From an uncultured Solibacteraceae bacterium (GTDB lineage Bacteria > Acidobacteriota > Terriglobia > 20CM-2-55-15), in NCBI GenBank assembly GCA_964584785.1, contig CAZPBY010000045.1, positions 2,024 through 66,023 on the forward strand: a stretch of DNA of 64,000 bases, written 5' to 3'. Below the pieces are notes generated by a model. That model was not told the origin of the DNA. It did not search any database and was given only the letters and a program-made list of their open reading frames with translations. Shown here one piece after another: positions 1 to 64,000 of the stretch. Within the stretch, counting starts at the first letter, position 1. Each line of letters begins with the position of its first letter. The position numbers and the translations under genes are program-made.

Positions 1-2
1 CC

Positions 3-1349
3 GTTGTAGATGATGACGACGTGGCGTACGCGCTTTACGCCGCGGAGCGTTTGACGGAAGACGACGGAGATCCGGCCGCGGCGCGAGAGTACATCATTCG
101 GAAATCGGCAACGGCGGACTCGAGATCCCTGATTCAGGCATACCTGTTGCGCGATCTCCTTGCCAAACTTCAGAACGTCGATCTGCTGGTTCGGCAGAAA
201 CTCTCGTCCGAGATTCACGACAAGGAACAAATGGCAGCGCTCGCGCGAGATTTTCATGCGCCGTTGTTCCGTATGGAATTAGCCTTTGGCGCGCGGCCCG
301 GCGATACGGCATGGCTGGCGTACGGAGACGAACCCTGGCTGATTACGATTTTGTCGCCCGCTCCCCTGACATCGCCGATGGTGTTGGCCCTTTCCGCAAA
401 AAAGCTTGCGCCACCCGGTGCGACGCTGATTGCGGGTCATACGCCAGCGAGTATGCGGGTCGGCGAAGGCCTGCTCCAACTCGAAGTCGAATGGCCCGCG
501 AGCCGGTTCGCCTCCGTCGGACAGGGCATACCCGCCAGCCTGTACCTGACAGGAATCGCCTTGATTCTGAGTACAACCATTCTCGCCGGATACCTGCTTC
601 TGCGCGATGTCATGCGAGAAGGCCGGATTGCCGAGATGCGGTCGCTGTTCGTCGCGAGTGTTTCGCATGAGCTCAAAACGCCGCTAACCGCCATTCGCAT
701 GTTTGCGGAGACGCTCGGCAAGGAACGGCCACCGGACGAAAAGCGACGGACAGAGTATGCCCGCACGATCGTCAACGAAAGCGAGCGGCTCTCGCGGCTG
801 GTGGATAACCTCCTGGATTCCTCCCGAATTGAGTACGGAGAGAAAATCTATCGCAAGAAATGGATCTCGCCGGCGGACGTTGTTCGTTCCGCGGCTGACG
901 CCATGCAGTACCCGCTCGCGCAAAAGGGTTTTGGGCTGAATATCAACATCGAAGAAGGTTTGCCGCCACTGCTGGCGGACGCCGACGCGATCGAGCAGGC
1001 GATTCTGAACCTGCTGACCAACGCCATGAAGTACTCCGGCGATTCGCGATCCGTTACTCTCAACCTGAAGCGGGCCGGCGCCGACGTTCTGATCGAAGTT
1101 ATTGACGAGGGTCTGGGAATCGAACCATCCCAGCAGAAGCGGATATTCGACCGTTTCTACCGGGTCCGTTCCGAGACGACCGATCGCGTGACCGGCGCAG
1201 GTCTCGGACTGACTCTGGCGCTGCATATCGTTGACGCTCACGGTGGACGCCTCGAACTCGCGAGTGTGCCGGGTCAGGGAAGTATCTTTTCCGTCCGCCT
1301 GCCGATGAGCGGAGCGAATGCGAGCCCGATAGGGCGAAGCCAGAAATAA
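3..1349 (+). CDS. Sensor histidine kinase (HisKA + HATPase_c), 5'-truncated by the window edge
   Basis: Frame is open from position 3. TM helix (SLYLTGIALILSTTILAGYLLL), H-box FVASVSHELKTPL, N-box LNLLTNAMKYS, G1 DEGLGI, F-box FDRFYRV, G2 GAGLGL. Confidence 0.95.
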   Translation, partial: VVDDDDVAYALYAAERLTEDDGDPAAAREYIIRKSATADSRSLIQAYLLRDLLAKLQNVDLLVRQKLSSEIHDKEQMAALARDFHAPLFRMELAFGARPGDTAWLAYGDEPWLITILSPAPLTSPMVLALSAKKLAPPGATLIAGHTPASMRVGEGLLQLEVEWPASRFASVGQGIPASLYLTGIALILSTTILAGYLLLRDVMREGRIAEMRSLFVASVSHELKTPLTAIRMFAETLGKERPPDEKRRTEYARTIVNESERLSRLVDNLLDSSRIEYGEKIYRKKWISPADVVRSAADAMQYPLAQKGFGLNINIEEGLPPLLADADAIEQAILNLLTNAMKYSGDSRSVTLNLKRAGADVLIEVIDEGLGIEPSQQKRIFDRFYRVRSETTDRVTGAGLGLTLALHIVDAHGGRLELASVPGQGSIFSVRLPMSGANASPIGRSQK

Positions 1350-1366
1350 ATGAACGGAGTTCAAAC

Positions 1367-2059
1367 ATGACGAAGATTCTCGTCATTGAAGACGACCCGG
1401 CGATTCTGCGCGGTCTGTCCGACAATCTTGACGACGAAGGATACACGGTGACTACCGCTGTCGACGGTGAGACCGCCTATGCACTCCAGCGCAAACAGAA
1501 GTTCGACCTGATCGTGCTGGACCTGATGCTGCCGCGGATGAGCGGATTTGAATTGTGCCGCAGGCTGCGCGCCGAAGAAGTTCACACGCCCATCCTGATA
1601 CTCACCGCTCGCAGCGAAGAAAGCGATCGCGTCTTCGGCCTGGACCTCGGCGCGGACGACTACGTCAGCAAGCCGTTCTCCGTTCGCGAACTGCTGGCCC
1701 GCATCCGCGCACTGCTGCGCCGGCCTCCGGTGACGCTCGAGGCCTCCTCTGAACTCCGTTTCGGCGATGTCGAGGTGGACTTCCGCCGCTATGTCGCGCG
1801 GCGTAAAGGGCAGAACGTGGAGATGACGTCGAAGGAATTCGACATCCTTCGCCTGCTTGTCGCGCGCAGCGGCGAGGTCGTGACCCGTGATGACTTGTTG
1901 AACGAAGTGTGGGGCTACGAGTCCTACCCGGTCAGCCGGACCGTAGACAATCACATGGTCAGCCTGCGCGCCAAACTGGAATCCGACCCCGCGCATCCTC
2001 GATACATTCGCACCGTGCGCGGCGTCGGCTATCGCTTCGTTCACGACGGATCGTCATGA
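1367..2059 (+). CDS. OmpR/PhoB-family response regulator
   Basis: Receiver domain (ILVIEDD, LIVLDLMLP, GADDYVSKPF) plus winged-helix C-terminus (SRTVDNHMVSLRAKLE, TVRGVGYRF); 17 bp after the kinase. Confidence 0.95.
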   Translation: MTKILVIEDDPAILRGLSDNLDDEGYTVTTAVDGETAYALQRKQKFDLIVLDLMLPRMSGFELCRRLRAEEVHTPILILTARSEESDRVFGLDLGADDYVSKPFSVRELLARIRALLRRPPVTLEASSELRFGDVEVDFRRYVARRKGQNVEMTSKEFDILRLLVARSGEVVTRDDLLNEVWGYESYPVSRTVDNHMVSLRAKLESDPAHPRYIRTVRGVGYRFVHDGSS

Positions 2060-2139
2060 CAAGAATTTTGCAAAGCGCTGACCGCGCTGTGATGACGCAC
2101 CTGTTCAGGCCGCACTAGTCTGCAGCCACGGAGGAACAC

Positions 2140-3951
2140 ATGGCAACACAACACGGCATCCGAAGGCTGACAAAGATCGCCCTGATATCCACTCTCCTTT
2201 CGGTCACCTCGCTCTCCGCTCAGAGCGCTCTCGAACTCTATCAGCGCGGGCTGGTGCAGGAGCGGGCTCATGGAAATCTGCGTGAGGCGATCCAGTTTTA
2301 CGAAAAAGCGGCGAAGACCGCCGGCAGCGACCGCGCGCTGGCCGCAAAAGCGCTGCTTCGCGAAGCGGAATGCTATCGGCAGTTAGGAGATTCAAAGGCT
2401 GCGGAACTGTATGCCGCGCTGACCGGCGGCTATCCCGAACAACGGGGACCGGTGGCTGTTGCCGAAGCAGCGCTGGCGGAGATGCCGAAAGGCAGCGGAC
2501 AGCAGAGTCCCATGGGGTTGTCGCCGCGAATGGCTGCGGAATTGTCTTCCGTTGTGACTCCGGTCATCAACAATTCATGTATCAGTTGTCACACCGAGGG
2601 CCGGGCGTATGGCGGACTTTCGTTGGATAACCTGACGAAGCATTTCGTTGCCAATACACCCGACTTTGAGCAGGACGCTGCAGTGTGGGAAAAGGTGCTC
2701 ATTCGCCTTCGCGCCCGCGTGATGCCGCCGCGGCGAGGCGGCCTGGAACCTTTGGACGAGACGACCAGCAGCGCAGTCATGGCCACCCTCGAGAACGCTT
2801 TGGACCAGCCGTCTGCCGCGACGTCGAACGGCTCGGACTTGATCAGCGATGACGAACTCGCCCAACGGATGGCGTCGTTTATTTGGGGCGAGTCACCGGA
2901 CTCCACGCTGGCCGATCTCGCAGCTCACGGACGATTGCGCAATCCCAGCGTGATCGATCAACAGGTCCAGCGGATGCTCGCCTCAGCGAAATCGCAGAAA
3001 TTGGTGAGCGCCTTCTTTTCCAACTGGCTTCAGCTCAATTCGCTTTCCCGCTTCTTTCAACGGCCAATCAACCCGGGCCTTAATGAGGAGGTGAAGCAAT
3101 CGATTCTTGCGGACATCGCTCGCGGCAAGGCGCTCTTTCCGGAACGAACGGATGAATTGTTCCGCGCAATGCAGCGGGAAACCGAACTCTTCATCAGCGA
3201 ACAGCTGCAGCATGACCGGCCCGCGCTCGAACTGTGGACCGCGAATTACAGCTATCTCAACGATCAACTGGCCCCGCTCTATGGAATTCCCAACATCACG
3301 GGCAGCGAGTTCCGGCGAGTGACCTTGCCGGGTGACCGGCGCGGCGGGTTGCTGGGTCAGTTGTCCGTTCTCAGTGCCACGTCACTTGACACGCGAACGT
3401 CGACCGTGTTGCGCGGAAAATGGGTGTACACCACGTTCCTCGGAATACCGCTTCCTCCTCCGCCTCCAAACGTCCCGCCGCTCGATCAAACCCCGGCGGT
3501 GCAGTCCGGCCAACCGCTCACCCTGCGTCAACGTGTCGAGGCACACCATGTCAATCCGAGTTGCAACTCATGCCACATGATGTTCGAGCCCCTGGGAGAT
3601 GCGCTTGGCAATTTCGATGTCATCGGACGCTGGCGGGAAACGGACGCCGGACAACCGATCGATTCGGCCGGAACACTGTGGGATGGCCAGCGGGTTACCG
3701 GTCCGATCGAGATGAGAAACGCATTATTGAAGTACCGCGATGCTTACTTCTGGAATGTGACTTCCGCCTTGCTCACCCAGGCTCTCGGCCGCCCGAGATT
3801 CACTGCGCCCGGTGGTCAGCTGTACCCATACGAACAACCCGCGGTCCGCGCCATATTGCGAGAGGCCAGGGCGGTGAACTATAGCTGGAGTTCGGTCATT
3901 GCCGGAATCGTGAAAAGCCGCCCGTTCCAGACCAGGAACATCGTTCCGTAG
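2140..3951 (+). CDS. Secreted TPR-like + DUF1592/DUF1588/DUF1585-type (planctomycete cytochrome c-like) protein with two CxxCH motifs
   Basis: SD GGAGG; signal peptide; helical N-domain; CISCH and CNSCH haem motifs; DDELAQRMASFIW, RGGLLGQLSVL, STVLRGKWV and ALGNFDVIGRWR match the equivalent segments of the DUF1592 protein at 41170-43518. Confidence 0.8.
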   Translation: MATQHGIRRLTKIALISTLLSVTSLSAQSALELYQRGLVQERAHGNLREAIQFYEKAAKTAGSDRALAAKALLREAECYRQLGDSKAAELYAALTGGYPEQRGPVAVAEAALAEMPKGSGQQSPMGLSPRMAAELSSVVTPVINNSCISCHTEGRAYGGLSLDNLTKHFVANTPDFEQDAAVWEKVLIRLRARVMPPRRGGLEPLDETTSSAVMATLENALDQPSAATSNGSDLISDDELAQRMASFIWGESPDSTLADLAAHGRLRNPSVIDQQVQRMLASAKSQKLVSAFFSNWLQLNSLSRFFQRPINPGLNEEVKQSILADIARGKALFPERTDELFRAMQRETELFISEQLQHDRPALELWTANYSYLNDQLAPLYGIPNITGSEFRRVTLPGDRRGGLLGQLSVLSATSLDTRTSTVLRGKWVYTTFLGIPLPPPPPNVPPLDQTPAVQSGQPLTLRQRVEAHHVNPSCNSCHMMFEPLGDALGNFDVIGRWRETDAGQPIDSAGTLWDGQRVTGPIEMRNALLKYRDAYFWNVTSALLTQALGRPRFTAPGGQLYPYEQPAVRAILREARAVNYSWSSVIAGIVKSRPFQTRNIVP

Positions 3952-3960
3952 GAAGTCGAC

Positions 3961-4461
3961 ATGGAAAAGGTTTTGTCCGGCGAAAGCGATTTTGCCGCAC
4001 AGCTGGCGGAATACCCGGCCGTCGCATTTCACGCCGCTGTCGCGATTCTTCGGCATCGTGAGGATGCCGAAGATGTCGCGCAGGCCGCGATCGCCAAGGC
4101 GTATCGGAGTTACGCACAGCTGCGGAAAACGGAACGATTCCCTTTTTGGCTTGCGCGGATTGCCCGAAGGCTGGCCATCAACTACCGTCGCGACAACCAG
4201 GGATGGCGGTGGACGGAAATCTTCCCGTGTGAAGCCGTTGAAACAAGGACCGCAATGGATGCATTGCTGGAGCAGGAACGGGCGCAGATCCTGCGCAGAT
4301 CGATCGCGCGGCTGCCGAAGCGGTTGCGTGCCGTCACGGTCCTCGTCGGACTTCGCGAACACCGCGTGCGCGACGTGGCCATCATGCTCCAGGTAACGGA
4401 AGGCACCGTGAAACGCCAACTCTTCGTGGCACGCAAACACCTCAGACACCTTATGCGATAA
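3961..4461 (+). CDS. ECF-type RNA polymerase sigma-70 factor
   Basis: Region 2 (DAEDVAQ...FPFWLARIARRLAIN) and region 4 HTH (VRDVAIMLQVTEGTVKRQLFVAR); 166 aa. Confidence 0.85.
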   Translation: MEKVLSGESDFAAQLAEYPAVAFHAAVAILRHREDAEDVAQAAIAKAYRSYAQLRKTERFPFWLARIARRLAINYRRDNQGWRWTEIFPCEAVETRTAMDALLEQERAQILRRSIARLPKRLRAVTVLVGLREHRVRDVAIMLQVTEGTVKRQLFVARKHLRHLMR

Positions 4462-4568
4462 ACCGACGCCGAACGGATGCTGTTATCCGCCGGTGTTCCA
4501 TTGGGCCGCTTGCGTTTGATCTTCGGGCGGAGTTAACGTGTACGCCGTTCGGGAGGAGGGATCTAACG

Positions 4569-5402
4569 ATGCGTCGAGCGATTCTTGTTCTGGCAGTGTT
4601 GTTTGTTCTCCAGCAATCGGCATTCGCAACGTGGTCGGTTATCGCGATCGATCGCGGTACGAAGCGTGTGGTGATGGCTGCCGCGTCATGCGTCAACACG
4701 GATGATGAAGCGATGAAGACGGCAATCGCGGTGATCGTTCCCGGCATCGGCGTCGCTGCGTGCCAGGCCGCGGCAGACAACACGCATCAGAATCAGATGC
4801 TCGTTTTCAATGAGCTGAAAAAAGGAACCGATCCGCAACGCATTATCGAAATGCTGAGCGCCGATCCCGCGTTTCAGTCACGTCAGTTCGGAATCGTCGA
4901 TATGCAGGGCCGCTCGTGGGGTCACTCGGGATTGGGAAACAGTTTCGAGACGAAGTTCATTCCGGGTCAGGTCCCAGGCACGGAGATTTTTTATGCGGTT
5001 CAGGGAAACACGATTCGTTCAGGTGGGATCGCAAAAGCCGCGAAAGCATTCCTCGACGCGAAGGGCTCGCTCACGGATCGCGTGATGGCCGCTCTCGAAG
5101 CCGGTGACGCCGCCGGAGGTGACATCCGCTGCTCCTGCCCTCCACCGCCGGCCGACGGAAGCCAACCTTCGATTCCGTGCGACGACAAACATGCTCATGT
5201 TGCGTTTATTCTGATGGCCAATCCGAATGACACGAACGGCGACTCGCACAACAACGGCAAGTACGCGATGTACATCACCGTGTCGCAGCCTTCTCCAGAT
5301 CATCCTCAAGGCGCGAAGACAGGCGAGAGTCTGAATCCCGTTAAAACACTCCGAATGCGTTACGACGCGTGGCGGAAGACCATGCCCGCGGATCTCAAAT
5401 AG
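4569..5402 (+). CDS. DUF1028-family secreted protein (predicted Ntn-hydrolase fold)
   Basis: SD GGAGG; signal peptide ending AFA, then TWSVIAID; RQFGIVD, AVQGN, ALEAGDAAGGD.R motifs. Confidence 0.75.
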   Translation: MRRAILVLAVLFVLQQSAFATWSVIAIDRGTKRVVMAAASCVNTDDEAMKTAIAVIVPGIGVAACQAAADNTHQNQMLVFNELKKGTDPQRIIEMLSADPAFQSRQFGIVDMQGRSWGHSGLGNSFETKFIPGQVPGTEIFYAVQGNTIRSGGIAKAAKAFLDAKGSLTDRVMAALEAGDAAGGDIRCSCPPPPADGSQPSIPCDDKHAHVAFILMANPNDTNGDSHNNGKYAMYITVSQPSPDHPQGAKTGESLNPVKTLRMRYDAWRKTMPADLK

Positions 5403-5572
5403 CGCCCAGCGGACATCTATATTTAACGTTTGAGATGGGACAACCCAACGGTTGACATATTCAGAAGCGGTATTCGAGACATCTCCCATGGCGGGCGGTA
5501 GTGAGGTCTTTTGAAATTCTGCGCTGAATTCCTTCGAGCGTAATCCATTCCGCTTTTTGGCATACTCAAGAT

Positions 5573-5819
5573 ATGCCTAAACGCTCAAGCAAACCAAAAC
5601 GTCCGACAGATTCAAACCTTCTCGCTCGCCAAATTATTGACGACATCATCGTCGAACCACTGCACAACAAAGCCTGAAGAATCGCAGAAGAATCCCGCCG
5701 CCGTCGCACTCCGCAGGCTTGAAGGATTGAAAGGCGGGAAGGCCCGCGCTCGCGTTCTATTAGCCCAAAAACGCAAAGAAATCGCCCAAAAGGCGGCGAA
5801 AGCGCGCTGGAAACGCTGA
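5573..5819 (+). pseudogene. Frameshifted small basic protein of the type that accompanies IS1-like transposases
   Basis: ATG 5573 gives MPKRSSKPKRPTDSNLLARQII...; the +1 frame continues ...KNPAAVALRRLEGLKGGKARAR...RKEIAQKAAKARWKR. Joined, these resemble the recalled family consensus (KNPAAVALGRLGGLKGGKARA...KAAxARW) with G>R and G>E decay. Confidence 0.65.
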
Positions 5820-5885
5820 TTTTGCTTGATTCGAGCTGGTAATAACCCCGATACTGCTCCGGTTTTTGATATCGCCCGTGATATT

Positions 5886-6167
5886 ATGGATCAGAAGCGG
5901 ATTGACAAATTGCGAGCGAGAGTGGCGGAGTTACGCGGTTCCGATGTTCCGTCTGATAAGTTGATCGGCCTTGTAGAGGCCATTGGCTTAGAGAAAAAGA
6001 ATCGCGGTAAACACCCAACGTATGGCGGTGGACCGCCGGGAACTACGCCTATCTCAATTCCCTGCCATGGTAAACCGGTGAAACGGTATACAGCTGGGGG
6101 AATCCTCGACCAAATCGAACAGCATCTCGATTATTACGAGGCGATGCTGAATTCAGGGAAGAAGTAG
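5886..6167 (+). CDS. hicA: HicA-family toxin (mRNA interferase-like)
   Basis: 93 aa from ATG 5886; RGKHPTY (G-x-H motif) and ISIPCHGKPVKRYTAGGILDQI match the HicA pattern; directly upstream of a HicB. Confidence 0.7.
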   Translation: MDQKRIDKLRARVAELRGSDVPSDKLIGLVEAIGLEKKNRGKHPTYGGGPPGTTPISIPCHGKPVKRYTAGGILDQIEQHLDYYEAMLNSGKK

Positions 6168-6186
6168 TAACAAAGGAGAAACCGAG

Positions 6187-6717
6187 ATGACCGCTAATGA
6201 ATATCTTAAGCTGCCTTATAGTCGAATCCTGATCCCCGATCCCGAGGAAGGTTATTCGGCCGAAATTCTGGAGTTCCCTGGCTGTTTCGCTCAAGGAGAT
6301 TCACCCGATGAAGCTATGCGCAATCTTGATGAGGCCGCGGTCTCGTGGATTGAAGCGTGTCAGGAGCAAGGTCTTGAGATCCCGGAGCCCAACATGAACC
6401 AGGGTTACGGTGGGAAAATAGCCTTGCGTTTACCCAGAAGTCTCCACAAACAAGCGGCACGTCTCGCTGAGCGAGACAATGTTAGTTTGAATCAGTTTTT
6501 GGTAGCGGCGATCGCATCTAAGGTGGGAGCGGAAGAAATCTATGAACGAATAAAAAAAGAGTTTCAGGCACGTATATCAACGGCCGTGCACATTTACTGG
6601 ACTAATGAAGCAATTAACACAGCGACAAATCAAATCGGCGGTAGCAACACTTTCGGTCTCCCGTCAATGCAAGGTACTAACGTTGTTATCAACCCGAACC
6701 AGTATCTGAGGGCATAA
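6187..6717 (+). CDS. hicB: HicB-family antitoxin with RHH domain and ~60-aa C-terminal extension
   Basis: SD AAGGAG; YSAEILEFPGCFAQGDSPDEA...WIEAC..EIPEP (HicB), GKIALRLPRSLH...VSLNQFLV (RHH); the tail continues to aa 176. Confidence 0.9.
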   Translation: MTANEYLKLPYSRILIPDPEEGYSAEILEFPGCFAQGDSPDEAMRNLDEAAVSWIEACQEQGLEIPEPNMNQGYGGKIALRLPRSLHKQAARLAERDNVSLNQFLVAAIASKVGAEEIYERIKKEFQARISTAVHIYWTNEAINTATNQIGGSNTFGLPSMQGTNVVINPNQYLRA

Positions 6718-6722
6718 ACGAT

Positions 6723-7013
6723 ATGGCCGAACCGAAACAAATCACTTTTACGTTTCAGGAAGTAGTTGAGGCATTGCTAAAAAAGCAGGGCATTCACGAG
6801 GGTGTTTGGGCAATTTATATTCGTTTTGGTATAAGCGGGGCGAACATAACAGACATGGCTACGCAATCGAAGGAATCTTTAAGACCGGCGGCAGTTGTGC
6901 CGTTGCTTGAAATCGGCCTTCAACGGTTCGAGGAAGTAACTGGGATTTCAGTTGATGCGGCCGTAGTAAATCCTAGCCCTAAAGCCGAGTCGCCGAAGCG
7001 TCCTAAAAAATAG
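6723..7013 (+). CDS. Hypothetical 96-aa protein, third gene of the hicAB operon
   Basis: Starts 5 bp after the hicB stop. Globular-looking sequence (ITFTFQEVVEALLKKQGIHEGVWAIYIRFG...PAAVVPLLEIGLQRF); followed by a terminator. Confidence 0.75.
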   Translation: MAEPKQITFTFQEVVEALLKKQGIHEGVWAIYIRFGISGANITDMATQSKESLRPAAVVPLLEIGLQRFEEVTGISVDAAVVNPSPKAESPKRPKK

Positions 7014-7028
7014 TTCATCCGCATCGCT

Positions 7029-7071
7029 AAAAAGTGGGAGCCATCGCGAAACTGGATGGTTCCCACTTTTT
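7029..7071. terminator. Bidirectional intrinsic terminator closing the hicA-hicB-X operon
   Basis: AAAAAGTGGGAGCCATC-9 nt loop-GATGGTTCCCACTTTTT: a 12-bp stem (one G-U) flanked by A5/T5 tracts. Confidence 0.75.
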
Positions 7072-7110
7072 GTTCTGACACTGCTGGAACGCTCAAGCAT
7101 AATAGATTTT

Positions 7111-7193
7111 ATGAATCGCCTGACTACTTCCGACCGCGCACAAGTATCCGCTGCTTGATTGATGGCAATTCCATTCCCGCAACCGAACGCATC
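7111..7193 (+). pseudogene. Frameshifted, truncated N-terminus of an IS1-like transposase
   Basis: ATG 7111 reads MNRLTTSDRAQV; after a 1-nt loss near 7147 it continues (I)RCLIDGNSIPATERI, resembling the recalled HTH start MNRLS.EKRAQII.CL.EGNSIRAT.R of IS1-like transposases. Similarity stops near 7193. Confidence 0.55.
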
Positions 7194-7375
7194 CGCAAGA
7201 GCGAGTCCAAACTAGATCGGCGGGAAATCAAAGGAACCCGCTACAGGTTGTCCCATCTCCAAGGTTCGATACAGATGTCCGATACTCCGGCCTTTCCCAA
7301 CTTGTTTGACTGGAAAATGTCCCCACAGTAACGTCACAGAATCCGGCTGAGTGGCAGGACAAGGGGACCTTTTGG

Positions 7376-8440
7376 ATGTTCAAGAGAATCCAGACCAGCT
7401 CTTCAGTCTGGACCGAAAAGGATTTGGCCAGACTCTTACTTCAGGCAAGGACCGCCTACGAAAAAGACGAAATTGATAAATGCAACCGCATGCTCGAACT
7501 CCTCCTGGCTGCGGACCCGGGCAACAGCGAAGCCCGAGCCCTGAGGGACAAAATTCACGGCACCGTTCCCGCTATTCTGACGTGGCCCGAAGAGGACGCG
7601 GAATACTCGTCTCGCGCTGAAGAACAGAGTGAGCCGGCTCCTGTCGCGACGCCGATAACGCCCGTTGCGGAGCCCCCAAAATTCCGTTCGGGAGCGACGA
7701 CCAATTCGCTCAAGACGATTCTGACCATCGCTCTGACGTTGATCGTTGGCATCACGGCAGTCCTCGTTATTCACAGCCAGCCGCGTGCATCCGCTTTCCC
7801 CGGCCCGGAGACGATCGTTACTCCAAAGCGTGCCCCGGTCCCGAAGCCGGTTCCGCCGCCGGTCCCGGTTGCAGCGCCGGTAGAACAGGTTGCCGTTCCC
7901 GTCGTCAGTTCGATTCCTGTCGCGAAAGCCTTGACGCCTTCTGCGACGCCGGTGTCGACCCCGGCCGTCGTGCCGCCGGCGATGGCTGTCGCGGATAAAC
8001 CGAAACCGGCCCCCAAGACTAAAAATACCGCACCGGCTTCGGCCGGCACAGGAACCTTATCGGTGAGCTCGCGTTTTGCCGCGGACATCTATGTGGATGG
8101 CAAGTTAGTGGGCTCGACTCCGGCCTCGATCGATCTTCCCGCGGGAACGCAAGCGGTCGAATATCGGCACGGAGACTTAACGAAAACCGTGAAGCACGTC
8201 ATCAACGCCGGTCAAACCACGGCCGCGATGATCAACTTCGAAGTAACAGTTCAAATCAACGCAAAACCATGGGCGCACGTTTTTGTCGAAGGCGCGGAGA
8301 GGCAGGATCTAGGACAGACGCCGCTCAGCGATGTTCGCGTGCCGGTTGGTGCAACGTTGACTTTTGAAAATCCTAATTTCACCAAGAAAAACTATCGGGT
8401 CACTGGAAAGGAGACGGCGATACAGGTGGTTTTCCCGTGA
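7376..8440 (+). CDS. Membrane-anchored PEGA-domain protein
   Basis: N-terminal TPR-like helix pair, single TM (ILTIALTLIVGITAVLVI), Pro/Ala-rich linker, two PEGA-like repeats (GTLSVSS..ADIYVDGKLVGSTP; INAKPWAHVFVEG..LGQTP). Confidence 0.75.
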   Translation: MFKRIQTSSSVWTEKDLARLLLQARTAYEKDEIDKCNRMLELLLAADPGNSEARALRDKIHGTVPAILTWPEEDAEYSSRAEEQSEPAPVATPITPVAEPPKFRSGATTNSLKTILTIALTLIVGITAVLVIHSQPRASAFPGPETIVTPKRAPVPKPVPPPVPVAAPVEQVAVPVVSSIPVAKALTPSATPVSTPAVVPPAMAVADKPKPAPKTKNTAPASAGTGTLSVSSRFAADIYVDGKLVGSTPASIDLPAGTQAVEYRHGDLTKTVKHVINAGQTTAAMINFEVTVQINAKPWAHVFVEGAERQDLGQTPLSDVRVPVGATLTFENPNFTKKNYRVTGKETAIQVVFP

Positions 8441-8449
8441 GGAGTTCCA

Positions 8450-9706
8450 ATGTTCCGATACACGCTCGTTGTGCTCCTGCTCGTTTCCGGGCAGGCGATG
8501 GCGACACCCCTTCAACAAGATGACATCAAGGACGCGCTGGCTCATGCCGAAGTGTTGTATTACGAGGCCAGGTTCCAGGACGCGATCCAGCTGCTGTCAC
8601 GAATCGACACGGTTCTCAAACCCGACGGCAATCGGCTCTCGGATAAGACCAACGTAAAGTTGCAGCTCGCGCTCGCTCACATCGGCTTGAACGAGATCAC
8701 CGATGCGAAACAGTTCCTTCGCGAACTCTACGCCCTCGATCCGGAGCGCCGGCTCGACCCGCTCGAGTTTTCGCCGAAAGTCATCGCTCTCGCCAATGAG
8801 GCGAAAGTGGAAGAGGATCAGAACCGGTGTCAACGAATCTACGCGGACGCCCAAAAACAGCTGGAGTACGGCAACGTGCCGGCTTTGGTGACGTTCATCA
8901 AATCCGAGAAGAAGTCTTGTCCCTCTCTGCAGGGCCTGGAACCCAACGCTGCAGAACTGGTTTACAAAACCGGCCTCGACGCGTACAAACGCGGCGACTA
9001 CGTGGGGGCTCGAAAACAGTTTCAAAGCGCGCTGCAGCTTTCGCCGAAACACGAAATGGCTTCTCAGTATATGGAGCTGGTGGACGGGAAACTGCAGATG
9101 GGTGTTGAACGGCTGTTTCTGGATTGGCAGAAGCGCTTTGATGCCCACGAGTTCGATCTCGCCGCCGCCGATTACAATCAGCTCAAAGGCCGTGACAATT
9201 CAGAGACGGGCGCGTTGGTGAATCAGATCCGTGGGGAGTATACGAACGCGCTATCCGCCCAGATCGATCGATGGAAGCTGGCCTGTTCGAGTGGTGACTC
9301 CGTAAGAATGGGCGTCATCCGCAACTACGTTTCACAGATGCTTCCCGAAGATAATTTTGCAACGGACCTTCAGGCGCAGATGACGTGCACGGCATCGCCC
9401 ACCAGTTGCCTGCGCATCGATCATCAATTGGCGATGACTCGACTGACCACTCGCGTGAACCCGGATATCAATCCGGCACTTCGATCGACGGCTTTGCGTA
9501 CCGAGCAACGCGTGAAGGTAGGTGTTCATATTGATCTGAAGGGCAACGTCTCCGTGACCGACGTGCAAGGCTCCAATCCGGCGATCAATGAGGCCATCAA
9601 GAACGCCGTCCTGCGATGGAGGTTTACGCCAGCTGTCGATGGCAACGGCGCGCGTTGTGTCGATACGGAAATTCCGTTCGTGATTCACGGCTCGAATCCG
9701 CAGTAG
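8450..9706 (+). CDS. Secreted TPR protein with C-terminal TonB_C-like domain
   Basis: SD AGGAG; signal peptide; TPR-like helices; C-terminal VKVGVHIDLKGNVSVTDV...INEAIKNAVLRWRFTP. Confidence 0.7.
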   Translation: MFRYTLVVLLLVSGQAMATPLQQDDIKDALAHAEVLYYEARFQDAIQLLSRIDTVLKPDGNRLSDKTNVKLQLALAHIGLNEITDAKQFLRELYALDPERRLDPLEFSPKVIALANEAKVEEDQNRCQRIYADAQKQLEYGNVPALVTFIKSEKKSCPSLQGLEPNAAELVYKTGLDAYKRGDYVGARKQFQSALQLSPKHEMASQYMELVDGKLQMGVERLFLDWQKRFDAHEFDLAAADYNQLKGRDNSETGALVNQIRGEYTNALSAQIDRWKLACSSGDSVRMGVIRNYVSQMLPEDNFATDLQAQMTCTASPTSCLRIDHQLAMTRLTTRVNPDINPALRSTALRTEQRVKVGVHIDLKGNVSVTDVQGSNPAINEAIKNAVLRWRFTPAVDGNGARCVDTEIPFVIHGSNPQ

Positions 9707-9861
9707 CTCCGGCATCAGCCCGTCACGGTCATCACGACTTGCGGCGGGCTTCCATCCGCACGGTAACCTTCCACCAACTTCCACGGTATCTACTCTCGTC
9801 CAGAAAAATTGCCAACCGTTATGGGACGTGCCACGTCCTGTTCTAAAGAACGTGAGGCACC

Positions 9862-10920
9862 ATGCGCATTTTTTTATTGCTGTTACAAGTGTCGCTTTCC
9901 ACACCGAGTGTGCTCGACCAGTTGTGGCTTCAAGGAAGGCATCAGCTGAGCCAGGGACAGTACGTCGAGGCAAGTCAAACACTGCGAGCGGCCGTGCATG
10001 AAGCGGAGAGTTCGGGTGCAAATCCGACCTCGCTCGGTGTGGTGCTGAACGACCTCGCGGAGACCTGCCGTCGTTTGGGGAACTATTCCGAGGCGGAAAC
10101 TCTGTACGATCGGGCCATCGAAATCCTGAAGGGGCAGCCCGAGGTATCCGCTGAGCTCGTACTGGTGCTGGGAAATCAGGGCACCATGTATCGCGAAACC
10201 GGACAGGGATTGCGTTCTGCCGCAGCGTTCGAACGATCATTGGCCATCGCCAAAAAGGCGCATCTCGATCGGGAACCCATCATTGGCGCGATTCTGAATG
10301 GTCTGGCCGCGGCCATGATTTCATCCCAAGGAGATCTGAAAAAGGCGGAACGGTTGCTAGAGCAATCCCTGCGGATTCGCGAAACGGCTCTGGGACCGGA
10401 GCATCTCGACGTCAGCGAAACGCTCAACAATCTGGGCACGGTCTTGTATCAGCGCAAGGACTACACGAGAGCAGAGACGGCTCTGGAGCGTGCGTTGGCG
10501 ATCACGGAAAAGCATCTCGGCAGTGATCATCCCGACGTTGCCGTGACACTCAGCAACCTCGGCATCCTCCATATCGACAGGCAGGAATATGACGCAGCCG
10601 AGAAGGCATTCCGGAGAGCCCTGGAGATTCGTGAGGCCCGGCTGCCTGCCGATCATCCGGCTATCGCCACGAGCCTTCTGAATCTGGCCCGGGTGCTGAT
10701 GAATGAAAACCGGAGTGAAGAGGCGCAGTCGATGCTTCAGCGAGCAGTCGCGATCCGCAATCAGAGACCGCGCGATGCCGATCCGGAAGCCGTTCTCATG
10801 CTGGAGCAGTACGCGGCGGCCTTGCGGCTGAACGGCTACGGCTCGGATGCCGCCGCGGTCGAAATCCGCGCGAAACGAATGCGCGCGGAGCTGAAATACG
10901 TCGTGCGGGCGTTGAAGTAG
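9862..10920 (+). CDS. Tetratricopeptide-repeat protein (kinesin-light-chain-like 42-aa TPRs)
   Basis: Repeats such as LGPEHLDVSETLNNLGTVL, LGSDHPDVAVTLSNLGIL and LPADHPAIATSLLNLARVL. Confidence 0.9.
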   Translation: MRIFLLLLQVSLSTPSVLDQLWLQGRHQLSQGQYVEASQTLRAAVHEAESSGANPTSLGVVLNDLAETCRRLGNYSEAETLYDRAIEILKGQPEVSAELVLVLGNQGTMYRETGQGLRSAAAFERSLAIAKKAHLDREPIIGAILNGLAAAMISSQGDLKKAERLLEQSLRIRETALGPEHLDVSETLNNLGTVLYQRKDYTRAETALERALAITEKHLGSDHPDVAVTLSNLGILHIDRQEYDAAEKAFRRALEIREARLPADHPAIATSLLNLARVLMNENRSEEAQSMLQRAVAIRNQRPRDADPEAVLMLEQYAAALRLNGYGSDAAAVEIRAKRMRAELKYVVRALK

Positions 10921-10959
10921 TCGATGTGAACGTGCTGACGAACTGACGAATCCGCGGTC

Positions 10960-12285
10960 TTATCTCGAACTGCGGCCCACCCATTCGGCGCTCAGCTTTG
11001 CGCGATCCACCTGCTGGCCGCGCAGATACACGCGGGAGATTTTTCGCGTATTCGTAATGCTCTCCAGCGGATTCGCGTCCAGCACGATGAAACTTGCCGC
11101 TTTCGTATTGGCGATCGTTCCGTGATCCGTCAAACGCAGGATCTGCGCCGAGTTCCGCGTGGCGTCGGTAATCGCCTGCGACGGCGTCAGCCCCGTGGAG
11201 ACCATATCCGCAAGCTCCTGATGCGCGGTGTAGCCGGTGCCGGCGCCGTCTTCACCAAAACCAATGAGCATTCCGGCATCCGTCAGTCTCTTCAAGTTTC
11301 GCGCTTGAATGCCAAACGCATCCTGCGTGCGCTTGAGCTGCTCCGGCGTACGCCGGGAATCCGCGTCGTTCATTCGCGCGAGTTCCGAGGCGATGACGGT
11401 GTCCGCGAGCCACGCGTTATCTTCGACCACACCGCGATCCGGAAGATTGGGGATGAGGAAAACGTTGCGCCGGGCTTTGACCATTTGAATGAACTCGTCA
11501 TCGACATCCTTGTCCCTGACGCTATGCATGAATCCGTCGATGCCGGATCGCAGCAGTTCCTTCGCATCCGACAGCGCAAAGATGTGAGCCACGACGCGAA
11601 GGTTGTTTTTGTGTCCTTCATCAATGATGTGACGGTAGATCTCCGGTGGCAGGATTTTGACGGTGCCGCCCCGGTCGTCCACCCAGATCTTCACGAAATC
11701 GACTTTCTTTGCGGCGAGTTCTCTCACAGCTTTCCGCGCTTCCGCTTCATTCGTGACGCCGTAAGGAACGTCGACGCGCGTACCTTGCGGACCGCCTTTC
11801 GGCAATGCCATGCCAAGGCCCGCTGTCCGCAGCAGCGCCGCTCCCGGAATGGGGTTCGCGCGAAGTTCATACGCGACTTCGCCTTTGTCGATTCCCATGC
11901 TGGCAATGGCAGCGACGCCGTAATAACCGTATCGCTGCAACGCTTCGATCATGTTTTCACGCGAATACACCTCCGGCGGGTTCGCAATCTTGAAGGTGCT
12001 CCAACCGGGATGCGTGTGGACGTTGATCAACGCCGGCATCACTGTCTTGCCGGACAGGTCGACGCGGGCCGCGCCCGCCGGCGCCTGGACCTGACCACGC
12101 CGTCCGACTGCGGTGAATCTTCCATTCTGAACGACAAAAGCGGAATTCTCGATCGGCGCGGTTCCATCGCCCACAATCAGACGCGCCCCTTCAAAAACGG
12201 TCGCGCCCGGCTGTTGTTGCCCGCCTGCGGTTCCAATGGTTAACGCGATCGCGATAAACAATATCGCCAACGTCTTGGATTTCAT
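10960..12285 (-). CDS. Secreted amidohydrolase-family protein (imidazolonepropionase-like)
   Basis: Signal peptide; VDLSGKTVMPALINVHTH, VKIW, RVVAHI, GFMH, GFGEDG, A.FIVLDANPL..I.NTR.I..VYLRG. Confidence 0.85.
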   Translation of the reverse strand: MKSKTLAILFIAIALTIGTAGGQQQPGATVFEGARLIVGDGTAPIENSAFVVQNGRFTAVGRRGQVQAPAGAARVDLSGKTVMPALINVHTHPGWSTFKIANPPEVYSRENMIEALQRYGYYGVAAIASMGIDKGEVAYELRANPIPGAALLRTAGLGMALPKGGPQGTRVDVPYGVTNEAEARKAVRELAAKKVDFVKIWVDDRGGTVKILPPEIYRHIIDEGHKNNLRVVAHIFALSDAKELLRSGIDGFMHSVRDKDVDDEFIQMVKARRNVFLIPNLPDRGVVEDNAWLADTVIASELARMNDADSRRTPEQLKRTQDAFGIQARNLKRLTDAGMLIGFGEDGAGTGYTAHQELADMVSTGLTPSQAITDATRNSAQILRLTDHGTIANTKAASFIVLDANPLESITNTRKISRVYLRGQQVDRAKLSAEWVGRSSR

Positions 12286-12397
12286 GAGGAATTCCTCCGG
12301 AGGCTTGCATCATATTGCGCATTGCGAGCAAAATCAGTCACAAATTCAACACAAAGAAACAGACCTTAACTTTTCGCGCAATGGAGGAACCCAAATC

Positions 12398-13822
12398 ATG
12401 CACGAGGATCTCTGTTTCCAAACCGTAAGCGAACTGTCCAGGCAGATCGCGTCCAAGAAACTGTCGCCGGTTGAACTGACGAAGGCATATATCGAGCGAT
12501 CGGAGGAATTGAATCCGAAGCTGGCCGTGGTTCTCACGCTGACCCGGGAACACGCGATGCAGCGCGCGGCCGTGGCGGAGCAGGAAGTGCGGAGCGGGAA
12601 GCTGCGGGGGGCGCTTCACGGCATTCCGTACGGTGTGAAGGACCTGTTGGACACGAAAGATATCCGCACCACGGGCGGCTCGTCGATCTACAAGGATCGC
12701 GTTCCCGACCGCAATGCTACGGTTATCGAGAAGTTGAACAATGCCGGCGGCATACTCATTCAAAAGCTCGCGATGTCCGAATTCGCCAGCGGCGGGCACA
12801 ACGAGATGCTGGCGCCCGTGCCGCACAATCCGTGGAGGCTCGATCGATCGCCAGCCGGATCGTCCAGCGGGCCCGGCGCATCCACGGCCGCCGCGCTGAA
12901 TGGATTTTCTATGGGTTCCGAGACCGGCGGTTCCATCATGGGTCCTTCGGGAGCGAATGGCGTCAGCGGCATCCGTCCCACGTACAGCCGGGTCAGCCGA
13001 TACGGCGTTATGACTCTCGCCTGGAGTCTGGACAAGATCGGGACGCTGGCTCGTTCGATCATCGACGTCGGAATCGTTCTCGAGGCTGTCGCCGGCCACG
13101 ATCCGAAAGATCAAACGTCCAGTCCAACGTCGGCGTTCAAGTTTCGGCCGGATCCGGGCCGGGTCGCCGGCCGCAAACTCGGAATCATTCGATCCGAGTT
13201 CGATGCCGTTCCGCCGGAGAACCGCGCCATTTTCGCGAAAGCGCTCGATGTGCTGAAGCAGGCGGGATTCGTTCTCGAGGACGTCACGCTGCCCGATCTG
13301 CCATACGGTTTGATTCAAGCGGAAAGCAGCCGAACGGAAGGCGGAAGTTACTACAAGAACCTTTTCAACAATAAGACCATCATTCAGTATTCCGATCCCG
13401 TCAAACGCGCCGACTGGATGGCCGCCAGCATGATGCCGGCGTCCGATTACCTCCAGGTGCAACGCATTCGGGCCTTGATCCGCATCAAGGCTGATGAAGT
13501 CGCCGCCAAATATTCCGCCTTGCTGGCTCCAACCAACGAGCGGGGCTCCGGTCCGATCGAACGGCCGGTTCGAACACGAGCCGCGGATGCGCCGTCGCCT
13601 GAGACTGTTTCGGTGGCGAAGCTCAACACGATGGGTAATCTTGCCGGACTGCCGGGGATATCGATCCCGTGTGGTTTCGACGCTGACACCATGCCGCTCG
13701 GTCTGCACATCGCCGGTAAAGCCTGGGACGAACAGTCATTGTTCGACGTTGGAATGGTCTTTCAGAAAGAAACGGACTTTCATCGCCGCCGACCGGCAAT
13801 GACGCCCGGGTCGAGCGAATAA
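12398..13822 (+). CDS. Amidase-signature (GatA/AtzE-like) amidase, no signal peptide
   Basis: SD GGAGG before ATG 12398; YGVKDL (Lys), GSSSG, GSETGGSI (Ser-cisSer-Lys triad). Confidence 0.9.
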   Translation: MHEDLCFQTVSELSRQIASKKLSPVELTKAYIERSEELNPKLAVVLTLTREHAMQRAAVAEQEVRSGKLRGALHGIPYGVKDLLDTKDIRTTGGSSIYKDRVPDRNATVIEKLNNAGGILIQKLAMSEFASGGHNEMLAPVPHNPWRLDRSPAGSSSGPGASTAAALNGFSMGSETGGSIMGPSGANGVSGIRPTYSRVSRYGVMTLAWSLDKIGTLARSIIDVGIVLEAVAGHDPKDQTSSPTSAFKFRPDPGRVAGRKLGIIRSEFDAVPPENRAIFAKALDVLKQAGFVLEDVTLPDLPYGLIQAESSRTEGGSYYKNLFNNKTIIQYSDPVKRADWMAASMMPASDYLQVQRIRALIRIKADEVAAKYSALLAPTNERGSGPIERPVRTRAADAPSPETVSVAKLNTMGNLAGLPGISIPCGFDADTMPLGLHIAGKAWDEQSLFDVGMVFQKETDFHRRRPAMTPGSSE

Positions 13823-13838
13823 AGAAATCGGAGGAACG

Positions 13839-14144
13839 ATGAAAACATCAAGACGTCAATTTGGAAAAATGCTCGGCGTGTCCCTGGTTGCGCCCGCCGT
13901 CGTACCCGAGATCGGGTTGTCTTACATCGAACGCGCCGAACTCGAAGTGGAACAAACCGGCGAGGTGTCTGCCGAACTGACACTGGCGCTGCTCGATGCG
14001 CAGGGAGCCCGGGGAATCTTTACGGAAGCCGAACACTTTGAGGAGTTGAGACGGTCGCTGGCGCGCAAGATTCGCGATCACAAAATTATTCGCGAATTCC
14101 CGGTTCCGGCCGATATCGAGCCGCTGCTCGCGTTCCGCCGTTAA
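13839..14144 (+). CDS. Small Tat-signal protein, GatC/AtzG-like partner of the upstream amidase
   Basis: SD GGAGG; SRRQFGK twin-arginine motif; resembles the N-terminal extension of the amidase at 46457-48283. Confidence 0.65.
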   Translation: MKTSRRQFGKMLGVSLVAPAVVPEIGLSYIERAELEVEQTGEVSAELTLALLDAQGARGIFTEAEHFEELRRSLARKIRDHKIIREFPVPADIEPLLAFRR

Positions 14145-14157
14145 TAGCCGGCTGTTC

Positions 14158-15501
14158 ATGAAGATCACGCGTGTTCTCGCTCTTGTGTTCCCGGTGATTT
14201 CGTTATCGATCGTTGTTGGATGCGGACGGCTTTTGCCGGATTCGACAAACATCGATGCCGGAATCGCCGCGGAGATCAATCAGACTCGCATTGTCGACAA
14301 TCATGCGCATCCGGTGCGTGTCACATCGAAAGACGAGAAGCCGGATCGGGAATTCGACGCGCTGCCGGTCGACAATATGGAACCCTCGTCTGTGCCGCTT
14401 CAGTTGCGGCCGACCGATCCCGGCGTTGTCGCGGCCTGGCAGGCGTTGTGGAATTACCCTTACGCGGACGCTTCACCACAGCACATCAGCGAATGGCGAT
14501 CGCACAAACAACGGATCATGGAGCAGAAGGGCAGTGCCTATCCCGGCTGGATCCTCGACCGCGCCGGCGTGGACGTGATGATCGCAAATCGAGTGGCGAT
14601 GGGAAACAGCATTGAGCCTCCGCGTTTTCGATGGGTGCCCTATGCCGACACTCTCATGTTCCCATTGGACAATTCTCATCTCGCACAAAAGAATTCCGAT
14701 CGAAAGGCATTTTTCGCACTCGAGGCCGTCGTACTGCAACGGTTCCTCAGGGAAGCAAAAATCGAAACGTTGCCGAAGACTCTGGGCGAATATCTGAGTG
14801 TCGTCGTGACTCCGACGCTCGAACGTCACAAACAAGGCGGAGCGATTGGCGAGAAGTTCGAGGCGGCATACCTGAGATCTCTTTCGTTCGACAAGGTCGA
14901 GCGGGCGGATGCAGACCGCATCTACGCGAGCTTCCTTGGAAAAGCGCCGCCTGCCGACGAAGAATACAAGCGGCTTCAGGATTTCCTGTTTCGCTTCATC
15001 GCCGCCGAATGCGGACGTCTGGGGCTGGCGGTTCACATCCATACGATGGCCGGAGCCGGCGGTTACTTTGATGTGTCGGGCGCGAGTCCGTTGGGATTGG
15101 AACCCTTGTTTAACGATCCGGAATTGCGCAAGACGAATTTCGTTATGGTCCACGGCGGCTGGCCCTTCATCAAAGAAATCGCCGCGATGCTGACCAAACC
15201 GAACGCGTATCTGGATTATTCAGCGCAATCCCTGCTCTTCGCTCCGGCAACCCTGGCGCAATCCATAAGGGAGTGGCTCGAGCTTGTGCCCGAGAAAGTG
15301 ATGTTCGGAACGGATGCGTATCCGTACAGCGATGAAATCGGCTGGGAAGAGTCCGCCTGGCTTGGCGCCAAACGCGGCCGCGAGGCGCTGGCCCGCGCCC
15401 TGACGTCGATGATGCGCGATGGAGAAATCTCACGCGACCGTGCCGGTGAACTCGCACGCATGGTCCTCCGCGACAACGCCACGGCTCTCTATGGATTTTG
15501 A
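14158..15501 (+). CDS. Amidohydrolase-family (amidohydro_2-like) protein, possible lipoprotein
   Basis: Signal peptide with IVVGC; IVDNHAHP, VHIHT, VMVHGGWP, KVMFGTDAY. Confidence 0.85.
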   Translation: MKITRVLALVFPVISLSIVVGCGRLLPDSTNIDAGIAAEINQTRIVDNHAHPVRVTSKDEKPDREFDALPVDNMEPSSVPLQLRPTDPGVVAAWQALWNYPYADASPQHISEWRSHKQRIMEQKGSAYPGWILDRAGVDVMIANRVAMGNSIEPPRFRWVPYADTLMFPLDNSHLAQKNSDRKAFFALEAVVLQRFLREAKIETLPKTLGEYLSVVVTPTLERHKQGGAIGEKFEAAYLRSLSFDKVERADADRIYASFLGKAPPADEEYKRLQDFLFRFIAAECGRLGLAVHIHTMAGAGGYFDVSGASPLGLEPLFNDPELRKTNFVMVHGGWPFIKEIAAMLTKPNAYLDYSAQSLLFAPATLAQSIREWLELVPEKVMFGTDAYPYSDEIGWEESAWLGAKRGREALARALTSMMRDGEISRDRAGELARMVLRDNATALYGF

Positions 15502-15916
15502 GCAAGAAGTGGCACCAGGTGCAAGATTCGCCGGCCGTTGAGTGTGCTTCAGATACACTTCCGTTCTAGTTCTGTCGGTACTTTCGAACGATTGTTCGGT
15601 TGCGAGTTAAGAATCTAGACTGCGCGCGGATCTATTCAGCGACAGCACTCCCGTTTCTTTGCACTGCGCAGGAAAGGCGCAAGTAAACGGTTCGCCGTTG
15701 CCAATTGTTGCAGGAGGCAGGCCGGTGGACGACTCCGGACATGTACCATCACATCCTATCGTGTTGCTTTTCCAGAAATTCTGGTCAGCAGCATCTTGAA
15801 ATCGGAATGTGTGGGGCCTCGAAGCGACAAAGATCGACCAGGGATGGTCACTAACTCAATTCAAGAGCGTGACCCTTTCACGGGTTGCTTTGCGCTTATT
15901 GCTTCAGAGGGAAACG

Positions 15917-18900
15917 ATGCTCCGTCCGAATTCTCGTTCTTTGAAACGTATTCAAGTTGTGTTCGCATTTCTCGCCACGGCGACAATTCTTTGGATTGTC
16001 GGCGACGCGATCGCTCAGCAGGCACCGCAGGCCGGCCGTAATGTCAATATGGTCTCCGGAACGGAATTGCCTGACGGCGATCCGTTCCGCCAGCGGCAGG
16101 ACGAACCTTCCATGGCGATCTCAACCCGAAACATCCAACACCATGTGGCCGGGGCGAATGACTATCGCACCGTGGATCTGCCTGGCGTGGTTGATGCCGC
16201 CGTCCATCGTGATTCGTGGCTGGGGATATTCAAATCGCTCGACGGTGGGAATACGTGGAAAAGTACGCTGATCCCCGGCTATCCGCAAGATACCTCACCC
16301 GAAGGGATGGCATCTCCGCTCAAAGGCTTTCAGGCCGGCTCTGACCCCGGTGTGAGAGCCGCCGCGGGCGGATTGTTCTACTACCTCGGAATAGTTTTCA
16401 ACCGCACGGAAGACAAGCAGGGTGTGCTCTTTGTTTCACGTCTGGTCGACAACAATAATAAGGAAGCCGGCGATCCCATCGTGTACGTGGACACAAACCT
16501 CGTACACAAAGGCAATAAGAAGCATTTCCTGGATAAGCCATGGATGGCGGTGGATGTTCCCCGTCAAAAGCGAGACGCGTGTTCGATCCGGGTGCCGGAT
16601 GGAAAGGGAGGTTTCTCGACACAAACTTTTCCGGGCGGAAATATCTACGTCTCGTACGCAGACATCGACGATAACGATCCGGATCCGGACGCGACGCGAT
16701 TGATGTTCACCCGTTCCACGAACTGCGGTGTCTCATGGGAAGGCCCGGTCCGGCTCAGCGATCCTCACACAGTCAATCAAGGTTCGGTGATCGCGATCGA
16801 CCCGAATACCGGAGCTGTTTACGTGTCGTGGCGCCAGATATTTATTTCGACCGCTTCGAAGCCCGCGCCGGACGCGATCATGATCGCAAGGTCGGTCAAC
16901 GGGGGAATTGCGTTTTCGAGGCCGGTAACGGTTTCCAAAATCGCTCCCTTTGATCTTCCCACACTGCCGGCGCCGGCGGACTGCACCGGCAATTCGTGCT
17001 ATCGGCGATTTCGAACAGACACGTTTCCGGCGCTTACCGTTGATGCCGGTGCGGATGCGAACCGTCCGGGCCGTGTGTATGTGGCGTGGTCGGAGCGTGG
17101 CCGGGGTCCACTTTTTGACGCTCGAATCGTCGTGGCGGTTTCTCAGGACGACGCAACCACGTTTTCTGCTCCGATCGCTGCCGATAATGTCGGAAAGCCG
17201 GGACATCAGATGATGCCGTCCATGATTTTTGCAGCCGGCAAGCTGATGCTGCTTTACTACGATTCCCGCGAAGATATGCGGCCGGTTCCTCTGGAATACC
17301 TCGCCGATCCCGCCGATCCGAACTTGCGTCTCTGGCATACCGTCGATGTGCGGGCGGCGATGGCCGATCCTTCGAACACGCCCGTGTTTGTTTCGTCGCA
17401 AATCTCCCGCTACCTGTACCTGCTCGACTCCAAGGGCAAACCGCGGCAGGCGCAGGCCAATCCCGTGAACTATCCCATGTTCAATCAGGGACGGGTTCCA
17501 TTCATTGGCGACTACATCGATGTAACCGCACCGCTCATGATCCAGGATCAGAGCGGGCAGTGGAAATTCAATACGCAGCCGACCAGCTCACCGGTGTTCC
17601 ATTCCACCTGGACGGACAATCGGGATGTCATCCCGCCGCCGAAACCGCAGAACTGGACCAAATACGCGCCCGCCGGATCACTGGGCGGAACGCAAAGTTT
17701 TTTCGATCCCAGCAAAACAATCGATGCCTGCGTCGCCGGAAACGCCGCCATGCGGAACCAGAACATCTATTCCGCACGGATCACGCAGGGCCTCGTCGTC
17801 AGTTCACCAGGCAACGCCAAGCCTCTTGGGAAGATTCAGCGCGCCTTCGTCGTTTACGTCGAGAACACGACCAACAAGACGCGCTTCTACCGGCTTGCGA
17901 TCAACGGACAGCCGGTTGGAGGACGCGCGTCTTTCCTGCAATTTGAACAACGCAATTTCCTGGACGTCACGGTGGCTCCGCGCTCGAGCATTTCGCGAGT
18001 CGTCTTTATGACGTCGACCAATCCTCACGCGAGTGTGCAAGTGGATGTCACGGAGATTGGCTCGATCGGCGGATCGCCGGTGGCCGGAGGCAATCAATCC
18101 GCCGTTGTTTTGAATCCGGATATTTTGAATCCCGACATCCTGAATCCGGACATCCTCAATCCGGATATTCTCAACCCCGACATTCTTAATGTTGAAGTGT
18201 CGAATCCCGACATCACGAATGCCGCGCTTCGACCGGACATCCTGAACCCGGACATTCTGAATCCCGACATCCTGAATCCGGACATTCTGAACCCGGACAT
18301 TTTGAATCCCGATATTCTGAATCCGGACATCCTGAACCCGGACATTTTGAATCCGGATATTCTGAATCCAGACATCCTGAACCCGGACATTCTGAATCCC
18401 GACATCCTGAATCCGGACATTCTGAATACGGATCCCGAGGTTGTGAACGCGGACAAATCGAAGCTTCAGATCAACGATTTGTTCTGGAATGTCACCAACA
18501 AGGGCAACACGACGTCTGTGTTCACGTTCAAGATGACGTTCCCGTCGAGGCCTCGCGGTTTCAAGTTTCAATTGCTGATCTACCGCACTTCTGCGACTCC
18601 GGCCGTCAGCGGCTGCGCTCCGATCCAGCAATCGCACGAACAACTGGTTGCGAACATCGTTAACCCGGACATTCTGAATCCGGACATCCTGAATCCCGAC
18701 ATTCTCAATTCGGACGTCCGCAATTCTTCGCTGTTCGTTGCTCCCGGCGACAGCATCCGGGTTCAGCTGCGTGTTTTCGATCTCGACAAGTTTGACGCGA
18801 ACGTCATTCAGATCAAGCCCTCAAAGTCTTCGACGACCAACGCCGCCAAAACCCTGATGGCATTTGCGGCGGAATCTCTGGATCTCGGCATATTCGAGGA

Positions 18901-21900
18901 TGTCCAGATCGGTGGACAACCGCTGACCGCGTCGGTCGTGAGTCAGGCGGTCGATACCGATAAGGCGCAGGCGGGAATCACGCAGCCGACGTCTGTTACG
19001 ACGCGGTTGACGGTGACCACAACGGTTCTTCCCTCCGGTCGAATTGGTGAATCATTTTCGAACCAACTGGTGGCCAGCGGCGGCACCGATCCATTGACGT
19101 GGGGTCTGGCCCCCGGTTCAACGCTTCCAGCGAACCTGACACTATCGCCGACTGGACTGCTGAGTGGAACGCCGGCGGCAACAGGTACATTCACCTTCAC
19201 GGTGATCGTGACCGATAGTGCGGGCCAGGCGGCGACGAGAGATCTCACTTTTGCGGCTTCACCACCACTGGGAACCCCGTCGCTGGTGTTCGTCACGCAA
19301 CCTGCGACTTGTGCCAACCCGGATCCCAACTGCGTGCGCCAAAACGCACCGATGACCCCTCCTGTCTCAGTGCGGGCGCTGGATGCGTCAGGCGCACCAA
19401 TTCCGGGTCTCGCGATCTCGCTGGCCATCGGCCTCAATGGCGGCGGTGGTGTCCTGGCCGGAGCGACGACGGCCACGACCAACCTTAACGGTATTGCCGG
19501 CTTCGGCGGTCTCACGATCAGCCAGCCCGGGACGTACACGCTCGTCGCCTCCGCGACGGGTTTCTCGCCGGTCACCACCAGTGTGTTCAATGTACTTCCC
19601 AGCGTGACGATCACGACGGTGTCCTTGCCCGATGGGATCCGCGGTGTTGTCTACGACACGACTGTCGCTTCAGTAGGAGGCGTCGGCGCGAAGACGTGGA
19701 CGATCACTACAGGCGCGCTCGCTTCGGGTCTGTTATTGGATTCGAACACTGGAAGGATTTCCGGACCTCCTGCAAGCTCCGGCACTTCGAACTTCACGCT
19801 ACAGGTTGCGGATGCCGGACAACCGCAACAGAGCAACAGCCGTTCGTTGTCGATTCGCGTTGCAGAGCCGCTGCTCATCCTGACTGCGGCCAGTTTGCCT
19901 GACGCAACGGCGAACACGAGCTACTCGCAGCAGCTTTCGAGTAGCGGTGGAATCCCATTCGTGACGTGGAGCGTGGCGATCGAGTCCAGTCTGCCCGCGG
20001 GACTGACGTTGACGGCCGGCGGCCTTCTTGCCGGCACTCCAACCACCGCAGGGGACTATGCATTTACGATCGTCGCCAACGATGCCAGTAACCCCGCGCA
20101 AATTGTTTCAAGGAATTTCAGTTTGCATGTTGCGGCATCGGGTCTGTCGCTGACATCACTGGATGTGAGCTCCGCGGCGCAAGGAGCAACGAAGAATGTG
20201 ACGCTGACCGGCACGGGCTTCTTAGCCGGCGCAACGAACGTTTTCTTCGGCGGCGGTGGTGTTCAGGTCTTATCGTCGGCCGTCAACTCGCCGACGAGCC
20301 TTACCGCAACAGTCGTCCTGGCCGACGCGCCGGCAACGCGCAGCGTGTTTGTCACAACGATCGGCGGTACGAGTAACACGTTGCCGTTCGTGATCACACC
20401 GAATACGTTATCCGCCGCTGGGGCTTCGGATGTGACACACCTCGCCGGCTCGACCGGCGGTCCGGGTTCAAGCAACGGCGCCGCAGGCTCCACAAAGTTC
20501 CGGCAGCCGTACGGAATCTTCGGCGCCGGCGCAAACCTTTACGTCACGGACTTCCTGAATCACACCATTCGTGGTGTGAGCCTTTCCAATGGCTCTTCGA
20601 CCACACTGGCTGGATCTGCCCTGAGTCCGGGTTCCGCGGACGGCACCGGGCCCGCTGCAAAGTTCTTCCATCCCGTCGGAGTGTGGTCCGACGGGACGAT
20701 CCTGTGGATTGCCGACAGTGACAACTCGCTGATCCGGAGAATGGTTTTGTCGACTGGTGTCGTCACCACGATCGCCGGATCGACCAGCGGCTTTGCCGAC
20801 GGTACCGGCACGGCAGCGCAGTTTAATTCTCCACGCAACATCTGGAGCGATGGCACGGATCTGTTTATTGCGGACACCGGAAACCATGTGATTCGCCGTA
20901 TGAATCTCGATTCGAAAGTCGTTACGACGATTGCCGGCAGTCCAGGCGTTAGCGGATCGACTGACGGAGTCGGAAGTGGCGCAAGTTTCAACAGCCCGAG
21001 TGGAGTGTGGGGAGATAGTGCGGGGAATCTCTACGTCGCGGACACCGGAAACAACTCCATCCGGTTGATCGTCATCTCATCTGGAACCGTGACAACGATT
21101 GCCGGCTCCACGCTGGGAGTTCCCGGAAGCGCCAACGGAACCGGCACGTCCGCCAGGTTCAACGGCCCGACCGGCATTGGAGGCAACGGCATCTTCCTGT
21201 TCATCGCGGATACCAACAATCACCTCGTGCGCGTCATCACGATCGACGGCCTCAATGTCGGCACGCTGGCCGGGAATCCTGGAGTGTCGGGTGATGCGGA
21301 CGGCGTGGGAGGTTTGGCCAGGTTCAATCTCCCGCTCGGCGTGTGGTTCGATGGAGACGCGAGTCTTTACGTGACGGATGGATTCAACCATGCCATTCGA
21401 AGCGTGAACGTTTTCACCGGCGCAGTCACCACATTCTCCGGTCAGCCGCCGCGAAGTGGAATTACTGACGCTTCGGCCGATGCGGCGCGATTCTTCGGTC
21501 CATCAGATGCCTGGGGCGATGGCGTCGGTAACTTGTATGTAACGGATCGTTTCAATCATTTGATCCGGAAGGTCGTGATCGCTACAGGCCAGGCGACGAC
21601 AATCGCAGGTCAGGCGGGAGTGTGCGGCACCGCGAACGGCATCGGCGCAGCCGCTCAGTTCTGCGATCCCGTCGGCATCTGGGGTGACGGTGTGAGCCTG
21701 TACGTCGCAAGCGGTGCGTCGCGAACCATTCGCAAGATTGTCATCGCGACAAGTCAGGTGACCACGATCGCAGGAACCGCATTCGCCGGCGGCTCCACGG
21801 ATGGCGTCGGAGCCGCGGCTCGTTTCAATCTGCCCAACGGAATCTGGGGCGACGGAAGCTCTCTGTACATTACGGACTTCACGAGCAACACCATTCGTAA

Positions 21901-22849
21901 GCTCGTGTTGAGCACAGGTCAGGTCACAACACCATTTGGCCTGGCCGGCGCTGCCGGAAGCACGGACGCTGTTGGTACTGCCGCCCGGTTCAACCGTCCC
22001 TCAAAAATATGGGGCAACGGCTCAACGCTCTTCGTCACCGATACAAACAACAACAAGGTTCGAAAGATTGTCCTCTCGACCGGACAGGTTTCGACGTTTG
22101 CGGGCAGCGGCTCATGCGGTTCCGCGAACGGAGTAGGGACGGCCGCGCAGTTCTGCGGCCCGACCGGGATCTGGGGCGATGGTTCCAAGCTGTATGTCAT
22201 CAGCTCGGGCGAAGTGCGTCAGATCTCGATGACAACTTCTGTGGTGACGACACTGGCCGGATTGTTCTCCGTTCCGGGATCCGACGACGCGAACGGTCCT
22301 TCGCCGATTTTCCAGGCTCCTGAAGGTTTGTGGGGAGACGGCAACCGGCTCTACATCGCCGACGTGAGGAATAACGCGATTCGCACTCTCTCGCCCGCAA
22401 TGGGCCCGGAGGCCGGCACCGTGGTCTACAACTTCAACGCGCCGCAGTTCGCGCCGGCGCAGATCACGCCGTTTACCGGCATTTCACCCAATATTGGAAG
22501 CCCCAATTTCCTGGCGGACTTCACTGCAAACACGTCGTTGTACGCGATCACCAGCAGTCCGCCGTGGGCTCTGTTCAGCGGACAGCATCTCAAGAGCCAG
22601 TGCTTTTGCTCGCAATCTCTGACGATCAACTTCAACACCCCCGTGTACGCGGCGAGTGTGAACTTCGCAAGCATCGGGGTCGGGTTCACATTGACGATCA
22701 CCACTGCGGTTGGCAGCGCCAGCGGGATCAGCGGCGTTTCCGGAGGAACCGTGTTTTTCTCAAGTGCGACGCCCTTCACCTCGATTCAACTGGGGACGGG
22801 CGTCTTCGCCATCGACAACCTGGTGCTGAGCACCGTTCCACGGCCGTAG
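15917..22849 (+). CDS. Giant secreted protein (~2310 aa): Asp-box/sialidase-like propeller, NPDIL repeats, putative-Ig and IPT-like domains, NHL-repeat propeller(s)
   Basis: SD-like GAGGG before ATG 15917; signal peptide; Asp-boxes (SLDGGNTW, STNCGVSW, SVNGGIAF); He_PIG-type units (LPAGLTLTAGGLLAGTPT); many NHL units (FNSPSGVWGDSAGNLYVADTGNNSIR). Confidence 0.85.
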   Translation: MLRPNSRSLKRIQVVFAFLATATILWIVGDAIAQQAPQAGRNVNMVSGTELPDGDPFRQRQDEPSMAISTRNIQHHVAGANDYRTVDLPGVVDAAVHRDSWLGIFKSLDGGNTWKSTLIPGYPQDTSPEGMASPLKGFQAGSDPGVRAAAGGLFYYLGIVFNRTEDKQGVLFVSRLVDNNNKEAGDPIVYVDTNLVHKGNKKHFLDKPWMAVDVPRQKRDACSIRVPDGKGGFSTQTFPGGNIYVSYADIDDNDPDPDATRLMFTRSTNCGVSWEGPVRLSDPHTVNQGSVIAIDPNTGAVYVSWRQIFISTASKPAPDAIMIARSVNGGIAFSRPVTVSKIAPFDLPTLPAPADCTGNSCYRRFRTDTFPALTVDAGADANRPGRVYVAWSERGRGPLFDARIVVAVSQDDATTFSAPIAADNVGKPGHQMMPSMIFAAGKLMLLYYDSREDMRPVPLEYLADPADPNLRLWHTVDVRAAMADPSNTPVFVSSQISRYLYLLDSKGKPRQAQANPVNYPMFNQGRVPFIGDYIDVTAPLMIQDQSGQWKFNTQPTSSPVFHSTWTDNRDVIPPPKPQNWTKYAPAGSLGGTQSFFDPSKTIDACVAGNAAMRNQNIYSARITQGLVVSSPGNAKPLGKIQRAFVVYVENTTNKTRFYRLAINGQPVGGRASFLQFEQRNFLDVTVAPRSSISRVVFMTSTNPHASVQVDVTEIGSIGGSPVAGGNQSAVVLNPDILNPDILNPDILNPDILNPDILNVEVSNPDITNAALRPDILNPDILNPDILNPDILNPDILNPDILNPDILNPDILNPDILNPDILNPDILNPDILNPDILNTDPEVVNADKSKLQINDLFWNVTNKGNTTSVFTFKMTFPSRPRGFKFQLLIYRTSATPAVSGCAPIQQSHEQLVANIVNPDILNPDILNPDILNSDVRNSSLFVAPGDSIRVQLRVFDLDKFDANVIQIKPSKSSTTNAAKTLMAFAAESLDLGIFEDVQIGGQPLTASVVSQAVDTDKAQAGITQPTSVTTRLTVTTTVLPSGRIGESFSNQLVASGGTDPLTWGLAPGSTLPANLTLSPTGLLSGTPAATGTFTFTVIVTDSAGQAATRDLTFAASPPLGTPSLVFVTQPATCANPDPNCVRQNAPMTPPVSVRALDASGAPIPGLAISLAIGLNGGGGVLAGATTATTNLNGIAGFGGLTISQPGTYTLVASATGFSPVTTSVFNVLPSVTITTVSLPDGIRGVVYDTTVASVGGVGAKTWTITTGALASGLLLDSNTGRISGPPASSGTSNFTLQVADAGQPQQSNSRSLSIRVAEPLLILTAASLPDATANTSYSQQLSSSGGIPFVTWSVAIESSLPAGLTLTAGGLLAGTPTTAGDYAFTIVANDASNPAQIVSRNFSLHVAASGLSLTSLDVSSAAQGATKNVTLTGTGFLAGATNVFFGGGGVQVLSSAVNSPTSLTATVVLADAPATRSVFVTTIGGTSNTLPFVITPNTLSAAGASDVTHLAGSTGGPGSSNGAAGSTKFRQPYGIFGAGANLYVTDFLNHTIRGVSLSNGSSTTLAGSALSPGSADGTGPAAKFFHPVGVWSDGTILWIADSDNSLIRRMVLSTGVVTTIAGSTSGFADGTGTAAQFNSPRNIWSDGTDLFIADTGNHVIRRMNLDSKVVTTIAGSPGVSGSTDGVGSGASFNSPSGVWGDSAGNLYVADTGNNSIRLIVISSGTVTTIAGSTLGVPGSANGTGTSARFNGPTGIGGNGIFLFIADTNNHLVRVITIDGLNVGTLAGNPGVSGDADGVGGLARFNLPLGVWFDGDASLYVTDGFNHAIRSVNVFTGAVTTFSGQPPRSGITDASADAARFFGPSDAWGDGVGNLYVTDRFNHLIRKVVIATGQATTIAGQAGVCGTANGIGAAAQFCDPVGIWGDGVSLYVASGASRTIRKIVIATSQVTTIAGTAFAGGSTDGVGAAARFNLPNGIWGDGSSLYITDFTSNTIRKLVLSTGQVTTPFGLAGAAGSTDAVGTAARFNRPSKIWGNGSTLFVTDTNNNKVRKIVLSTGQVSTFAGSGSCGSANGVGTAAQFCGPTGIWGDGSKLYVISSGEVRQISMTTSVVTTLAGLFSVPGSDDANGPSPIFQAPEGLWGDGNRLYIADVRNNAIRTLSPAMGPEAGTVVYNFNAPQFAPAQITPFTGISPNIGSPNFLADFTANTSLYAITSSPPWALFSGQHLKSQCFCSQSLTINFNTPVYAASVNFASIGVGFTLTITTAVGSASGISGVSGGTVFFSSATPFTSIQLGTGVFAIDNLVLSTVPRP
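18113..18706 (+). repeat. In-frame 15-bp tandem repeats encoding NPDIL/PDILN: 5 units (18113-18187), 13 units (18233-18427), 3 units (18662-18706)
   Basis: Counted from the DNA; the amino acids are identical but the codons vary synonymously. Confidence 0.95.
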
Positions 22850-22871
22850 TTTTGGAGTGAGACATTCTCCT

Positions 22872-25800
22872 ATGCGCGAATCACTGGTTAGTTGTGTTCG
22901 GTACGACGCTAAATGCGGCAAGTATTTATTCGCAGCGGTCGCTTTTCTGTTTTTGACTTGCAGTCCACTGCACGCCCAACTGAGTTTCAATAGCGGCAAC
23001 TTCGGCACGGTGGGTTTCAGTCAGAACGCCTTCTCGTTGACACCATCGGGAGGTACGGGAAATTACACTTTCTCGTATGCGCCCGGTGCCGCCACCATTC
23101 CGGGTTTTCGTGTAACGAACCGACCGAATGTGCCGAATTTCTTTTCGGCGGGTAGTACAGGCGGTCTCGTCGGAATCGCGGCGGTACCGGGAACTTACTC
23201 GACCACGATCCGTCTGACGGATAACGGCTCGGCTTTGTTTGTGGATAAAGCCGTCAGCTTTACGGTGACCACCGTGGATATTGCAGGTGGCCCCCAAAGC
23301 GGCTACGGAGTCGGTGACACGGTGAGCTTCCCATTCTGGGGTGTGGGCGGAACCGGTCTACCATACACGTTTTCTCTGGCGTCCGGCACATTGCCGCCGG
23401 GTTTGACATTGAATTCATCGACGACTGCCATCGATGGTCTGCTCAAACTCGAAGGTACGCTGACGACGGCCGGAACGTTCGGCTTCAATCTCAAAGTCAC
23501 CGATAGCGCAACGAACACACGCACTGTTGGTTACTTCATTACTGTTTCGCCTTTACGCCTCGTCCTGACGAACCACTTTTTGCCACCGATCAATGTGAAC
23601 CAGCTGTTTTCGCAGACACTGATAGCGTCGGGATGTTCAGGCACTTGCACTTTCTCGCTCGTGTCCGGTGACGCTCTCCCCGCCGGTCTGACCCTCAGTT
23701 CGGCAGGAGTGATCAGCGGGACTCCTACCGCGCTCACCTATGGAACGGCGTTTACAGTTGTCGTTACCGATGCGGCGAACAACACGATGAGTCGTCGTCT
23801 GTCGATGGCGGTGATACCGGACATACCTCAGCCTTTGGCGATATCGACCACATCGATTGGCGACACTGTGGTCGGATCCAATTTCTCGTGGGGCATCACT
23901 CCAAGAGGTGGTCTTCCGCCTTACAGTTTTTCGTTTGATTCACCATCCAGTTTGCCGCCCGGCAGTTTTATGTTCCCGACGGAAGGAACAGCCGCGGTGT
24001 CCTGGGACCCGAACTGGGGTATGTTTCGAGCCAGACCCTTAGTGACCGGTAATCGCGATTTTGTCATGAGGGTCACGGACAGTGCCGGAAACACGGCGAC
24101 TCGCCTTATTCCGTGGCGGGTGACGTCGATTGGTGCGTACTACAGCAACCAAAGCCTTCCAGTAGGTGGAACCGCAACACCAGTTTTGGGGAAACCTTAC
24201 GCACAGCCTCTCATTTTGCTCGGCGGCACACTTCCGTACACGGTCACGCCCGTAAACCTCGCAGGTCTGTCGGTTGATGCGGATGGCATGGTGTCGGGCA
24301 CTGCTGCCGAGGCCGGACGATTCTTGCCCTTCAGTTTTAACATCCAGGATTCTTCCATTCCGCCCAACAACTATTCCTGGAGCGGAAATATTACGGTCGA
24401 TGCGCCTTCAACGACCACGCTTGCCCTGACCGGCGGGGATTTCGGCGTTTTTCAAAAGGGCGTCCAGTCGACGATCACTTTGTTCGCGGGCGGATCGCCG
24501 GTGAATCCGCCGAATTTTGTGGTGACTATTCTTAGCGGCTCGTTGCCTCCCGGACTCCGATTACTGACCGTCGGTGATTTCAACAACGTGGGTGATATCA
24601 CGCGGGCCGCGCAAATCGCGGGCATTCCGACAACAACCGGCTCGTTTTCCGCACTCCTGAACGTTCAGGATGCAGCCGCCAACATTGGTCAGCGACAGCT
24701 GAAATTCCGTGTGAGCGATATCGGGTTTGTCACGACGGGTGTGGCTCCTGGCACGGTGGGCGTTCCCTACACTCAGACGTTCGAGGTGAGGGGCGGAACG
24801 ATGCCGTACACATTCACATCGAATGTAACTCTGCCAGGCGGTCTAAGCCTCAACGCCCTGACGGGGACGCTGAGCGGTACTCCGACGAGCTCAAACTCCA
24901 CTTCGTTTGGACTCGTCGTTACGGATGCGAACGGCGACAGCATTGTCCGCAACTACACGGTGAATATCTACGACATCCAAATTACGAATCCCAACCTGCT
25001 GCCGAACGCCATTTTCGGCGAATCGTATACCGTGAACTTCGCGGCATTGCCCGCTGGACCATATGCCTGGACAGCAACGGGGCTTCCGACAGGTCTCACG
25101 CTGGATCCTGTCACAGGCGTGCTCTCCGGAGCACCGATTGGTACTGGAACATTCACTGTGACTGTCACTGCCGGAACTTCAAGTCATGCGGTGAACAAAA
25201 CGTTCACACTCATCGTCGCCTCGCGCTCGATCAGTACGATTTTGACCGGTCTTCCCACGGCATCGCTTGGTGACTTCGTCGTAGGCGCCTTCGTCAACAC
25301 CATTCTTGGTATCGTCGGAGGTACGCCGCCATACACGATCTCTGTGGTGGCGGGGTCCGCACTTCCACCTGGACTGGCGCTTGCACCTTCGAACACAGCG
25401 TCGGGCACGGCTGGATTTGGCCGAACCGCAATTGTGGGAATTCCAACCACAAAGGGCAGTTACTCGTTTCAACTGAGGTATTCGGATTCGGCAGGCGTAA
25501 GCGTCGTTCGAACGGTGACCATGCGCGTCAGCGGACTTGCACTGGCCACAACCACGCCCGGTTTGGGTACGGTGAACGTTCCCTACACGACGCAGTTGTT
25601 CGGCAGCGGCGGCACCGGTTCTTACATGTTTGCGCTTGCGGACGGTCTGACCAACGTGCTGGCGCCCGGTCTCAGTTTGAGCGCGTCCGGCGTCATTTCC
25701 GGAACACCCACCGCGACGGGCACCTTCACCACGACCATTTTGCTGAGCGACGGTGTAGACACCCGACAGCAAAACATAACGATCACCATCAATGCGACCA

Positions 25801-28800
25801 GCGATCTTCGCCGTATTGACTTTGCCTTTGGTCCGATCCTTGTCGACGCCCCGATGGGCCGGGCGTTCACATCGACGTTCAATCCAACGGGCGGTTCTGG
25901 AACGCATACGTGGTCGGTTGTTTCGGGATTACCGCCGGGCATGCAGCTTCGCGCCGGATCGACCCTGCCGGCAGGATTCACGCCGCCGACTGCGTTCTTT
26001 ACAGGCGTACCTACGACTCCCGGAACCTTCACGGTCCGCATTCGCGTCGACGACTCGACCGGCAATTTTGGCATTCGTACCGCGACGATGAAGGTCACGC
26101 CATTGCGCTTTGCCCCGGCGACGGTACCGCACACGTTGGGCGTCACGCTACCCCCGCTTCAGGAGGGTTCACCGTATTCGTTCACTTTTACGGCGTACAA
26201 CAAGACCGGAACGCTGACATTCGAACCGCTCTTGGGAGCTTTCATGCCCGCCGGAGTGAGTCTGAACTCCACAGGGGTGTTGAGCGGTACACCATCCGAG
26301 ACGGGCAATTTCCTTGAACCGTTCCGCATGACCGATTCCGGTGGAAACTCGATTCAAACTACCGGCCTCGGGCTCAGCGTCTATCCAGCGGGACGACCGA
26401 TTGGTGTAAATGGGTTGACGGTTGCGACTCTGGCAAACGCGACAAAAGGAATTCCATACACCAAGAATCTGAATGATCTGTTGATCCCCGGTTACGGCAC
26501 AGCGCCATTCAATTGGACCGTCACCAGCGGGTCGTTGCCCGACGGAATGTCGATCGTGGGCAACCTCTTAACGGGAACTCCGACCGCAACAGGTTCATCA
26601 ACCTTCACGCTCAAGGCCACCGATGCGAACGGCACGCAGCACGTCATACCGGGGTTGGTGCTAGCAGTCGCGACGATGAGCATGTCACCTGCGCCGGGCG
26701 TCCTGCCGCCGGCCATCGCGGGAGTTCCGTACACGCAGACCTTCGTTGCCGCCGGCGGCATTTCACCGATCACGTTCCGCCTGGGGTTCGGTTCCGATCT
26801 GCCTGTTGGCCTGACGTTGTCATCGGGTGGTGTGTTGAGCGGAATACCGACCACTTCGGGACCATTCAGTTTGTTAATCGAAGCGGTGGACATCACCGGC
26901 GCAACTTTCCTGCAGCGGTACACGCTGAATGTGGCGCCCGTCGGGACGGTGTTCCCATCGCTGACTGCCGTTCCATCGAGCATCAACCTGAACTATGTTC
27001 GCGGCAATCCGAATCCTGCGCCTATTCCCGTCAATGTGGGAAGCACCTCGGGCACGTTGAATTTCACAGCCGAGGCCGCCGGCGGCTCGTGGATTTCAGT
27101 CGCGCCTGGGAGCGGATCCACTCCCGGATTCGTGACGCTGAGTTTCTCGATGACGGGACTGGCCGCCGGCGTCTACAACGGTGCATTGAACGTCACCGCG
27201 GCGTCTGCCGTGAATTCACCATTGTCTTTGCCGGTGATGCTGACGGTGACTGACGCCTTGCCGTGCAGTTTCGCATTGAACCCGGCTTCTTCTTCGATCG
27301 GCGCTGCTGGAGGATCGCTGAGTTTCGATGTCACCACGGATCAGGCCTGCAACTGGACGGCGTCGACCACTGCTTCCTTTATCACGATCAACTCTCCTGG
27401 AAGCGGCACCGGAACAGGCACCGTGAATCTGTCCATACAGCCCAATACCACATCCAACACACGGTCGGGCAGCGTGACGGTGCAAGGACTGACGTACACC
27501 GTCACGCAGTTCGGCACGGCGTGCTCCTTCACGTTGATACCCAACTCCATCAACGTGGATTCGTTTGGCGGCGTCGGTACGATTAGTGTTCAAGCTTCCG
27601 ATTCGACTTGCGCGTGGACAGCGACTCAGACCGACTCGTGGATTTCCGCGAATCCTCCGAACGCGACGGGTTCGGTGAATGTCGACGTCACGGTTCAAAG
27701 TACGAACAGCACATCGAGCCGCGTCGGAAGCATCACGATCGGTGGGCAACCGCTCACGGTTAACCAGGCGGGTCTCGGTTGCTACTATTTCCTGAGCAGC
27801 AGTGGTTCTCCCTCGTTCTCCTCGTCGGGAGGTACGACTTCTGTGGATCTCACCACTCCAGCGGGTTGCGCCTGGAAAACGGATGCAGGGCCGAGTTGGA
27901 TCAAGGTGACGGCTGGACAATCGGGCTTTTCAAGTGGAAAGGTAACGCTGTCGATTGCTCCGAATTCCAGTACGGCGGCCCGGTCGGCGACAGTTCTGAT
28001 AGCCGATCAGGAGTACGACGTCAGCCAGGATGGTGTTTCGTGCAGCTTCAGTGTCGGTGTCGATAACACACTGTTTGCCGTTGGTGGCGGCGCCGGCAGC
28101 ATCGCGATCACGGCCACGCCGAAAGTTGCGGGCGGCTTCTGTCCATGGGTCGTGTCGTCGAACGCTCCGTGGCTCACACCTGCGGTGTCTTCGGGCAACG
28201 GTTCGCAGAATGTGTCGTTCAATGTAACCGCGAATGGCGGCACCGCAGCTCGCAGCGCAACGTTGAATGTGGCGGGGCAGAACATTGTGATCACCGAATC
28301 CGGACCGGTTTGTGAATTCAACCTGCGGTCTTCCGCAGCTTCAATGCCATTTGGCGGTGGCGCGAATTCAGCGGGCGTGGTCACCGCGAACGGGTGCGGC
28401 TGGGTCGCGACGTCGAATGCGCCCTTTATCGAGATTTCGAGCGGTACTCCGGGCACCGGCACAGGCGACGTGAACTTCAACGTCCAGCCGAACAACACTG
28501 GAACCGATCGCGTCGGGTCACTCACCATCGCCGGAAAAACATTCACGGTGACGCAGGCGAAGGCGCCGTGCTCGATCGTTCTCGGTTCCGGTACGTTCAA
28601 CGCCGGACCATTCGGAGGAGCCGGTTCCTTCTCGTACACAACCACTGTCAGCAACTGTGAACATACGGTGCTCAGTTACTCGAGCATGCTGAACGTCACT
28701 TCCGCGACTTACTCGGGAACGGCAGGTACCGTGAACTTCTCCGTCGATCCTAACGGTTTCGCAGCGGCGCGATCCGGCGTGATCCGAGTGGGCGAAGAAA

Positions 28801-29105
28801 GCTTTACCGTTAATCAGGATCCGTCACCGTGCCAGTACACGTTGACCTTATTCAGCGCGACGTTCGATCGACTGGGCGGGCCCGGCTCCATACCGATGAC
28901 TTTCGCTCCAGCCGCATGCGGTCCGGCCGGCGCTGTGATTAAAGGTCCGGCATCGATGATCACTCTCGGCGATGTCCTGAAGGATGGGTCGACATACAAC
29001 CAGCTCTTCACGTCGGCAATCTATCAGTCGTTCATCAACTACACACGAACCGCTCAGATCATCATCAACGGGCAGATATTTACCGTTAAGCAGACGTCCT
29101 GGTAG
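22872..29105 (+). CDS. Giant secreted putative-Ig (He_PIG) + BACON repeat protein, paralogue A (~2077 aa)
   Basis: Signal peptide ending SPLHA|QLSFNSGNFG; tandem GG..PY....LP.GL.L..SG.LSGTPT units; one BACON_2-like and seven Cys-paired BACON repeats; ends FTVKQTSW. The start could instead be GTG 22857. Confidence 0.85.
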   Translation: MRESLVSCVRYDAKCGKYLFAAVAFLFLTCSPLHAQLSFNSGNFGTVGFSQNAFSLTPSGGTGNYTFSYAPGAATIPGFRVTNRPNVPNFFSAGSTGGLVGIAAVPGTYSTTIRLTDNGSALFVDKAVSFTVTTVDIAGGPQSGYGVGDTVSFPFWGVGGTGLPYTFSLASGTLPPGLTLNSSTTAIDGLLKLEGTLTTAGTFGFNLKVTDSATNTRTVGYFITVSPLRLVLTNHFLPPINVNQLFSQTLIASGCSGTCTFSLVSGDALPAGLTLSSAGVISGTPTALTYGTAFTVVVTDAANNTMSRRLSMAVIPDIPQPLAISTTSIGDTVVGSNFSWGITPRGGLPPYSFSFDSPSSLPPGSFMFPTEGTAAVSWDPNWGMFRARPLVTGNRDFVMRVTDSAGNTATRLIPWRVTSIGAYYSNQSLPVGGTATPVLGKPYAQPLILLGGTLPYTVTPVNLAGLSVDADGMVSGTAAEAGRFLPFSFNIQDSSIPPNNYSWSGNITVDAPSTTTLALTGGDFGVFQKGVQSTITLFAGGSPVNPPNFVVTILSGSLPPGLRLLTVGDFNNVGDITRAAQIAGIPTTTGSFSALLNVQDAAANIGQRQLKFRVSDIGFVTTGVAPGTVGVPYTQTFEVRGGTMPYTFTSNVTLPGGLSLNALTGTLSGTPTSSNSTSFGLVVTDANGDSIVRNYTVNIYDIQITNPNLLPNAIFGESYTVNFAALPAGPYAWTATGLPTGLTLDPVTGVLSGAPIGTGTFTVTVTAGTSSHAVNKTFTLIVASRSISTILTGLPTASLGDFVVGAFVNTILGIVGGTPPYTISVVAGSALPPGLALAPSNTASGTAGFGRTAIVGIPTTKGSYSFQLRYSDSAGVSVVRTVTMRVSGLALATTTPGLGTVNVPYTTQLFGSGGTGSYMFALADGLTNVLAPGLSLSASGVISGTPTATGTFTTTILLSDGVDTRQQNITITINATSDLRRIDFAFGPILVDAPMGRAFTSTFNPTGGSGTHTWSVVSGLPPGMQLRAGSTLPAGFTPPTAFFTGVPTTPGTFTVRIRVDDSTGNFGIRTATMKVTPLRFAPATVPHTLGVTLPPLQEGSPYSFTFTAYNKTGTLTFEPLLGAFMPAGVSLNSTGVLSGTPSETGNFLEPFRMTDSGGNSIQTTGLGLSVYPAGRPIGVNGLTVATLANATKGIPYTKNLNDLLIPGYGTAPFNWTVTSGSLPDGMSIVGNLLTGTPTATGSSTFTLKATDANGTQHVIPGLVLAVATMSMSPAPGVLPPAIAGVPYTQTFVAAGGISPITFRLGFGSDLPVGLTLSSGGVLSGIPTTSGPFSLLIEAVDITGATFLQRYTLNVAPVGTVFPSLTAVPSSINLNYVRGNPNPAPIPVNVGSTSGTLNFTAEAAGGSWISVAPGSGSTPGFVTLSFSMTGLAAGVYNGALNVTAASAVNSPLSLPVMLTVTDALPCSFALNPASSSIGAAGGSLSFDVTTDQACNWTASTTASFITINSPGSGTGTGTVNLSIQPNTTSNTRSGSVTVQGLTYTVTQFGTACSFTLIPNSINVDSFGGVGTISVQASDSTCAWTATQTDSWISANPPNATGSVNVDVTVQSTNSTSSRVGSITIGGQPLTVNQAGLGCYYFLSSSGSPSFSSSGGTTSVDLTTPAGCAWKTDAGPSWIKVTAGQSGFSSGKVTLSIAPNSSTAARSATVLIADQEYDVSQDGVSCSFSVGVDNTLFAVGGGAGSIAITATPKVAGGFCPWVVSSNAPWLTPAVSSGNGSQNVSFNVTANGGTAARSATLNVAGQNIVITESGPVCEFNLRSSAASMPFGGGANSAGVVTANGCGWVATSNAPFIEISSGTPGTGTGDVNFNVQPNNTGTDRVGSLTIAGKTFTVTQAKAPCSIVLGSGTFNAGPFGGAGSFSYTTTVSNCEHTVLSYSSMLNVTSATYSGTAGTVNFSVDPNGFAAARSGVIRVGEESFTVNQDPSPCQYTLTLFSATFDRLGGPGSIPMTFAPAACGPAGAVIKGPASMITLGDVLKDGSTYNQLFTSAIYQSFINYTRTAQIIINGQIFTVKQTSW

Positions 29106-29120
29106 AAGGAGACGAATACC

Positions 29121-30194
29121 ATGTCAGTCAACACGCTATTGAAACGAGTAACAGCGATAGCCGCGATTTTGCTGATTGTCGCGGGCTTCTTTACCGCCCC
29201 GCTGCGAGCGGCGGACAACTTCGGATATACCGCGACCGGCAATGTCGCGTATTCCTATGTAGATGTCTCCACAACCGGCACCGCCGTACTTGCCAATGCG
29301 GACGATGCTACGGCTTTGCTCACACTGCCGTTCGGATTCCGTTTTTACGGTGTCACGTACACGAGTCTGTGCGCGAGTACCAACGGCTTGATTGCGTTCG
29401 GCGGCTGTCCAACCGGAGACATCACGAACCTCGACCTGACGGTGCAATCGCCGACAGGCAACCTGCCGTTGATCGCACCATTCTGGATGGACCTGACGTT
29501 CGCGATCCCGGGCGCCGGCAGCATCATTTACCAGACGCTCGGCGCAGAGCCCGCACGGCGTTTTGTCGCTCAATGGAAGGGCGCATTCGCGTTGAATCAA
29601 CCGAGCCCGCTCGATTTTCAAGTCATCCTGTACGAAGGCACGAACCAGATTCTGTTTCAATATCAGAACGTCGAAACGGCCAACGCCGAGATCAGTAAAG
29701 GCAAGAGCGCGACGGTCGGCATTCGGGCAACGGACGGGCAGGCAAATGGGAATCGCGTGCAGTGGAGCTATCGCACGGCCGTGTTGACCAACCGCTCGGC
29801 GATTCGCTTCGAACCGCCCACAGCAATCCCGGTGACGATTGATCTGAAGCCGGACAGCAATCCGAATTGCGTCAATCCAACTTCCAGAGGAACCGTGCCT
29901 GTCGCGATCTTCGGCACGAGCAAGTTCGCTGTTGCAGACATCGATCAGTCCAAACTCCGCTTCGGAGGCGCAGCCGCGCGAAGCTGCGCTGTTGACGACG
30001 TAGGCACAAAGGATGGACTTCCTGATCTTGTATGTCACTTCGAGACTACGGAAGTAACCACCTGGCCGGCCGCGGGAGCGGATTGCGGAAAGATCAACCT
30101 TACCGGCAGCTTGAAATCGGGGTTTGGAATCACCGGTTCGGACATCGCTTGCCGTGTTGCGGAACGTACCTGTAAAGCTGGGCCGACACCCTAG
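29121..30194 (+). CDS. Secreted nidogen(NIDO)-like domain protein with C-terminal IDxKP domain
   Basis: SD AAGGAG; signal peptide; LPFGFRFYG..Y...STNGLI.F and IAPFWMDL; C-terminal IDLKPDSNPNCVNPTSRGTVPVAI...DGLPDLVCHF. Confidence 0.7.
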   Translation: MSVNTLLKRVTAIAAILLIVAGFFTAPLRAADNFGYTATGNVAYSYVDVSTTGTAVLANADDATALLTLPFGFRFYGVTYTSLCASTNGLIAFGGCPTGDITNLDLTVQSPTGNLPLIAPFWMDLTFAIPGAGSIIYQTLGAEPARRFVAQWKGAFALNQPSPLDFQVILYEGTNQILFQYQNVETANAEISKGKSATVGIRATDGQANGNRVQWSYRTAVLTNRSAIRFEPPTAIPVTIDLKPDSNPNCVNPTSRGTVPVAIFGTSKFAVADIDQSKLRFGGAAARSCAVDDVGTKDGLPDLVCHFETTEVTTWPAAGADCGKINLTGSLKSGFGITGSDIACRVAERTCKAGPTP

Positions 30195-30249
30195 CCACGT
30201 CATCTAACCAGCCGTTCACACGATTGTTCATCCTGGTGAGGGTACCAAC

Positions 30250-33200
30250 ATGTCCAGACTACTATCGCGTTCTTGCTTCGTCCTCGTGGTGCTGTCCGCC
30301 CTATGCAGTCCGCTTCACGCGCAACTGAATTTCAACAGCGGCAATTTCGGCACGTTGAGTTTCGGTCAAGCGGTACTCTCCTTCGATCCGTCGGGCGGGA
30401 CTGGACCTTATACATTTTCGTATGCGCCCGGCGCTAGCATCATTCCAGGCTTTCGCGTGACGAACCGTCCTGACGTCCCCGTTTGGTTCGGGCCGAATAC
30501 AACAGGCGCCTTGGTTGGTATAGCAACGCCGGACACATGCGCGCCAACCGGCAACTGCAGTACGACTATTCGCCTCAGCGATGCCAACGGATTTATTGAT
30601 CGTGTCGTGTCGTTTTCAGTGACTTCGGTCGACATTGGAGGCAGCACGTTTTCCGGCTATGGCGTGGGTGATCGCATTGACTTCCGATTTTGGGGCGTAG
30701 GCGGTTCGGGGTCGTATACATTCACGCTTGATTCGGGGACGTTGCCGCCGGGAACGCAGATCCACAATCAAGCGGGCGCGTTTACAGGCATTTCAGTCGA
30801 TGGGGTGCTGACAACCGCAGGCGGTTACAACTTTTCACTGAAGCTTACGGATAGTGCGAACCATTCGGTGACACGCGGTTACTTCGTTTCTGTCTCGCCA
30901 CTACACTTGGTACAGGATCGTATCTTGCCTGCGGCAAACGTGGGCCTGTTCTATAGTCAAACTCTAACTGTAACGGGCTGCACCGGGACTTGTACCTTCT
31001 CAGTCGACGAGGCTATTGGTCTACTTCCCACGGGCTTCACCCTTTCACCGGCTGGGGTACTGAGCGGCACACCGACGTTTTCGAGCTTCTTTAACAACTT
31101 CACGTTGATCATTACCGACGGCATAAACACGATCCGCCGGCGCATGCAGTTAACCTCTCTGCCTGTGACCCCAACACCATTGACCGTAAGTACAACGTCA
31201 GTGTCCGATGTGGTTGTCGGGTCAGGATCCTTTCCAGGGATTTCAGGCTCCGGTGGATTCCCACCGTACAGTTTCAGTCTGGATAGCTCTTCAAGTCTGC
31301 CAGCAGGTGCTTTCATCTTGCCGGCAGCGGCACTCGGGCCGGAGTTTAACCCGCTGCAGGGTTATGTTGGATCCAGAGTACTTGCCGCAGGCGATCACGA
31401 TTTCGTGATTCGCATCATCGATAGCGCAAACAACACGGCCACTCGACCACTGCCATGGCGGGTTACTAACTTGACTACGAACCAATGCTGCATTTCGACG
31501 GCGGTTTTCGGAGTGCCACTTACACCGTACGCGTTGGTTATCATGGGTGGAACGCCTCCTTATACCGTAGCCCCGAACACCATAGCTGCAGGACTTACAA
31601 CCGACAATAATGCGATCATCTCAGGAACCCCGAAGGAGATCGGACAGTTCCTGACACTGAACCTCACTATTCAAGATTCGGCCAACCCCAAGAACAGTTT
31701 TACGCTATCGGGTTACACAACTATTACGGCATCACCGACTTCAACAGGCCTGCTCGTGTCCGGTGGAGACTTTGGGCCGCTGCAAAAGGGTGTTCAAACT
31801 GCTTTCAGCATCTCGGCGTCGGGTTCGTCAGCGTTACCGAGGAACTTCACGGTCAGCATTCAGGAAGGCTCGCTGCCTCCAGGAATGACGCTTCTGACAG
31901 GAAACAACTTTAACAACAGCGGAAACGTAGATATCGCTGCGCAGATCGCCGGAGTGCCGACGGTTGCCGGTGTGTATAGTGTGCTGTTGCGTGTGCAGGA
32001 TGGTGCGGGCAATATTGGCCAGCGTCAAATTCGCATCAGAGTCAGTAGTCTTGCGTTCGTCACATCGACGTTAGCCGTAGGCTCCGTCGGCATTCCGTAC
32101 AATCAGACGATTGAATTCCGTGGTGGTCAGGCTCCATACACCCTCACTTTGACAAACGGAAGCCTGCCGACGGGGCTGTCGCTGAACGGCCCTACGATCA
32201 GCGGTACTCCAACGACGAGCAATTCCACATTCGCCGGAATACGTATTACCGACGCCACCGGAGACTCTATCATCCGAAACTTCACGTTGAATATTTACAG
32301 TCTCCAGATTACCAATCCCAACATTCTGCCGACAGCGTACTTCGGTGAAGTCTATTCGCCTGTTACGTTCGTGGTTAGCCCTCCGGGCTCTTACACGTGG
32401 ACTGCGGTTGGGATTCCACTCGGCCTCACGCTGGATAGCACAACCGGCGTTTTGTCCGGCACACCGATTTCATCCGGCTCCTTTAACATCACCGTCACCG
32501 CCGGTACCAGCAGTACTGTGGTTGTTAAAACGTTCACGATGTTTATCGCAGTCCGCTCGACCACGGGCGTGTTAACGGGTCTACCATCCACCTTCGGCGA
32601 CGTCTTCGTCGGCTCAACCTTAACGACGACATTGGGAGTGTCTGGAGGGACTCCGCCATACACCATCGCACTCGCTCCCGGTTCAATCCTTCCACCAGGT
32701 CTCGCGATTGTGCCTGCCACAAGCATCAACGGAAACGCGTTTTTTGGCCGATATTTTCTGGCGGGCGTGCTGACGACGGCGGGTGACTACAGTTTCCGGT
32801 TGAGGTATACCGACGGGGCTGGTCTTACGGTGGACCGAACCATAACGATGCGAGTGGTTTCGATTGGAGTAGCTACAACGTCACTCGGCCTCGGTACAGT
32901 GAATGTTCCTTACTCCACGCAACTCTTCGGCGTTGGCGGCTCGGGTCCGTTTACGTTCTCGTTGTCCAATATTGCGAACAACATCCTGCCGCCGGGACTC
33001 ACGTTGAGCTCTTCCGGTGTGGTTTCGGGAACGCCTACTTCCACCGGCAGCTTTGGGTTCACCGTTGATCTGACTGATGGCGTATCGACGCGGCAGCAAA
33101 GCGTCGTCATCACCATAAACGCGACCAGCGATCTGCGACGTATTGACTTTGGCACTGTGATCCCAGTGACGCTCTCGATGGGAAGGGGTTTCGCGACAAC

Positions 33201-36200
33201 CTTTGTCCCGATTAACGGATCCGGTACGCATACCTGGTCTATAGTGTCGGGCTCGCTGCCGCCTGGTCTACTCCTTCGCGCGGACGCGACACTACCTTCG
33301 ACGGTCCTACCGCCAAATGCGCTGATCGCGGGTGTGCCGACGACCGCAGGCACTTACAAATTCACGGTTCGTGTCGATGACCAGACAGGCAATTTCGGTA
33401 CTCGCGAGATGACATACAGGATCACACCGCTTCGCGCCGGACCGGCGAACTTGCCTCAGACTCGTGGCCTTGTTGCACCGCCTCTTCAAGCCGGAGTGCC
33501 GTACTCGTTTGGGTTAACTGCTTATAACAACACCGGACCGGTGACGTTTGGCGATCTCGTTGGAACATTCATGCCGTCGGGCGTTGCAATGAACTCAACA
33601 GGCGTAGTCAGCGGTACCGCCGCCGATCTCGGTAATTTTACTGAGCTCTACGTTATGACGGATGGTGCCGGAAGTACTTTTCCAAATGGCGCCCTTGGTT
33701 TCGTAGTGTATCCATCAGGCCGCCCGATTGGTGTGAATGGCCTGACTGGCGCTACGTTCGCCAATGCCACCAAGGGATCAGCGTATTCCAAGAACCTGAA
33801 TGATCTGTTATTTCCGGGTTACGGCACACCACCATTCACATGGGCTGTGCTGAACGGCTCACTGCCTGCAGGTATGTCGATACTTGGAAGTGTGCTGACG
33901 GGCACTCCGACAGACATTGGCACATCGTTCTTCTCGTTGAAGGTGACGGATGCCAATGGGAGTCAGCACGTGGTACCCAATCAAATCCTGTCGGTGTCGT
34001 TAATGAGTCTGACTCCAGGACCCGGTATCTTGCCGCCTGCAATCGCCGGAGTACCCTACAGCCAGACATTTACGCCAGCCGGAGGTGTTCCACCAGTCAC
34101 ATTCCGGCTCGGCTTAGGCTCCGATCTCCCCGTGGGGCTGACTCTATCTTCCGCGGGCGTATTGAGCGGCACACCAACAACGTCAGGTCCGTTCATACTA
34201 CTGATCGAGGCAGTCGATAATTTCGGCGCGACGTTTCTTCAGCGATACACGCTGGACGTGGCTCCCGTCGGGACAGTACTTCCATCTCTCAAAACAACTC
34301 CATCAAGCATCAATTTGAACTATGTTCGAGGGAATCCCAATCCAACTCCCATTACGGTCAATGTCGAAAGCACTTCAGGAAACTTGAATTTCACAGCGCA
34401 GACTGCAGGTGGGACATGGATTTCGGTAGCGCCAGGAAGCGGTTCAACGCCGGGATTTGTGACGTTGAGTTTCAACATGGCCGGATTGCTTGCCGGCATT
34501 TACAACGGCGCTCTAAATGTCACTGCCGCGTCGGCGGTGAACTCACCGTTGTCGCTGCCGGTCAAGCTCACAGTGACGGATGCCTTACCGTGTAGTTTCG
34601 CGTTGAACCCAACGGCATCCACTATCGCTGCCGGTGGCGGCTCGCTTAGTTTCGATGTCACCACCGACTCATCTTGTAACTGGACGGCGTCGACGGCTGT
34701 TCCATGGATCACCATCAACTCGCCGGGTAGCGGTACTGGAACAGGAACCGTGAATCTGTCCGTTCAACAGAATCCAAACCCGACCACACGTACCGGAACT
34801 GTGACGGTGCAGGGTCTGATCTACACGGTCACACAATTCGGCACGGAGTGCTCCTTCACACTGATCCCCAATTCGATCAACGTGGATGCGTTTGGAGGTA
34901 TCGGCACTATCAATGTGCAGGCGTCGAATGCGGTCTGTTCATGGACAACGGCTCAAACTGATCTCTGGATCGCCGCTAATCCATCGGCAGGGACAGGGTC
35001 GACGAATGTCGATGTCACGGTTCAAAGCACGAGCGGCACGTCGAGTCGCGTCGGAAGCATCACGATTGCCGGGCAAGCGCTCACCGTCAATCAAGCCGGC
35101 CTGGGCTGCTTCTACTTTCTGAGCAACTCACAACCAAACCCGCCCCAATTCTCTTCGTCGGGCGGCGGGGCATCAGTAGATTTGACCACGCCGGCGGGTT
35201 GCGCGTGGAAGACGGACCCGGGTCCGAGTTGGATCAAGGTGACGGCAGGCCAGTCGGGATTTTCCAGCGGGCGCGTGACGTTGACGATCGCTCCGAATTC
35301 CAGCACGGTGGCGCGTTCGGCGACAGTTTTGATCGCCGATCAGGAGTACGACGTCAGTCAGGACGGCGTGTCGTGCAGTTTCAGCGTCGGTGTCGATAAC
35401 ACCCTGTTTGCCGTTGGCGGCGGTGCGGGCAACGTCGTAATCACTGCTACACCGAAAGTTGCAGGCGGCTTCTGTCCATGGGTCGTCTCGTCGAATGGGT
35501 CGTGGCTCACGCCTTCGGTGTCTTCGGGCAACGGTTCGCAAACGGTGTCCTTCAATGTTTCGGCGAACGGCGGCACAGCCGCGCGCAGCGCGACGTTGAA
35601 CGTGGCAGGACAGAACATTGTGATCACCGAGTCCGGACCGGTTTGTGAATTCAGCCTGCGGTCTTCGGCAGCAACCATGCCGTTTGGTGGTGGCGCGAAT
35701 TCAGCCGGCGTCGTCACCGCTAACGGCTGTGGCTGGACCGCCACGTCGAATGCGCCTTTCATCACAGTGGCGCCGGTGTCTTCCAGCGGCACTGGAACAG
35801 GTGACGTCAACTTCGACGTGCAGCCGAACAGCACCGGCACCTCGAGGATCGGCACGTTAACGATCGCCGGTCAGACGTTCACGGTAACTCAGGCCAAGGC
35901 GCCCTGTTCGATCATTCTCGGTTCGAGCTCATTCAACGTGGGCCCATTCGGCGGAACCGGATCGTTCTCTTACACGTCGTCGGTGAACAGTTGCGAACAC
36001 ACTGTGCTCAGTTACTCGAGCATGGTCACCGTCACGTCTACAAGTTATTCCGGAACTGCCGGCACCGTGAATTTCTCAGTCGAGCCTAATGGTTTTGCCG
36101 CCGCACGATCGGGCGTGATTCGAGTGGGGGAAGAAAGCTTCACAGTCAATCAGGATCCCTCCACATGCCAATACACGCTGACCGCATTCAGCGCCAGCTT

Positions 36201-36441
36201 CGATCGGCTCGGTGGACCTGGGTCCATACCCATGACCTTCGCTCCAGCGGCATGCGGTCCGGCCGGCGCACTGGTCAAGGGGCCCGCATCTATGATCACG
36301 CTAGGCGACGTTTTGAAGGACGGTGGTACTTACAATCAAACGTTCAGTACCGGAATCTATCAGTCCTTTATTAATTACATTCGGACGGCCCAGATCATCA
36401 TCAATGGACAGATATTCACTGTGAAACAGACATCCTGGTAG
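30250..36441 (+). CDS. Giant secreted putative-Ig + BACON repeat protein, paralogue B (2063 aa)
   Basis: Colinear with 22872-29105 from SPLHA|QLNFNSGNFG to the identical C-terminus FTVKQTSW. Confidence 0.9.
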   Translation: MSRLLSRSCFVLVVLSALCSPLHAQLNFNSGNFGTLSFGQAVLSFDPSGGTGPYTFSYAPGASIIPGFRVTNRPDVPVWFGPNTTGALVGIATPDTCAPTGNCSTTIRLSDANGFIDRVVSFSVTSVDIGGSTFSGYGVGDRIDFRFWGVGGSGSYTFTLDSGTLPPGTQIHNQAGAFTGISVDGVLTTAGGYNFSLKLTDSANHSVTRGYFVSVSPLHLVQDRILPAANVGLFYSQTLTVTGCTGTCTFSVDEAIGLLPTGFTLSPAGVLSGTPTFSSFFNNFTLIITDGINTIRRRMQLTSLPVTPTPLTVSTTSVSDVVVGSGSFPGISGSGGFPPYSFSLDSSSSLPAGAFILPAAALGPEFNPLQGYVGSRVLAAGDHDFVIRIIDSANNTATRPLPWRVTNLTTNQCCISTAVFGVPLTPYALVIMGGTPPYTVAPNTIAAGLTTDNNAIISGTPKEIGQFLTLNLTIQDSANPKNSFTLSGYTTITASPTSTGLLVSGGDFGPLQKGVQTAFSISASGSSALPRNFTVSIQEGSLPPGMTLLTGNNFNNSGNVDIAAQIAGVPTVAGVYSVLLRVQDGAGNIGQRQIRIRVSSLAFVTSTLAVGSVGIPYNQTIEFRGGQAPYTLTLTNGSLPTGLSLNGPTISGTPTTSNSTFAGIRITDATGDSIIRNFTLNIYSLQITNPNILPTAYFGEVYSPVTFVVSPPGSYTWTAVGIPLGLTLDSTTGVLSGTPISSGSFNITVTAGTSSTVVVKTFTMFIAVRSTTGVLTGLPSTFGDVFVGSTLTTTLGVSGGTPPYTIALAPGSILPPGLAIVPATSINGNAFFGRYFLAGVLTTAGDYSFRLRYTDGAGLTVDRTITMRVVSIGVATTSLGLGTVNVPYSTQLFGVGGSGPFTFSLSNIANNILPPGLTLSSSGVVSGTPTSTGSFGFTVDLTDGVSTRQQSVVITINATSDLRRIDFGTVIPVTLSMGRGFATTFVPINGSGTHTWSIVSGSLPPGLLLRADATLPSTVLPPNALIAGVPTTAGTYKFTVRVDDQTGNFGTREMTYRITPLRAGPANLPQTRGLVAPPLQAGVPYSFGLTAYNNTGPVTFGDLVGTFMPSGVAMNSTGVVSGTAADLGNFTELYVMTDGAGSTFPNGALGFVVYPSGRPIGVNGLTGATFANATKGSAYSKNLNDLLFPGYGTPPFTWAVLNGSLPAGMSILGSVLTGTPTDIGTSFFSLKVTDANGSQHVVPNQILSVSLMSLTPGPGILPPAIAGVPYSQTFTPAGGVPPVTFRLGLGSDLPVGLTLSSAGVLSGTPTTSGPFILLIEAVDNFGATFLQRYTLDVAPVGTVLPSLKTTPSSINLNYVRGNPNPTPITVNVESTSGNLNFTAQTAGGTWISVAPGSGSTPGFVTLSFNMAGLLAGIYNGALNVTAASAVNSPLSLPVKLTVTDALPCSFALNPTASTIAAGGGSLSFDVTTDSSCNWTASTAVPWITINSPGSGTGTGTVNLSVQQNPNPTTRTGTVTVQGLIYTVTQFGTECSFTLIPNSINVDAFGGIGTINVQASNAVCSWTTAQTDLWIAANPSAGTGSTNVDVTVQSTSGTSSRVGSITIAGQALTVNQAGLGCFYFLSNSQPNPPQFSSSGGGASVDLTTPAGCAWKTDPGPSWIKVTAGQSGFSSGRVTLTIAPNSSTVARSATVLIADQEYDVSQDGVSCSFSVGVDNTLFAVGGGAGNVVITATPKVAGGFCPWVVSSNGSWLTPSVSSGNGSQTVSFNVSANGGTAARSATLNVAGQNIVITESGPVCEFSLRSSAATMPFGGGANSAGVVTANGCGWTATSNAPFITVAPVSSSGTGTGDVNFDVQPNSTGTSRIGTLTIAGQTFTVTQAKAPCSIILGSSSFNVGPFGGTGSFSYTSSVNSCEHTVLSYSSMVTVTSTSYSGTAGTVNFSVEPNGFAAARSGVIRVGEESFTVNQDPSTCQYTLTAFSASFDRLGGPGSIPMTFAPAACGPAGALVKGPASMITLGDVLKDGGTYNQTFSTGIYQSFINYIRTAQIIINGQIFTVKQTSW

Positions 36442-36500
36442 AACAAATGAGAATCCCTCCTCAATGTGACAGAATATGCTCGTCCCGTTGAGGAGGCTAT

Positions 36501-37955
36501 ATGTTGATGAAGAAATGCATCAGCGCATTGCTGTTTGTCACGGTGTTGTCCGTCACGGCTGTAGCGCAAGACGCTAAAACCGTTATCAGCGCCGCATCCA
36601 AAGCCATGGGCGCGGAGAACGTGAAAACGATTCAGTATTCCGGACCGGGATCGGAGTTCTCGTTCGGGCAGGCCTACAATCCCGCTTCACCCTGGCCTGC
36701 CTTCAAGAACAAGACCTATACTCGAACGATCGACTTTGATATGCCGGCCGTGCGCATCGATCGCGTCGCGGAGCCGATCGATCCTCAGCGGCGGGGTGGA
36801 GGCCTGGCGCCGGCGGCCAGCCAGACGATCGTCGTCAATCCAAACACCGCGTGGGCTCAACAACTCGAAATCTGGAAGACACCGATCGGTTTTCTGAAAG
36901 CCGCAGCGACGAACAATGCGACGGCGACGACTCAGACCGCAGGAGGGAAGAAATACACCGTCATCACGTTCATGGGGCAGAACAAAGCCAAGGTGAATGG
37001 CTACGTCAATGCTCAAAACATGCTGGAGCGTGTGGAGACATGGATTGATAACGCCGTCACCGGCGACACCGTGCTGGACATCAGCTATAGCGACTACAAG
37101 GATTTTGGTGGAGTGAAGTTCCCCACCCACATCGTCGAGAAACAGGGAAGCTATCCCACGCTCGATCTGATGGTGACTGACGTGAAGCCGAATATCGCCG
37201 CCAATATTCAGTCTCCGCAAGGTCGCGGCGGTGCGCCCGCCGGTGGCGCGCCGGCGGGTGCTGCTCCGGCGCCCGCGGCCACATCGCAAAAACTAGCCGA
37301 TGGTGTTTACCTGATTCTTCCCGGCTATGCCGCGCTCGCTGTGGATTTCAAGGATTACATCGTCGTCGTCGAGGGTCCGCAGAGCGAGGCGCGCGGTGCC
37401 GCCATTATCGAGGAAGCGAAGAAGGTCATTCCGAACAAACCGATCAGGTACGTGGTGAACACCCACATTCACTTCGACCATTCGAGCGGCCTGCGGGCAT
37501 TCGTCGCTGAGGATTCCACGATCATCACGCATCAGGTGAACAAGGGATACTGGGAAAAGGTCCTGGCCGGGCCGCACACGTTGAATCCCGACAAACAGGA
37601 AACGGCGAAGAAGAAAATCAAGGTGGAGTATATCGGCGACAAGAAGGTGTTGACGGGCGGAGGCCACGTCATCGAATTGCATCGTCTTCAGGGGAGCCTT
37701 CATCAGGAAGGTTTGATCGTGGCTTATCTGCCCAAGGAAAAGATTCTCGTCGAGGCCGATGCTTTCAATCCCCCGGCTCAGGCCAACGCGCCGGCCCCGT
37801 CTCCGGTGAATCCGGCGACCATCAATCTTGTCGAGAACATTGAACGGCTGAAACTCAATGTCGAAACGATCGTTCCCGTTCACTATCCGGCCGACGGGCG
37901 GAAGGTGCCTGTGTCCGAGCTTATGCGAGCTGCCGGAAAGTCCTCGTCGAATTGA
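36501..37955 (+). CDS. Secreted MBL-fold metallo-hydrolase
   Basis: SD GAGGAGG; signal peptide; THIHFDHSSG (HxHxDH); later His residues (GSLHQ, VPVHY). Confidence 0.85.
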   Translation: MLMKKCISALLFVTVLSVTAVAQDAKTVISAASKAMGAENVKTIQYSGPGSEFSFGQAYNPASPWPAFKNKTYTRTIDFDMPAVRIDRVAEPIDPQRRGGGLAPAASQTIVVNPNTAWAQQLEIWKTPIGFLKAAATNNATATTQTAGGKKYTVITFMGQNKAKVNGYVNAQNMLERVETWIDNAVTGDTVLDISYSDYKDFGGVKFPTHIVEKQGSYPTLDLMVTDVKPNIAANIQSPQGRGGAPAGGAPAGAAPAPAATSQKLADGVYLILPGYAALAVDFKDYIVVVEGPQSEARGAAIIEEAKKVIPNKPIRYVVNTHIHFDHSSGLRAFVAEDSTIITHQVNKGYWEKVLAGPHTLNPDKQETAKKKIKVEYIGDKKVLTGGGHVIELHRLQGSLHQEGLIVAYLPKEKILVEADAFNPPAQANAPAPSPVNPATINLVENIERLKLNVETIVPVHYPADGRKVPVSELMRAAGKSSSN

Positions 37956-37965
37956 ATCGTTCCAG

Positions 37966-38085
37966 ATTTGTGATTGCCGATTGGTGACTGATGATTGCGT
38001 AACCGAAGCCATAGGCCATTCGCGATCGGGAATCGGCGATGGCCTCAGTTCGCCAATCGCCGGTTACCAATCAGCCATCACAAAT
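37966..38085. repeat. Imperfect long palindrome between convergent genes (REP-like / possible terminator)
   Basis: ATTTGTGATTGCCGATTGGTGACTGATGATTG pairs imperfectly with CCAATCGCCGGTTACCAATCAGCCATCACAAAT; inner GGCCAT...ATGGCC. Confidence 0.6.
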
Positions 38086-38087
38086 GC

Positions 38088-39674
38088 TTACGGTTTCTTT
38101 GTTTGCGGCAGCTCCCCGCGCGTGCGCTGCACGCACTGGGCGGCTTTGCAGTTGTCGGCGAAGGGAGAGCCGAGCTTGATCAGGTGATCGACGACCGGCG
38201 GGTACTGGAGATTCCATTCCCGCGGGCCGTTCGCCATATCGGCGACGCTGTCGCCCTTTCCCGGTTCTGCGGCGGCGTCGGTGTCGCTGTTGCGGCCGTA
38301 GATCATGTCGGCTTGCACTTTGACGTTGGCGCCCTTCGAGACCAGATAGTCAATCAGCTCGATGTTGTTCATCAGCGCAGCGCCGTGAAGCGGCGTGTAG
38401 CCCTTGTCGTCTTTCGAGTTGACCTTCGCGTCGAGTTCTTCGATCAGATACTTGACCGTGGTGAGCCGTGCATCCGGCGCAAAATTGCTGGTTTGCGGCT
38501 GATATCCGAATCCTGCAGCGACCTGCAGCGGTGAGGAGCCGTGCGCGGTTGGAATATTCGGATCCGCGCCGTGCGCGACGAGCAAGCGCATGGCGGGAAT
38601 ATCGTTGGATTGAGCGGCGCGCCAGAATGCAGTTGCGCCGTCCGGATCGACCCAGTCGCCGTGGAAAGTGCGGAACCAAAGCTTCGGTCCCATCTTCGCG
38701 TTCGGATCCGCTCCGCGCTCGAGCAGCGCTGTCATTAATTCGAGGTGCGTCGTCTTTTCCTGTTCGTTGCTTGCCGCCGGATACCACGTTCGCGCGGCCC
38801 ATCCCTGATCGATGCTCGCGAACAGAGGCGTTAGCGCTCCAGTCGTTGAGAGATTAGGATTCGCCCCGTGATCGAGGAGGTACTTCGCGATGTCGAAATA
38901 TCCATTGATGATGGCCGTCGTGATCGGAGGCATCCTGTCCGTTCCGGACAACACATTGACGTCCGCGCCCGCCGCCACGAGTTCGCGAACAACGTCCGCC
39001 TGTCCTTCGCGCGCGGCAAGATGGAGAGCCGACATGCCGCCCAGCCAGGGGCCGGACATCTGACGCCGGTTCGGGTTGATGCCGTCACGTTTGTCGCGGG
39101 GATCGCGCGATTCGAGGACTTTCGACAGCACGTTGAGATCGGCGCCTTTCGCGGTCAGCAGCTTAATCACAGGCGCCGCGCTGACAGCCGACGCGTACAT
39201 CAGCGCGGTCTGGCCATTCATCGTGTCCGTCGCGTTGACGTTGGCCCCACGGTCGAGCAGCAGCTTCACGGCTTCGGGACTGCCCGAACCGGCCGCGAGC
39301 ATGAGAGGCGTGGTGCCTGCAGGAGTCGCGGCGTTGACGTCCGATCCGGCTTTGAGAAGCACATCGATGACCGGTGCACTCCCTGTCTTCGCGGCGATGA
39401 GCAGAGGCGTATAGTCGCCGAGACGCGTCGTGGCCTTGATGCTGGCGCCGGCCTGGACGAGAATTCGCGCCATGTCGACATCGTTGCGATAGGCGGCCCA
39501 GTGCAGCGCGGTCATGCCGTCACCCTGCGCCGTGTTGACGTCGGTTTTGCGGGCGATCAACGACTGCACCGTTGCCTTGTCGCCTTGCATCGCGGCGTCC
39601 GGAAGACGTGTGTCTCCGGCCGCAGGGCCCGCAAGCATTCCCATCAACAATGTCATTACGATTTGCGCAAACAT
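38088..39674 (-). CDS. Secreted ankyrin-repeat protein
   Basis: SD GGAGGAGG; repeats GMTALHWAA, YTPLLIAA, TTPLMLAA, QTALMYA, MSALHLAA, YTPLHGAA. Confidence 0.9.
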   Translation of the reverse strand: MFAQIVMTLLMGMLAGPAAGDTRLPDAAMQGDKATVQSLIARKTDVNTAQGDGMTALHWAAYRNDVDMARILVQAGASIKATTRLGDYTPLLIAAKTGSAPVIDVLLKAGSDVNAATPAGTTPLMLAAGSGSPEAVKLLLDRGANVNATDTMNGQTALMYASAVSAAPVIKLLTAKGADLNVLSKVLESRDPRDKRDGINPNRRQMSGPWLGGMSALHLAAREGQADVVRELVAAGADVNVLSGTDRMPPITTAIINGYFDIAKYLLDHGANPNLSTTGALTPLFASIDQGWAARTWYPAASNEQEKTTHLELMTALLERGADPNAKMGPKLWFRTFHGDWVDPDGATAFWRAAQSNDIPAMRLLVAHGADPNIPTAHGSSPLQVAAGFGYQPQTSNFAPDARLTTVKYLIEELDAKVNSKDDKGYTPLHGAALMNNIELIDYLVSKGANVKVQADMIYGRNSDTDAAAEPGKGDSVADMANGPREWNLQYPPVVDHLIKLGSPFADNCKAAQCVQRTRGELPQTKKP

Positions 39675-39700
39675 GTCGTCCTCCTCCAGCTGAGGTCCGT

Positions 39701-39784
39701 CACCTGGCCCGTCGCTACCCTCCGGGTTCTGACTTGCACGTTGCGACGATGTGCGGAACCCCGAGCGCAGCGACGGGCTTCGTG
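39701..39784. repeat. REP-like palindrome, copy 1 (intergenic, degenerate)
   Basis: GCCCGTCGCTACCCTCCGGGTTC...GAACCCCGAGCGCAGCGACGGGCTTCGTG; same family as 46366-46451 and 55452-55549. Confidence 0.8.
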
Positions 39785-39785
39785 C

Positions 39786-41156
39786 CTAAATGCTTATATC
39801 CCCCGTGCTATCGCCGACGTGATCGAGGTCCATGCCCAGTTTCTGCATCATCGTCAGCAGAATGTTGGCCTGCGGCGTTCCTTCCTTGCAGCGAACGTGC
39901 AGGTTTCCCTTGATCGCTCCATTCGCGTGGCCCGCGATTATCGCGGGTACTCGTTTGTGACCATGCACGTTTGAATTCGCCATCGCGCTGCCGTAGAAAA
40001 TGAGCGAGTGGTCGAGAAGGTTGCCGTCAGCGTCTTTCGTCTTCTGCAACTTGTCCAGGAAGTAGGCCAGCAGCCCGATATGGTAGCGATTGATCTTCGA
40101 CAGATCCAGGATCGACGAGGGAACGTCCTGATGATGCGACGCCGAATGGAATGGCGTTGTCGTACCGCTTTCCGGAAATACGCGATTCGATGTGTCGCGG
40201 CCGAGTTTCAACGTTGCGACTCGGGTGGTTTCCGCCGCGAAACCCAGCGCGATCAGATCCATCATCAATTTCGTATGATCGTCCCACGAGTCGGGAACCC
40301 CGACCGGCGCCGTTGGAACATCGCGATTCGGGTTGTTCGCGTTGTATGTTTCGATCGCCTCGATCCGGCGCTCGATCTCACGAACGTTTTCAAGGTATGC
40401 GTTCAGGCGGTTTCGATCCTGAGCGTCGAGATCCTTCATGAGCCTCGAGACATTGTGCGTTATGCCGTCGAGTACGCTCTTGCTCATCCTCCGGCGCGCG
40501 GCGCGATCCTCTTTCGAGCCGCCTGTGCCGAATAGCTGCTCAAACGCGGAGCGCGGATTCAGCGTCATCGGCAGCGGCGTGGTCGGCGACGACCAGCTGA
40601 TCGTGTTCATGTACACGCAGCTGTACATCCAGCCGCAGGATCCGGTCGCATCCTCGTTTTCCGTGCAAAGCTGGATCGAGGGAATCGGTGTGTCCTGACC
40701 GAACTTCTGCGCATACATCTGATCGATCGACGTGCCGCAATAGACGTCGGAGCCCAGCGTCTGCTTGGGGTGTGAAGCAGTGAGGAATACCGCCGCCGAA
40801 CGGAAGTGATCAGCGCCGACTTCTTCGGCAGTCAACGGATCGGCGGTGGAGCAATCCGTCATGCTGATGATGGTCGTGTAGTCTCGAAATGATTCGAGCG
40901 GCTTCACGATCATGCCGAAATCGAAGTCGCGTCCCTCCTTTTTCGGAATCAGCAAACCTTCGTTCGTTCCCCACTCGGTGCTTCCGGCCGAACCATGTAC
41001 GACCTCGATGCAAGCCAGACGGCTCCTGCCGGCCGCTGCCGTCTTCGACAACGGCGTTTGTGCGGGCACCATGGCTTCGAGGAAAGGCAAAGAGACGGCG
41101 GCACCCATACCTTGAAGGACCGTGCGTCTGGAAATGTGTCTTTTGGTTATAAACAT
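39786..41156 (-). CDS. DUF1552-family protein with Tat-like signal
   Basis: MFITKRHISRRTVLQGMGAAVSLPFLEAM; DHFRSAAVFLT; SIDQ; FHSASHH; LLDHSLIFYGS.M.NSN.H. Confidence 0.85.
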   Translation of the reverse strand: MFITKRHISRRTVLQGMGAAVSLPFLEAMVPAQTPLSKTAAAGRSRLACIEVVHGSAGSTEWGTNEGLLIPKKEGRDFDFGMIVKPLESFRDYTTIISMTDCSTADPLTAEEVGADHFRSAAVFLTASHPKQTLGSDVYCGTSIDQMYAQKFGQDTPIPSIQLCTENEDATGSCGWMYSCVYMNTISWSSPTTPLPMTLNPRSAFEQLFGTGGSKEDRAARRRMSKSVLDGITHNVSRLMKDLDAQDRNRLNAYLENVREIERRIEAIETYNANNPNRDVPTAPVGVPDSWDDHTKLMMDLIALGFAAETTRVATLKLGRDTSNRVFPESGTTTPFHSASHHQDVPSSILDLSKINRYHIGLLAYFLDKLQKTKDADGNLLDHSLIFYGSAMANSNVHGHKRVPAIIAGHANGAIKGNLHVRCKEGTPQANILLTMMQKLGMDLDHVGDSTGDISI

Positions 41157-41169
41157 GGCTTCGATCTCC

Positions 41170-43518
41170 TTACTGTACGCTCTCGCCGCGGACGATCCGC
41201 ATCTGAAACGGTTTGCTTTTGACGATTCCAAAGACGAATGACGAAAACCGATTGTTGGTTTTCGCGGCTTCCTGCGCGATTGCGCGAACCGTCGGCATGT
41301 CGCGGTAATCCAGCACGCGGCCTAATCCATACGCCAAAAGGTTTTCAGTGAAACTGCCGAGGAAAGCGTCGGACCGGTTCGCGATGGCCTGCCGAACGCC
41401 TGCCGGACTCTCGAGCTTCGTTCCGTCGTACATCACGGTCGAGGGATCGATCGCTTGTCCATTGTCCCTGGTTCTCCACAAACCAATGGCGTCGAAGTTC
41501 TCCATCGCCAGGCCGATCGGATCCATCATCTTGTGGCACGACGCGCAAGGCTCAACCTTGCGATGAAGCTCCATGCGCTCGCGCACCGACAGATTCTTTT
41601 CGTTCTCAACCGCCTCCTTCAGCTTGGGGACCGCGGGTGGCGGCGCCGGCGGCGGCGACCCGATCAGAACTTCCAGAACGTACTTGCCGCGAGCGACCGG
41701 TGATGTGCGATTCGCCAGCGAAGTCATCATGAGAATGCCGGATTTGCCGAGCAGGCCGTAGCGATTCGGATCCGTCAACTGGACGCGCCGGAAACGATTG
41801 CCGGGTTCGACGGGCAATTTGTAGTGGCGCGCCAGCACTTCGTCAACGTACGTGTAATCCGCCGTCAGCAGATCCAGAACGTTGCGGTCTTCGCTAGCGA
41901 TGCTCCCGAAGAAGAGTTCGACTTCGCGCCGCATCGATTCGCCCAGCGTCCGCGAGTATTCCGGGAAAATCGTCGGTTCGGGGACCGTGTCCTGAATGCT
42001 CTGCAATCGCAGCCACTGACGGGCGAAGTTTGTGGACAGCGTTTCCGATCGAGGATCGGCGATCATGCGCTTGACCTGCTGCTCGAGTATTGCGGGATCC
42101 TTGAGCTTGCCCTGCGTGGCAACAGTGATCAACTGATCGTCGGGCGCACTGCTCCACAGGAAGTACGACAACCGCGACGCCAGTTCGAGATCGCTGATCT
42201 TGTAGCTCTGTCCGGTTTTTACATTGCGGGGAACACGTTCGAAGCGGAACACGAATTCGGGATCGGCCAGGATGCCTTGAAGAGCCGTCCGGACTCCGGT
42301 CTCGAAGTCACCTTCCTTTCGGCCCGTCTGGTACAGCACCATCAAGCCTTCCATGTCTTCCGCAGCAACGGGACGTCTGAACGCTTGTTTCGCGAGGCGG
42401 GAGACAATCTCCGTGGCGCAGGGCTCCTCTTCAGAAGTCTTCGCCGGATGACAGGAGAAGATCCGCCGGCGGCTCGGCGTGTCGGAAATACCGCTGACCT
42501 TGAATGGACCGGTGATTGCCATCGTTTGCAGGTGGGGCAGCGCGGTCATCTGCGGATGGTTCGCAATGTCGGTGCTGACGAGTGTGTGTTCCACGAGCCG
42601 GTATTGATCCTGGATCGGTCCGTCGAAGTCCATCACGAATGCCGCCGCGACGCGATGTTGTCCAGCCTTGATCTTGATCGGATCGGAAATGATCGGCCCT
42701 TCGGCTTCCTGCATGTCGAGATCGATCTTGAATACTGCCACGCGCTCTCCATCGATCGAGACTTCGACCTGCTGGTTTTCGAGAGCCTTCGGAAGTTTTG
42801 AGCCGATGATGTTTCCGGTGAACCAGAAATGGAATGAAAGGTTGAACTTGTAATCGCCGTCCGCCGGGAACGTGTGCAGCACTGAAATGCCGCCTCGAGT
42901 TCCAAACGGCGTGCCTTCGACGTGGCGCATCTGGTTGGCGGTTCTGGGAACGTTATACGTCGTCATGGCCGGCGCAGCATCGCGGTCGCCGACGGCTTGA
43001 CGGCTGATCGTTTCAGCGGCTCTTGCATAACCCTGCATCAGAGCCGGCGTGATGGTCAGCGCATCCGCCATGTTGTCGAACGCACCGCTCCTCGCGTCGG
43101 GCGGCAGAAGTTCGGTGACATCGACGTCAATGCCGAGAAGATCGTGAACCGAATTTCGATACTCGGTGCGGTTCACTCGATGAAGGTCCGGCGCATCGAT
43201 AAACGGCTGCTGGGCAGCTGCAAGATCGATCTTCTTCTCGAGGCCGGCGGCAAACTGTTTCAGAGTGGCGGCGTCCGGTCGTCGAGCGCCTGCGGGCGGC
43301 ATCATGCCCGCTCGAACCTTGCGAATCACCTTCTCGATGCGGTCGGCGTGCTGATCGGGGTGCGCCAGATCAATCTCAGACCAGGAAAAGCCCCCCGATT
43401 TGAGCTTGTCGTTGTGACAGCCGGCGCAGTATTCGTTTACTAAGGCCGCTTCGTTTTGGGCAAGAGCAAAGGTGGACGTCAGAAGGAACAACGTACACAA
43501 GACCATCGCACGTTTCAT
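41170..43518 (-). CDS. DUF1592-family (planctomycete cytochrome c-like) protein
   Basis: Signal peptide; CAGCH and CASCH; LHRVNRTEYRNSVHDLL, ELASRLSYFLWSS.PD, TSPVARGKYVL, ENFDAIGLWR. Confidence 0.9.
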   Translation of the reverse strand: MKRAMVLCTLFLLTSTFALAQNEAALVNEYCAGCHNDKLKSGGFSWSEIDLAHPDQHADRIEKVIRKVRAGMMPPAGARRPDAATLKQFAAGLEKKIDLAAAQQPFIDAPDLHRVNRTEYRNSVHDLLGIDVDVTELLPPDARSGAFDNMADALTITPALMQGYARAAETISRQAVGDRDAAPAMTTYNVPRTANQMRHVEGTPFGTRGGISVLHTFPADGDYKFNLSFHFWFTGNIIGSKLPKALENQQVEVSIDGERVAVFKIDLDMQEAEGPIISDPIKIKAGQHRVAAAFVMDFDGPIQDQYRLVEHTLVSTDIANHPQMTALPHLQTMAITGPFKVSGISDTPSRRRIFSCHPAKTSEEEPCATEIVSRLAKQAFRRPVAAEDMEGLMVLYQTGRKEGDFETGVRTALQGILADPEFVFRFERVPRNVKTGQSYKISDLELASRLSYFLWSSAPDDQLITVATQGKLKDPAILEQQVKRMIADPRSETLSTNFARQWLRLQSIQDTVPEPTIFPEYSRTLGESMRREVELFFGSIASEDRNVLDLLTADYTYVDEVLARHYKLPVEPGNRFRRVQLTDPNRYGLLGKSGILMMTSLANRTSPVARGKYVLEVLIGSPPPAPPPAVPKLKEAVENEKNLSVRERMELHRKVEPCASCHKMMDPIGLAMENFDAIGLWRTRDNGQAIDPSTVMYDGTKLESPAGVRQAIANRSDAFLGSFTENLLAYGLGRVLDYRDMPTVRAIAQEAAKTNNRFSSFVFGIVKSKPFQMRIVRGESVQ

Positions 43519-43541
43519 TGGGTTCCCCAAGCAGGAAGTCT

Positions 43542-43557
43542 ATTGGCGCCAATCATA
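43542..43557 (-). promoter_or_regulatory. Candidate -10 (TATGAT) abutting the perfect palindrome ATTGGCGCCAAT upstream of the DUF1592 operon
   Basis: 12-bp perfect palindrome at 43542-43553; the minus strand reads TATGAT at 43557-43552. Confidence 0.4.
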
Positions 43558-43579
43558 TAAGATCCGCGTGGGCAGTGGC

Positions 43580-43616
43580 AAAAAAATATCGTGGCGACGG
43601 GCTTCCTGCCGCCACG
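43580..43616 (-). terminator. Intrinsic terminator after the CRTAC1 gene
   Basis: Minus strand CGTGGCGGC-9 nt-GTCGCCACG followed by ATATTTTTTT. Confidence 0.7.
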
Positions 43617-43617
43617 T

Positions 43618-45249
43618 TTATCCCTGCGGTTCGATCCTCTTCAGGATTTGATCGGCCGGCTGGTTGGTTTCGTGGGTCTCGGCGCCGGAGGGCCAGACGA
43701 TGTCGATGGAGTCGATGGCCTTGGCGTTGCCCAGTCCGAAATGAACCCGAAGATCGTTTTGCGAGATGTAGCTCCCGCCGCTTCGCACGCTGCTCCATTG
43801 ATCGATGGCTCCCGCCCGAACGTGGATTCGCGCTCCGACAGCGGACCGGTTGCTCTTGCGGCCTTCCAGATCGAAGGTCACCCAGTTTCCCCGTCGTGAT
43901 CGATTGAGAAAGAGTACCGGCGGGCCATCGATCTGCGTGACCAGCACGTCTACTCCGCCATCGTTGTTAATGTCGCCCGCGATCGCTGACCGCGCCGCGA
44001 GACGGCCCGGTTCGCGGACTCCGGCCGGCTGCCCCAGCTCGACGAACCGGTTTCCGACATTCCGGAAGAGCTGCAGCCACTGGCGATAGGTTGTATTGAC
44101 GGGGTGAGCGTCGACGTCGGGATAGATGTGCCCGTTGGCGACGAACAAGTCCTTCAAGCCATCGTTGTCGAAATCTTCGAGGAGTGCGCCCCATTTCAAC
44201 ATCGGGATCGATGGACTGCCTAAGCCGGTTGCGTGAATTTGATCCGTGAACATCATGTTGCCGTCATTACGGAAAAGGTTGCTGACGTCATCGGAGAAAT
44301 TGGTGACGAAGATATCCGAACGCCCGTCATTGTTGTAGTCTCCGACCGCGACGCCCATGGACGCCTGGGCGCGCCCGTCCTCGCTCAACGCAACTCCCGC
44401 CTCGAGTCCGATCTCTTGGAACCGGCCATCGCCAAGGTTTTTGTACAGATAGTTAGCCGTCGAGTCGTTCGCAACGAAGAGATCCGGCCAGCCGTCGGCG
44501 TCGAAGTCTTCAAAGACGGCGGTAAAACTGTAGTGCGGTTCGCGGGCTTCAACTCCGGCCGCTTTGGTGACGTCCGTAAACGTGCCGTCGCCGTTGTTGT
44601 GATACAGAATGTTGCGCCCGCCCTGGAACCCGCCGGGACCACAGAACACCGGAACGCCCTTATAGCTGCAGCCCTGCCCTTTCGCCGATGGCGACGCCGG
44701 ATCGAATTCGATGTAGTTTGTGACGAACAGGTCGAGCCAGCCGTCGCGATCGTAATCGCCGAACGTGGCTCCGGCGCTGTATCCCGTTTTCCCGACGCCG
44801 GTGCGTTCGGTCACATCCACAAACGTGCCATTGCCGGCGTTGTGGTAGAGCGTATTGCGGCCGTAGTTCGTGATGTACAGATCGGTCCAGCCGTCGTTGT
44901 CGTAGTCGGCTGCGACCACCCCGAGGCCCCACCGAAGTTCTCTGACGCCGGCTTTGTCGGTGACATCGACGAACGTGCCGTTGCCCATGTTGCGGTACAG
45001 AGCGTTGCCCGCCGTATCATTCGCCTTTCGCGCGCCATTGACGAGATAGATATCGACGAATCCATCGCGGTCGTAGTCGAGAAATGCCGCGCCGCTGCCG
45101 TTCACGTCGGTGATCGCACTCTTGTCGGCGGAACCGAACACGTTCTGAAATCGAATGCCGGCTTTCGCTGTAATGTCTTCGAAGAGAATCGGTGAGTCCT
45201 GAAGAGGAAGAATGGCGAGCAGGACGGCACAGAAACAGAACCGCATCAT
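43618..45249 (-). CDS. CRTAC1-family protein (FG-GAP/VCBS-like propeller + ASPIC/UnbV)
   Basis: FEDITAKAGIRF; repeated DYDxDG..DL motifs; SNRSAVGARI; SGGSYISQND.RVHFGLG. The start overlaps the upstream TPR stop (ATGA). Confidence 0.9.
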   Translation of the reverse strand: MMRFCFCAVLLAILPLQDSPILFEDITAKAGIRFQNVFGSADKSAITDVNGSGAAFLDYDRDGFVDIYLVNGARKANDTAGNALYRNMGNGTFVDVTDKAGVRELRWGLGVVAADYDNDGWTDLYITNYGRNTLYHNAGNGTFVDVTERTGVGKTGYSAGATFGDYDRDGWLDLFVTNYIEFDPASPSAKGQGCSYKGVPVFCGPGGFQGGRNILYHNNGDGTFTDVTKAAGVEAREPHYSFTAVFEDFDADGWPDLFVANDSTANYLYKNLGDGRFQEIGLEAGVALSEDGRAQASMGVAVGDYNNDGRSDIFVTNFSDDVSNLFRNDGNMMFTDQIHATGLGSPSIPMLKWGALLEDFDNDGLKDLFVANGHIYPDVDAHPVNTTYRQWLQLFRNVGNRFVELGQPAGVREPGRLAARSAIAGDINNDGGVDVLVTQIDGPPVLFLNRSRRGNWVTFDLEGRKSNRSAVGARIHVRAGAIDQWSSVRSGGSYISQNDLRVHFGLGNAKAIDSIDIVWPSGAETHETNQPADQILKRIEPQG

Positions 45250-46328
45250 CGCGGGCGCTTTCGACCGGGCTTTTCGAGCGACTGGAACTCTCGAAGCAGC
45301 GCATCCGCTTTCTCGATGTTTCCCAGTTGACGACACGCCCGAGAGAGCGGATACAGCGCGCGACTGTACTCCGGGACGGAGGCGGGGATTCCGGATAGAG
45401 CCGCAGCCGCTTCGGCGGCGCGTTGCAGTCTCAGCAATGCCAGGCCCCGGACCAGCAGAACGGCCGGGACGTCGGGACTGAGTTTCTGCGCACGGTCGGC
45501 AAACGCCAGAGATTCGGTCGCCCGTCCACGATCGAGTTCGAGATCGGCGAGCGCGACAAGAGCGTCAACGCTTGCTGGATTCAGCTTCAGCGCCTTTTGC
45601 CATTCGCGCTCCGCGGCCTCTCCATCACCCAGACCTCTTTCCGCATGGCCGAGCCACAAGCTTCCTCGAGAATCATCAGGCGCCGACTTGACGAAGCCCA
45701 CAAAAGCATCGCGAGCCGCTTCCATCCGATCGAGGGAGTACCAGGCCTGGCCGAGGCGAAGTTGAATCTCGGGTGTGCGTTTGTCTTCAGTGACGGATAG
45801 CAACAGCTCGGCCGCGGCGGCATATTCCTCGCGTTCCGTCAGCAGCGTTGCGAGTTCCAGAGAGCCGGACGGACTGGAGGATGCGGATTGTCGAAAACGC
45901 GTGAGGTATGGCTGCGCGGAAGGGTAATCGTTCAATTCGAGATACGCCTTGGCAGTCAGGTAATCGAGCGCCGGCAAGTCCCCCATTCCCTTTCGCGCCG
46001 TTTCGATAAAACCCAGCGCGCCACTCGCATTTTTGGACTCGAGTTGAAGGAGTGCGGCGTTTAGCGCGGCTCTTGGATGATTCGGGTCGATGGCCAGCGC
46101 GTGTTCGATGGCGTCCTCGGCCGCGGCCCGGTCGCCGGCGCGTCGCAGAAGATCGGCGAGGTTGTTCCACGCTTCGACATGCCTGGGGTCTTGAGATACG
46201 GCTTTTCGATAGGCCTCGATCGCCTCGGCCGGCTTTCCAGCGGAGCCAAGCCGCACACCTGTTCCATACCACGCGTCGGCCGTTTGGATCAAAAGAAGGA
46301 TGGAAAGCACAAAGCCCGCAACGCTCAA
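45246..46328 (-). CDS. Secreted TPR protein
   Basis: TTG start preceded by GAGG; signal peptide; TPRs (EAIEAYRKAVSQDPRHVEAWNNL). Confidence 0.85.
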   Translation of the reverse strand: MSVAGFVLSILLLIQTADAWYGTGVRLGSAGKPAEAIEAYRKAVSQDPRHVEAWNNLADLLRRAGDRAAAEDAIEHALAIDPNHPRAALNAALLQLESKNASGALGFIETARKGMGDLPALDYLTAKAYLELNDYPSAQPYLTRFRQSASSSPSGSLELATLLTEREEYAAAAELLLSVTEDKRTPEIQLRLGQAWYSLDRMEAARDAFVGFVKSAPDDSRGSLWLGHAERGLGDGEAAEREWQKALKLNPASVDALVALADLELDRGRATESLAFADRAQKLSPDVPAVLLVRGLALLRLQRAAEAAAALSGIPASVPEYSRALYPLSRACRQLGNIEKADALLREFQSLEKPGRKRPR

Positions 46329-46347
46329 GGGAGCCTCACGCGTGCGG

Positions 46348-46356
46348 AGTCTATCA
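46348..46356 (-). promoter_or_regulatory. Candidate extended -10 promoter (TGA-TAGACT) for the TPR-CRTAC1 pair
   Basis: The minus strand reads TGATAGACT about 20 nt upstream of the TTG start. Confidence 0.45.
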
Positions 46357-46365
46357 CAGAGATTT

Positions 46366-46451
46366 CCTCACGAAGCCCGTCGCTTGCGCTGCCATTCTTC
46401 GTGCCCGCGGTACCCAGCAGAACCCGGAGCGCAGCGACGGGCTTGGTGAGG
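46366..46451. repeat. REP-like palindrome, copy 2 (intergenic)
   Basis: CCTCACGAAGCCCGTCGCTTGCGCT...AGAACCCGGAGCGCAGCGACGGGCTTGGTGAGG. Confidence 0.8.
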
Positions 46452-46456
46452 AGACT

Positions 46457-48283
46457 TTACGTTTTCAACACGGGTTTGTGCGTGTGGAGCTGAGCGACGT
46501 CCTGAAACGATTTGCCCACAAACAGAATCTCGGTTTCCCTGAACGGAGGCCCATACAGAACGACACCTTGCGGTGTGCCCACGGGCGCATCCGGTGCCGG
46601 ATCCGTAAACGACGTCACGATGTTCAATCCCGGATAGCCGGCAGAATTCGTATTGCCCGTACCGCCTCCGGCTGGACCGCCACCACCACGGCCGCCGCGT
46701 CCGGCCGCTGGAGGCGCATCGGGCGCGCCTGCACCCGGCGGTGTTCCCGGTGCAGCACCGCGGCCACCACCGCCTCCACGCTGACCGCCGCCGGCCGCCG
46801 AGAAGTACACATCCACTCCGGAAGTTGCCTTGGCGAGATTCATCATCATCATCATTCGAATGCGCTGGCTCTGCAGATAGTCGACGACGTTCATCAGGCG
46901 CGCGGACTTGAAACCGTCGGCGCGGCCGGGATTGGTCATCTTCGCGACACCGCCGCTTCGAACAAGTTCATCGAAGAACGCGCCCTGCTCGTATGTGAAC
47001 CCTTCGACGACCTGGGGCAGGTTGTCGCTGGGAATCGTCAAGGGGATGAGCGTTGCGCCGAGTCCTTTTAGAACGTCGATCAGTTTTTCCGCGCCGGGAT
47101 TCTTCGTTGGACTATCCATTCCGGTAACGCCTATCCGGATTTTCTTCAGGTCGTATCGAGCCGGATTCCAATTGAACGGAATATCGGAAACGCTCATGTC
47201 GCGGCCATCGGGCTTTGCGATGACCGACATCACCATCGCGCAATCCTCGGCGTACCGGCACATCGGGCCGAGACGATCGTATGTCCAGCCGAGCGTCATC
47301 GCGCCGTGGCGGCTGATGCGGCCGAATGTCGGCCGCAGACCTGCGAGCCCATTGGTTCCGGATGGGCTGAGGATCGATCCCTGCGTTTCCGTTCCGATCG
47401 AGAACCCCACGCAGCCGGCCGACGTCGCCGATCCCGGACCCGCGGACGATCCGCTCGCGCTGCCGTAGTTCCAGGGGTTTTTCGTTTGCCCGCCGAACCA
47501 GTTGGCACCCTGCGCCAGTTCACCGGAGACGAGCTTGGCGATCAACACCGCTCCGCTTTCACGAAGCATCTCAACGACGCTCGCGTCGTAATCGAAGACC
47601 TGTTCCTTGTACGCGCCGGAACCCCATGTCGTCTTGTAGCCCTTCACGCTAATGATGTCCTTGCATCCCCAGGGGATTCCGTGCAACGGACTCTTAATCT
47701 TGCCGGCGGCCAGATCCGCATCCGCGGCTTTCGCCTGAGTCATCGCGAGCTCGTCGAGAAACGTCACAGTGTTCAACAGCTGGCCGTTGTAGCGGTGAAG
47801 CCGTTCAAGATACATCTTGGTCAGTTCGACGGATGAAACCTGCTTCGTTCGCAACAACTCGTGAAGATGACGAACCGGCCAGAACGCGACGTCCTCCAGA
47901 TTGCCCGGAACTTTCAGCGCCGGCACTTTACCGAGCGCGAACGGTTGCGGTACGCGGTTCACCACGACGCCGGGCACGATGGCGTTGATATGGAACGGCG
48001 GGGAAACATCGTTCGGGATGTGAAACGATCGCATGGCCTTCGCCCGCGTCAGGTTTTGATTCGCGGTGTTGACCATTTGTTGGCGCTCTTCCTCAGAGAA
48101 TTCCACGCCACCCAGTTTTAATGAAGTCGTGAGCATATCGAGCGTGATCTGCTGTGCTCCGGTTTCCTGCATTTTCCCCCAGAGGATCCCCGGCACCAGC
48201 GTCGCGCCCAGTCCCACGCTCGAGAAATAGGCCATGAATCGTCTTCGGCTTTCCTCAATTCGAATCGGCTTTTTCTTTCTCAT
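46457..48283 (-). CDS. Tat-exported amidase-signature amidase with N-terminal extension
   Basis: SD GGAG; SRRRFM twin-arginine motif; WGCKDI, GSSAG, GTETQGSI; Gly/Pro-rich C-terminal insert. Confidence 0.9.
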   Translation of the reverse strand: MRKKKPIRIEESRRRFMAYFSSVGLGATLVPGILWGKMQETGAQQITLDMLTTSLKLGGVEFSEEERQQMVNTANQNLTRAKAMRSFHIPNDVSPPFHINAIVPGVVVNRVPQPFALGKVPALKVPGNLEDVAFWPVRHLHELLRTKQVSSVELTKMYLERLHRYNGQLLNTVTFLDELAMTQAKAADADLAAGKIKSPLHGIPWGCKDIISVKGYKTTWGSGAYKEQVFDYDASVVEMLRESGAVLIAKLVSGELAQGANWFGGQTKNPWNYGSASGSSAGPGSATSAGCVGFSIGTETQGSILSPSGTNGLAGLRPTFGRISRHGAMTLGWTYDRLGPMCRYAEDCAMVMSVIAKPDGRDMSVSDIPFNWNPARYDLKKIRIGVTGMDSPTKNPGAEKLIDVLKGLGATLIPLTIPSDNLPQVVEGFTYEQGAFFDELVRSGGVAKMTNPGRADGFKSARLMNVVDYLQSQRIRMMMMMNLAKATSGVDVYFSAAGGGQRGGGGGRGAAPGTPPGAGAPDAPPAAGRGGRGGGGPAGGGTGNTNSAGYPGLNIVTSFTDPAPDAPVGTPQGVVLYGPPFRETEILFVGKSFQDVAQLHTHKPVLKT

Positions 48284-48385
48284 CGTTGATGGTCTCCAGC
48301 AACCGTATTTGGAAAACCGGCATTCTATACAAGCTGGACACGAAATGGCAGGTGTAACGGAACCATTCAGGCTTTCCGAATCGGT

Positions 48386-49822
48386 TCAGGAACGCAGAGC
48401 GTAGACGTGGTCGTAACCGGCCGTTAGATTGCGAATCGTCACCGTAATGATGCCATTGCCGTCGCAGGTGTAGACCTCCTCCACAAGCGGAGATGCTTCA
48501 GGGTTTGGCGTTCGAACGCGTATGGGCATCGAACCGCTGCGGAGTTGTCCGTCGAACGGAAACAAAATGTCGTCCCACGGGGCGATATCGCCGGCGGGAC
48601 GATCCGTCTGGTCAATGTCGTCGCACTCGAGGTAGCGAAAGTGACCAATGTTGTGGACGGGACGATAACGCCGGACGGCCTGCGTCGGAATTTCAGAGCC
48701 CTTCGGAAAAAGCGTATCGAAGAACGCCGCCGCGCCGGACTCCGCTTCCCTCCAAACGCCAAAGTTGCGGCTGAACGTACGTTCGATCCGGAGTTCCGCT
48801 CGCAGATCCGCCGCGATGGCCAAGCCGATCGCGGTCGCGGCGTGAGCATAGCTCGACTTTCGAACACGCCGGCCGAACCGTGCTTTGAGAGCGCGAGCAA
48901 CCGGCGGAAACTCACTGCCTCCGCCGACGATGTAAATGCAGCTAAGCGTGTCCACGCCCCCTACTCTCGCGATAACGGCTTCGACCATTTCGAGCGTCCG
49001 TTCGACGGGCTCCGCACAAAGCGAATAGAACTCGTCCACCGATATCGCCGCTTCACTGTCTCCAAGACTGAGCGAGATCTTTCGCGTGTTGGGAGTCAAT
49101 CGCTCCTTCGCAAGCCGGCAGATCTCGAGTAACCGATCCCGATCCGGCAAGTCCGCGCCTCCCGCCATCTCGAGCAACGCGGCATCAAAATCGTCTCCGC
49201 CCAGACGTCCGATGCCGGAACTGGTCAGGACCGAGTGTCCGTCCCCGGCAAGGCGGATCACCGAACAATCGAAAGTGCCGCCGCCGAGGTCATACACCAG
49301 CAGGTTCTCTCGTTTTTTGGTGACGTCTTTTTCACGATAGCGGTGCGCGTACTCGATACCGGCGGCCGAGGGTTCATCGTAAACACCGACGACTCGGAAA
49401 TCCGCAAGCCGGAAGGCCTCGATTGTCAAAAACCTCTGGTTGCTGTTCGAATTTGCAGGAACGCCGATGGCCACTTCGAAGGGAGCCTCCATTGTCGCGT
49501 TGGAGCGCGTCTCGAGCGTGTCGCGAAGGCTTGTTAGAAATTCAGCGATAAGCGTGAATACGGGCACTCCGAAGATCGTGCCGTTTGGAGAGGCGGCCGC
49601 CATCAGGCGTTTGAACGAACGGTGGATTGTCCAGTCCGGCTGATTTGCAACCGCGGCGGCTTCGAATCCATATCGCCGCTCGTTACCGCGTATCGCAACC
49701 AGTGACGGACACCATTCCTGAAAATCACCTTCGTTGTTTTCAAAAGTGACAACGGGATAGTTGCCTCGATCAGCGGTCGCGACGATCGTTCGTGTTGTAC
49801 CCAGGTCAATTCCGAGTCGCAT
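48386..49822 (-). CDS. Atypical Hsp70-family protein (478 aa, no helical lid)
   Basis: GIDLGTT, DEPSAA, YDLGGGTFD and IVGGGSEFP ATPase motifs; short beta-rich C-terminus. Confidence 0.85.
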   Translation of the reverse strand: MRLGIDLGTTRTIVATADRGNYPVVTFENNEGDFQEWCPSLVAIRGNERRYGFEAAAVANQPDWTIHRSFKRLMAAASPNGTIFGVPVFTLIAEFLTSLRDTLETRSNATMEAPFEVAIGVPANSNSNQRFLTIEAFRLADFRVVGVYDEPSAAGIEYAHRYREKDVTKKRENLLVYDLGGGTFDCSVIRLAGDGHSVLTSSGIGRLGGDDFDAALLEMAGGADLPDRDRLLEICRLAKERLTPNTRKISLSLGDSEAAISVDEFYSLCAEPVERTLEMVEAVIARVGGVDTLSCIYIVGGGSEFPPVARALKARFGRRVRKSSYAHAATAIGLAIAADLRAELRIERTFSRNFGVWREAESGAAAFFDTLFPKGSEIPTQAVRRYRPVHNIGHFRYLECDDIDQTDRPAGDIAPWDDILFPFDGQLRSGSMPIRVRTPNPEASPLVEEVYTCDGNGIITVTIRNLTAGYDHVYALRS

Positions 49823-49864
49823 GCAAAAACGGTATCCCGATTTCCGGTCAAATTGGGTCCGAGA

Positions 49865-50004
49865 AATTTAGAAAGTGGACGAAGTTAAATGCGAATCCGA
49901 AAACACAAATTTCGAATTGGACTGCCGCTCCCGGTAGCAAGCTCAGGTTCAATTCAAGATTTGTGATTTCGGATTGGCATTTAACTTCGTCCACTTTCTA
50001 AATT
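49865..50004. repeat. AT-rich long palindrome (55-bp arms, 30-nt loop), MITE/REP-like
   Basis: Arms 49865-49919 and 49950-50004 are complementary with 4 mismatches. Confidence 0.85.
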
Positions 50005-50005
50005 C

Positions 50006-51655
50006 CTATTCCTTCGGTTCCGTAATAGTGACGATTTGTCGGGGATGAGCGGTCTGTGTCTGGACGCGGCCGGAGGGCCAGTGGACTGTCAGGGTGACGT
50101 CGCCGGTCCAGTTGCCGAGACCGAAGTGCGTCCGATAGTCGTTGGACGACAGGTAGCTTCCGCCGGCGGTGACCTCCCGTGTCTGCTTCGTTTTTCCGGC
50201 CGCCAGTTCGATTTTCGCTCCGATACCGTTCACGTTGGATTTGGTGCCGGCGAGCTTTACCGTCAGCCATGAAATCCTGGCAGCGCCTTCGTTATGCAGC
50301 AACGCCGGACTACCGCCGCAATTCGTGACGAGCAGATCGAGGCCGCCATCGTTGTCGAAGTCTCCGATCGCGAGGCCGCGGCTGACTTGAGGTTTCATCA
50401 AAATAGCGCCGTGAGCCGCGGCGTTTTCCTTGAACACGCCGCCGTTGTTTTCGAACAGGAGTTTCCGTTGAGCGTATTGGGCGCCCTGGCGTATCTGCGC
50501 GGCGTTGTCGAGGATGTGGCCGTTCGCCACGAACATGTCAAGGTCGCCGTCGTTATCGAAGTCGAGCAGCCCAACGCCAAATCCCACAAACGGACGCGTG
50601 GCGAGTTGCACGCCGGTCCGAGTGCTGGCATCCTCGAAGATTCCGTTACCCATGTTGCGATACACATCGAGGTATTCGAAATCGAGATTCGTGACCATGA
50701 TGTCCGGCCGGCCATCGCCGTCGATGTCGCCGGAAAATGTGCCCATGCCGGCTTGCGGCTGCCCGTTCTCATCCAGAGCCACACCGCTTTCGAGCGCGAC
50801 TTCCGAAAACGTTCCGTCTTTGTTGTTTCGAAACAGAAAATTCGCGACCGAATCGTTGGCCACGTAAACGTCGGGATAGCCGTCGTCGTTGTAATCGAGG
50901 ACCGTCACGCCCAGACCCTTGCCGGGATGCGAAGCGAGCCCGGCCTTGCTGCTGACGTCCGTAAACGTGCCGTCACCGTTGTTGTGATATAGCAAGTTCG
51001 AAAGACCGTTATAGATCTGCGGTGTGCAGTAACCTCGAATGCCGCGTTCGGACAGAGGGCCGCAGGTTTTGTTGTTGTCGAACGAGTGATCGACGTAACG
51101 CGTCACCCAAAGATCGAGCAGCCCGTCCTTGTCATAATCGAGGAAGACTGCACTCGCACTCCATTGACCATTCCCTGCCACGCCGGCTTTTGCCGTCACA
51201 TTCGAAAACGTGCCGTCGCCGTTGTTTCGGTAAAGAATGTTGGTGCCGTTGAAATTCGTGATGAAGAGATCGTCGTGACCGTCGTTGTCGTAGTCGCCCA
51301 CTGCGGCGCCCATGCCGTACTCCAGGTTCGGCTCGATGCCGGCTTTCGCGGTGACGTCCTCGAAAGTCCCGTCACGGCGATTGTGATACAGAGCGTGATT
51401 GAGATTTCGGTTTCGCGAGGTGCCCGGGACCCAGCCGCCATTGATCAGGAAAATATCGAGGAAGCCGTCGCCGTCGTAGTCGATGAATGCGGCGCCCGAT
51501 CCCATCGTTTCGACCAGGTACTTTTGTGGAGTCGCCGAATTCTCGTGATGAAAGTTGATGCCGGCTTTCGCCGTGACGTCGACGAACGTGACCACCGGAG
51601 GACTTGCCTGCAGCGCGATCCATACGGCAAGACACAACTCTGCCGGCCGTCTCAT
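50006..51655 (-). CDS. CRTAC1-family protein (ASPIC/UnbV)
   Basis: FVDVTAKAGINFHH; DYDGDG/DFDNDG repeats; SNVNGIGAKI; AGGSYLSSND.RTHFGLG. Confidence 0.9.
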   Translation of the reverse strand: MRRPAELCLAVWIALQASPPVVTFVDVTAKAGINFHHENSATPQKYLVETMGSGAAFIDYDGDGFLDIFLINGGWVPGTSRNRNLNHALYHNRRDGTFEDVTAKAGIEPNLEYGMGAAVGDYDNDGHDDLFITNFNGTNILYRNNGDGTFSNVTAKAGVAGNGQWSASAVFLDYDKDGLLDLWVTRYVDHSFDNNKTCGPLSERGIRGYCTPQIYNGLSNLLYHNNGDGTFTDVSSKAGLASHPGKGLGVTVLDYNDDGYPDVYVANDSVANFLFRNNKDGTFSEVALESGVALDENGQPQAGMGTFSGDIDGDGRPDIMVTNLDFEYLDVYRNMGNGIFEDASTRTGVQLATRPFVGFGVGLLDFDNDGDLDMFVANGHILDNAAQIRQGAQYAQRKLLFENNGGVFKENAAAHGAILMKPQVSRGLAIGDFDNDGGLDLLVTNCGGSPALLHNEGAARISWLTVKLAGTKSNVNGIGAKIELAAGKTKQTREVTAGGSYLSSNDYRTHFGLGNWTGDVTLTVHWPSGRVQTQTAHPRQIVTITEPKE

Positions 51656-52863
51656 TCGTTCCGAAGCGGCGGCTTTCGTTTGGGATCCAGCTGAACCGCG
51701 CGGCGCCGGCTCTGCGCGGCTTTCGTCGAATCGCCGGATTTTTCGTAAAGGTCGGCGAGAAATTCATGAAAGTCGGAGACTGTGTCATTCAATGAAATGG
51801 CCGTGCTTACCGCCTCGATGGCGCCGGCTACGCTCGTCCCTTCCAGACAACGCGCCAGAACGAAGTAGTATTCCGGCTCGAACGGATTCAATTCCAGCGC
51901 GTGACGAATCGTGTCCTGAGCGCGCCCGCGATCGTCACTCAAGTATTCCAGTTGCGCGATTCGGTAAAACGCCACATCGAACTGCGGAAGAATCTCGGCG
52001 GCCTCCTTAAATGCCTGGTAGGCGTGAGGAAAATCATCCTTCTGAAGAGAATTCATTCCCTGTTCATACAGGCCCTGGCCCTTTTGCTGCCGCTGTTTCG
52101 TTTCCAGCCCCGCCGCATTCAACTCCTGAAACCGTTTGGTTGCCTCAGCCGCTTCGCCCGACTTCCCGGACTTCCGAAGAGCATCGGCGAGCTGGAAGTA
52201 TGCGTCGGCGTAATCGGGATTCAATTCGAGCGCCTTGCGGAACTGAGTGACGGCGTCGTCGAACTTGCCGAGCTTGATGTTCACTGAACCGATGTTTCTG
52301 TAAATCTCGGGCTTCACGTAACCGAGCGCGAGGGCTCCTTCAAATGACGTCTGAGCCTGGGCGAGCATCGCCGGATTTCGCGAATACAGCAAACCGAGTT
52401 GAAAGTGAGCGTCGGCGAAATCCGGTTTCAGCACGATCGCTTTTTTGAAACGCGCTGCTGCGGCGTCGAATTCGTTGAGACCGAACAGCGCGAGTCCGTG
52501 GATATGTTGCGCGTAGTAATCGTTTGGAAGAGCGGTTACGACCTGTGAAGCTAACGTCCTGGCTTGCGTGTATTTTTCGATGCGGGCGTAGCCGAGTGCG
52601 AGAAACAGTTTTGCGCGGGATGCCGCCGGGTTGGCTTTGACGAACGGTTCGAGCAGTCCGATCGCGCGATCGTTTTGGTTGATTTCGTAGAGTATCGAAA
52701 CGAGCGCAACTACTCGATCCTCGGACTTCGGATTTGCGGCCAGAGCCTTCTGTGCCGCAGCGTACCGATCGAACACCGCAGCCGGGGATGTTTGTGAAAG
52801 CAGCAACGCCAGGAGCACCGCGAGCATGGCAAGAACATACCCCTTCAGACGCTCCCCGCGCAT
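51652..52863 (-). CDS. Secreted TPR protein
   Basis: Signal peptide; TPRs (AAARFKKAIVLKPDFADAHFQLG; AVTQFRKALELNPDYADAYFQLA). Confidence 0.88.
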   Translation of the reverse strand: MRGERLKGYVLAMLAVLLALLLSQTSPAAVFDRYAAAQKALAANPKSEDRVVALVSILYEINQNDRAIGLLEPFVKANPAASRAKLFLALGYARIEKYTQARTLASQVVTALPNDYYAQHIHGLALFGLNEFDAAAARFKKAIVLKPDFADAHFQLGLLYSRNPAMLAQAQTSFEGALALGYVKPEIYRNIGSVNIKLGKFDDAVTQFRKALELNPDYADAYFQLADALRKSGKSGEAAEATKRFQELNAAGLETKQRQQKGQGLYEQGMNSLQKDDFPHAYQAFKEAAEILPQFDVAFYRIAQLEYLSDDRGRAQDTIRHALELNPFEPEYYFVLARCLEGTSVAGAIEAVSTAISLNDTVSDFHEFLADLYEKSGDSTKAAQSRRRAVQLDPKRKPPLRNE

Positions 52864-52887
52864 CGAAATTGATTACAATGCTGGGCA
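52864..52887. promoter_or_regulatory. Candidate bidirectional leaderless promoter
   Basis: 24-bp gap between divergent ATGs; TACAAT (+, 52874-52879) and TGTAAT (-, 52877-52872) each end 8 nt before their ATG. Confidence 0.45.
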
Positions 52888-55446
52888 ATGAAATTGAAAT
52901 CCGCGGCGGGTATTGTCTGGATCGCAGCGCTGCTGAACGGCGCGTATTTGCTCGCGTTCGGCGATCCGACGCTGGCGTATTTCCTCAGCATCATTCTTCA
53001 CCTTGTCCTCGGAGTTCTGCTCGTCATTCTTGTAGCCTTTGCCTGGCGGAACGCCGGAGCGTTGCTGCTCGTTGCCATCGGTCTCGCGGCCGGAGTCGGG
53101 GTTGCGTTATTCATCGTTGGCGGAACCAGCAATCACTCAACGACCCTTTGGGCCCACGTTGCGGCCGCGTTTCTTGCGACGGTCATTCTGGGCGCGAAGC
53201 AGGATTCGAGGCGCGTCGTTGTTCCGGTCATGGCGGTGATCATGGCGCTGCCGTTCCTGCCTTTTAGCGACAACCGTTCCATCATTGCGAATCCGTCCGT
53301 GCCGCCGGACAGCATGGATGGCGAAGGCGGCGGGAAGAACGGCCTCTTCTTTCCCTCTTCCATCGAAACCACGAGCGGCAGCCACGTTCGGGCGGACTTC
53401 ATCATGGATTCAAAAGCGTGCGCGGCGTGCCATGCGGAGATTTACGCGGAGTGGCAGGCGTCGATGCATCATCTGTCGTCCTTCAATAATCCGTTCTACC
53501 GGAAGTCGATTGAATACATGCAGCCGATCACCGGTGTTCCATCCACGAAATGGTGCGCAGGCTGTCATGATCCTGCGGTTCTTCTGAATGGAATGATGGA
53601 CCGCCCGGTCAACGAAATCGCCGACACGCCCGAAGGTCAATCCGGCATGGGCTGCCTTTCCTGCCATGCGATCGCAAGGGTCAAAAGCACCATGGGCAAC
53701 GCGGACTTCGTGATCGACGAATCGAAGTGGCCGCGTCTGTTCAGCTTCCTCACGCGAATCAATTCGAAGCCGCATCGCCGGGCGTTCCTGAAAAGTTTTC
53801 ATACGGAACAACCGGCCGAATTCTGTTCGGCCTGTCACAAAGTGCATCTGGATGTTCCCGTGAACAGCTACCGGTGGATTCGCGGATTCGACGAATACGA
53901 CAACTGGCAGGGCAGTGGCGTCTCCGGACAGGGCGCGCGGTCCTTCTATTATCCGCAGGTTTCGCAGACCTGCGTCGGCTGTCACATGCCGATCATGCCG
54001 GCCAGGGATCCCGCTGCGCGTGACGGCAAGATCCGGTCGCACTTTTTCCCGGGGGCAAACACCGCCGTACCTGTTGCCATTCATGATCGCGAACATCTCG
54101 AGATCAATGAGCGCTTTCTCAAGGCGAACAAAATGCGCGTCGACATCTTCGCCGCATCGACCGTAACTCAGGTCGCTGCGAATCAGCCGTCACAGCCGGC
54201 AGCTTCAACGATGTTCGCAACAGGCGAAGAGTCGGACGAAAAGCTACCGCGTTACGATTCTGCCGCGGCCGCGCCTGTCATCGCTCCGTTGAACAAGACC
54301 AGGCGGCTCTTCAAACCCGGTGACGACGTGCGCATCGACGTTGTGGTGCGAACGTTGGCGCTTGGACACTTTTTCCCCGCCGGAACCGTTGACGCATTCG
54401 ACACGTGGCTCGAACTGCGTGCCACCGACGATGCCGGCCGCGTCGTTTTCTGGAGCGGCCGCGCGGCGGACGACGGCCGCGGACCCGTGGATCCGGCGGC
54501 GCATTTTTACCGCTCTTTGCAGATCGATGGCGAAGGCAATCCCATCAACAAACGGAACGCATGGGCGTCGCGTGCCGTCGTCTACGTGAATCTCATTCCG
54601 CCGGGCGCTGCGGATGTGGCGCACTACCTTTTACGCATTCCAAAGAACGCGACCGGAATGATTCATCTCGAAGCGAAGCTCAACTACCGCAAGTTCACCT
54701 GGTTTTATTCGCACTTTGCGTTCGAGGGCAAACCGGAGACGCCGGATATCCCTATCGTCACGCTTGCTTCCGCCGTAACGGACATCTGTGTCGGGCCGGT
54801 TACCGCGGCCACGGACACGACCATCACGGAAATCGACGGCGAACGCTGGAACGATTACGGTATCGCGCTGCTGCGCCAGGGCGATCTCTCGGGCGCTCTT
54901 TACGCGTTCGAGCAGGTCACGAAGATCAAGCCTCAATACCCGGACGGTTTCGTCAACGTGGCGCGCGTGCTGGTGGAAGAAGGTGAAACCGCCGAGGCCA
55001 TCAAGTGGACCGACAGAGCCATACAACTCGATCCGAAGATCGGCCGAGCCCACTTCTTCCGCGGTCTGGCGCTCAAGGCAGACGGTGATTATGATGGCGC
55101 GCTTCGAGAGTTTCAGGCCGTCGAGGCGCAGTTTCCGAAAGATCGCGTGAATCTGAATCAGATCGGCAGGATTTATTTTCTCAAACGTGATTACAACGCG
55201 GCGATTGGGTGGTTCAAGCGAACGTTAACGATTGATCCTGAAGACGTGTCGGCTCACTACAACCTGATGTTGAGCTATCGCGGCTTGAATGATCTGCCGC
55301 GCAGCGCGGCCGAAGAGAAGTTGTATCTGCGCTTCAAAGCCGATGAATCCGCGCAGACCATGACGGGCCAATACCGGCTGGATCACCCCATCGATAACAA
55401 CGAGCGGCAACCGATTCATTTGCACGAAGGGGCGGTTGCTCCATGA
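52888..55446 (+). CDS. Membrane-anchored multihaem cytochrome c (5 CxxCH, c554-like) fused to C-terminal TPRs
   Basis: Several N-terminal TM helices; CAACH, CAGCH, CLSCH, CSACH, CVGCH; TPRs (WNDYGIALLRQGDLSGAL...). Confidence 0.85.
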   Translation: MKLKSAAGIVWIAALLNGAYLLAFGDPTLAYFLSIILHLVLGVLLVILVAFAWRNAGALLLVAIGLAAGVGVALFIVGGTSNHSTTLWAHVAAAFLATVILGAKQDSRRVVVPVMAVIMALPFLPFSDNRSIIANPSVPPDSMDGEGGGKNGLFFPSSIETTSGSHVRADFIMDSKACAACHAEIYAEWQASMHHLSSFNNPFYRKSIEYMQPITGVPSTKWCAGCHDPAVLLNGMMDRPVNEIADTPEGQSGMGCLSCHAIARVKSTMGNADFVIDESKWPRLFSFLTRINSKPHRRAFLKSFHTEQPAEFCSACHKVHLDVPVNSYRWIRGFDEYDNWQGSGVSGQGARSFYYPQVSQTCVGCHMPIMPARDPAARDGKIRSHFFPGANTAVPVAIHDREHLEINERFLKANKMRVDIFAASTVTQVAANQPSQPAASTMFATGEESDEKLPRYDSAAAAPVIAPLNKTRRLFKPGDDVRIDVVVRTLALGHFFPAGTVDAFDTWLELRATDDAGRVVFWSGRAADDGRGPVDPAAHFYRSLQIDGEGNPINKRNAWASRAVVYVNLIPPGAADVAHYLLRIPKNATGMIHLEAKLNYRKFTWFYSHFAFEGKPETPDIPIVTLASAVTDICVGPVTAATDTTITEIDGERWNDYGIALLRQGDLSGALYAFEQVTKIKPQYPDGFVNVARVLVEEGETAEAIKWTDRAIQLDPKIGRAHFFRGLALKADGDYDGALREFQAVEAQFPKDRVNLNQIGRIYFLKRDYNAAIGWFKRTLTIDPEDVSAHYNLMLSYRGLNDLPRSAAEEKLYLRFKADESAQTMTGQYRLDHPIDNNERQPIHLHEGAVAP

Positions 55447-57155
55447 TTCGTTGTGGCGTCACGAAGCCCGTCGCTGCGCTCCGGGTTCTGTTAGCTATCG
55501 CCGTCGTGTGCGGAACCCGGAGCGCAGCGACGGGCTTCGTGACGCCACAGATTCAATTCGTCGACATCACTCAAAAGGCCGGGATTCAGTTCACACACAA
55601 CAACGGCGCAACGGGGAAGAAGTATCTCCCGGAGACGCTCGGAGCGGGGGCCGCCTTCCTCGATTTCAACAACGACGGTTTGCAGGACATTCTGCTCATC
55701 AACGGCAAAGACTGGGGTCCTTCGCCGCAGAAGCGGACGACTTCAAAGCTGTATCAGAATAACGGCGACCGCACGTTCACCGAGGTCACAGCCAAATCCG
55801 GACTCGATCTGCCCGTGTACGGCATGGGCGTCGCTGTTGCGGACTACGACAACGACGGAAATGTGGACGTTTACATCACGGCGATCGACGGCGATCACCT
55901 CTTCCACAACGAAGGGAAAGGAAAGTTCAAAGATGTGACAACGGCGGCGGGAATCTCCAACGCCAGCTTCGGCACCAGCGCGGCGTGGTTCGATTACGAC
56001 GGCGATGGAAAAGTGGATCTGTTCGTCGCGAATTATGTTCAATGGACACCGGAAACCGACATCCGCTGTTCTCTGGATGGCCGAACGAAATCGTACTGCA
56101 CGCCGGAATCGTACAAGGGCGTCTCGTCAAAGCTGTATCGCAACAAGGGCAACGGCACTTTCGAAGATACGACTCGAGCCGCCGGCCTTTATGAGCCGGC
56201 GTCCAAGAGTCTTGGCGTGACCATTGTCGACATCGACGGCGACGGCTGGCCCGACATCCTCGTTGCGAACGACACGCAGCCCAACAAGCTGTACCGCAAT
56301 CAGAAGAACGGCACGTTTCGCGAAGAAGGCGTGCGATCGGGCGTTGCGTTCAGTGAAGAAGGCCTGGCCAGAGGCGCGATGGGCGTGGACTGGTCGGATT
56401 ACGATGCATCCGGCGCGCCGAGCATTGCGATCGGAAACTTCACCGGCCAGATGCTCGGCCTCTACCACAACGAAGGCAACGGCCTGTTCGTCGACGAGGC
56501 GCCGCGTTCTTCAATCGGGCGAGCCACCTTGCTGAGTCTCGCGTTTGGTTTGTTCTTCTTTGATTACGACCTGGATGGAAAGCCGGATCTTTTCGTCGTC
56601 AACGGACACATTGAGGATCAGATCGAAAAGATCCAGCCTCGCGTGAAGTACCGTCAGCCGCCGCACCTTTTTCACAACTCCGGCAATCACCGGTTTGAGG
56701 ACATGGCCGCGCAGGTTGGTCCGGGACTCGAACGTCCGATCGTCGGCCGGGGCGCCGCTTACGGCGACATTGATAATGATGGAGCGCTGGATATCCTGCT
56801 CACCACGAACGGCGGGCCGGCTTATCTGTACCGCAATCAGAATGCGACTTCGAATCACGTGCTGAAAGTGAGGACTGTCGGAACCAAAGCGAATCGCGAT
56901 GGCATCGGGGCGCGAGTCCGTGTTCATACCAGGGACGGCTGGCAGTGGCAGGTGGTGAAGAGCGGCTCGAGCTATTGTTCGCAGAGCGAACTGCCGCTGA
57001 CGTTTGGTCTGGGCGCGGCGATCGCCGCCGACACCGTGGAAATCTATTGGCCGAATGGCGGCAAGGAAACATTCAGCAGCGTCCTCGCGGATCAGTTCAT
57101 CACGTTGAAGGAAGGCCTGGGCGTCACCGCCCAGAGGCCGCTCATGATCAGGTAG
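55443..57155 (+). CDS. CRTAC1-family protein (ASPIC/UnbV)
   Basis: ATGA overlap with the upstream gene; FVDITQKAGIQF; DYDNDG repeats; ANRDGIGARV; SGSSYCSQSELPLTFGLG. Confidence 0.9.
   Translation: MIRCGVTKPVAALRVLLAIAVVCGTRSAATGFVTPQIQFVDITQKAGIQFTHNNGATGKKYLPETLGAGAAFLDFNNDGLQDILLINGKDWGPSPQKRTTSKLYQNNGDRTFTEVTAKSGLDLPVYGMGVAVADYDNDGNVDVYITAIDGDHLFHNEGKGKFKDVTTAAGISNASFGTSAAWFDYDGDGKVDLFVANYVQWTPETDIRCSLDGRTKSYCTPESYKGVSSKLYRNKGNGTFEDTTRAAGLYEPASKSLGVTIVDIDGDGWPDILVANDTQPNKLYRNQKNGTFREEGVRSGVAFSEEGLARGAMGVDWSDYDASGAPSIAIGNFTGQMLGLYHNEGNGLFVDEAPRSSIGRATLLSLAFGLFFFDYDLDGKPDLFVVNGHIEDQIEKIQPRVKYRQPPHLFHNSGNHRFEDMAAQVGPGLERPIVGRGAAYGDIDNDGALDILLTTNGGPAYLYRNQNATSNHVLKVRTVGTKANRDGIGARVRVHTRDGWQWQVVKSGSSYCSQSELPLTFGLGAAIAADTVEIYWPNGGKETFSSVLADQFITLKEGLGVTAQRPLMIR
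55452..55549. repeat. REP-like palindrome, copy 3: perfect 37-bp arms inside the signal-peptide coding region
   Basis: 55452-55488 TGTGGCGTCACGAAGCCCGTCGCTGCGCTCCGGGTTC is the exact reverse complement of 55513-55549. Confidence 0.95.
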
Positions 57156-57160
57156 GTTCG

Positions 57161-60100
57161 GTGAAATTGACGACCTTCATTATCAGTGCCGTTGTTGCCG
57201 CCGTTGTTTTCACCGGCGCGCAGACTCGAACCGCGACCTCGCCTGCTACCCACAACAACCGCGGCGTGGCTCTGATGACGCAGCAGAACTTTGAAACAGC
57301 GCTCACGGAGTTCAAAGCCGCGGGCAACTTATTGAATCAGGGGATCGCGCTGTTCGCTTCAGGCAAGCTGGATGATGCGGAAAAAGTGCTTCAGCAAGTG
57401 GCGTCGAAAGATCAGGACAATTCGAGAGCGCATTACAACCTGGCGCTCGTTTATCGGTCGCAGGGCAAACTCGACGATGCTCTTCGTCAATTCGAGGAAG
57501 TCCGCCGGATGGACCCCAACGATGCGCACGCCTGCTACTTCCTCGCGACGATTCAACTTCAGCGCGCCGACTACACTACTGCAGCCGAAAATTTCCTGAA
57601 AACGATCGATCTCGATCCGGCGTTCACGTCCGCCTACTTCGGCGCAAGCCGCGCGTACACGGCGCTGCAACAACCTGATCGCGCGCGGATCTATCAGGAT
57701 CGTTTTCAGGCGATGACTCAAGGATCCGGACTGAACGCGACGGTCGGGAATCAGTACGGCGAGCAGGGACCTTACGCGCTGGCCGAGGAATCGGATGTTC
57801 TGTCGAGCGCTCCATCGACGAACATCACCGTTCGATTCGCGTTTGCCAACGCCGCTTATGCGATCAAAGCCGAAGGCGGAGCAGCGTGCCTCCTGGACTT
57901 CGATCATGACGGCTTGATGGATCTTTTCATCGGCGACTCGATTTACAGGAACCGCGGGCGCCTGAATCCGCAATACCAAAAGACGGCAACACTTCAGAAA
58001 GCCCTCGGCTGCGCGGTCGGCGACTATGACAACGACGACTATCCGGATCTGTTCATCACCACGACGTCCGGCAGTGTGCTGTACCACAACAACAAAGGAC
58101 AATTCGTTCCGCTGACGAACGGTCCGACAGAAGCCGCAAGCGCCGCCGCGTTCGTCGATCTCGATCATGACGGATGGCTGGACCTGGTTGCCGGCGACGT
58201 CGCATTCCGTAACAAAGCGGATGGCACATTTTCGCGAGTCTCTTTGCCGCCTTCGCCGGCGCCCCTATCGACAATCATTCCGACCGATCACGACAATGAC
58301 CGCGACATTGACCTTTTCATTGCCGGGCCTGGTGCGCCGCCTGCCATTCTCTCGAACAATCGCGACGGCACGTTCACGCGTAAGGAGATTGCAAACGGCG
58401 CCGCCAACGGCGCCACGTGCGCGGTCGTGTTCGATTTCAACAAAGACGGTTGGATGGACGTTTTTCTGTGCCGGCCCGGACAGCCGCCGCTTCTGCTTCG
58501 AAACTCCGAAACACAACGTTTCACAGCCGTGGATTTGCCGTCGCTGCAAAACGTCCGGGCCTACCGCGACGCAGCCGTGATCGACTTCGATAACGATGGC
58601 TTCATGGATCTGATTTACCTCGTCTGGGACGGATCGTCCTACACCCTGCGCCTTCTGCGAAACATGGGTTCGGAGCGATTCGAGGATGTAACGGAGCGCA
58701 CCGGACTGAATCGCATTTTTTTGCAAGATGCCGCGAAGATGCTGGTCCTGGACATCGACGACGACGGCGACAGCGACGTTCTGATTACCCAAAACGTCGG
58801 CGCCCCGGTCGTCCTGCAAAACGACGGCGGTAATCGGAACGGATTTCTGAAACTCACGCTGCGCGGCTTCAAGGACAACAAGCTTGCGATCGGAACGAAG
58901 GTGGAGATCCACGGTGACGGGATTCGGCAAAAAATCGAGATTGCGACCGCGGGTCCCGTGCTATTCGGAACCGGAAAGTCACCAGCCGACTTTGTGCGTA
59001 TGCTCTGGCCCACCGGTGTTGTGCAGGACGAGATTCCGGGGCCCCGCGTTCGTGTGAGTTATACCGAACTCGATCGTAAAGGCAGTTCGTGTCCGACGCT
59101 TTATACATGGGACGGCAAACAATATCGATTCATCACGGACGTCATTGGGCCCGGTGTGATCGGCGAATGGGAGTCGCCGGGACACTGGAATGCTTCCGAC
59201 ACCGACGAATATGCGCGCCTCGATCCCGGTGCTCTTGCTGTTGTCGACGGACAGTATCGGTTGAAGGTTTTGTCGCAGATGGAAGAGGTCACGTATCTGG
59301 ACGCGCTGCAATTGATCGCCGTCGATACACCGGCCTCCGTCGATGTTTACCCTAACGATCGCTATCAACCTGTTCCGCCATATCCCGAATTCAAACTGTG
59401 GCAGGTCCGCGATGCGCATTCGCCGGCGTCGGTGAGAGACGGCGATGGCCGTGACCTTTCCAAAGAAGTCGCGGCGATCGATGGCGTTTACGCGCCGGTT
59501 CCGAAGATTCCGAACTATCCCGGATTTGCCCGGCTGCACTCGATCGTCATCGATTTGGGCGACATCTCACCCTCGGGAAATGCTCAGCTCATCCTTCGCG
59601 GCTTCACCGAGTATTTCGACAGCACCACGGCACATTCGGCGTATTACTCCGGCATCGAACCGGTTGCTCCGTATCTCGAAGTCGCCGATGGAAAGGGTGG
59701 ATGGATCCGAAAGAGCGATTCCATCGGATTGCCTGCGGGTCTTCCGAAAACAATTGTCGTGGATCTAACCGGAATGTTTTCGAGCACGGATCATCGAGTG
59801 CGGGTAACCGACAGCATGGAGATTTACTGGGATCAAATCCTGGTGAATACGCACGAGGCGGGTAGTGACATTCGTACAACTCGACTCGCAGCCGCACGCG
59901 CCACGTTGGGTTTTGCGGGTTATCCGCTGGAGTTGAGCAAACGGCCGGAGGATTACGACTACGCGCGCAAAGCGTCGCGTGATGCGTTTCAGTTTCATCG
60001 TGGTAATTACACGCGGTACGGCGATGTCACGCCGCTGATGAAAGGCGCGGACGATATGTTTGCCGTCATGGCGTCAGGCGATGAAGTGACGGCCGAGTTC

Positions 60101-60364
60101 GACGCCGGCCAGCTGCCGCCTCTTCCAGACGGGTGGCACCGAACGTTTCTTGTGTACGCGGACGGCTTCGAAAAAGCGATGGAAACCTACACACCGTTTC
60201 CGGAGACCGTCGATCCGCTGCCGTTCCACGCGATGAGCCGATTCCCATACCCCGCCTCCGAACACTACCCTGACGACCCCGAACACGTCCGGTATCAACT
60301 CGAATTCAACACTCGGCACATTAAGTCGATCGCTCCGGCCCGCGCGCAATACCGCCGGCCGTAG
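57161..60364 (+). CDS. TPR + FG-GAP-like propeller + ASPIC-like + unknown C-terminal domain fusion protein (~1067 aa)
   Basis: GTG 57161 gives a signal peptide; TPRs; DFDHDG/DYDNDD/DFNKDG repeats; NKLAIGTKVE; C-terminal SSCPTLYTWDG...PLPFHAMSRFPYP. Confidence 0.85.
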   Translation: MKLTTFIISAVVAAVVFTGAQTRTATSPATHNNRGVALMTQQNFETALTEFKAAGNLLNQGIALFASGKLDDAEKVLQQVASKDQDNSRAHYNLALVYRSQGKLDDALRQFEEVRRMDPNDAHACYFLATIQLQRADYTTAAENFLKTIDLDPAFTSAYFGASRAYTALQQPDRARIYQDRFQAMTQGSGLNATVGNQYGEQGPYALAEESDVLSSAPSTNITVRFAFANAAYAIKAEGGAACLLDFDHDGLMDLFIGDSIYRNRGRLNPQYQKTATLQKALGCAVGDYDNDDYPDLFITTTSGSVLYHNNKGQFVPLTNGPTEAASAAAFVDLDHDGWLDLVAGDVAFRNKADGTFSRVSLPPSPAPLSTIIPTDHDNDRDIDLFIAGPGAPPAILSNNRDGTFTRKEIANGAANGATCAVVFDFNKDGWMDVFLCRPGQPPLLLRNSETQRFTAVDLPSLQNVRAYRDAAVIDFDNDGFMDLIYLVWDGSSYTLRLLRNMGSERFEDVTERTGLNRIFLQDAAKMLVLDIDDDGDSDVLITQNVGAPVVLQNDGGNRNGFLKLTLRGFKDNKLAIGTKVEIHGDGIRQKIEIATAGPVLFGTGKSPADFVRMLWPTGVVQDEIPGPRVRVSYTELDRKGSSCPTLYTWDGKQYRFITDVIGPGVIGEWESPGHWNASDTDEYARLDPGALAVVDGQYRLKVLSQMEEVTYLDALQLIAVDTPASVDVYPNDRYQPVPPYPEFKLWQVRDAHSPASVRDGDGRDLSKEVAAIDGVYAPVPKIPNYPGFARLHSIVIDLGDISPSGNAQLILRGFTEYFDSTTAHSAYYSGIEPVAPYLEVADGKGGWIRKSDSIGLPAGLPKTIVVDLTGMFSSTDHRVRVTDSMEIYWDQILVNTHEAGSDIRTTRLAAARATLGFAGYPLELSKRPEDYDYARKASRDAFQFHRGNYTRYGDVTPLMKGADDMFAVMASGDEVTAEFDAGQLPPLPDGWHRTFLVYADGFEKAMETYTPFPETVDPLPFHAMSRFPYPASEHYPDDPEHVRYQLEFNTRHIKSIAPARAQYRRP

Positions 60365-60398
60365 CAAACACCTGCGCGTAGCGCAGGGTATTTGCTAC
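60361..60398. terminator. Stem-loop at the end of the operon, overlapping the next promoter
   Basis: GTAGCAAA-CA-CCTGCGC-GTA-GCGCAGG-GTA-TTTGCTAC. Confidence 0.5.
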
Positions 60399-60409
60399 AG
60401 TCCTCAGGC

Positions 60410-61798
60410 ATGAACGAACTCGTGTTCCTGTCCGCGACGAAGATGGCGGAGCTCATTCGGCAAAAGGAGATTTCTTCCGAGGAACTGGTGCGCGCCCATC
60501 TCGAACGTATTGAGACCGTGAATCCAAAGATCAATGCGGTTGTCCATCTCATCGCAGGGCGAGCACTTGCTGAGGCGAAAGAGCGGGACGCTGAAATTTC
60601 GCGTGGCTTACAGGGACGCCCATTGCAGGGCGTACCCATGACCGTTAAGGATTCGCTGGAAACCGCCGGTGTGGTGACAACCAGCGGGACGTTGGGACGC
60701 GCCAATCACATCCCGGATCGAGACGCGAGCACGGTTGCGCTTCTTCGCAACGCGGGAGCCGTCCTTCTCGGCAAGACGAACGTTCCAGAGCTGTGCCTCG
60801 CCTTCGAGTCGGACAATCTGCTTCACGGCCGCACGAACAACCCATACGATCCGACGAAAACGTCTGGCGGCAGCAGCGGCGGAGAAGCGGCCATCATCGC
60901 GGCGGGCGGTTCACCCATGGGACTCGGGAGCGACGCCGGCGGCAGTGTGCGTCTTCCCGCGCATTTCTGCGGGATCGCCACGATCAAGCCGACGTCCGGA
61001 AGACTTCCAAAAACCGGCCACTATCTTCCACCAGGCGGCATAGCCGATCGTCTGTGGCAGGTCGGTCCGATGGCGCGATTGGTGGACGATCTCAAGCTTC
61101 TGTTACCTCTCCTTGCGCAGCCCGACGGCATTGACGCCTCCGTAGTCCCGATGCCTTTACGCAGTCCGGATCTCGTCGCGCTTAGTTCCCTGCGAGTCGC
61201 CTTCTACACGGATAACGGTGTGTCCCCAGCGACTAAGGAAACGGCGGAAACGGTGCGGCGTGCAGCATCCGCAGTAGCGGACGCCGGCGCTGTGGTCGAA
61301 GAAGCAAGGCCTGATGGCGTGGATGTCTCCTCCCGAATGTGGTGCGACATTATCGCTCCGGACGGCGGTGCCGGTCTTCTTGCGCTCCTGGCCGACATCG
61401 GCACGACGCAGTTTCATCCATTGCTGGAGCAGTTCATGGACATCGTGAGCGAGCGGGCCCGGACAACAACGGAGCTTCTGGAACTGGCCGGCGAATGGGA
61501 CGCGGTGCGAACGAGGATGCTCGGTTTTCTTTCGAAGTACGATGCGATTGTCTGCCCCGTCGCCGCATCACCCGCCATTCCGCATGGACTTTCCTACGAG
61601 CAGCTCGACATCTTCACGTACACGATCGCTTTCAACTTCAGCGGCTGGCCTGCGGCGACCGTTCGTTGCGGGACATCGCCCGAAGGTTTGCCGATCGGCG
61701 TGCAGATTGTTGCCCACCCGTGGCGCGAGGACGTCGCGCTGGCTCTGGCGCGACATCTGGAGCGTTCGTTCGGAGGCTGGATTCCACCCCGGTTGTGA
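60410..61798 (+). CDS. Amidase-signature amidase
   Basis: MTVKDS, GKTNVPE, GGSSGGE, GSDAGGSVRLPA. Confidence 0.92.
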   Translation: MNELVFLSATKMAELIRQKEISSEELVRAHLERIETVNPKINAVVHLIAGRALAEAKERDAEISRGLQGRPLQGVPMTVKDSLETAGVVTTSGTLGRANHIPDRDASTVALLRNAGAVLLGKTNVPELCLAFESDNLLHGRTNNPYDPTKTSGGSSGGEAAIIAAGGSPMGLGSDAGGSVRLPAHFCGIATIKPTSGRLPKTGHYLPPGGIADRLWQVGPMARLVDDLKLLLPLLAQPDGIDASVVPMPLRSPDLVALSSLRVAFYTDNGVSPATKETAETVRRAASAVADAGAVVEEARPDGVDVSSRMWCDIIAPDGGAGLLALLADIGTTQFHPLLEQFMDIVSERARTTTELLELAGEWDAVRTRMLGFLSKYDAIVCPVAASPAIPHGLSYEQLDIFTYTIAFNFSGWPAATVRCGTSPEGLPIGVQIVAHPWREDVALALARHLERSFGGWIPPRL

Positions 61799-61872
61799 TA
61801 AATTGAAGCCCCCCTGTGAACGAAGACAAAGACAACGACGACTCGTAAACCGCACGACAATTTGAGGTGCAT

Positions 61873-64000
61873 ATGAAGCGATTTGCCTTTTCGGTCTTAA
61901 TCCTTGCTGTGGTCTTCTTTGTTTGTTCGACTCCTGGAATCGCTCAATCCAACGGCATCGTAAAAGGGGTGGTGAAGGACACCAGCGGAGCTGTTCTCCC
62001 TGGCGCCCAGGTGAGCTTGACCAATAGAGCCACACAGCGCGCGCTGCAGACGTCAACGAACGAAACCGGCAACTACAATTTCAGTTTCCTTCCGCCTGGC
62101 GATTACAGTGTGGCTTTCGAGATGCAGGGTTTCCGCAAGCTGAACATCGAGAACCTGACCGTCAACGTTGCGCAGACTGTGGTGGCCGACGCCGCGTTGC
62201 AAGTGGGCGAAGTGAGTTCTGAGCTGACCGTCACCGCGGATGTTGCCATGGTGCAGACCACGACTTCCGACCTCGGCCATGTGGTCGAATCGGTGATGGT
62301 CACCTCCGTTCCGCTCGCAAGCCGCAATTTCACGCAAGTTCTCGGCATGCAGCCGGGTGTGTCTTCGAGCATTCCCGATGCGGGCGCGCTCGGTCGCAAC
62401 AGCGTCAACATTTCGGCAAACGGCGCGCGCCCGTTTGAAAACAGCGTGACGTTCAACGGCATGCTGGCGGACAACGTGGTATCGCAAGGCTTCGATGATG
62501 CACCCGACAAGCCCGGCATCCCGATTCCTGCTCCTGACGCCATTCAGGAGTTCAAGGTTCAAACCGGGCTGTATGACGCGGAATACGGACGTCAGGGCGG
62601 AGCGAACGTCAATCTCGTTACCAAGAGCGGTACGAATGATATTCACGGCACCTTGTTCGAGTTCTTCCGCAACGATTCGCTCAACGCGAACGACTTCTTC
62701 CGCAACGCGACGAATCAGCCGCGCGGCGTGCTGAAACAGAATCAGTACGGCGGAACCGCCGGTGGACCGATCCGGAAGGACCGGCTCTTCTGGTTCTTCT
62801 CGTATCAGGGAACGCAGCAGCGAAACGGCGTGTCTTCTGCCTCCAGTCGAAACGTGAATCTTCCCAACATGGGCGATCGCAGCGCTCGCGCTCTCGGCCA
62901 GTTGTATGCGGGCCTGATGGGTGTGCAGGCTGCCGGCAAACCGGGCCAGTTGGCCTCGATCGCGGCGGACGGATCGAACATCAATCCGGTGGCGGTGGCC
63001 ATTCTGAACGCGAAGTTCTCCGATGGGTCTTACATCATTCCGGCACCGCAGACGCAGCGTGCCGGCGCCGGCTTCTCGACGTTCTCGATCCCCGCAAAGT
63101 TCTCGGAGAATCAGGTTGTGCTCGATTTCGATCAGGTCCTCCCGAGCGGCGAGCGGCGAGCGCTCAAAGCATTCTGGGCGTTGTTGCCGCAGACGCTTCC
63201 GTTCTCGTCGGCGAACGTTCCGGGTTACGGAGAAAAAGACAAACGCATGAACCTGAACTTTTCCTTCGACGACACGCGCGCGTTCAGTCCGCGCATCGTC
63301 AATGACCTGCGCTTCGGTTACAACCGCATGTTCATGCAGCAGATTCCGATCGAACCGCTGAAAGCATCGCAAATTGGTATGACCGGGCCGGTCAAGGAAT
63401 ACGACACGATTCCGCTGATTTCGGTGTCTGGCTTCTTTACGATTGGCCCGAACACGAATAACGATCAATCGATGATCATCCATAATTCGGAGATCGCGGA
63501 CACGCTCAGCATCAACAAGGGCAAGCACGACATCCGGCTCGGTGGAAACGTCGCACCGCATCAGGTGAACTGGAACGATATCTTCCTGACGCGCGGCAGC
63601 ATCAGCTTTCAATCCTTCCCGGATTTCCTGCTCGGCATGAGTGGGGCGCAAAACGGAACAGGTGTCAGCAATGTGAACGGTGCTTCCACGAACAACGGCA
63701 TCATGCGCAGCCATCCGCACTACAACGATTTCTCGTTGTTCTTCCAGGATGATTTTCGCGCCAGTTCCCGCCTCACCATGAACATGGGTCTGCGCTATCA
63801 GTACAACGGCTGGCAATGGGATGCGCGCGGACGCAATTCCGGTTTCGATCGCAGGCTTGCCAACTATGGTCCGATTCCGGTGGGCGGAACGTATGCCGGC
63901 TTCGAAATTCCTTCGAACTCGAGCATTGTGGTTCCCCCGACATTTACGAAGCTCGATCGCAAAACGATGGTTGAGAAGGAAAACCGGCTCGGATTCTCAC
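61873..64000 (+). CDS. TonB-dependent receptor (carboxypeptidase-regulatory-like N-domain, Oar-like), 3'-truncated by the window edge
   Basis: SD GAGGT; frame open from ATG 61873 to the window end: MKRFAFSVLILA..., GVVKDTSGAVLPGAQV, VPLASRNF, DAIQEFKVQT..YDAEYGRQGGA, GTLFEFFRND.LNANDFF, NDLRFGYNR. Confidence 0.92.
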   Translation, partial: MKRFAFSVLILAVVFFVCSTPGIAQSNGIVKGVVKDTSGAVLPGAQVSLTNRATQRALQTSTNETGNYNFSFLPPGDYSVAFEMQGFRKLNIENLTVNVAQTVVADAALQVGEVSSELTVTADVAMVQTTTSDLGHVVESVMVTSVPLASRNFTQVLGMQPGVSSSIPDAGALGRNSVNISANGARPFENSVTFNGMLADNVVSQGFDDAPDKPGIPIPAPDAIQEFKVQTGLYDAEYGRQGGANVNLVTKSGTNDIHGTLFEFFRNDSLNANDFFRNATNQPRGVLKQNQYGGTAGGPIRKDRLFWFFSYQGTQQRNGVSSASSRNVNLPNMGDRSARALGQLYAGLMGVQAAGKPGQLASIAADGSNINPVAVAILNAKFSDGSYIIPAPQTQRAGAGFSTFSIPAKFSENQVVLDFDQVLPSGERRALKAFWALLPQTLPFSSANVPGYGEKDKRMNLNFSFDDTRAFSPRIVNDLRFGYNRMFMQQIPIEPLKASQIGMTGPVKEYDTIPLISVSGFFTIGPNTNNDQSMIIHNSEIADTLSINKGKHDIRLGGNVAPHQVNWNDIFLTRGSISFQSFPDFLLGMSGAQNGTGVSNVNGASTNNGIMRSHPHYNDFSLFFQDDFRASSRLTMNMGLRYQYNGWQWDARGRNSGFDRRLANYGPIPVGGTYAGFEIPSNSSIVVPPTFTKLDRKTMVEKENRLGFS

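Follow-up and report, generated by a model that had tools for sequence, protein, structure and literature searches.

The window analysed in this study is a stretch of 64,000 nucleotides from an uncultured Solibacteraceae bacterium. It contains a gene for a giant secreted multidomain protein (15809-22849, + strand; 2346 aa in the ORF list). The real start of this ORF is likely M37 at 15917, judging from the hydrophobic, signal-peptide-like stretch downstream of this residue. The N-terminal domain of about 600 aa (15917-17725, +) was assigned as a remote BNR/Asp-box sialidase-like beta-propeller, on the basis of Asp-box-like motifs (aa 143, 303 and 445 in the window protein) and a family profile. 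In the family, this domain carries the motifs GDYID, WTDNRDV and RNQNIY. The propeller profile matched solved sialidases and BNR proteins with E-values of 7e-5 to 1e-3, and Pfam BNR_2 was detected in 7/9 homologues (best E-value, 1.1e-8). No Pfam match was found for the window copy of the domain.

Two Ig-like beta-sandwiches follow the propeller. Sandwich 1 (17777-18112, +) adjoins a period-5 array on its upstream side and was assigned from AF2 and Foldseek. In the second AF2 run it was all-beta with pLDDT values of 88-97, and Foldseek returned generic Ig, FnIII and macroglobulin-type sandwiches. Sandwich 2 (18467-18781, +; pLDDT 74-92 in run 2) has the motif DxxWxVTNxGNT and is conserved in all homologues. 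The downstream part (19013-21064, +) is adhesin-like and comprises He_PIG Ig domains, a CarboxypepD_reg-like domain and the start of an NHL repeat region. The Pfam values were 1.5e-25 for He_PIG, 1.7e-11 for NHL and 31.2 bits for CarboxypepD_reg, the last being just below the cut-off. The NHL-like repeats extend beyond 21064 toward the C-terminus, and this region shows ScyF-like similarity.

The array is encoded in frame +2 of the ORF. Block 1 (18113-18187, +) consists of five perfect NPDIL units. The irregular units NVEVS, NPDIT and NAAL follow (18188-18229, +). Since NAAL has four residues, it introduces a one-residue register slip in the array. Block 2 (18230-18424, +) begins with RPDIL (18230-18244) and continues with 12 perfect NPDIL units (18245-18424). 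A non-repeat tail of 17 aa, NTDPEVVNADKSKLQIN (18425-18475, +), joins the array to sandwich 2, and the total inter-domain segment is 121 aa as compared with the family median of 105. Block 3 (18662-18721, +) starts 79 residues after block 2 and is composed of three perfect NPDIL units (18662-18706) and NSDVR, which form a loop of about 20 residues in sandwich 2. The perfect units thus number 20 (5 + 12 + 3), plus one RPDIL. A sequence-only reading of this DNA had counted 21 perfect units in blocks of 5, 13 and 3. Its three blocks stand, and the count was too high by one because RPDIL, which directly precedes the 12 perfect units, had been included. The degenerate units that it listed (NVEVS, NPDIT and NSDVR) are present, together with NAAL. 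Its suggestion that the third block loops out of a domain was also borne out. This loop of the Ig-like sandwich is without regular secondary structure in the AF2 models (pLDDT below 50 in run 1 and about 80 in run 2); it bears repeats in some homologues, in many it is absent or non-repetitive, and in others it is shorter.

The architecture of the flanking region is encoded in at least 307 species genomes, mostly of Acidobacteriota. The shared order is BNR/Asp-box propeller, Ig-like sandwich, period-5 array and second Ig-like sandwich, and nearly every one of the 80 loci inspected has an array in this place. The window ORF has every family element: the three propeller motifs, sandwich 1, the period-5 array and sandwich 2. 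In an alignment of the array regions from 40 loci, its protein is 32-59% identical to the others, and P0103 is its orthologue (68% identical). With only the array as query, 871 representatives were obtained at E <= 1e-10, a figure that includes unrelated tandem pentapeptides.

When each unit is read with P at i-2, D at i-1, I at i, L at i+1 and N at i+2, the family consensus is P/A/Q/L - D/N/S - I/L/V - x - N, with a near-invariant hydrophobic residue at i and Asn at i+2. At i-2, about 87% of the arrays (61/70 loci) have Pro. Position i+1 can be E, D, S, T, A, Q, N, G, R, P, L, M, Y or W across clades, and clade-specific units include NPDIE, NPDIS, NPSIT, NPDIA and NPDID. Many relatives are doubly acidic in each unit (NPDIE, NPDID), which amounts to about 40 negative charges per array. 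In the present organism, this ancient period-5 array takes the form of the NPDIL run.

The median and the mode of array length are both 105 aa (21 units). Exactly 105 aa was found in 22/70 loci spanning seven unit types, and 95-125 aa in 56/70; the array boundaries were set by regular expressions and may be in error by a few residues. Most of the 105-aa arrays have five Pro units ahead of an irregular unit 6, and unit 6 is of the non-proline N-A-E-V-Y type in nearly all of those examined. NVEVS at the present locus is the counterpart of this family-wide unit.

The invariance of the peptide had been attributed to selection on the peptide and not to recent slippage, and the DNA of the units upholds this. 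The 20 perfect units are encoded by 13 DNA versions, which differ at synonymous sites alone. The codon counts are AAT/AAC 14/6, CCG/CCC/CCA 13/6/1, GAC/GAT 16/4, ATT/ATC 13/7 and CTG/TTG/CTC/CTT 13/3/3/1. All differences from the consensus unit are synonymous (31/31), whereas synonymous options make up 11/45 of the possible single-base changes; the count has an element of circularity, since it was restricted to perfect units. The mean pairwise identity of the window units is 12.61/15, as compared with 12.21 for synonymous codons drawn at random according to the codon usage of the gene. In a set of 69 arrays, made up of the window and 68 related loci, same-peptide units share 12.68/15 bases against a random-synonymous expectation of 12.31. 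Thus, the synonymous sites are at random-codon equilibrium, both in the window and in the other 68 loci. Between the two most closely related species, orthologous units resemble each other more (12.95) than non-orthologous units do (11.40), and NPDIT variants hold fixed positions throughout Terriglobales. Copy number is nearly equal in the window protein and P0103: blocks 1 and 3 are the same (5 and 3) and block 2 has 13 versus 12. Furthermore, the mean pairwise amino-acid identity is 0.68 in the array (0.79 without i+1) and 0.59 and 0.49 in the sandwiches. Compared with the folded domains on either side, the array is slower to evolve.

The peptide identity would be a by-product if the locus were a recent DNA minisatellite that had grown by slippage, or a contingency locus of variable copy number. 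TRF reported period 15 with 21.7 copies and an additional period-45 row (score 345), and a weak three-unit superrepeat is present (lag-3 unit identity of 13.67 versus 12.2-12.6 at other lags; permutation p = 0.018). Both observations are in the direction of this explanation. However, it is largely refuted, and we regard it as highly improbable, because the synonymous sites are saturated in the window and across the 69 arrays and the copy number is stable at 68% identity. The position-wise orthology of units between species also speaks against it.

The array had further been described as not belonging to the A(D/N)Lxx pentapeptide family. This claim is refuted by the relatives of the array, by clade nesting and by order-specific profile matches in the PDB. 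Arrays of relatives, at the same site and in phase, pass the Pfam model PF00805 (cut-off, 20.2 bits) with 119.4 bits for ANLSN, 29.0 bits for ADIEN and 28.1 bits for SNLIN. Proteins with ADIEN units nest within the PDIEN clade, and QNISN and LNISN arrays are sister to PNISN. When a profile of 16 proline-type arrays was searched against the PDB, solved pentapeptide-repeat proteins alone were returned (4yei, 4yfo and 4yc5 at E-values of 8e-12 to 2e-11; 2j8k at 7.7e-5; 2o6w at 8e-4; 6omx at 4e-3). The profile alignment pairs P with A, D with D/N and I with L, which corresponds to the register P = i-2. With order-scrambled control profiles (reversed, or D and I swapped), no pentapeptide-repeat protein was found in the PDB. 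Two other permutation controls were left unused, as a register like that of the pentapeptide repeats reappears in them. In hhalign, the comparison with a canonical repeat protein gave 81% probability and an E-value of 1.2e-5 over one 25-column stretch. With about 21 period-5 units at 18113-18424 and one four-residue slip, the array also exceeds the repeat count for the family (at least eight contiguous five-residue repeats). Judged by sequence, the NPDIL array branches off from the A(D/N)LXX pentapeptide-repeat superfamily through substitution by proline.

The array is, however, not an ordinary member of that family, because solved units have no Pro at i-2, the corners conflict sterically with Pro, Pfam misses the array and the AF2 confidence is low. 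The structure-based consensus is (A/C/S/V/T/L/I)(D/N/S/K/E/I/R)(L/F)(S/T/R/E/Q/K/V/D)(G/D/E/N/R/Q/K) (PMC7337050); D at i-1 and N at i+2 of NPDIL fit it, and Pro at i-2 falls outside. Among about 347 solved units, Pro at i-2 occurs in 0, Ile at i, which is allowed as a minor residue, in 18, and Leu at i+1, which is rare, in 12. The window array gave no match to PF00805, even at E <= 10. In AF2, the main array had pLDDT values of 23-32 with 14 sequences and 35-64 with 48 sequences including canonical-type relatives, and the flanks had 85-97. Neither run built a helix for the array, not even the second with canonical relatives in its alignment, and Foldseek matched no pentapeptide-repeat structure.

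These results bear on the view that the array is simply an ordinary pentapeptide-repeat domain, i.e., a canonical right-handed quadrilateral Rfr beta-helix of about five coils in which the Pfam miss reflects sequence drift. The in-phase PF00805 relatives, the clade nesting and the PDB profile matches are all in agreement with such a domain, and the published i-2 angles (phi about -72 degrees, psi about 148 degrees) suit proline. The conflict lies at the residue before proline. In published Rfr structures, the corner residue i+2 has psi of 8-15 degrees; for type I corners the value is 32 degrees. At these angles, the distance from N(i) to C-delta(i+1) is 2.3-2.5 A in ideal geometry, and they fall within the excluded strip of pre-proline residues, -40 < psi < 50 degrees (PMC1201153). 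Since the pre-proline Asn cannot adopt the corner psi of about 10 degrees, the backbone of the array cannot be canonical Rfr; the canonical coil would be sterically excluded for an Asn-Pro array with either type II or type I corners. Together with the absence of i-2 Pro from the solved units, the Pfam miss and the structure predictions, this makes an ordinary domain improbable. A helix-parameter model built from averaged published dihedrals was dropped, as its canonical control gave a rise of 3.0 A per unit and not 1.2 A.

The low AF2 confidence, seen in both runs, fits a disordered or elastic linker equally well. In such a linker, each NP(D/N/S)-hydrophobic unit would form just transient Asx-Pro / type I turns, and the array would act as an entropic spring or a flexible stalk, comparable to the NANP/NPNA region of the Plasmodium circumsporozoite protein or the elastin repeat VPGVG. 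N-P-[D/N/S] is a textbook preference for positions 1-3 of a type I turn, and the array sequence fits it. In lineages without repetitive first units, NPEG and QPDG motifs stand at that site, and short NPDIL runs occur in unrelated proteins as apparent linkers. Array length also varies, from 26-70 aa in some homologues (L028, L031, L049 and L063) to several hundred residues in a sister family. Against disorder, the array is more conserved than the adjoining folded domains, and its length mode is exactly 105 aa over differing unit types. In addition, the positions of variant units are fixed, near-invariance is seen for the hydrophobic residue at i and for Asn at i+2, and entire arrays have been exchanged for canonical Ala-type units that Pfam recognizes. 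We consider a disordered linker possible but doubtful.

The sequence-only reading had itself favoured a putative new beta-solenoid or beta-roll, taken here as cation-dependent, whose Asn/Asp ladders could bind Ca2+, mineral or ice, or self-polymerise. The invariant Asn at i+2, the acidic or polar residue at i-1 and the secretion of the host protein by soil bacteria are compatible with this proposal, and the charges of the doubly acidic arrays would require counter-ions for compact folding. However, the chemistry at i+1 varies across clades so that no single ligand chemistry is kept, a Gly-rich Ca2+-binding motif as in RTX is absent, and AF2 predicted no roll. We consider this functional proposal unlikely. 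A solenoid of a new kind that carries an Asn ladder is possible.

Taking these results together, we find it fairly probable that the array is a proline-variant pentapeptide array with a non-canonical fold, selected as a spacer of preferred length. Judging from the architecture, it may act as a structural spacer or stalk that sets the distance and orientation of the propeller and sandwich 1 relative to sandwich 2 and the distal He_PIG/NHL part. The outward side chains at i-1 and i+1 would give a clade-specific surface chemistry; at the window array this surface would present Asp plus Leu, and in many relatives it would be doubly acidic. The uniformity of the units may have arisen from rare length-preserving events in clade ancestors, with purifying selection keeping the units uniform since. 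The non-universal length, the three-unit block functioning as a loop and the short linker runs elsewhere count against this reading.

For the fold, two options are of broadly similar probability, the first being slightly the likelier. The array may be a corner-modified quadrilateral solenoid, for example with Asx-Pro / type I turns at N-P-D and an Asn ladder, or it may be a semi-rigid string of Asx-Pro / type I turns. A bolder version of the solenoid option is that proline-type arrays constitute an unseen class of quadrilateral beta-solenoid, convertible wholesale with the canonical Rfr coil. In this class, the N-P-D Asx-Pro / type I corners would be shifted relative to Rfr, the Asn ladder would be buried and Ile would form the core. 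Conversion could proceed by exchanging a single residue of each unit, namely Pro for Ala, Gln or Leu. We put this version forward tentatively. Twenty solvent-exposed Leu residues at i+1 would be unusual for a soluble solenoid.

The array shares tandem five-residue units and register with the pentapeptide-repeat proteins MfpA, Qnr, Np275/276, Rfr23, Alr5209 and HetL: a small or hydrophobic residue at i-2, D/N/S at i-1, L/I/V at i, any residue at i+1 and an N/G-like residue at i+2. Pro, which is never found at i-2 in the solved structures, is present there in almost every unit of this array. Asn is near-invariant at i+2 in the array family, whereas Gly is the commonest residue in the known family, and Ile replaces Leu or Phe at i. 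Furthermore, the units within one protein are near-identical, unlike those of the known family, and the array is embedded as a module with Ig-like domains on both sides, whereas the known domain is free-standing. Pentapeptide repeats also occur extracellularly, as in the SV2 luminal domain and in a secreted YjbI-type protein (PMC12864828).

Looser likenesses exist to other repeats. The RTX nonapeptide beta-roll (GGxGxDxUx) has a repetitive Asp/Asn-rich unit in secreted proteins, and the doubly acidic variants may share its need for counter-ions. However, RTX repeats are Gly-rich with period 9, the array has period 5 and no Gly, and neither sequence or profile similarity nor a Pfam match connects them. 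The NANP/NPNA region of the Plasmodium circumsporozoite protein has an Asn-Pro-Asn/Asp core with Asx-Pro / type I turns and is considered flexible. It resembles the array as a long homogeneous tandem array of a surface protein with low structure-prediction confidence. It differs in its four-residue unit, the lack of a conserved aliphatic residue and the lack of homology, and the present array has a family mode of 105 aa and is more conserved than its flanks.

Searches of Pfam and NCBIfam with the whole protein and the array alone gave just two matches, one to Extensin_1 that is below threshold and one to SctX that is spurious. No Pfam model other than Extensin_1 (PF02095) touches the array, and this match is precomputed for many homologues. 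Membership was rejected: the whole protein scored 20.7 bits and the isolated array 26.9 bits, and all scores lay within 20.7-57 bits, against a cut-off of 105 bits. The match is compositional and comes from Pro-rich periodic sequence. In the PDB, a single-sequence search with the N-terminal 768 aa gave a chance LptA match alone, and with a pure NPDIL 12-mer as query no proline-type repeat of known structure came up, the only match being a short PDVVK tail in FabZ (5buw). A full-text literature search (NPDIL, doubled units of six types and Rfr-fold terms) gave nothing relevant.

This proline-containing relative of the pentapeptide-repeat family is previously undescribed, and current models overlook a branch of the family, itself a textbook case of a beta-solenoid, that is present in at least 307 species genomes. 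Acidobacteriota is a dominant, poorly characterised soil phylum, and the family provides a basis for naming many of its hypothetical giant surface proteins. It is also a clean natural case of perfect peptide repeats that persist while synonymous sites are completely randomised, with 21 units strongly favoured and with one or two residues replaced across the whole array in different clades. A structure of the array would either extend the solenoid repertoire or reveal a pentapeptide-repeat-like sequence turned into a turn-rich rod. If the solenoid proposal is true, the arrays would represent a new solenoid geometry and natural whole-array fold switching under a length constraint. Two antisense ORFs that overlap the array, 17804-18643 (-) and 18094-18456 (-), were dismissed as by-products of the repeat.

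The ORF at 15809..22849 (+) encodes 2346 aa and contains 20 perfect NPDIL units, distributed over three blocks on the + strand: block 1 (18113-18187, five units), block 2 (18245-18424, 12 units) and block 3 (18662-18706, three units). Since an RPDIL unit (18230-18244, +) lies directly 5′ of block 2, a sequence-only reading had counted 13 units there and 21 in total; this observation was confirmed as 20 perfect units plus RPDIL. Blocks 1 and 2 are separated by the irregular units NVEVS, NPDIT and NAAL, an NSDVR unit directly follows block 3, and 79 residues lie between block 2 and the start of block 3. The segment between the flanking domains comprises 121 aa (repeats, 104 aa; tail, 17 aa). TRF analysis of the repeat gave a period of 15 with 21.7 copies, and a further row with a period of 45. 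The NAAL unit (18218-18229), which lies between blocks 1 and 2, is four residues long and so puts the period-5 register out by one. Since the orthologue P0103 has DAVL at the equivalent place, this register slip is conserved. Two antisense ORFs across the repeat, 17804-18643 (-, 279 aa) and 18094-18456 (-, 120 aa), with translations such as MSGFRMSGFR..., are not genes; they arise mechanically from the periodicity of the DNA.

The 20 perfect units occur in 13 DNA versions. Their 31 differences from the consensus AATCCGGACATTCTG are all synonymous (31/31), a partly circular count, since it takes in perfect units alone; of the single-base changes possible to the consensus, 11/45 are synonymous. 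A weak superstructure of three units persists in the window array: unit identity was 13.67/15 at lag 3 versus 12.2-12.6 at the remaining lags (permutation p = 0.018). Same-peptide units were also compared within 69 arrays (68 loci and the window), the expectation being random synonymous codons from each gene's own usage. The mean was 12.68/15 shared bases against 12.31 expected, and in the window array 12.61/15 against 12.21. The ADIEN array behaved as the proline-type arrays did. Since unit identity is near the random-codon level, synonymous sites are saturated across the family.

Between loci L010 and L011, which come from the closest species pair, orthologous units were 12.95 alike and non-orthologous units 11.40. 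Of six Terriglobales arrays compared, five have NPDIT variants at four identical positions. Thus, the arrays evolve as ordinary sequence, unit by position, without continuing homogenisation. P0103, which is 68% identical, has blocks of 5, 12 and 3 units; the window has 5, 13 and 3 with RPDIL counted. In the register P, i-2; D, i-1; I, i; L, i+1; N, i+2, the mean pairwise amino-acid identity of the array was 0.68 (0.79 without i+1), and those of the folded flanks were lower (0.59 and 0.49). The array is therefore more conserved than its folded neighbours. Saturation and conservation both agree with the earlier proposal of selection on the peptide rather than slippage. The residues at i-2 and i+1 are uniform inside one array and different between clades; mixed arrays (NPDIV and NPDIA, NPNIT and NPNVT, NPEIA and NPDIA) were also found. 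The clade-wise switching at these two positions would be compatible with infrequent conversion events that kept the length, and with long drift after them.

The first protein search detected Acidobacteriota metagenome-assembled-genome fragments with an equal layout but other units (NPDMM, NPDIA, NPDLE, NPDIS, NPNIT, NPDIE, NPSIT and NPDID). The conserved WTDNRDV...RNQNIY stretch, scanned against a single genome for each species, matched 307 species genomes, and 80 loci were kept for comparison. Most loci belong to Vicinamibacteria, Terriglobia, Bryobacteraceae, Thermoanaerobaculia and Blastocatellia, and a small number carry labels of Myxococcota, Actinomycetota, Methylomirabilota or other phyla. 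A period-5 array lies 110-145 residues past RNQNIY in almost all of them. The segment between the flanking domains has a median of 105 aa (70 loci): it is exactly 105 aa, or 21 units, in 22/70 loci with seven unit types, and 95-125 aa in 56/70, with short outliers of 26, 42, 45 and 70 aa and a maximum of 149 aa. Unit 6 is non-proline (N-A/S/L/V-E-V/I-x) in nearly all 105-aa arrays examined, and a second irregular unit, N-V-x-V-A, is near unit 13 or 14. In some lineages, the first five units are replaced by a non-repetitive stretch of equal length (e.g. NPEGS VSPLA QPDGT TADIG TLEIY). The evidence supports the view that the array is a structural module under selection, for which one length is strongly preferred. 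Homologues with frameshifts in or near the array (L002, L064, L038; P0011, P0037, P0050) are common in long-read metagenome assemblies, and their out-of-frame tails are rich in Arg/Ser. Because gene callers start the downstream piece at MRNQNIY, public protein sets hold mostly fragments of the family.

When the window array alone served as phmmer query against the full library, 2798 representatives matched at E <= 1e-3; the number was 871 at E <= 1e-10 and 104 at E <= 1e-30. Among them are many family members, whose arrays fall at residues 700-900. The best matches include NPDIL-type orthologues (P0087, P0103, P0167), a sister family with long NPTLL, NPDLL or NPNLL arrays, and unrelated tandem pentapeptides (SPDAF, SPDLF, ERPDI, eukaryotic low-complexity proteins), so that the counts are upper bounds for the family. 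In the sister family (P0089, P0090, P0094, P0096, P0126), RTRDQNVYS replaces MRNQNIYT, the propeller is related, and the sandwich 2 motif is present. Its arrays span several hundred residues of NPTLL, NPDLL, NPNLL or NPDVL units, frequently as ten-residue super-units (N-x-hydrophobic-hydrophobic-x-N-P-x-L-L); their length is clearly not fixed. The unrelated large secreted proteins P0091 and P0200 carry 20-70 tandem SPDAF or SPDLF units. Since the pattern P-D-hydrophobic-x-S is common to these and the NPDIL arrays, proline-type pentapeptide arrays may form a wider, unannotated class. No description of the proline-type array was found in the literature, Pfam models or NCBIfam models. In four unrelated proteins (P0022, P0023, P0025 and P0024), short stretches of 2-6 NPDIL units seem to serve as linkers; these are a phage-like protein, a VgrG fragment, an Hcp-like protein and an AroD/AroE fusion.

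Alignment of the arrays from the conserved C-terminal flank gave a common register: P, A, Q, L, T or S at i-2; D, N, S, E, A, G or R at i-1; I, L or V at i; any residue at i+1; and nearly invariant Asn at i+2. At the equivalent site, the Myxococcota-type loci L015 and L027 carry about 25 ANLSN or AHLSN units, and this array scored 119 bits (E 4e-35) on Pfam Pentapeptide PF00805. The ADIEN (relatives P0031, P0033, P0035) and SNLIN (P0076) arrays scored 29.0 and 28.1 bits (cut-off, 20.2). A proline-type member with NPDLA units was named a YjbI-like pentapeptide-repeat protein by JGI. In a neighbour-joining tree built on the flanking domains, ADIEN proteins were nested in the PDIEN/PDIDN/PDVEN clade and QDIAN among PDxxN arrays; QNISN and PNISN were sisters, with the LNISN clade sister to both. 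Codons for Pro, Gln and Leu are one base apart.

A profile HMM from 16 proline-type arrays, including the window's, was searched against all PDB sequences. At E <= 0.001, pentapeptide-repeat proteins were matched, the sole exception being the phage tail tip fibre protein 7z4b (E 7e-4). The matches were the designed beta1 series (4yei, 4yfo, 4yc5; E 8e-12 to 2e-11), Np275/276 (2j8k; E 7.7e-5) and Rfr23 (2o6w; E 8e-4), followed by Alr5209 (6omx; E 4e-3), with QnrB1, HetL and others weaker. In the alignments, P was opposite A, D opposite D/N, and I opposite L. Control profiles with arrays reversed, or with D and I swapped per unit, keep composition and periodicity; neither matched any pentapeptide-repeat protein in the PDB. 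The hhalign alignment to an unrelated canonical repeat protein had a probability of 81% (E 1.2e-5) and covered one stretch of 25 columns. The sequence-only reading had denied membership of the A(D/N)Lxx family. Given the in-phase relatives that pass PF00805, the tree and the order-specific profile matches to solved proteins, this denial is unsupported. The results support an array derived from, or shared with, the pentapeptide-repeat superfamily; the proline-type array is a widespread variant of pentapeptide repeats.

Pentapeptide models at E <= 10 gave no match to the window, NPDIE, QNISN, LNISN, QDIAN or xPDIG arrays. In a published census that takes in all solved units (~347), Pro occurs at i-2 in none, and i+2 is Asn in 32 and Gly in 109 (PMC7337050, supplementary table). 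Thus, Gly is commoner than Asn at i+2 in the canonical Rfr family, whereas proline-type arrays nearly always have Asn. The canonical i-2 phi/psi, about -72/148 degrees, suits proline; at i+2, corners of type II have phi of +64 to +72 and psi of 8 to 15 degrees, and those of type I have phi/psi of -127/32 degrees (PMC7337050). In ideal geometry, a pre-Pro residue at psi 8-32 degrees has an N(i) to C-delta(i+1) distance of 2.3-2.5 A, and in the literature, pre-proline residues are excluded from -40 < psi < 50 degrees, a strip whose limits are set by the clash of N with C-delta (PMC1201153). Since the corner psi lies inside this strip, the Asn-Pro junction cannot take the canonical corner. By this argument, the backbone of the array has to depart from the canonical Rfr coil.

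AlphaFold2 with 14 sequences gave an array pLDDT of 23-32. When 48 sequences were supplied, among them ADIEN and ANLSN relatives, the array reached 35-64 without a helix, the three-unit loop block rose to about 80, and both flanking domains were confident beta-sandwiches (85-97). The missing array helix agrees with the steric bar on Asn-Pro at the canonical corner. There are arguments for a string of turns, semi-rigid or flexible: AlphaFold2 gave no fold, short blocks and short arrays exist too, sister-family arrays reach several hundred residues, and hydrophobic residues at i+1 would be exposed. Possibly, the fold is a solenoid with modified corners, for which the interchange of whole arrays with canonical units, the preferred length of 21 units, the strong conservation of the array and the invariant Asn and aliphatic residue speak; the new solenoid suggested earlier may thus be right. 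We favour a putative spacer or stalk role, in which the array would hold the propeller-Ig1 part on one side and the Ig2-adhesin part on the other, and the residues at i-1 and i+1 would provide clade-specific surface chemistry.

Foldseek gave generic similarity of the flanking sandwiches to Ig, FnIII and macroglobulin-type domains. Block 3 sits within a loop of sandwich 2, as expected from the suggestion that it loops out of a folded domain; this loop is repetitive in some relatives and non-repetitive in others. M37 is the likely start codon, followed by a signal-peptide-like stretch. The N-terminal domain of ~600 aa (15917-17725, +) is conserved in at least 307 species and has three Asp-box-like motifs. 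Its family profile matched solved sialidases and BNR/Asp-box proteins (E 7e-5 to 1e-3), and Pfam BNR_2 matched 7/9 homologues. The window copy had no match in Pfam or NCBIfam, and its link to sialidase-type BNR propellers is through the family profile only. Downstream of the sandwiches, the protein has He_PIG domains and a CarboxypepD_reg-like domain, together with numerous NHL repeats.

Directly downstream is a giant ORF of 2082 aa (22857-29105, +), and its paralogue of 2063 aa follows at 30250-36441 (+). Both have signal-like N-termini, and each contains 8-9 He_PIG Ig domains and several BACON/BACON_2 domains. With the array gene, they are a cluster of three giant surface-protein genes. The 357-aa ORF between the paralogues (29121-30194) had no Pfam match. 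At 38088-39674 (-), a 528-aa protein consists almost wholly of ankyrin repeats (Ank_2, 3.7e-70); such proteins are uncommon among free-living bacteria.

Follow-up and report, generated by a model that had tools for sequence, protein, structure and literature searches.

A conserved giant protein and its NIDO-like neighbor as a candidate surface-attachment pair in Acidobacteriota

Introduction

In soils, Acidobacteriota rank with the most abundant bacteria; to our knowledge, there is essentially no work on how giant repeat proteins are displayed or released in this phylum, and we know of no described export route for its adhesins. The question of how such proteins might be held at the cell surface is raised by a 64-kb stretch of DNA (64,000 nucleotides, hereafter the window) from an uncultured Solibacteraceae bacterium, an acidobacterial genome sampled from rock; the closest relatives of the cluster discussed here are labelled Bryobacterales or Solibacteraceae. 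Four adjacent open reading frames (ORFs), g1-g4, had been described in a sequence-only reading as an operon of giant surface proteins with Sec-type signal peptides and no recognisable signal for outer-membrane export or anchoring. The present analysis points to a smaller conserved unit, a giant protein together with a NIDO-like partner, which may form part of a multi-subunit extracytoplasmic structure.

Organization of the gene cluster

The four ORFs are located on the + strand at 15917-22849 (g1, a 2310-aa accessory giant), 22872-29105 (g2, a 2077-aa core giant), 29121-30194 (g3, a 357-aa partner protein), and 30250-36441 (g4, a 2063-aa paralogue of g2), coordinates that reproduce the previously claimed spacing of 22, 15 and 55 nt. 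A Shine-Dalgarno-like motif lies upstream of every one of the four starts. The g1 ORF opens at GTG 15809, and its ATG at 15917 is preceded by such a motif (GAGGG); an alternative GTG start of g2 at 22857 would leave a 7-nt gap after g1. The gene junctions were covered without differences by independently assembled contigs from three rock-metagenome runs, demonstrating that the arrangement of g1-g4 is not an assembly artefact.

The sole long non-coding gap ahead of g1 is a 416-nt intergenic region (15502-15916, +), presumed to hold the promoter. Neither a consensus sigma-70 site nor an Rfam match was found in this region, Rfam and tRNA scans of the whole window were also empty, and no terminator-like site was detected in the gaps between g1-g4; the promoter and terminator scans of the cluster were at or below chance. 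All sequencing runs that contain the cluster sequence were DNA runs. Indirect support for a putative shared transcript comes from the short gaps, the lack of terminator-like sites within them, and the gene order kept in related loci.

A conserved two-gene cassette in related genomes

Examination of related loci revealed a two-gene cassette composed of a He_PIG/BACON giant of the g2 type followed by a NIDO-like protein of about 340 aa (g3 type), which recurs across about 27 loci, most of which carry Bryobacterales or other Acidobacteriota labels. Starting from NIDO homologues, the giant was found on 6/6 contigs carrying them (L001, L002, L004, L043, L044, L045) and in 15 of 16 genome loci with close NIDO homologues (L006-L019, L021, L022), the exception (L011) being cut by a contig end. 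Conversely, in all five loci selected by the C-terminal domain (CTD) of the giants only (L039-L042, L096), which were picked using short gene fragments from a protein search with the CTD profile, a NIDO gene lies directly downstream, indicating that the link between giant and NIDO protein holds both ways. Wherever the gene end is visible in Acidobacteriota-type loci, the g3-type gene adjoins the gene of a CTD-bearing giant, at its 3' end or, in some cases, at its 5' end, with spacers of about 10-20 nt in well-assembled loci or with overlapping genes, and this adjacency is kept across giants that are only 32-54% identical. The four-gene operon thus did not hold up as the unit: what is conserved is the pair of giant and NIDO protein, to which a second giant arisen by duplication (g4) and an optional accessory protein (g1) are added here. 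The suggestion of a co-assembled multi-subunit structure, by comparison, gains strong support from the conserved order of g2/g4-type and g3-type genes.

All-against-all clustering of the approximately 27 loci, many of which are error-prone long-read contigs with broken genes, recovered as recurrent elements the giant, the NIDO protein, antisense shadow ORFs, and a small PEP-CTERM family; no recurrent membrane or secretion gene was found beside the cassette. A small PEP-CTERM protein is present within the cluster in at least 10 related loci, including members of the NF038129 family in L004, L006, L008 and L009 (97-124 bits, cutoff 65) and also L022; small neighboring genes of related loci also match PF07589 (25-27 bits, cutoff 20.7). 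Other PEP-CTERM proteins occur in the clusters of L017/L096 and L021, and the L019 cluster encodes a protein that combines a cohesin with PEP-CTERM.

The paralogous giants and their terminal domain

The g2 product consists of a signal peptide (aa 1-35), a He_PIG array, a BACON array (nt ~27252-28799) and a terminal domain. Ten He_PIG matches (PF05345) were detected in each of the two giants (g2: E 1.4e-61, 205.4 bits; g4: E 2.3e-47, 159.8 bits; cutoff 24), together with BACON and BACON_2 (PF13004 and PF19190; 87.5 and 63.6 bits in g2, 103.1 and 75.7 bits in g4, all above the cutoff of 25). Over its full length, g2 is 42-54% identical to the giants of L001, L002, L004, L006 and L008. The two paralogues share 68% identity overall, a value that falls to about 55% over the N-terminal 1200 aa and rises to about 85% over the C-terminal 800 aa. 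Among their identical codons, 35-60% differ synonymously, so the duplication is old and recent gene conversion can be ruled out as the source of the similar C-terminal halves; more probably, the BACON array and the CTD are under stronger purifying selection. Among the giants in general, the BACON array and CTD are constant and the N-terminal domains vary.

The CTD is a BACON-like Ig sandwich at 28800-29102 (+) in g2 and 36136-36438 (+) in g4, and both copies end in GQIFTVKQTSW-COOH. On the CTD profile, the terminal domain of g2 scored 111 bits versus 20-36 bits for its internal BACON repeats, that of g4 scored 113 bits, and across the giants the corresponding ranges were 70-127 and 10-45 bits. 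It occupies the extreme C-terminus in 75 of 76 representative proteins of 764-5045 aa. The end shared by g2, g4 and their relatives is family-specific, G-x-x-[FY]-x-[VI]-K-Q-x-S-[WYF]-COOH. Gly at position -11, which lies outside the selection pattern, was present in 64/65 motif-selected proteins ending in an aromatic residue; within the choices left open by the pattern, Gln prevailed at -4 (63/65), Ser at -2 (63/65) and an aromatic residue at the very end (64/65), and Lys at -5 was required by it. No curated model matched the CTD. The earlier claim that these proteins have no recognisable tail is therefore correct as regards catalogued models, but g2 and g4 do carry a family-specific terminal domain whose last residues, K-Q-x-S-[WYF]-COOH, are near-invariant. 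In the AlphaFold2 model of the last 100 aa of g2 (Ig sandwich, pLDDT 89), QIFTVKQT forms the final strand; as the motif is placed with high confidence in or just after the last strand, it could merely cap the last Ig domain.

The NIDO-like partner and the accessory giant

The g3 product comprises a signal peptide (aa 1-30), a NIDO-like domain (aa ~31-232, nt 29211-29816), and a Cys-rich beta domain (aa 233-357). The Pfam NIDO model (PF06119) matched it weakly (18.1 bits versus a gathering threshold of 25). Among its 99 homologues, however, the N-terminal domain is highly conserved and many members have a precomputed PF06119 match; the family also carries an APFW-x-D-L type motif, which we take to be characteristic of animal NIDO domains. 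The g3-family profile detected the N-terminus of RemZ from Flavobacterium johnsoniae (residues 13-265, PDB 8gl6 chain D) with E 1.5e-12, and a Foldseek search of the g3 model (pLDDT 80) against PDB returned nothing meaningful (TM <= 0.2). The NIDO domain is the constant part of these proteins, and the C-terminal half is variable. Several partners or relatives bear anchoring modules, such as dockerin (L040, 38 bits; also P0055-57) and SLH (P0043); a distant NIDO protein has a fused PEP-CTERM (P0065), and T9SS tails are present in others (P0079 among them). Literature searches on bacterial NIDO domains or acidobacterial giant BACON proteins yielded nothing relevant. For the animal NIDO proteins (nidogen, MUC4, tectorin), we likewise know of no defined function of this domain.

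The g1 product contains a signal peptide (aa 1-33), an Asp-box-type region (aa ~40-700), N-P-D-I-L pentapeptide arrays, a He_PIG/Ig region (aa ~990-1480), about 10-12 NHL repeats (aa ~1500-2160) and a small C-terminal beta domain (aa 2146-2310), with Pfam matches to He_PIG (E 1.5e-25, 89.9 bits, cutoff 24), NHL (E 1.4e-11) and CarboxypepD_reg-like. Sialidase-type Asp-box (BNR) proteins are recognised by repeated S-x-D-x-G-x-T-W motifs, a six-bladed propeller and a BNR model match; in g1, four Asp-box-like motifs were found by regular expression (aa 107, 267, 326 and 409), and Pfam models and a PDB sequence search gave zero matches to aa 1-728. The pentapeptides are encoded by a 15-bp tandem array at 18111-18432 (+; 21.7 copies, 74% matches), and a second, short array lies at 18654-18719. 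Homologues of g1 adjoin the cassette in L002 and L019 and have NPDLT and NPRIE arrays, respectively, at the same position. Close relatives of g1 are also found in L046 and L048 with no giant, NIDO or CTD in the flanks, which argues against g1 as an obligatory component. The possibility that g1, which ends in STVPRP, is a decayed PEP-CTERM protein was rejected as well: its sole two homologues (P0100 and P0101) extend into Pro-rich linkers and other domains with no PEP-CTERM, and reading through past the stop yields no helix.

Export and sorting signals

As previously proposed, all four proteins carry Sec-type signal peptides, each called by heuristics as a single hydrophobic stretch at the N-terminus with an A-x-A-like site behind it; no C-terminal hydrophobic segment was found in g1-g4, and the four products lack membrane anchors. 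The reported lack of known surface-sorting domains was likewise borne out by model searches of g1-g4, including their C-termini alone at E<=10. Autotransporter/T5SS barrel models had zero matches, and the last 100 aa of g2 instead fold as the Ig sandwich described above. There was no HemolysinCabind/RTX match in g1-g4 and no ABC, MFP or OMP gene of a type I system in the window, no PEP-CTERM match (TIGR02595, PF07589) in g1-g4 or any other ORF of the window, no T9SS sorting domain (TIGR04183, PF18962, TIGR04131) in g1-g4 even at E<=10, and no LPXTG/sortase signal in the four proteins. Cohesin, dockerin and SLH elements were absent from the proteins of the window, no catalytic domain was detected in g1-g4, and, in agreement with the earlier description, no secretion gene was found among the other scanned ORFs.

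Proposed function and alternative explanations

We propose that the cluster encodes a multi-subunit extracytoplasmic fibre or adhesin, in which the NIDO domain of g3 would dock on the CTD of the giants and link them to the envelope or matrix; this proposal has, in our judgement, about an even chance of being correct. In this cluster, g2 and g4 would share a single g3. Attachment of the fibre to the envelope or the exopolysaccharide matrix might fall to the C-terminal half of the NIDO protein, which is variable, or to a small third subunit; in relatives, this third part might be an exosortase-sorted PEP-CTERM protein, an SLH domain, or a pair of cohesin and dockerin. The parts facing outward for binding would then be the Ig arrays in the divergent N-terminal regions of the giants and the propellers of g1, the facultative partner. 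Docking between CTD and NIDO is suggested by the strict adjacency and the pattern of constant and variable parts, and a surface location of the products by their domain types. The putative anchoring step is borrowed from relatives, because PEP-CTERM, cohesin, dockerin and SLH elements are all missing from the window; with no linked anchor gene in the window, the anchor here would be either unlinked or supplied by the Cys-rich domain of g3. In a more specific form, which we put forward tentatively and regard as rather less than probable, the CTD and the adjacent NIDO protein would constitute a new kind of pair for surface attachment or sorting, present chiefly in Bryobacterales and other Acidobacteriota, whose NIDO protein, as a dedicated receptor or adaptor, captures the C-terminus of the giants and hands them over to lineage-specific anchors (PEP-CTERM/exosortase, cohesin-dockerin, SLH).

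Three other explanations deserve consideration. The proteins might be ordinary secreted glycan-binding or glycan-degrading proteins that leave the cell via T2SS or vesicles, with the terminal motif as a structural cap and adjacency reflecting co-regulation and no complex. BACON, He_PIG, NHL and Asp-box-type modules are indeed frequent in secreted proteins that bind or act on carbohydrates, a linear signal is not a feature of T2SS substrates, and in the predicted structure the terminal residues are well ordered within the sandwich. However, strict two-way adjacency between such diverged giants and their partners, with short spacers or overlaps, is hard to reconcile with mere co-regulation, the lack of a detectable catalytic domain does not favor degradation, and the PEP-CTERM, cohesin, dockerin and SLH modules that recur in the cassette suggest proteins that are attached, not released; this explanation is considered unlikely.

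The CTD could also be a secretion signal for an unlinked and as yet undescribed outer-membrane translocon of Bryobacterales, comparable to the Ig-like CTD of T9SS cargo, with the NIDO protein as a co-exported shuttle, carrier or cargo. Its constantly terminal position, size of about 100 aa, Ig-like fold and near-invariant end behind passengers of very variable length would fit such a role, as would the lack of any other export signal in the proteins. On the other hand, the CTD is always preceded by a BACON array, suggesting that it behaves as part of one protein family and not as a tag used promiscuously; the approximately 27 loci contain no recurrent, conserved membrane or barrel protein; the NIDO proteins have no CTD; and a fold search with the CTD, in which a T9SS-like or other sorting fold had been sought, gave generic Ig domains only (e.g., titin) and none of the T9SS tails. 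We therefore regard a secretion signal as quite improbable. Least of all do we expect the products of g1-g4 to be retained within the envelope, forming a periplasmic or envelope-spanning scaffold needing no outer-membrane export signal, which would suit proteins with a Sec signal only and no assignable outer-membrane route, but NIDO-domain relatives carry modules of exported proteins (T9SS tails, dockerins, PEP-CTERM) and, as for fibrillar adhesins in general, Ig-repeat arrays of 2000 aa would reach far past the periplasm.

If the pair formed by CTD and NIDO protein is real, it would represent a modular way to display giant proteins in Acidobacteriota and the first functional context for bacterial NIDO-like domains. 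The system is testable, offering a two-gene cassette, a sharp C-terminal signature, a partner with anchor-bearing relatives and a recurrent genetic link to PEP-CTERM proteins, a group about whose own trafficking little is understood so far. Even if this reading is wrong, the results provide a useful annotation of a widespread uncharacterised family.

Comparison with known systems

In size, Ig-like stalk arrays, divergent distal parts and signal-peptide-dependent or dedicated export, the giants resemble Gram-negative fibrillar adhesins (RTX adhesins such as LapA and MpIBP, autotransporters, and intimin/invasin), but the cluster lacks RTX repeats, T1SS genes, a beta-barrel and a retention module, and has a dedicated small partner gene. 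BACON proteins of Bacteroidota and crAss-like phages share with them the Pfam BACON/BACON_2 repeats with paired cysteines; the present proteins differ in phylum, in having a C-terminal array that ends in a specialised terminal variant, and in not being lipoproteins of polysaccharide-utilisation loci. A likeness to cellulosome-type cohesin-dockerin pairs is seen in relatives only (NIDO with dockerin in L040 and P0055-57, cohesin with PEP-CTERM in L019) and not in the window.

PEP-CTERM proteins have been proposed to undergo exosortase-dependent trafficking to the cell exterior (PMC1569441; PMC12188702). The resemblance to this sorting system (Haft 2006, PMC1569441; NCBIfam NF038129 family) lies in the small PEP-CTERM gene of the related clusters, whereas g1-g4, unlike PEP-CTERM substrates, have no PEP motif, transmembrane helix or basic tail.

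A further parallel may be found in RemA and RemZ, T9SS gliding adhesins of F. johnsoniae, the latter having the N-terminal head that matches the g3-family profile. We know of no T9SS in Acidobacteriota. Unlike in RemZ, the head-like domain here is a separate polypeptide, the CTD has no T9SS model match, and the window contains no T9SS genes. As the NIDO-like domain of RemZ is a distal N-terminal head, the comparison would fit a binding tip equally well as an adaptor. The cluster and the Rem proteins have a common overall logic, which combines a head domain with Ig-type repeats and with an Ig-like C-terminal domain on which the fate of the protein depends (PMC10994853).

Gene cluster organization and export signals

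The tightly spaced cluster encodes Sec-exported giant repeat proteins. As the sequence-only reading had claimed, four ORFs are present on the forward strand, g1 (15917-22849, 2310 aa), g2 (22872-29105, 2077 aa), g3 (29121-30194, 357 aa), and g4 (30250-36441, 2063 aa), separated by 22, 15, and 55 nt; an alternative GTG start of g2 at 22857 would reduce the first gap to 7 nt. A Shine-Dalgarno-like motif precedes each start, and a GGAG motif lies 14 nt upstream of the g2 ATG at 22872. In line with the Sec-type signal peptides proposed for all four products, each N-terminus has one hydrophobic stretch, after which comes an A-x-A-type site (AIA/Q in g1, LHA/Q in g2 and g4, and LRA/A in g3), and no C-terminal hydrophobic segment was detected in any of them. 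In three rock-metagenome runs, contigs that had been assembled independently crossed every junction without differences, implying that the tandem order of the paralogues g2 and g4 is real.

The two paralogues share 68% identity overall, with approximately 55% in the first 1200 aa and 85% in the last 800 aa, which indicates that the BACON array and the C-terminal domain (CTD) are more strongly constrained. Since 35-60% of their identical codons differ synonymously, an old duplication appears probable and recent gene conversion does not.

The gene starting 59 nt past g4 (36501-37955, forward strand) encodes a signal-peptide-bearing protein of the metallo-beta-lactamase fold and could be co-transcribed with the cluster; such a gene adjoining the giants is not conserved in relatives. 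No secretion-system genes were present among the ORFs scanned elsewhere in the window, in agreement with the earlier reading, and no RNA genes were found in the window. The other scanned ORFs included amidases/amidohydrolases, TPR, FG-GAP/ASPIC, and ankyrin proteins, DUF1552/DUF1592 pairs, a two-component system, and an ECF sigma factor. Four TPR and FG-GAP/UnbV_ASPIC units, three of them gene pairs and the fourth a fused gene, were located at 43618-46328 and 50006-52863 on the reverse strand and at 52888-57155 and 56945-60364 on the forward strand; one TPR protein among them also has multihaem cytochrome-like motifs (Cytochrome_C554, MtrC-like). A DUF1552 and DUF1592/DUF1588/DUF1585 (PSD/PSCyt) gene pair occupies 39786-43530 (reverse), and a second DUF1592-type gene (2140-3951, forward) adjoins the ECF sigma factor gene (3961-4461). 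The amidase/amidohydrolase genes (10960-15501, 46457-48283, and 60392-61798) are unusually dense, numbering five in 64 kb, and three immediately precede the cluster. For a HicB-family antitoxin-like gene (6187-6717, forward), no obvious HicA partner was seen among ORFs of at least 150 aa.

Domain composition and the status of g1

Pfam matches comprised He_PIG, NHL, and a CarboxypepD_reg-like domain in g1, ten He_PIG stretches plus BACON/BACON_2 repeats in g2 and g4, and only a below-threshold NIDO match in g3. Thus, the NHL and BACON parts proposed earlier were recovered, the NIDO assignment stayed sub-threshold, and for the proposed Asp-box propeller four Asp-box-like motifs were seen without a Pfam match. 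These motifs lie in the first 728 aa of g1, a region for which neither Pfam models nor PDB sequences gave a match.

The g1 gene is a facultative partner, because its closest metagenome relatives (L046, L048) have no giant and NIDO genes nearby. In two related loci, L002 and L019, g1-like genes do adjoin these genes, the former having Kelch repeats in place of NHL. Both contain N-P-x-x-x pentapeptide arrays where the window has a 15-bp tandem array encoding approximately 25 NPDIL pentapeptides (18111-18432 and 18654-18719, inside g1). The NPDIL copies share just 74% DNA identity, and the homologous arrays at the same position read NPDLT (L002) and NPRIE (L019), suggesting that the repeat is kept as structure and not as sequence; it might be a solenoid or spacer, and it was matched by none of the Pfam pentapeptide models. 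The C-terminal domain of g1 (22352-22846) is a small beta domain and rare: a word search of 5.8 billion sequences yielded only two homologues, of which one (P0100) is secreted, stands alone, and has a helical tail. The g1 end VPRP resembles a PEP motif, which was not supported.

A family-specific C-terminal domain of the giants

In both g2 and g4 the CTD, a BACON-like domain, makes up the final ~100 aa and is clearly distinguishable from the internal repeats, which scored 10-45 bits on its profile versus 70-127 bits for CTDs. When proteins sharing these termini were sought, as the earlier reading had suggested, 1.84 billion cluster representatives were searched exhaustively with HMMER, which retrieved 112 proteins; 76 had a CTD-type domain, ending at most three residues from the C-terminus in 75. 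A relaxed terminal pattern was matched by 69 of the 112, with the aromatic as the last residue in 65. Among these 65, G(-11) occurred in 64, Q(-4) and S(-2) in 63 each, and an aromatic(-1) in 64, the pattern itself having imposed K(-5) and allowed only a few residues at positions -4, -2, and -1, without dictating G(-11) or the zero-length tail. Full-length carriers ranged from 764 to 5045 aa, and a BACON array preceded the CTD in all of them, with variable N-terminal parts (He_PIG, Big_1, HYR, PKD, DUF5648, or none).

An AF2 model of the CTD was a confident Ig-like sandwich (pLDDT 89) with QIFTVKQT as the last strand, for which Foldseek returned generic Ig domains and nothing else. It is unlikely that the giants are ordinary released glycan-binding proteins in which this terminal tail is a structural cap. 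Curated models for sorting or export (PEP-CTERM, T9SS, LPXTG, autotransporter, and RTX) did not match g1-g4, even when the isolated C-termini were searched at E<=10. The earlier view that the cluster has no catalogued sorting domain was therefore borne out for all four C-termini, but g2 and g4 do have a characteristic tail, the terminal CTD. That the CTD is a true secretion signal, read by an unknown translocon, seems slightly less probable still than a structural cap. The CTD is specific to this family, and terminal modules of this sort are usually the mark of a recognition event.

Conservation of the giant and NIDO cassette

The g3 protein has 99 homologues, mostly of ~340 aa, and the N-terminal ~200 aa of the family contain 47 invariant columns (23 sequences, 38-62% identity). 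In all contexts retrieved, genes of close homologues adjoin a g2-like giant, with the alignment reaching the very last residue of g2. This pairing was observed in the contig-derived loci L001, L002, and L004, then in L043, L044, and L045, whose NIDO proteins differ in their C-terminal halves, and in 15 of 16 species-representative genome loci, the sixteenth (L011) being cut by a contig end; all are MAGs labelled Solibacteraceae, Bryobacteraceae, Bryobacterales, Terriglobia, or Acidobacteriota only. In the reverse test, all five loci picked solely by the tail of the giants (L039-L042 and L096, the last nearly identical in sequence to L017) had a NIDO-like gene directly downstream. The cassette of a CTD giant and a NIDO gene is thus strictly conserved. 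Its usual order is giant then NIDO; in L019 and L011 the NIDO gene comes before a giant, in L045 before a large uncharacterised ORF of 2778 aa, and both orders occur together in the window (g2-g3-g4). NIDO domains that are more distant (L020, L023-L038) lie inside larger proteins of other phyla without a giant neighbour. Regarding the four-gene unit proposed earlier, the four tandem ORFs stand, but the conserved unit is the giant and NIDO pair.

Most of the NIDO partners P0005-P0044 (L004-L009, L012, and others), 16 of the 22 aligned, terminate in [FV]-x-x-K-[TV]-[YF]-S-G-[SAI]-F-COOH, loosely recalling the V-K-Q-T-S-W-COOH of the giants (Lys, then Ser, and a terminal aromatic). The C-terminal domain of g3 differs from this usual end, being Cys-rich and common only to P0002. 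In addition, a 355-aa antisense ORF (29136-30203, reverse) overlaps g3 almost exactly; equivalents occur in 19 related loci, and these ORFs resemble shadow ORFs opposite a G+C-rich gene rather than genes.

Anchoring modules in related loci

Relatives frequently have anchoring modules within the cluster. When flanking ORFs were clustered all against all, a single additional family recurred, a protein of ~200 aa encoded directly 3' of the NIDO gene, which belongs to the curated NF038129 PEP-CTERM family in L004, L006, L008, and L009 (97-124 bits; cutoff 65); L022 has a frameshifted copy and L007 a partial one. Other small PEP-CTERM proteins occupy the same position in L017/L096 and L021. Similarly, the giant is followed by a cohesin and PEP-CTERM protein in L019, and in L040 the NIDO partner bears a dockerin, with a PEP-CTERM fragment upstream. 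NIDO-family proteins elsewhere end in SLH, Big_3_5, FG-GAP-like repeats, PEP-CTERM, or T9SS tails; for RemZ, a Flavobacterium johnsoniae T9SS adhesin whose N-terminus matches the g3-family profile, the C-terminal domain is the only part resolved in PDB 8GL6. No PEP-CTERM ORF was detected in the window. PEP-CTERM proteins occur only in diderm bacteria having EPS genes, and their processing by exosortase, then export to the exterior, has been proposed (PMC1569441; PMC12188702). Retention of the giant cluster proteins in the periplasm is very improbable.

Proposed function and relation to known systems

Across these loci, the BACON array with the CTD and the NIDO domain are constant, and the N-terminus of the giant and the C-terminus of the NIDO protein are variable. 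We infer that the NIDO domain binds the CTD of the giants and that the complex would be attached to the envelope or matrix by means that differ among lineages. In the window, a single g3 may serve both g2 and g4, and the anchor would be either unlinked or supplied by the uncharacterised Cys-rich domain of g3.

No description of the CTD, the cassette, or a bacterial NIDO-like function was found in Pfam/NCBIfam HMMs or the literature. These findings overturn nothing, and provide a tangible, testable way into protein display in an abundant phylum that has been little studied. The products of g1-g4 belong to a familiar class, the giant Ig-repeat surface proteins, of which they form a novel type through the combination of a dedicated partner with the terminal signature and the link to PEP-CTERM.

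Follow-up and report, generated by a model that had tools for sequence, protein, structure and literature searches.

A perfect in-frame palindrome within the first codons of a CRTAC1-family gene

The window (the whole stretch of 64,000 nucleotides that was analysed) comes from a rock-dwelling acidobacterium with a high-copy palindromic repeat. It contains three full copies of this repeat, here called A, B and C, and one truncated copy. Copy A lies within the first codons of a gene, with the following features around it.

52888-55446, plus strand: open reading frame for a multihaem cytochrome with TPR repeats (Pfam Cytochrome_C554 and TPR)
55443-57155, plus strand: open reading frame of a CRTAC1-family gene, 570 aa (FG-GAP_3 repeats and UnbV_ASPIC)
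55443-55529, plus strand: predicted signal peptide, residues 1-29, its cleavage site placed by the -3/-1 rule only
55444-55555, plus strand: full predicted mRNA hairpin, the base of whose stem pairs the UG of the AUG
55452-55488, plus strand: left arm of copy A, encoding residues 4-15, CGVTKPVAALRV, a positively charged n-region
55485-55511, plus strand: complete core VLLAIAVVC, from the loop plus the arm edge
55489-55512, plus strand: loop, encoding LLAIAVVC, most of the hydrophobic core
55513-55549, plus strand: right arm, encoding GTRSAATGFVTP, the c-region
ending at 55529, plus strand: candidate S-A-A cleavage motif within the right arm

The FG-GAP_3 and UnbV_ASPIC domains identify the product of 55443-57155 as a CRTAC1-type protein. 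Its ATG overlaps the TGA of the cytochrome/TPR gene (55444-55446) in the sequence ATGA, and the palindrome begins 9 nt past this ATG. An inverted-repeat search of 55300-55700 detected a single inverted repeat, with arms of 37 nt that are 100% complementary and separated by 24 nt; a 34-nt arm pattern gave no chance matches in 100 shuffles. Together with codon reading, this search bore out what a sequence-only reading had described, namely a palindrome in frame with the gene, including its arms, its loop and the peptide encoded by each part. The predicted mRNA hairpin has a folding energy of -103.1 kcal/mol (z = -11.7), and the UG paired at its base is also part of the UGA stop of the upstream gene. 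Copy A does not have the form of an intrinsic terminator: the sequence after 55549 is CAGAUUCAAUUCGUCG, which lacks a U-run.

The 4-nt ATGA overlap and the same upstream gene are kept at three orthologous loci (L040, L041/L042 and L137/L138). The palindrome is an in-frame occupant of a conserved reading frame, absent from the orthologues P0002, P0004 and P0009, whose N-termini are ordinary signal peptides. In a DNA alignment with the orthologue, the same ATGA is followed in the window by the palindrome, and homology picks up again at PQIQFVD, encoded from the final bases of the right arm. The ancestral hydrophobic core is wholly absent from the CRTAC1 gene, which differs in length from the orthologue by a multiple of three and keeps its frame open. 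The repeat therefore seems, from this alignment, to have replaced the ancestral export signal; the earlier proposal that the repeat builds a signal peptide holds for the regions encoded, with replacement of an existing signal in place of simple insertion. Elsewhere the gene is intact and has been under strong purifying selection, with a dN/dS of 0.045 for the mature part against an orthologue of 85% identity. The bases GCCACA might be ancestral or derived from the element: GCCAC likewise terminates the family consensus, CCACAA stands in the orthologue, and the likeness may reflect target or end microhomology.

Two in-frame alternative starts, GTG 55506 and GTG 55539, leave no hydrophobic core, and past the palindrome the next possible start, a TTG, comes at residue 80, within the conserved domain. 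ATG 55443 is the only start that keeps both the hydrophobic core and the conserved domain. A true start downstream of 55549, which would make the repeat intergenic, was looked for and no usable one was found there; the conserved ATGA and the signal peptides of the homologues likewise favour the start at 55443.

The same gene junction carries a second, unrelated palindromic family in another orthologue (L136), where the CRTAC1 frame is open through the element; we found no canonical start between that element and the hydrophobic core.

An abundant repeat family that lies behind stop codons

The other copies in the window are as follows.

39698-39786, strand unassigned: copy B, intergenic, 2 nt past the stop of the gene at 39786-41231 (minus strand)
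43581-43616, minus strand: truncated copy, outer arm only, 2 nt past the stop of the gene at 43618-45336 (minus strand)
46365-46452, strand unassigned: copy C, intergenic, about 5 nt past the stop of the gene at 46457-48283 (minus strand), with a degenerate inner left arm

Copies B and C are the two further intergenic copies noted from the sequence, and copy B also precedes a strong Shine-Dalgarno sequence together with the ATG that begins the gene at 38088-39674 (minus strand). The core GCGACGGGCTTC occurs nine times with at most one mismatch, against 1.1 expected. It had been placed in a terminator at 43594; a truncated copy does lie there, with a short terminator-like hairpin (-20 kcal/mol) and, on the minus strand, a U-run after it, but a simple terminator scan did not flag it.

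Beyond the window, the repeat belongs to a very abundant, previously undescribed family in this acidobacterial lineage. In each of four rock metagenomes, 180-266 contigs per run (about 200) end in the arms, with a summed depth at the arm ends of 750-2050 against 4-7 at the flanks, and 92 paired copies were recovered from 93 contigs of one further metagenome assembly. The arms are about 42 nt long and the loop varies from 19 to 42 nt; arm conservation reaches position -13, and terminal inverted repeats are present. Members peak 0-30 nt past the stops of long open reading frames, as copies B and C do, a preference that explains where copy A landed. We found no direct-repeat enrichment at any offset pair beyond the conserved termini that would mark a target-site duplication. 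A search of the repeat against Rfam returned only sub-threshold miRNA-type hairpin matches, and an 18-mer core searched in genome contigs gave 39 matches, all attributable to chance and in unrelated phyla.

There is no sign that the family codes for protein in general. Many copies have open frames that run into downstream genes, yet in each case the gene's own start and N-terminus follow the element, and a locus with a similar flank and a hydrophobic reading (L085) is plainly intergenic.

The encoded peptide resembles a Sec-type export signal

By heuristic scoring, the peptide read from copy A has the make-up of a Sec-type signal: an n-region MIRCGVTKPVAALR with a charge of +3, the core VLLAIAVVC (mean Kyte-Doolittle 3.42) and the c-region GTRSAA. 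A signal is expected at this position, since a hydrophobic N-terminal signal precedes the F-x-D-[IV]-T motif in 60 of the 60 homologue N-termini listed, and at least 12 residues precede the motif in 117 of the 120 homologues retrieved. Compared with 116 homologues, the N-terminus in the window is within range in length (38; range 21-51), in spacing (15; range 6-22) and in charge (+3), with a core hydrophobicity at the top end of the homologue range (2.11-3.39 by the same scoring). A search of the peptide in a set of 5.8 billion proteins gave one match, of 50 aa, and the protein of the window has no exact record in the contig index.

Within the repeat family, copy A in the frame used ranks first in hydrophobicity among 184 family translations (3.42 against 1.77 +/- 0.54, over a 9-residue stretch). 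Its left arm equals the family consensus with no difference, and its loop differs from the loop-class consensus at 8 of 24 positions; by codon reading, seven of these eight changes alter the amino acid. The family consensus itself encodes a semi-hydrophobic LTVFAVTC in the same frame, and eight random loop changes reach the observed hydrophobicity with P of about 0.001. MAFFT pairs the loop with the MAFAF codons of the orthologue, which would make it a remnant of the ancestral signal peptide; we rejected this reading, since loops of its class recur within the family in both orientations.

A translated repeat and its competing explanations

Taken together, we favor the reading, with a probability of roughly 0.6, that the repeat is translated and acts as an export signal, and that its translation depends on coupling through the -103 kcal/mol hairpin. 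On this reading, a high-copy hairpin repeat that normally settles directly 3' of stop codons would have landed behind the stop of the cytochrome/TPR gene. Because the CRTAC1 start overlaps that stop, the repeat would have come to lie within the opening codons, in place of the ancestral signal segment. Copy A, whose loop length is a multiple of three, would have arrived in the single orientation and frame able to yield a Sec-type signal, the left arm supplying the basic n-region, the loop the hydrophobic core and the right arm the c-region with S-A-A. The protein would still be made from the ancestral ATG at 55443 and then be exported. With part of the AUG sequestered in the mRNA hairpin, initiation would need ribosomes finishing the upstream gene to melt the stem base and reinitiate, which would amount to obligate translational coupling. 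Several observations speak against this reading. No other copy among the 90 has perfect arms, those of copy A equal the family consensus, and its hairpin starts at the AUG; the stretch that encodes the hydrophobic core is missing from the independent contigs described below, and the family gives no sign of coding in general. The insertion may be too young for an intact reading frame to say anything about function, and a hairpin of this strength at the AUG could block translation instead of tuning it. Exaptation of a selfish repeat as an export signal, as originally proposed, is a probable interpretation, limited by arms that match the consensus perfectly, perhaps from a very recent arrival, and by a loop that independent contigs do not cover.

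A stronger version, in which the repeat has been domesticated, we put forward only tentatively. The eight loop changes (seven of them non-synonymous) would have been selected toward a better core after the landing in the gene start, the complementarity of the arms would be kept by hairpin-templated repair or by selection, and the signal peptide would double as an obligate coupling switch, making the output of CRTAC1 follow that of the cytochrome gene upstream.

The competing account that survives best, though we consider it unlikely, is a recent disruptive insertion, with loss of the native signal peptide, blocked translation or both, leaving a young, not yet decayed allele, impaired or without function, whose likeness to a signal is coincidental. 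The arms of copy A, complementary at 37 of 37 positions, identical to the consensus and unique in this among the 90 copies, are what a young insertion would leave, and the extremely stable hairpin takes in part of the AUG. The semi-hydrophobic consensus means that a signal-like reading needs little, and we found no RNA run holding the CRTAC1 gene. Such an accident fits less well with the first rank in hydrophobicity and the directional loop changes, with the frame kept open by a length difference divisible by three, or with the complete disappearance of the ancestral core, which goes beyond one simple insertion. No contig joint that skips the element was found in any of the four runs.

Independent contigs bear on a further alternative, that the inner element is an assembly artefact produced by repeat collapse or by k-mer correction to the consensus, in which case the true sequence might be out of frame or non-hydrophobic. 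In independent Logan contigs of four runs, the two flanks and the outermost 30 nt of either arm are confirmed without a mismatch. Positions 55482-55519 (38 nt, the loop and the innermost 7 nt of either arm) are matched by no Logan contig of these runs with a likeness of at least 93%. Loops of other copies with comparable depth do occur there, and no indexed run holds the loop words of copy A. The source assembly is therefore the sole source for 55482-55519, which codes for the hydrophobic core, and the arms equal the high-depth consensus exactly. We nevertheless judge an artefact improbable: synteny across the join is the conserved one, no other copy is at least 93% alike in its loop, so that the loop was not borrowed from another locus, copies B and C on the same contig were not 'corrected', and low depth (4-7x) combined with a perfect hairpin could account for the dropout.

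Least probable of all is a misplaced start, with GTG 55539 or GTG 55506 used, the repeat an intergenic or 5'-UTR element and the protein devoid of a signal peptide: the literature cautions that REPs found at ORF N-termini mostly stem from faulty annotation (PMC3733652), other copies of the family lie upstream of genuine starts and a GGAG precedes GTG 55539 by 16 nt, but that spacing is too long, both GTG codons are buried in the stem, the products (MCGTRS... or MTPQIQ...) would lack the core found in all inspected homologues with their signal peptides, and the ancestral ATGA start is conserved in the orthologues.

If the favored reading of a translated repeat is right, the locus would be a clean natural case of selfish hairpin repeats with a preference for gene ends reshaping the beginning of the following gene where genes overlap, and would show how little suffices for a working export signal. 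It raises the questions of whether a perfect 37-bp hairpin within the first 35 codons can be translated and whether the hairpin makes expression strictly dependent on the upstream gene. For annotation, it would run counter to the rule of thumb that blames repeats at ORF N-termini on wrongly assigned start codons. Should domestication also be true, palindromes that target stop codons could be a recurrent source of new N-termini where genes overlap, as is suggested by the second, independent palindrome that struck the same junction in L136.

Comparison with known repeat systems

The family resembles REP, BIME and REPIN elements, which are mobilised by RAYT transposases. Like these, it consists of dispersed, near-identical short palindromes in high copy number, mostly extragenic and close to gene 3' ends, whose inverted pairs form long hairpins without target-site duplication, and it sits directly 3' of stops between co-directional or convergent genes (PMC3733652). 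The description of the repeat as REP-like holds for these properties of location and insertion and fails for others. Single arms fold no better than shuffles (z of -0.4 and +0.7) and so are not stem-loops, unlike REP units; the arms have no GTAG head; and the CGTC conserved at arm positions -3 to +1 lacks the short 8-9 bp stem that follows CGTC in CGTC REPs (PMC3733652). A tblastn search with RAYT and IS200 probes in the 64-kb window and 93 loci of related contigs (about 590 kb), a weak test, found nothing below E = 1.

By description, phylum and architecture would fit the TIRYT-linked terminal inverted repeat families of Acidobacteria (Di Nocera et al. 2013, PMC3733652), which share long terminal inverted repeats, frequent dimers and moderate abundance; no TIRYT gene flanked by the arms was seen. 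Classical bacterial MITEs such as Correia/NEMIS are likewise short, non-autonomous elements with terminal inverted repeats and occasional ORF fusions, and the present family differs in showing no target-site duplication at any offset and no parent IS.

Signal peptides predicted to derive from repeats are already known, which makes copy A a good but not unprecedented case. The papers that cite Ogata et al. 2000 (PMC3733652, PMC2759123) describe the Rickettsia RPEs as a palindromic family found both between genes and in frame within them, the precedent that the sequence-only reading had named, and one of them reports proteins with an N-terminal RPE as expressed (PMC3733652). RPEs are present in many genes, for the most part inserted in the interior, where they lengthen the protein by a peptide segment; compared by description, the family here has one coding copy in about 95 examined, and that copy replaces a signal peptide instead of adding a loop. 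A close parallel is YPO1552 of Yersinia pestis, a small hypothetical protein with a predicted signal of 41 residues, of which an RU-2 (YPAL/ERIC-type) repeat encodes residues 1-30, and whose homologues in other genera have unrelated signal peptides (Delihas 2007, PMC2759123). Both signals are predicted only, and phylum and repeat family differ; in copy A a single perfect hairpin provides the n-, h- and c-regions alike, at the head of a conserved, enzyme-like protein of 570 aa whose gene keeps its ancestral overlapping start.

A palindromic repeat inside the CRTAC1 reading frame

The inverted-repeat search reported a single inverted repeat in the region, copy A, with arms that are 100% complementary and lie 24 nt apart; a 34-nt arm pattern gave 0 matches in shuffled sequence. 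The repeat follows by 9 nt the ATG (55443) of an ORF assigned to the CRTAC1 family on the basis of its domains, and this ATG overlaps the TGA of the upstream ORF.

52888-55446, + strand: upstream ORF, multihaem cytochrome with TPR repeats (domain matches)
55443-57155, + strand: CRTAC1-family ORF, 570 aa, FG-GAP_3 and UnbV_ASPIC domains
55452-55488, + strand: left arm of copy A, 37 nt (inverted-repeat search)
55513-55549, + strand: right arm of copy A, 37 nt (inverted-repeat search)

By codon reading, three codons ahead of the element and the left arm encode CRTAC1 residues 1-14 (MIRCGVTKPVAALR), the loop essentially encodes VLLAIAVVC, and the right arm encodes GTRSAATGFVTP. The search, the ORFs and the codons thus agree with the anatomy that the sequence-only reading had described at 55443-55560. 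The RNA of this region folds at -103.1 kcal/mol (z = -11.7), with the UG of the AUG paired by the extended stem.

Right after the right arm (window 55545-55555, L040 orthologous locus 2127-2137), two synonymous changes relative to L040, CAA to CAG and ATC to ATT, both bring the window closer to the repeat's terminal consensus ACGTTTCA, and on the left side the ATGA also fits the TGAAA end of the repeat. These matches of the junctions to the repeat ends may be microhomology.

The ancestral start and its signal peptide

Of 120 homologues retrieved, 117 have the F-x-D-[IV]-T motif preceded by 12 or more residues, and all 60 N-termini printed and inspected carry a hydrophobic signal before the motif. 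All three orthologous loci with a readable junction have kept the upstream gene as well as its 4-nt overlap with CRTAC1.

Orthologous loci with a readable junction
L040: 85% identity, 4-nt overlap kept
L041/L042: 81% identity, 4-nt overlap kept
L137/L138: 77% identity, 4-nt overlap kept

The orthologous ATGA is visible in the alignment, and homology picks up again at PQIQFVD, where the right arm has its last bases. The conserved overlap and the alignment together identify ATG 55443 as the ancestral CRTAC1 start, in keeping with the sequence-only reading, and the N-termini that lack the repeat agree: the homologues inspected have hydrophobic signals, and an orthologue has an 18-residue signal at the position of copy A. 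Only three codons (MIR) precede copy A, zero codons separate it from the conserved mature sequence, and the ancestral hydrophobic core is gone from the window gene. As judged from this comparison, copy A replaced the ancestral signal peptide and is not a simple insertion. Against the nearest orthologue, synonymous sites are saturated (dS 1.6), so the steps of the replacement cannot be reconstructed.

A large dispersed repeat family

Copy A is a member of a large dispersed repeat family. In the four rock-metagenome runs that hold the locus, its unique flanks have a depth of 4-7, while the arms occur in 180-266 contigs per run with a summed depth of 750-2050; the loose contig ends beyond the arms are mutually discordant, which means that many different loci carry the repeat. 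Scanning metagenome contigs with a 25-nt arm pattern gave 93 contigs, nearly all from one assembly, in which 92 elements form paired hairpins and about 25 arms are single or degenerate. The two further copies expected in the window were found, as was the repeat core at 43594, which belongs to a truncated copy that looks like an intrinsic terminator.

39698-39786: copy B, full repeat-family match
46365-46452: copy C, full repeat-family match
43581-43616, - strand: truncated copy, outer stem only, -20 kcal/mol hairpin then a U-run, 2 nt past a stop codon

Internally deleted derivatives that keep only the outer stem (CACGAAGCCC...GGGCTTCGTG) occur at L053 3842-3871 and L106 4329-4358 as well as at window 43581-43616.

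The consensus arm is TGAAACGTGGCGTCACGAAGCCCGTCGCTGCGCTCCGGGTTC, with conservation fading about 13 nt outside the core. Loops measure 19-42 nt, and the 24-nt class (consensus TGACAGTTTTCGCCGTAACGTGCA) is found in both orientations. We found no target-site duplication around the family elements, no folding of single arms on their own in the fold test, and no match to a known family in Rfam. A tblastn search of the window and of about 590 kb of related contigs with RAYT and IS200 probes, a weak test, found no RAYT-like gene. Most elements lie 0-30 nt past a long ORF's stop codon, frequently on either side, and copies B and C also lie directly past stops. Settling in this way, copy A would have landed behind the stop of the upstream gene and, since the CRTAC1 start overlaps that stop, would have ended up inside CRTAC1.

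Single arms also occur in frame within three genes of related loci. In L058 (4342-4400, ORF 1585-5709), an arm with an exact 29/29 core and a loop-like start lies within an Lhr-type helicase gene (1374 aa). It encodes LHEARRCAP, which in alignment falls opposite LHAAKRALP in the solved Mycobacterium Lhr (7LHL); instead of having been inserted, this arm may belong to the native coding sequence or even be where the repeat came from. The others are in an aryl-CoA ligase gene (L120 6317-6345, ORF 5871-7478), where compared with solved homologues the arm-encoded stretch replaces a variable segment with no added length, and in a 785-aa membrane-protein gene (L123 4371-4399, ORF 2591-4948, - strand). 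Matches to an 18-mer core at L002 5290-5340 and L003 1340-1400 were rejected as chance matches; they belong to another motif (GTCATCCTGAGCGCAGCGA...), widespread in unrelated Acidobacteria and Opitutae MAGs, which has no relation to the repeat family.

Other palindromes and remodelled junctions

A second, unrelated palindromic family (61-nt arms, 90-93% complementary, 24-33 nt loop) has a member at the same cytochrome/CRTAC1 junction in the orthologous locus L136 (78% identity).

49862-50007: second palindromic family, between two minus-strand genes of the window
L136 3511-3665: second palindromic family, same junction as copy A

In L136, stops now interrupt the frame from the ancestral ATG. 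The frame of CRTAC1 stays open across the entire element and retains the hydrophobic core, with no canonical start between element and core. Judging from these sequences, the junction is evidently a recurrent target at which N-terminal remodelling is tolerated.

The orthologue P0008 (80% identity) may represent a third remodelled junction: its upstream gene and CRTAC1 lie 111 nt apart without overlapping, and the N-terminus called for it (MAVTLGKCPGDRRRSVFPSSTRRGGAKRRGG...) resembles a translation of non-coding or repeat DNA. Elsewhere in the window, a third long palindrome (37966-38085; 60-nt arms, 75% complementary, no spacer) lies between ORFs 36501-37955 (+) and 38088-39674 (-), and self-BLAST found two direct repeats, each about 184 nt long, that overlap (18111-18291 and 18243-18426, within 18111-18426; 81.5% identity).

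Signal-like features and competing explanations

The window N-terminus falls inside the homologue range, save for core hydrophobicity, which is at the top.

N-terminal features, window versus 5-95% range of the other 116 homologues with a scorable N-terminus
Length before motif: window 38, homologues 21-51
Best 9-residue hydrophobicity: window 3.42, homologues 2.11-3.39
n-region charge: window +3, homologues 0-5
Core-to-motif spacing: window 15, homologues 6-22

When 92 family elements were translated in both orientations in the frame of CRTAC1 (n = 184), copy A ranked first in hydrophobicity (3.42 versus 1.77 +/- 0.54) and its opposite orientation joint last. Compared with the consensus of its loop class, which reads LTVFAVTCR in this frame, its loop has changed at 8 positions out of 24, and by codon reading seven of these changes are non-synonymous (T to L, V to A, F to I, T to V, R to G). 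About 0.1% of trials with eight random substitutions reach a hydrophobicity this high; the consensus may, however, not be the true ancestor, and loops vary in other family copies too. We favor, at a probability of roughly 0.6, the reading that the repeat is translated from the conserved ATG as a predicted export signal and that this translation is coupled to that of the upstream gene. A search for RNA runs holding the gene found none. The exaptation proposed from sequence alone is partly supported: the start and the signal-like features hold up, and the possibly young age of copy A and the single source of its core sequence call for caution.

A fresh disabling insertion is unlikely, yet it is the most serious competitor. 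Among 90 copies, copy A alone has arms that are perfectly complementary, and they equal the family consensus. The insertion may therefore be very recent, and an ORF that is still intact would then be a poor guide to what the gene does today. Its long-term dN/dS is 0.045. Instead of tuning translation, the hairpin could block it; the hydrophobicity rank and the loop changes speak against a disabling insertion.

An assembly error in the inner element is improbable. Logan contigs, which are independent assemblies, reproduce the flanks on both sides and, in each arm, the outer 30 nt with no mismatch. Over 55482-55519 no contig of the four runs reaches 93%, and the words of this stretch are present in no indexed run, leaving the source assembly as the sole origin of the hydrophobic core sequence; loops of other copies are present in contigs at similar depth. 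Low depth combined with a perfect hairpin most likely accounts for the absence, and no other copy can be the source of the loop.

Slightly less probable still is a downstream GTG start: the only other in-frame starts, GTG 55506 and GTG 55539, would leave no hydrophobic core, the ancestral ATG is conserved, and the first start past the palindrome is a TTG at residue 80 within the conserved domain. No usable start was thus found downstream of 55549, where it would have left the repeat intergenic.

Comparison with known repeats

REPs have been described near 3' ends, within genes and at the N-termini of ORFs, the N-terminal cases being deemed mostly start-codon errors, along with RPE-decorated N-termini reported as expressed and, in Acidobacteria, TIR-repeat families tied to tyrosine transposases (Di Nocera et al., 2013; PMC3733652). 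In Yersinia pestis YPO1552, an RU-2 repeat was found in silico to be part of the predicted signal peptide, and homologues elsewhere have unrelated signals (Delihas, 2007; PMC2759123). The concept therefore has precedent in RU-2 and the RPE-decorated N-termini. New here are the repeat family and phylum, the start codon fixed by comparative evidence, the hydrophobicity ranking of copy A among family translations, and the second independent hit on the cytochrome/CRTAC1 junction. Also new is that copy A would yield a complete n/h/c signal from a single perfect hairpin within a well-conserved gene, whereas RU-2 supplies part of a predicted signal.
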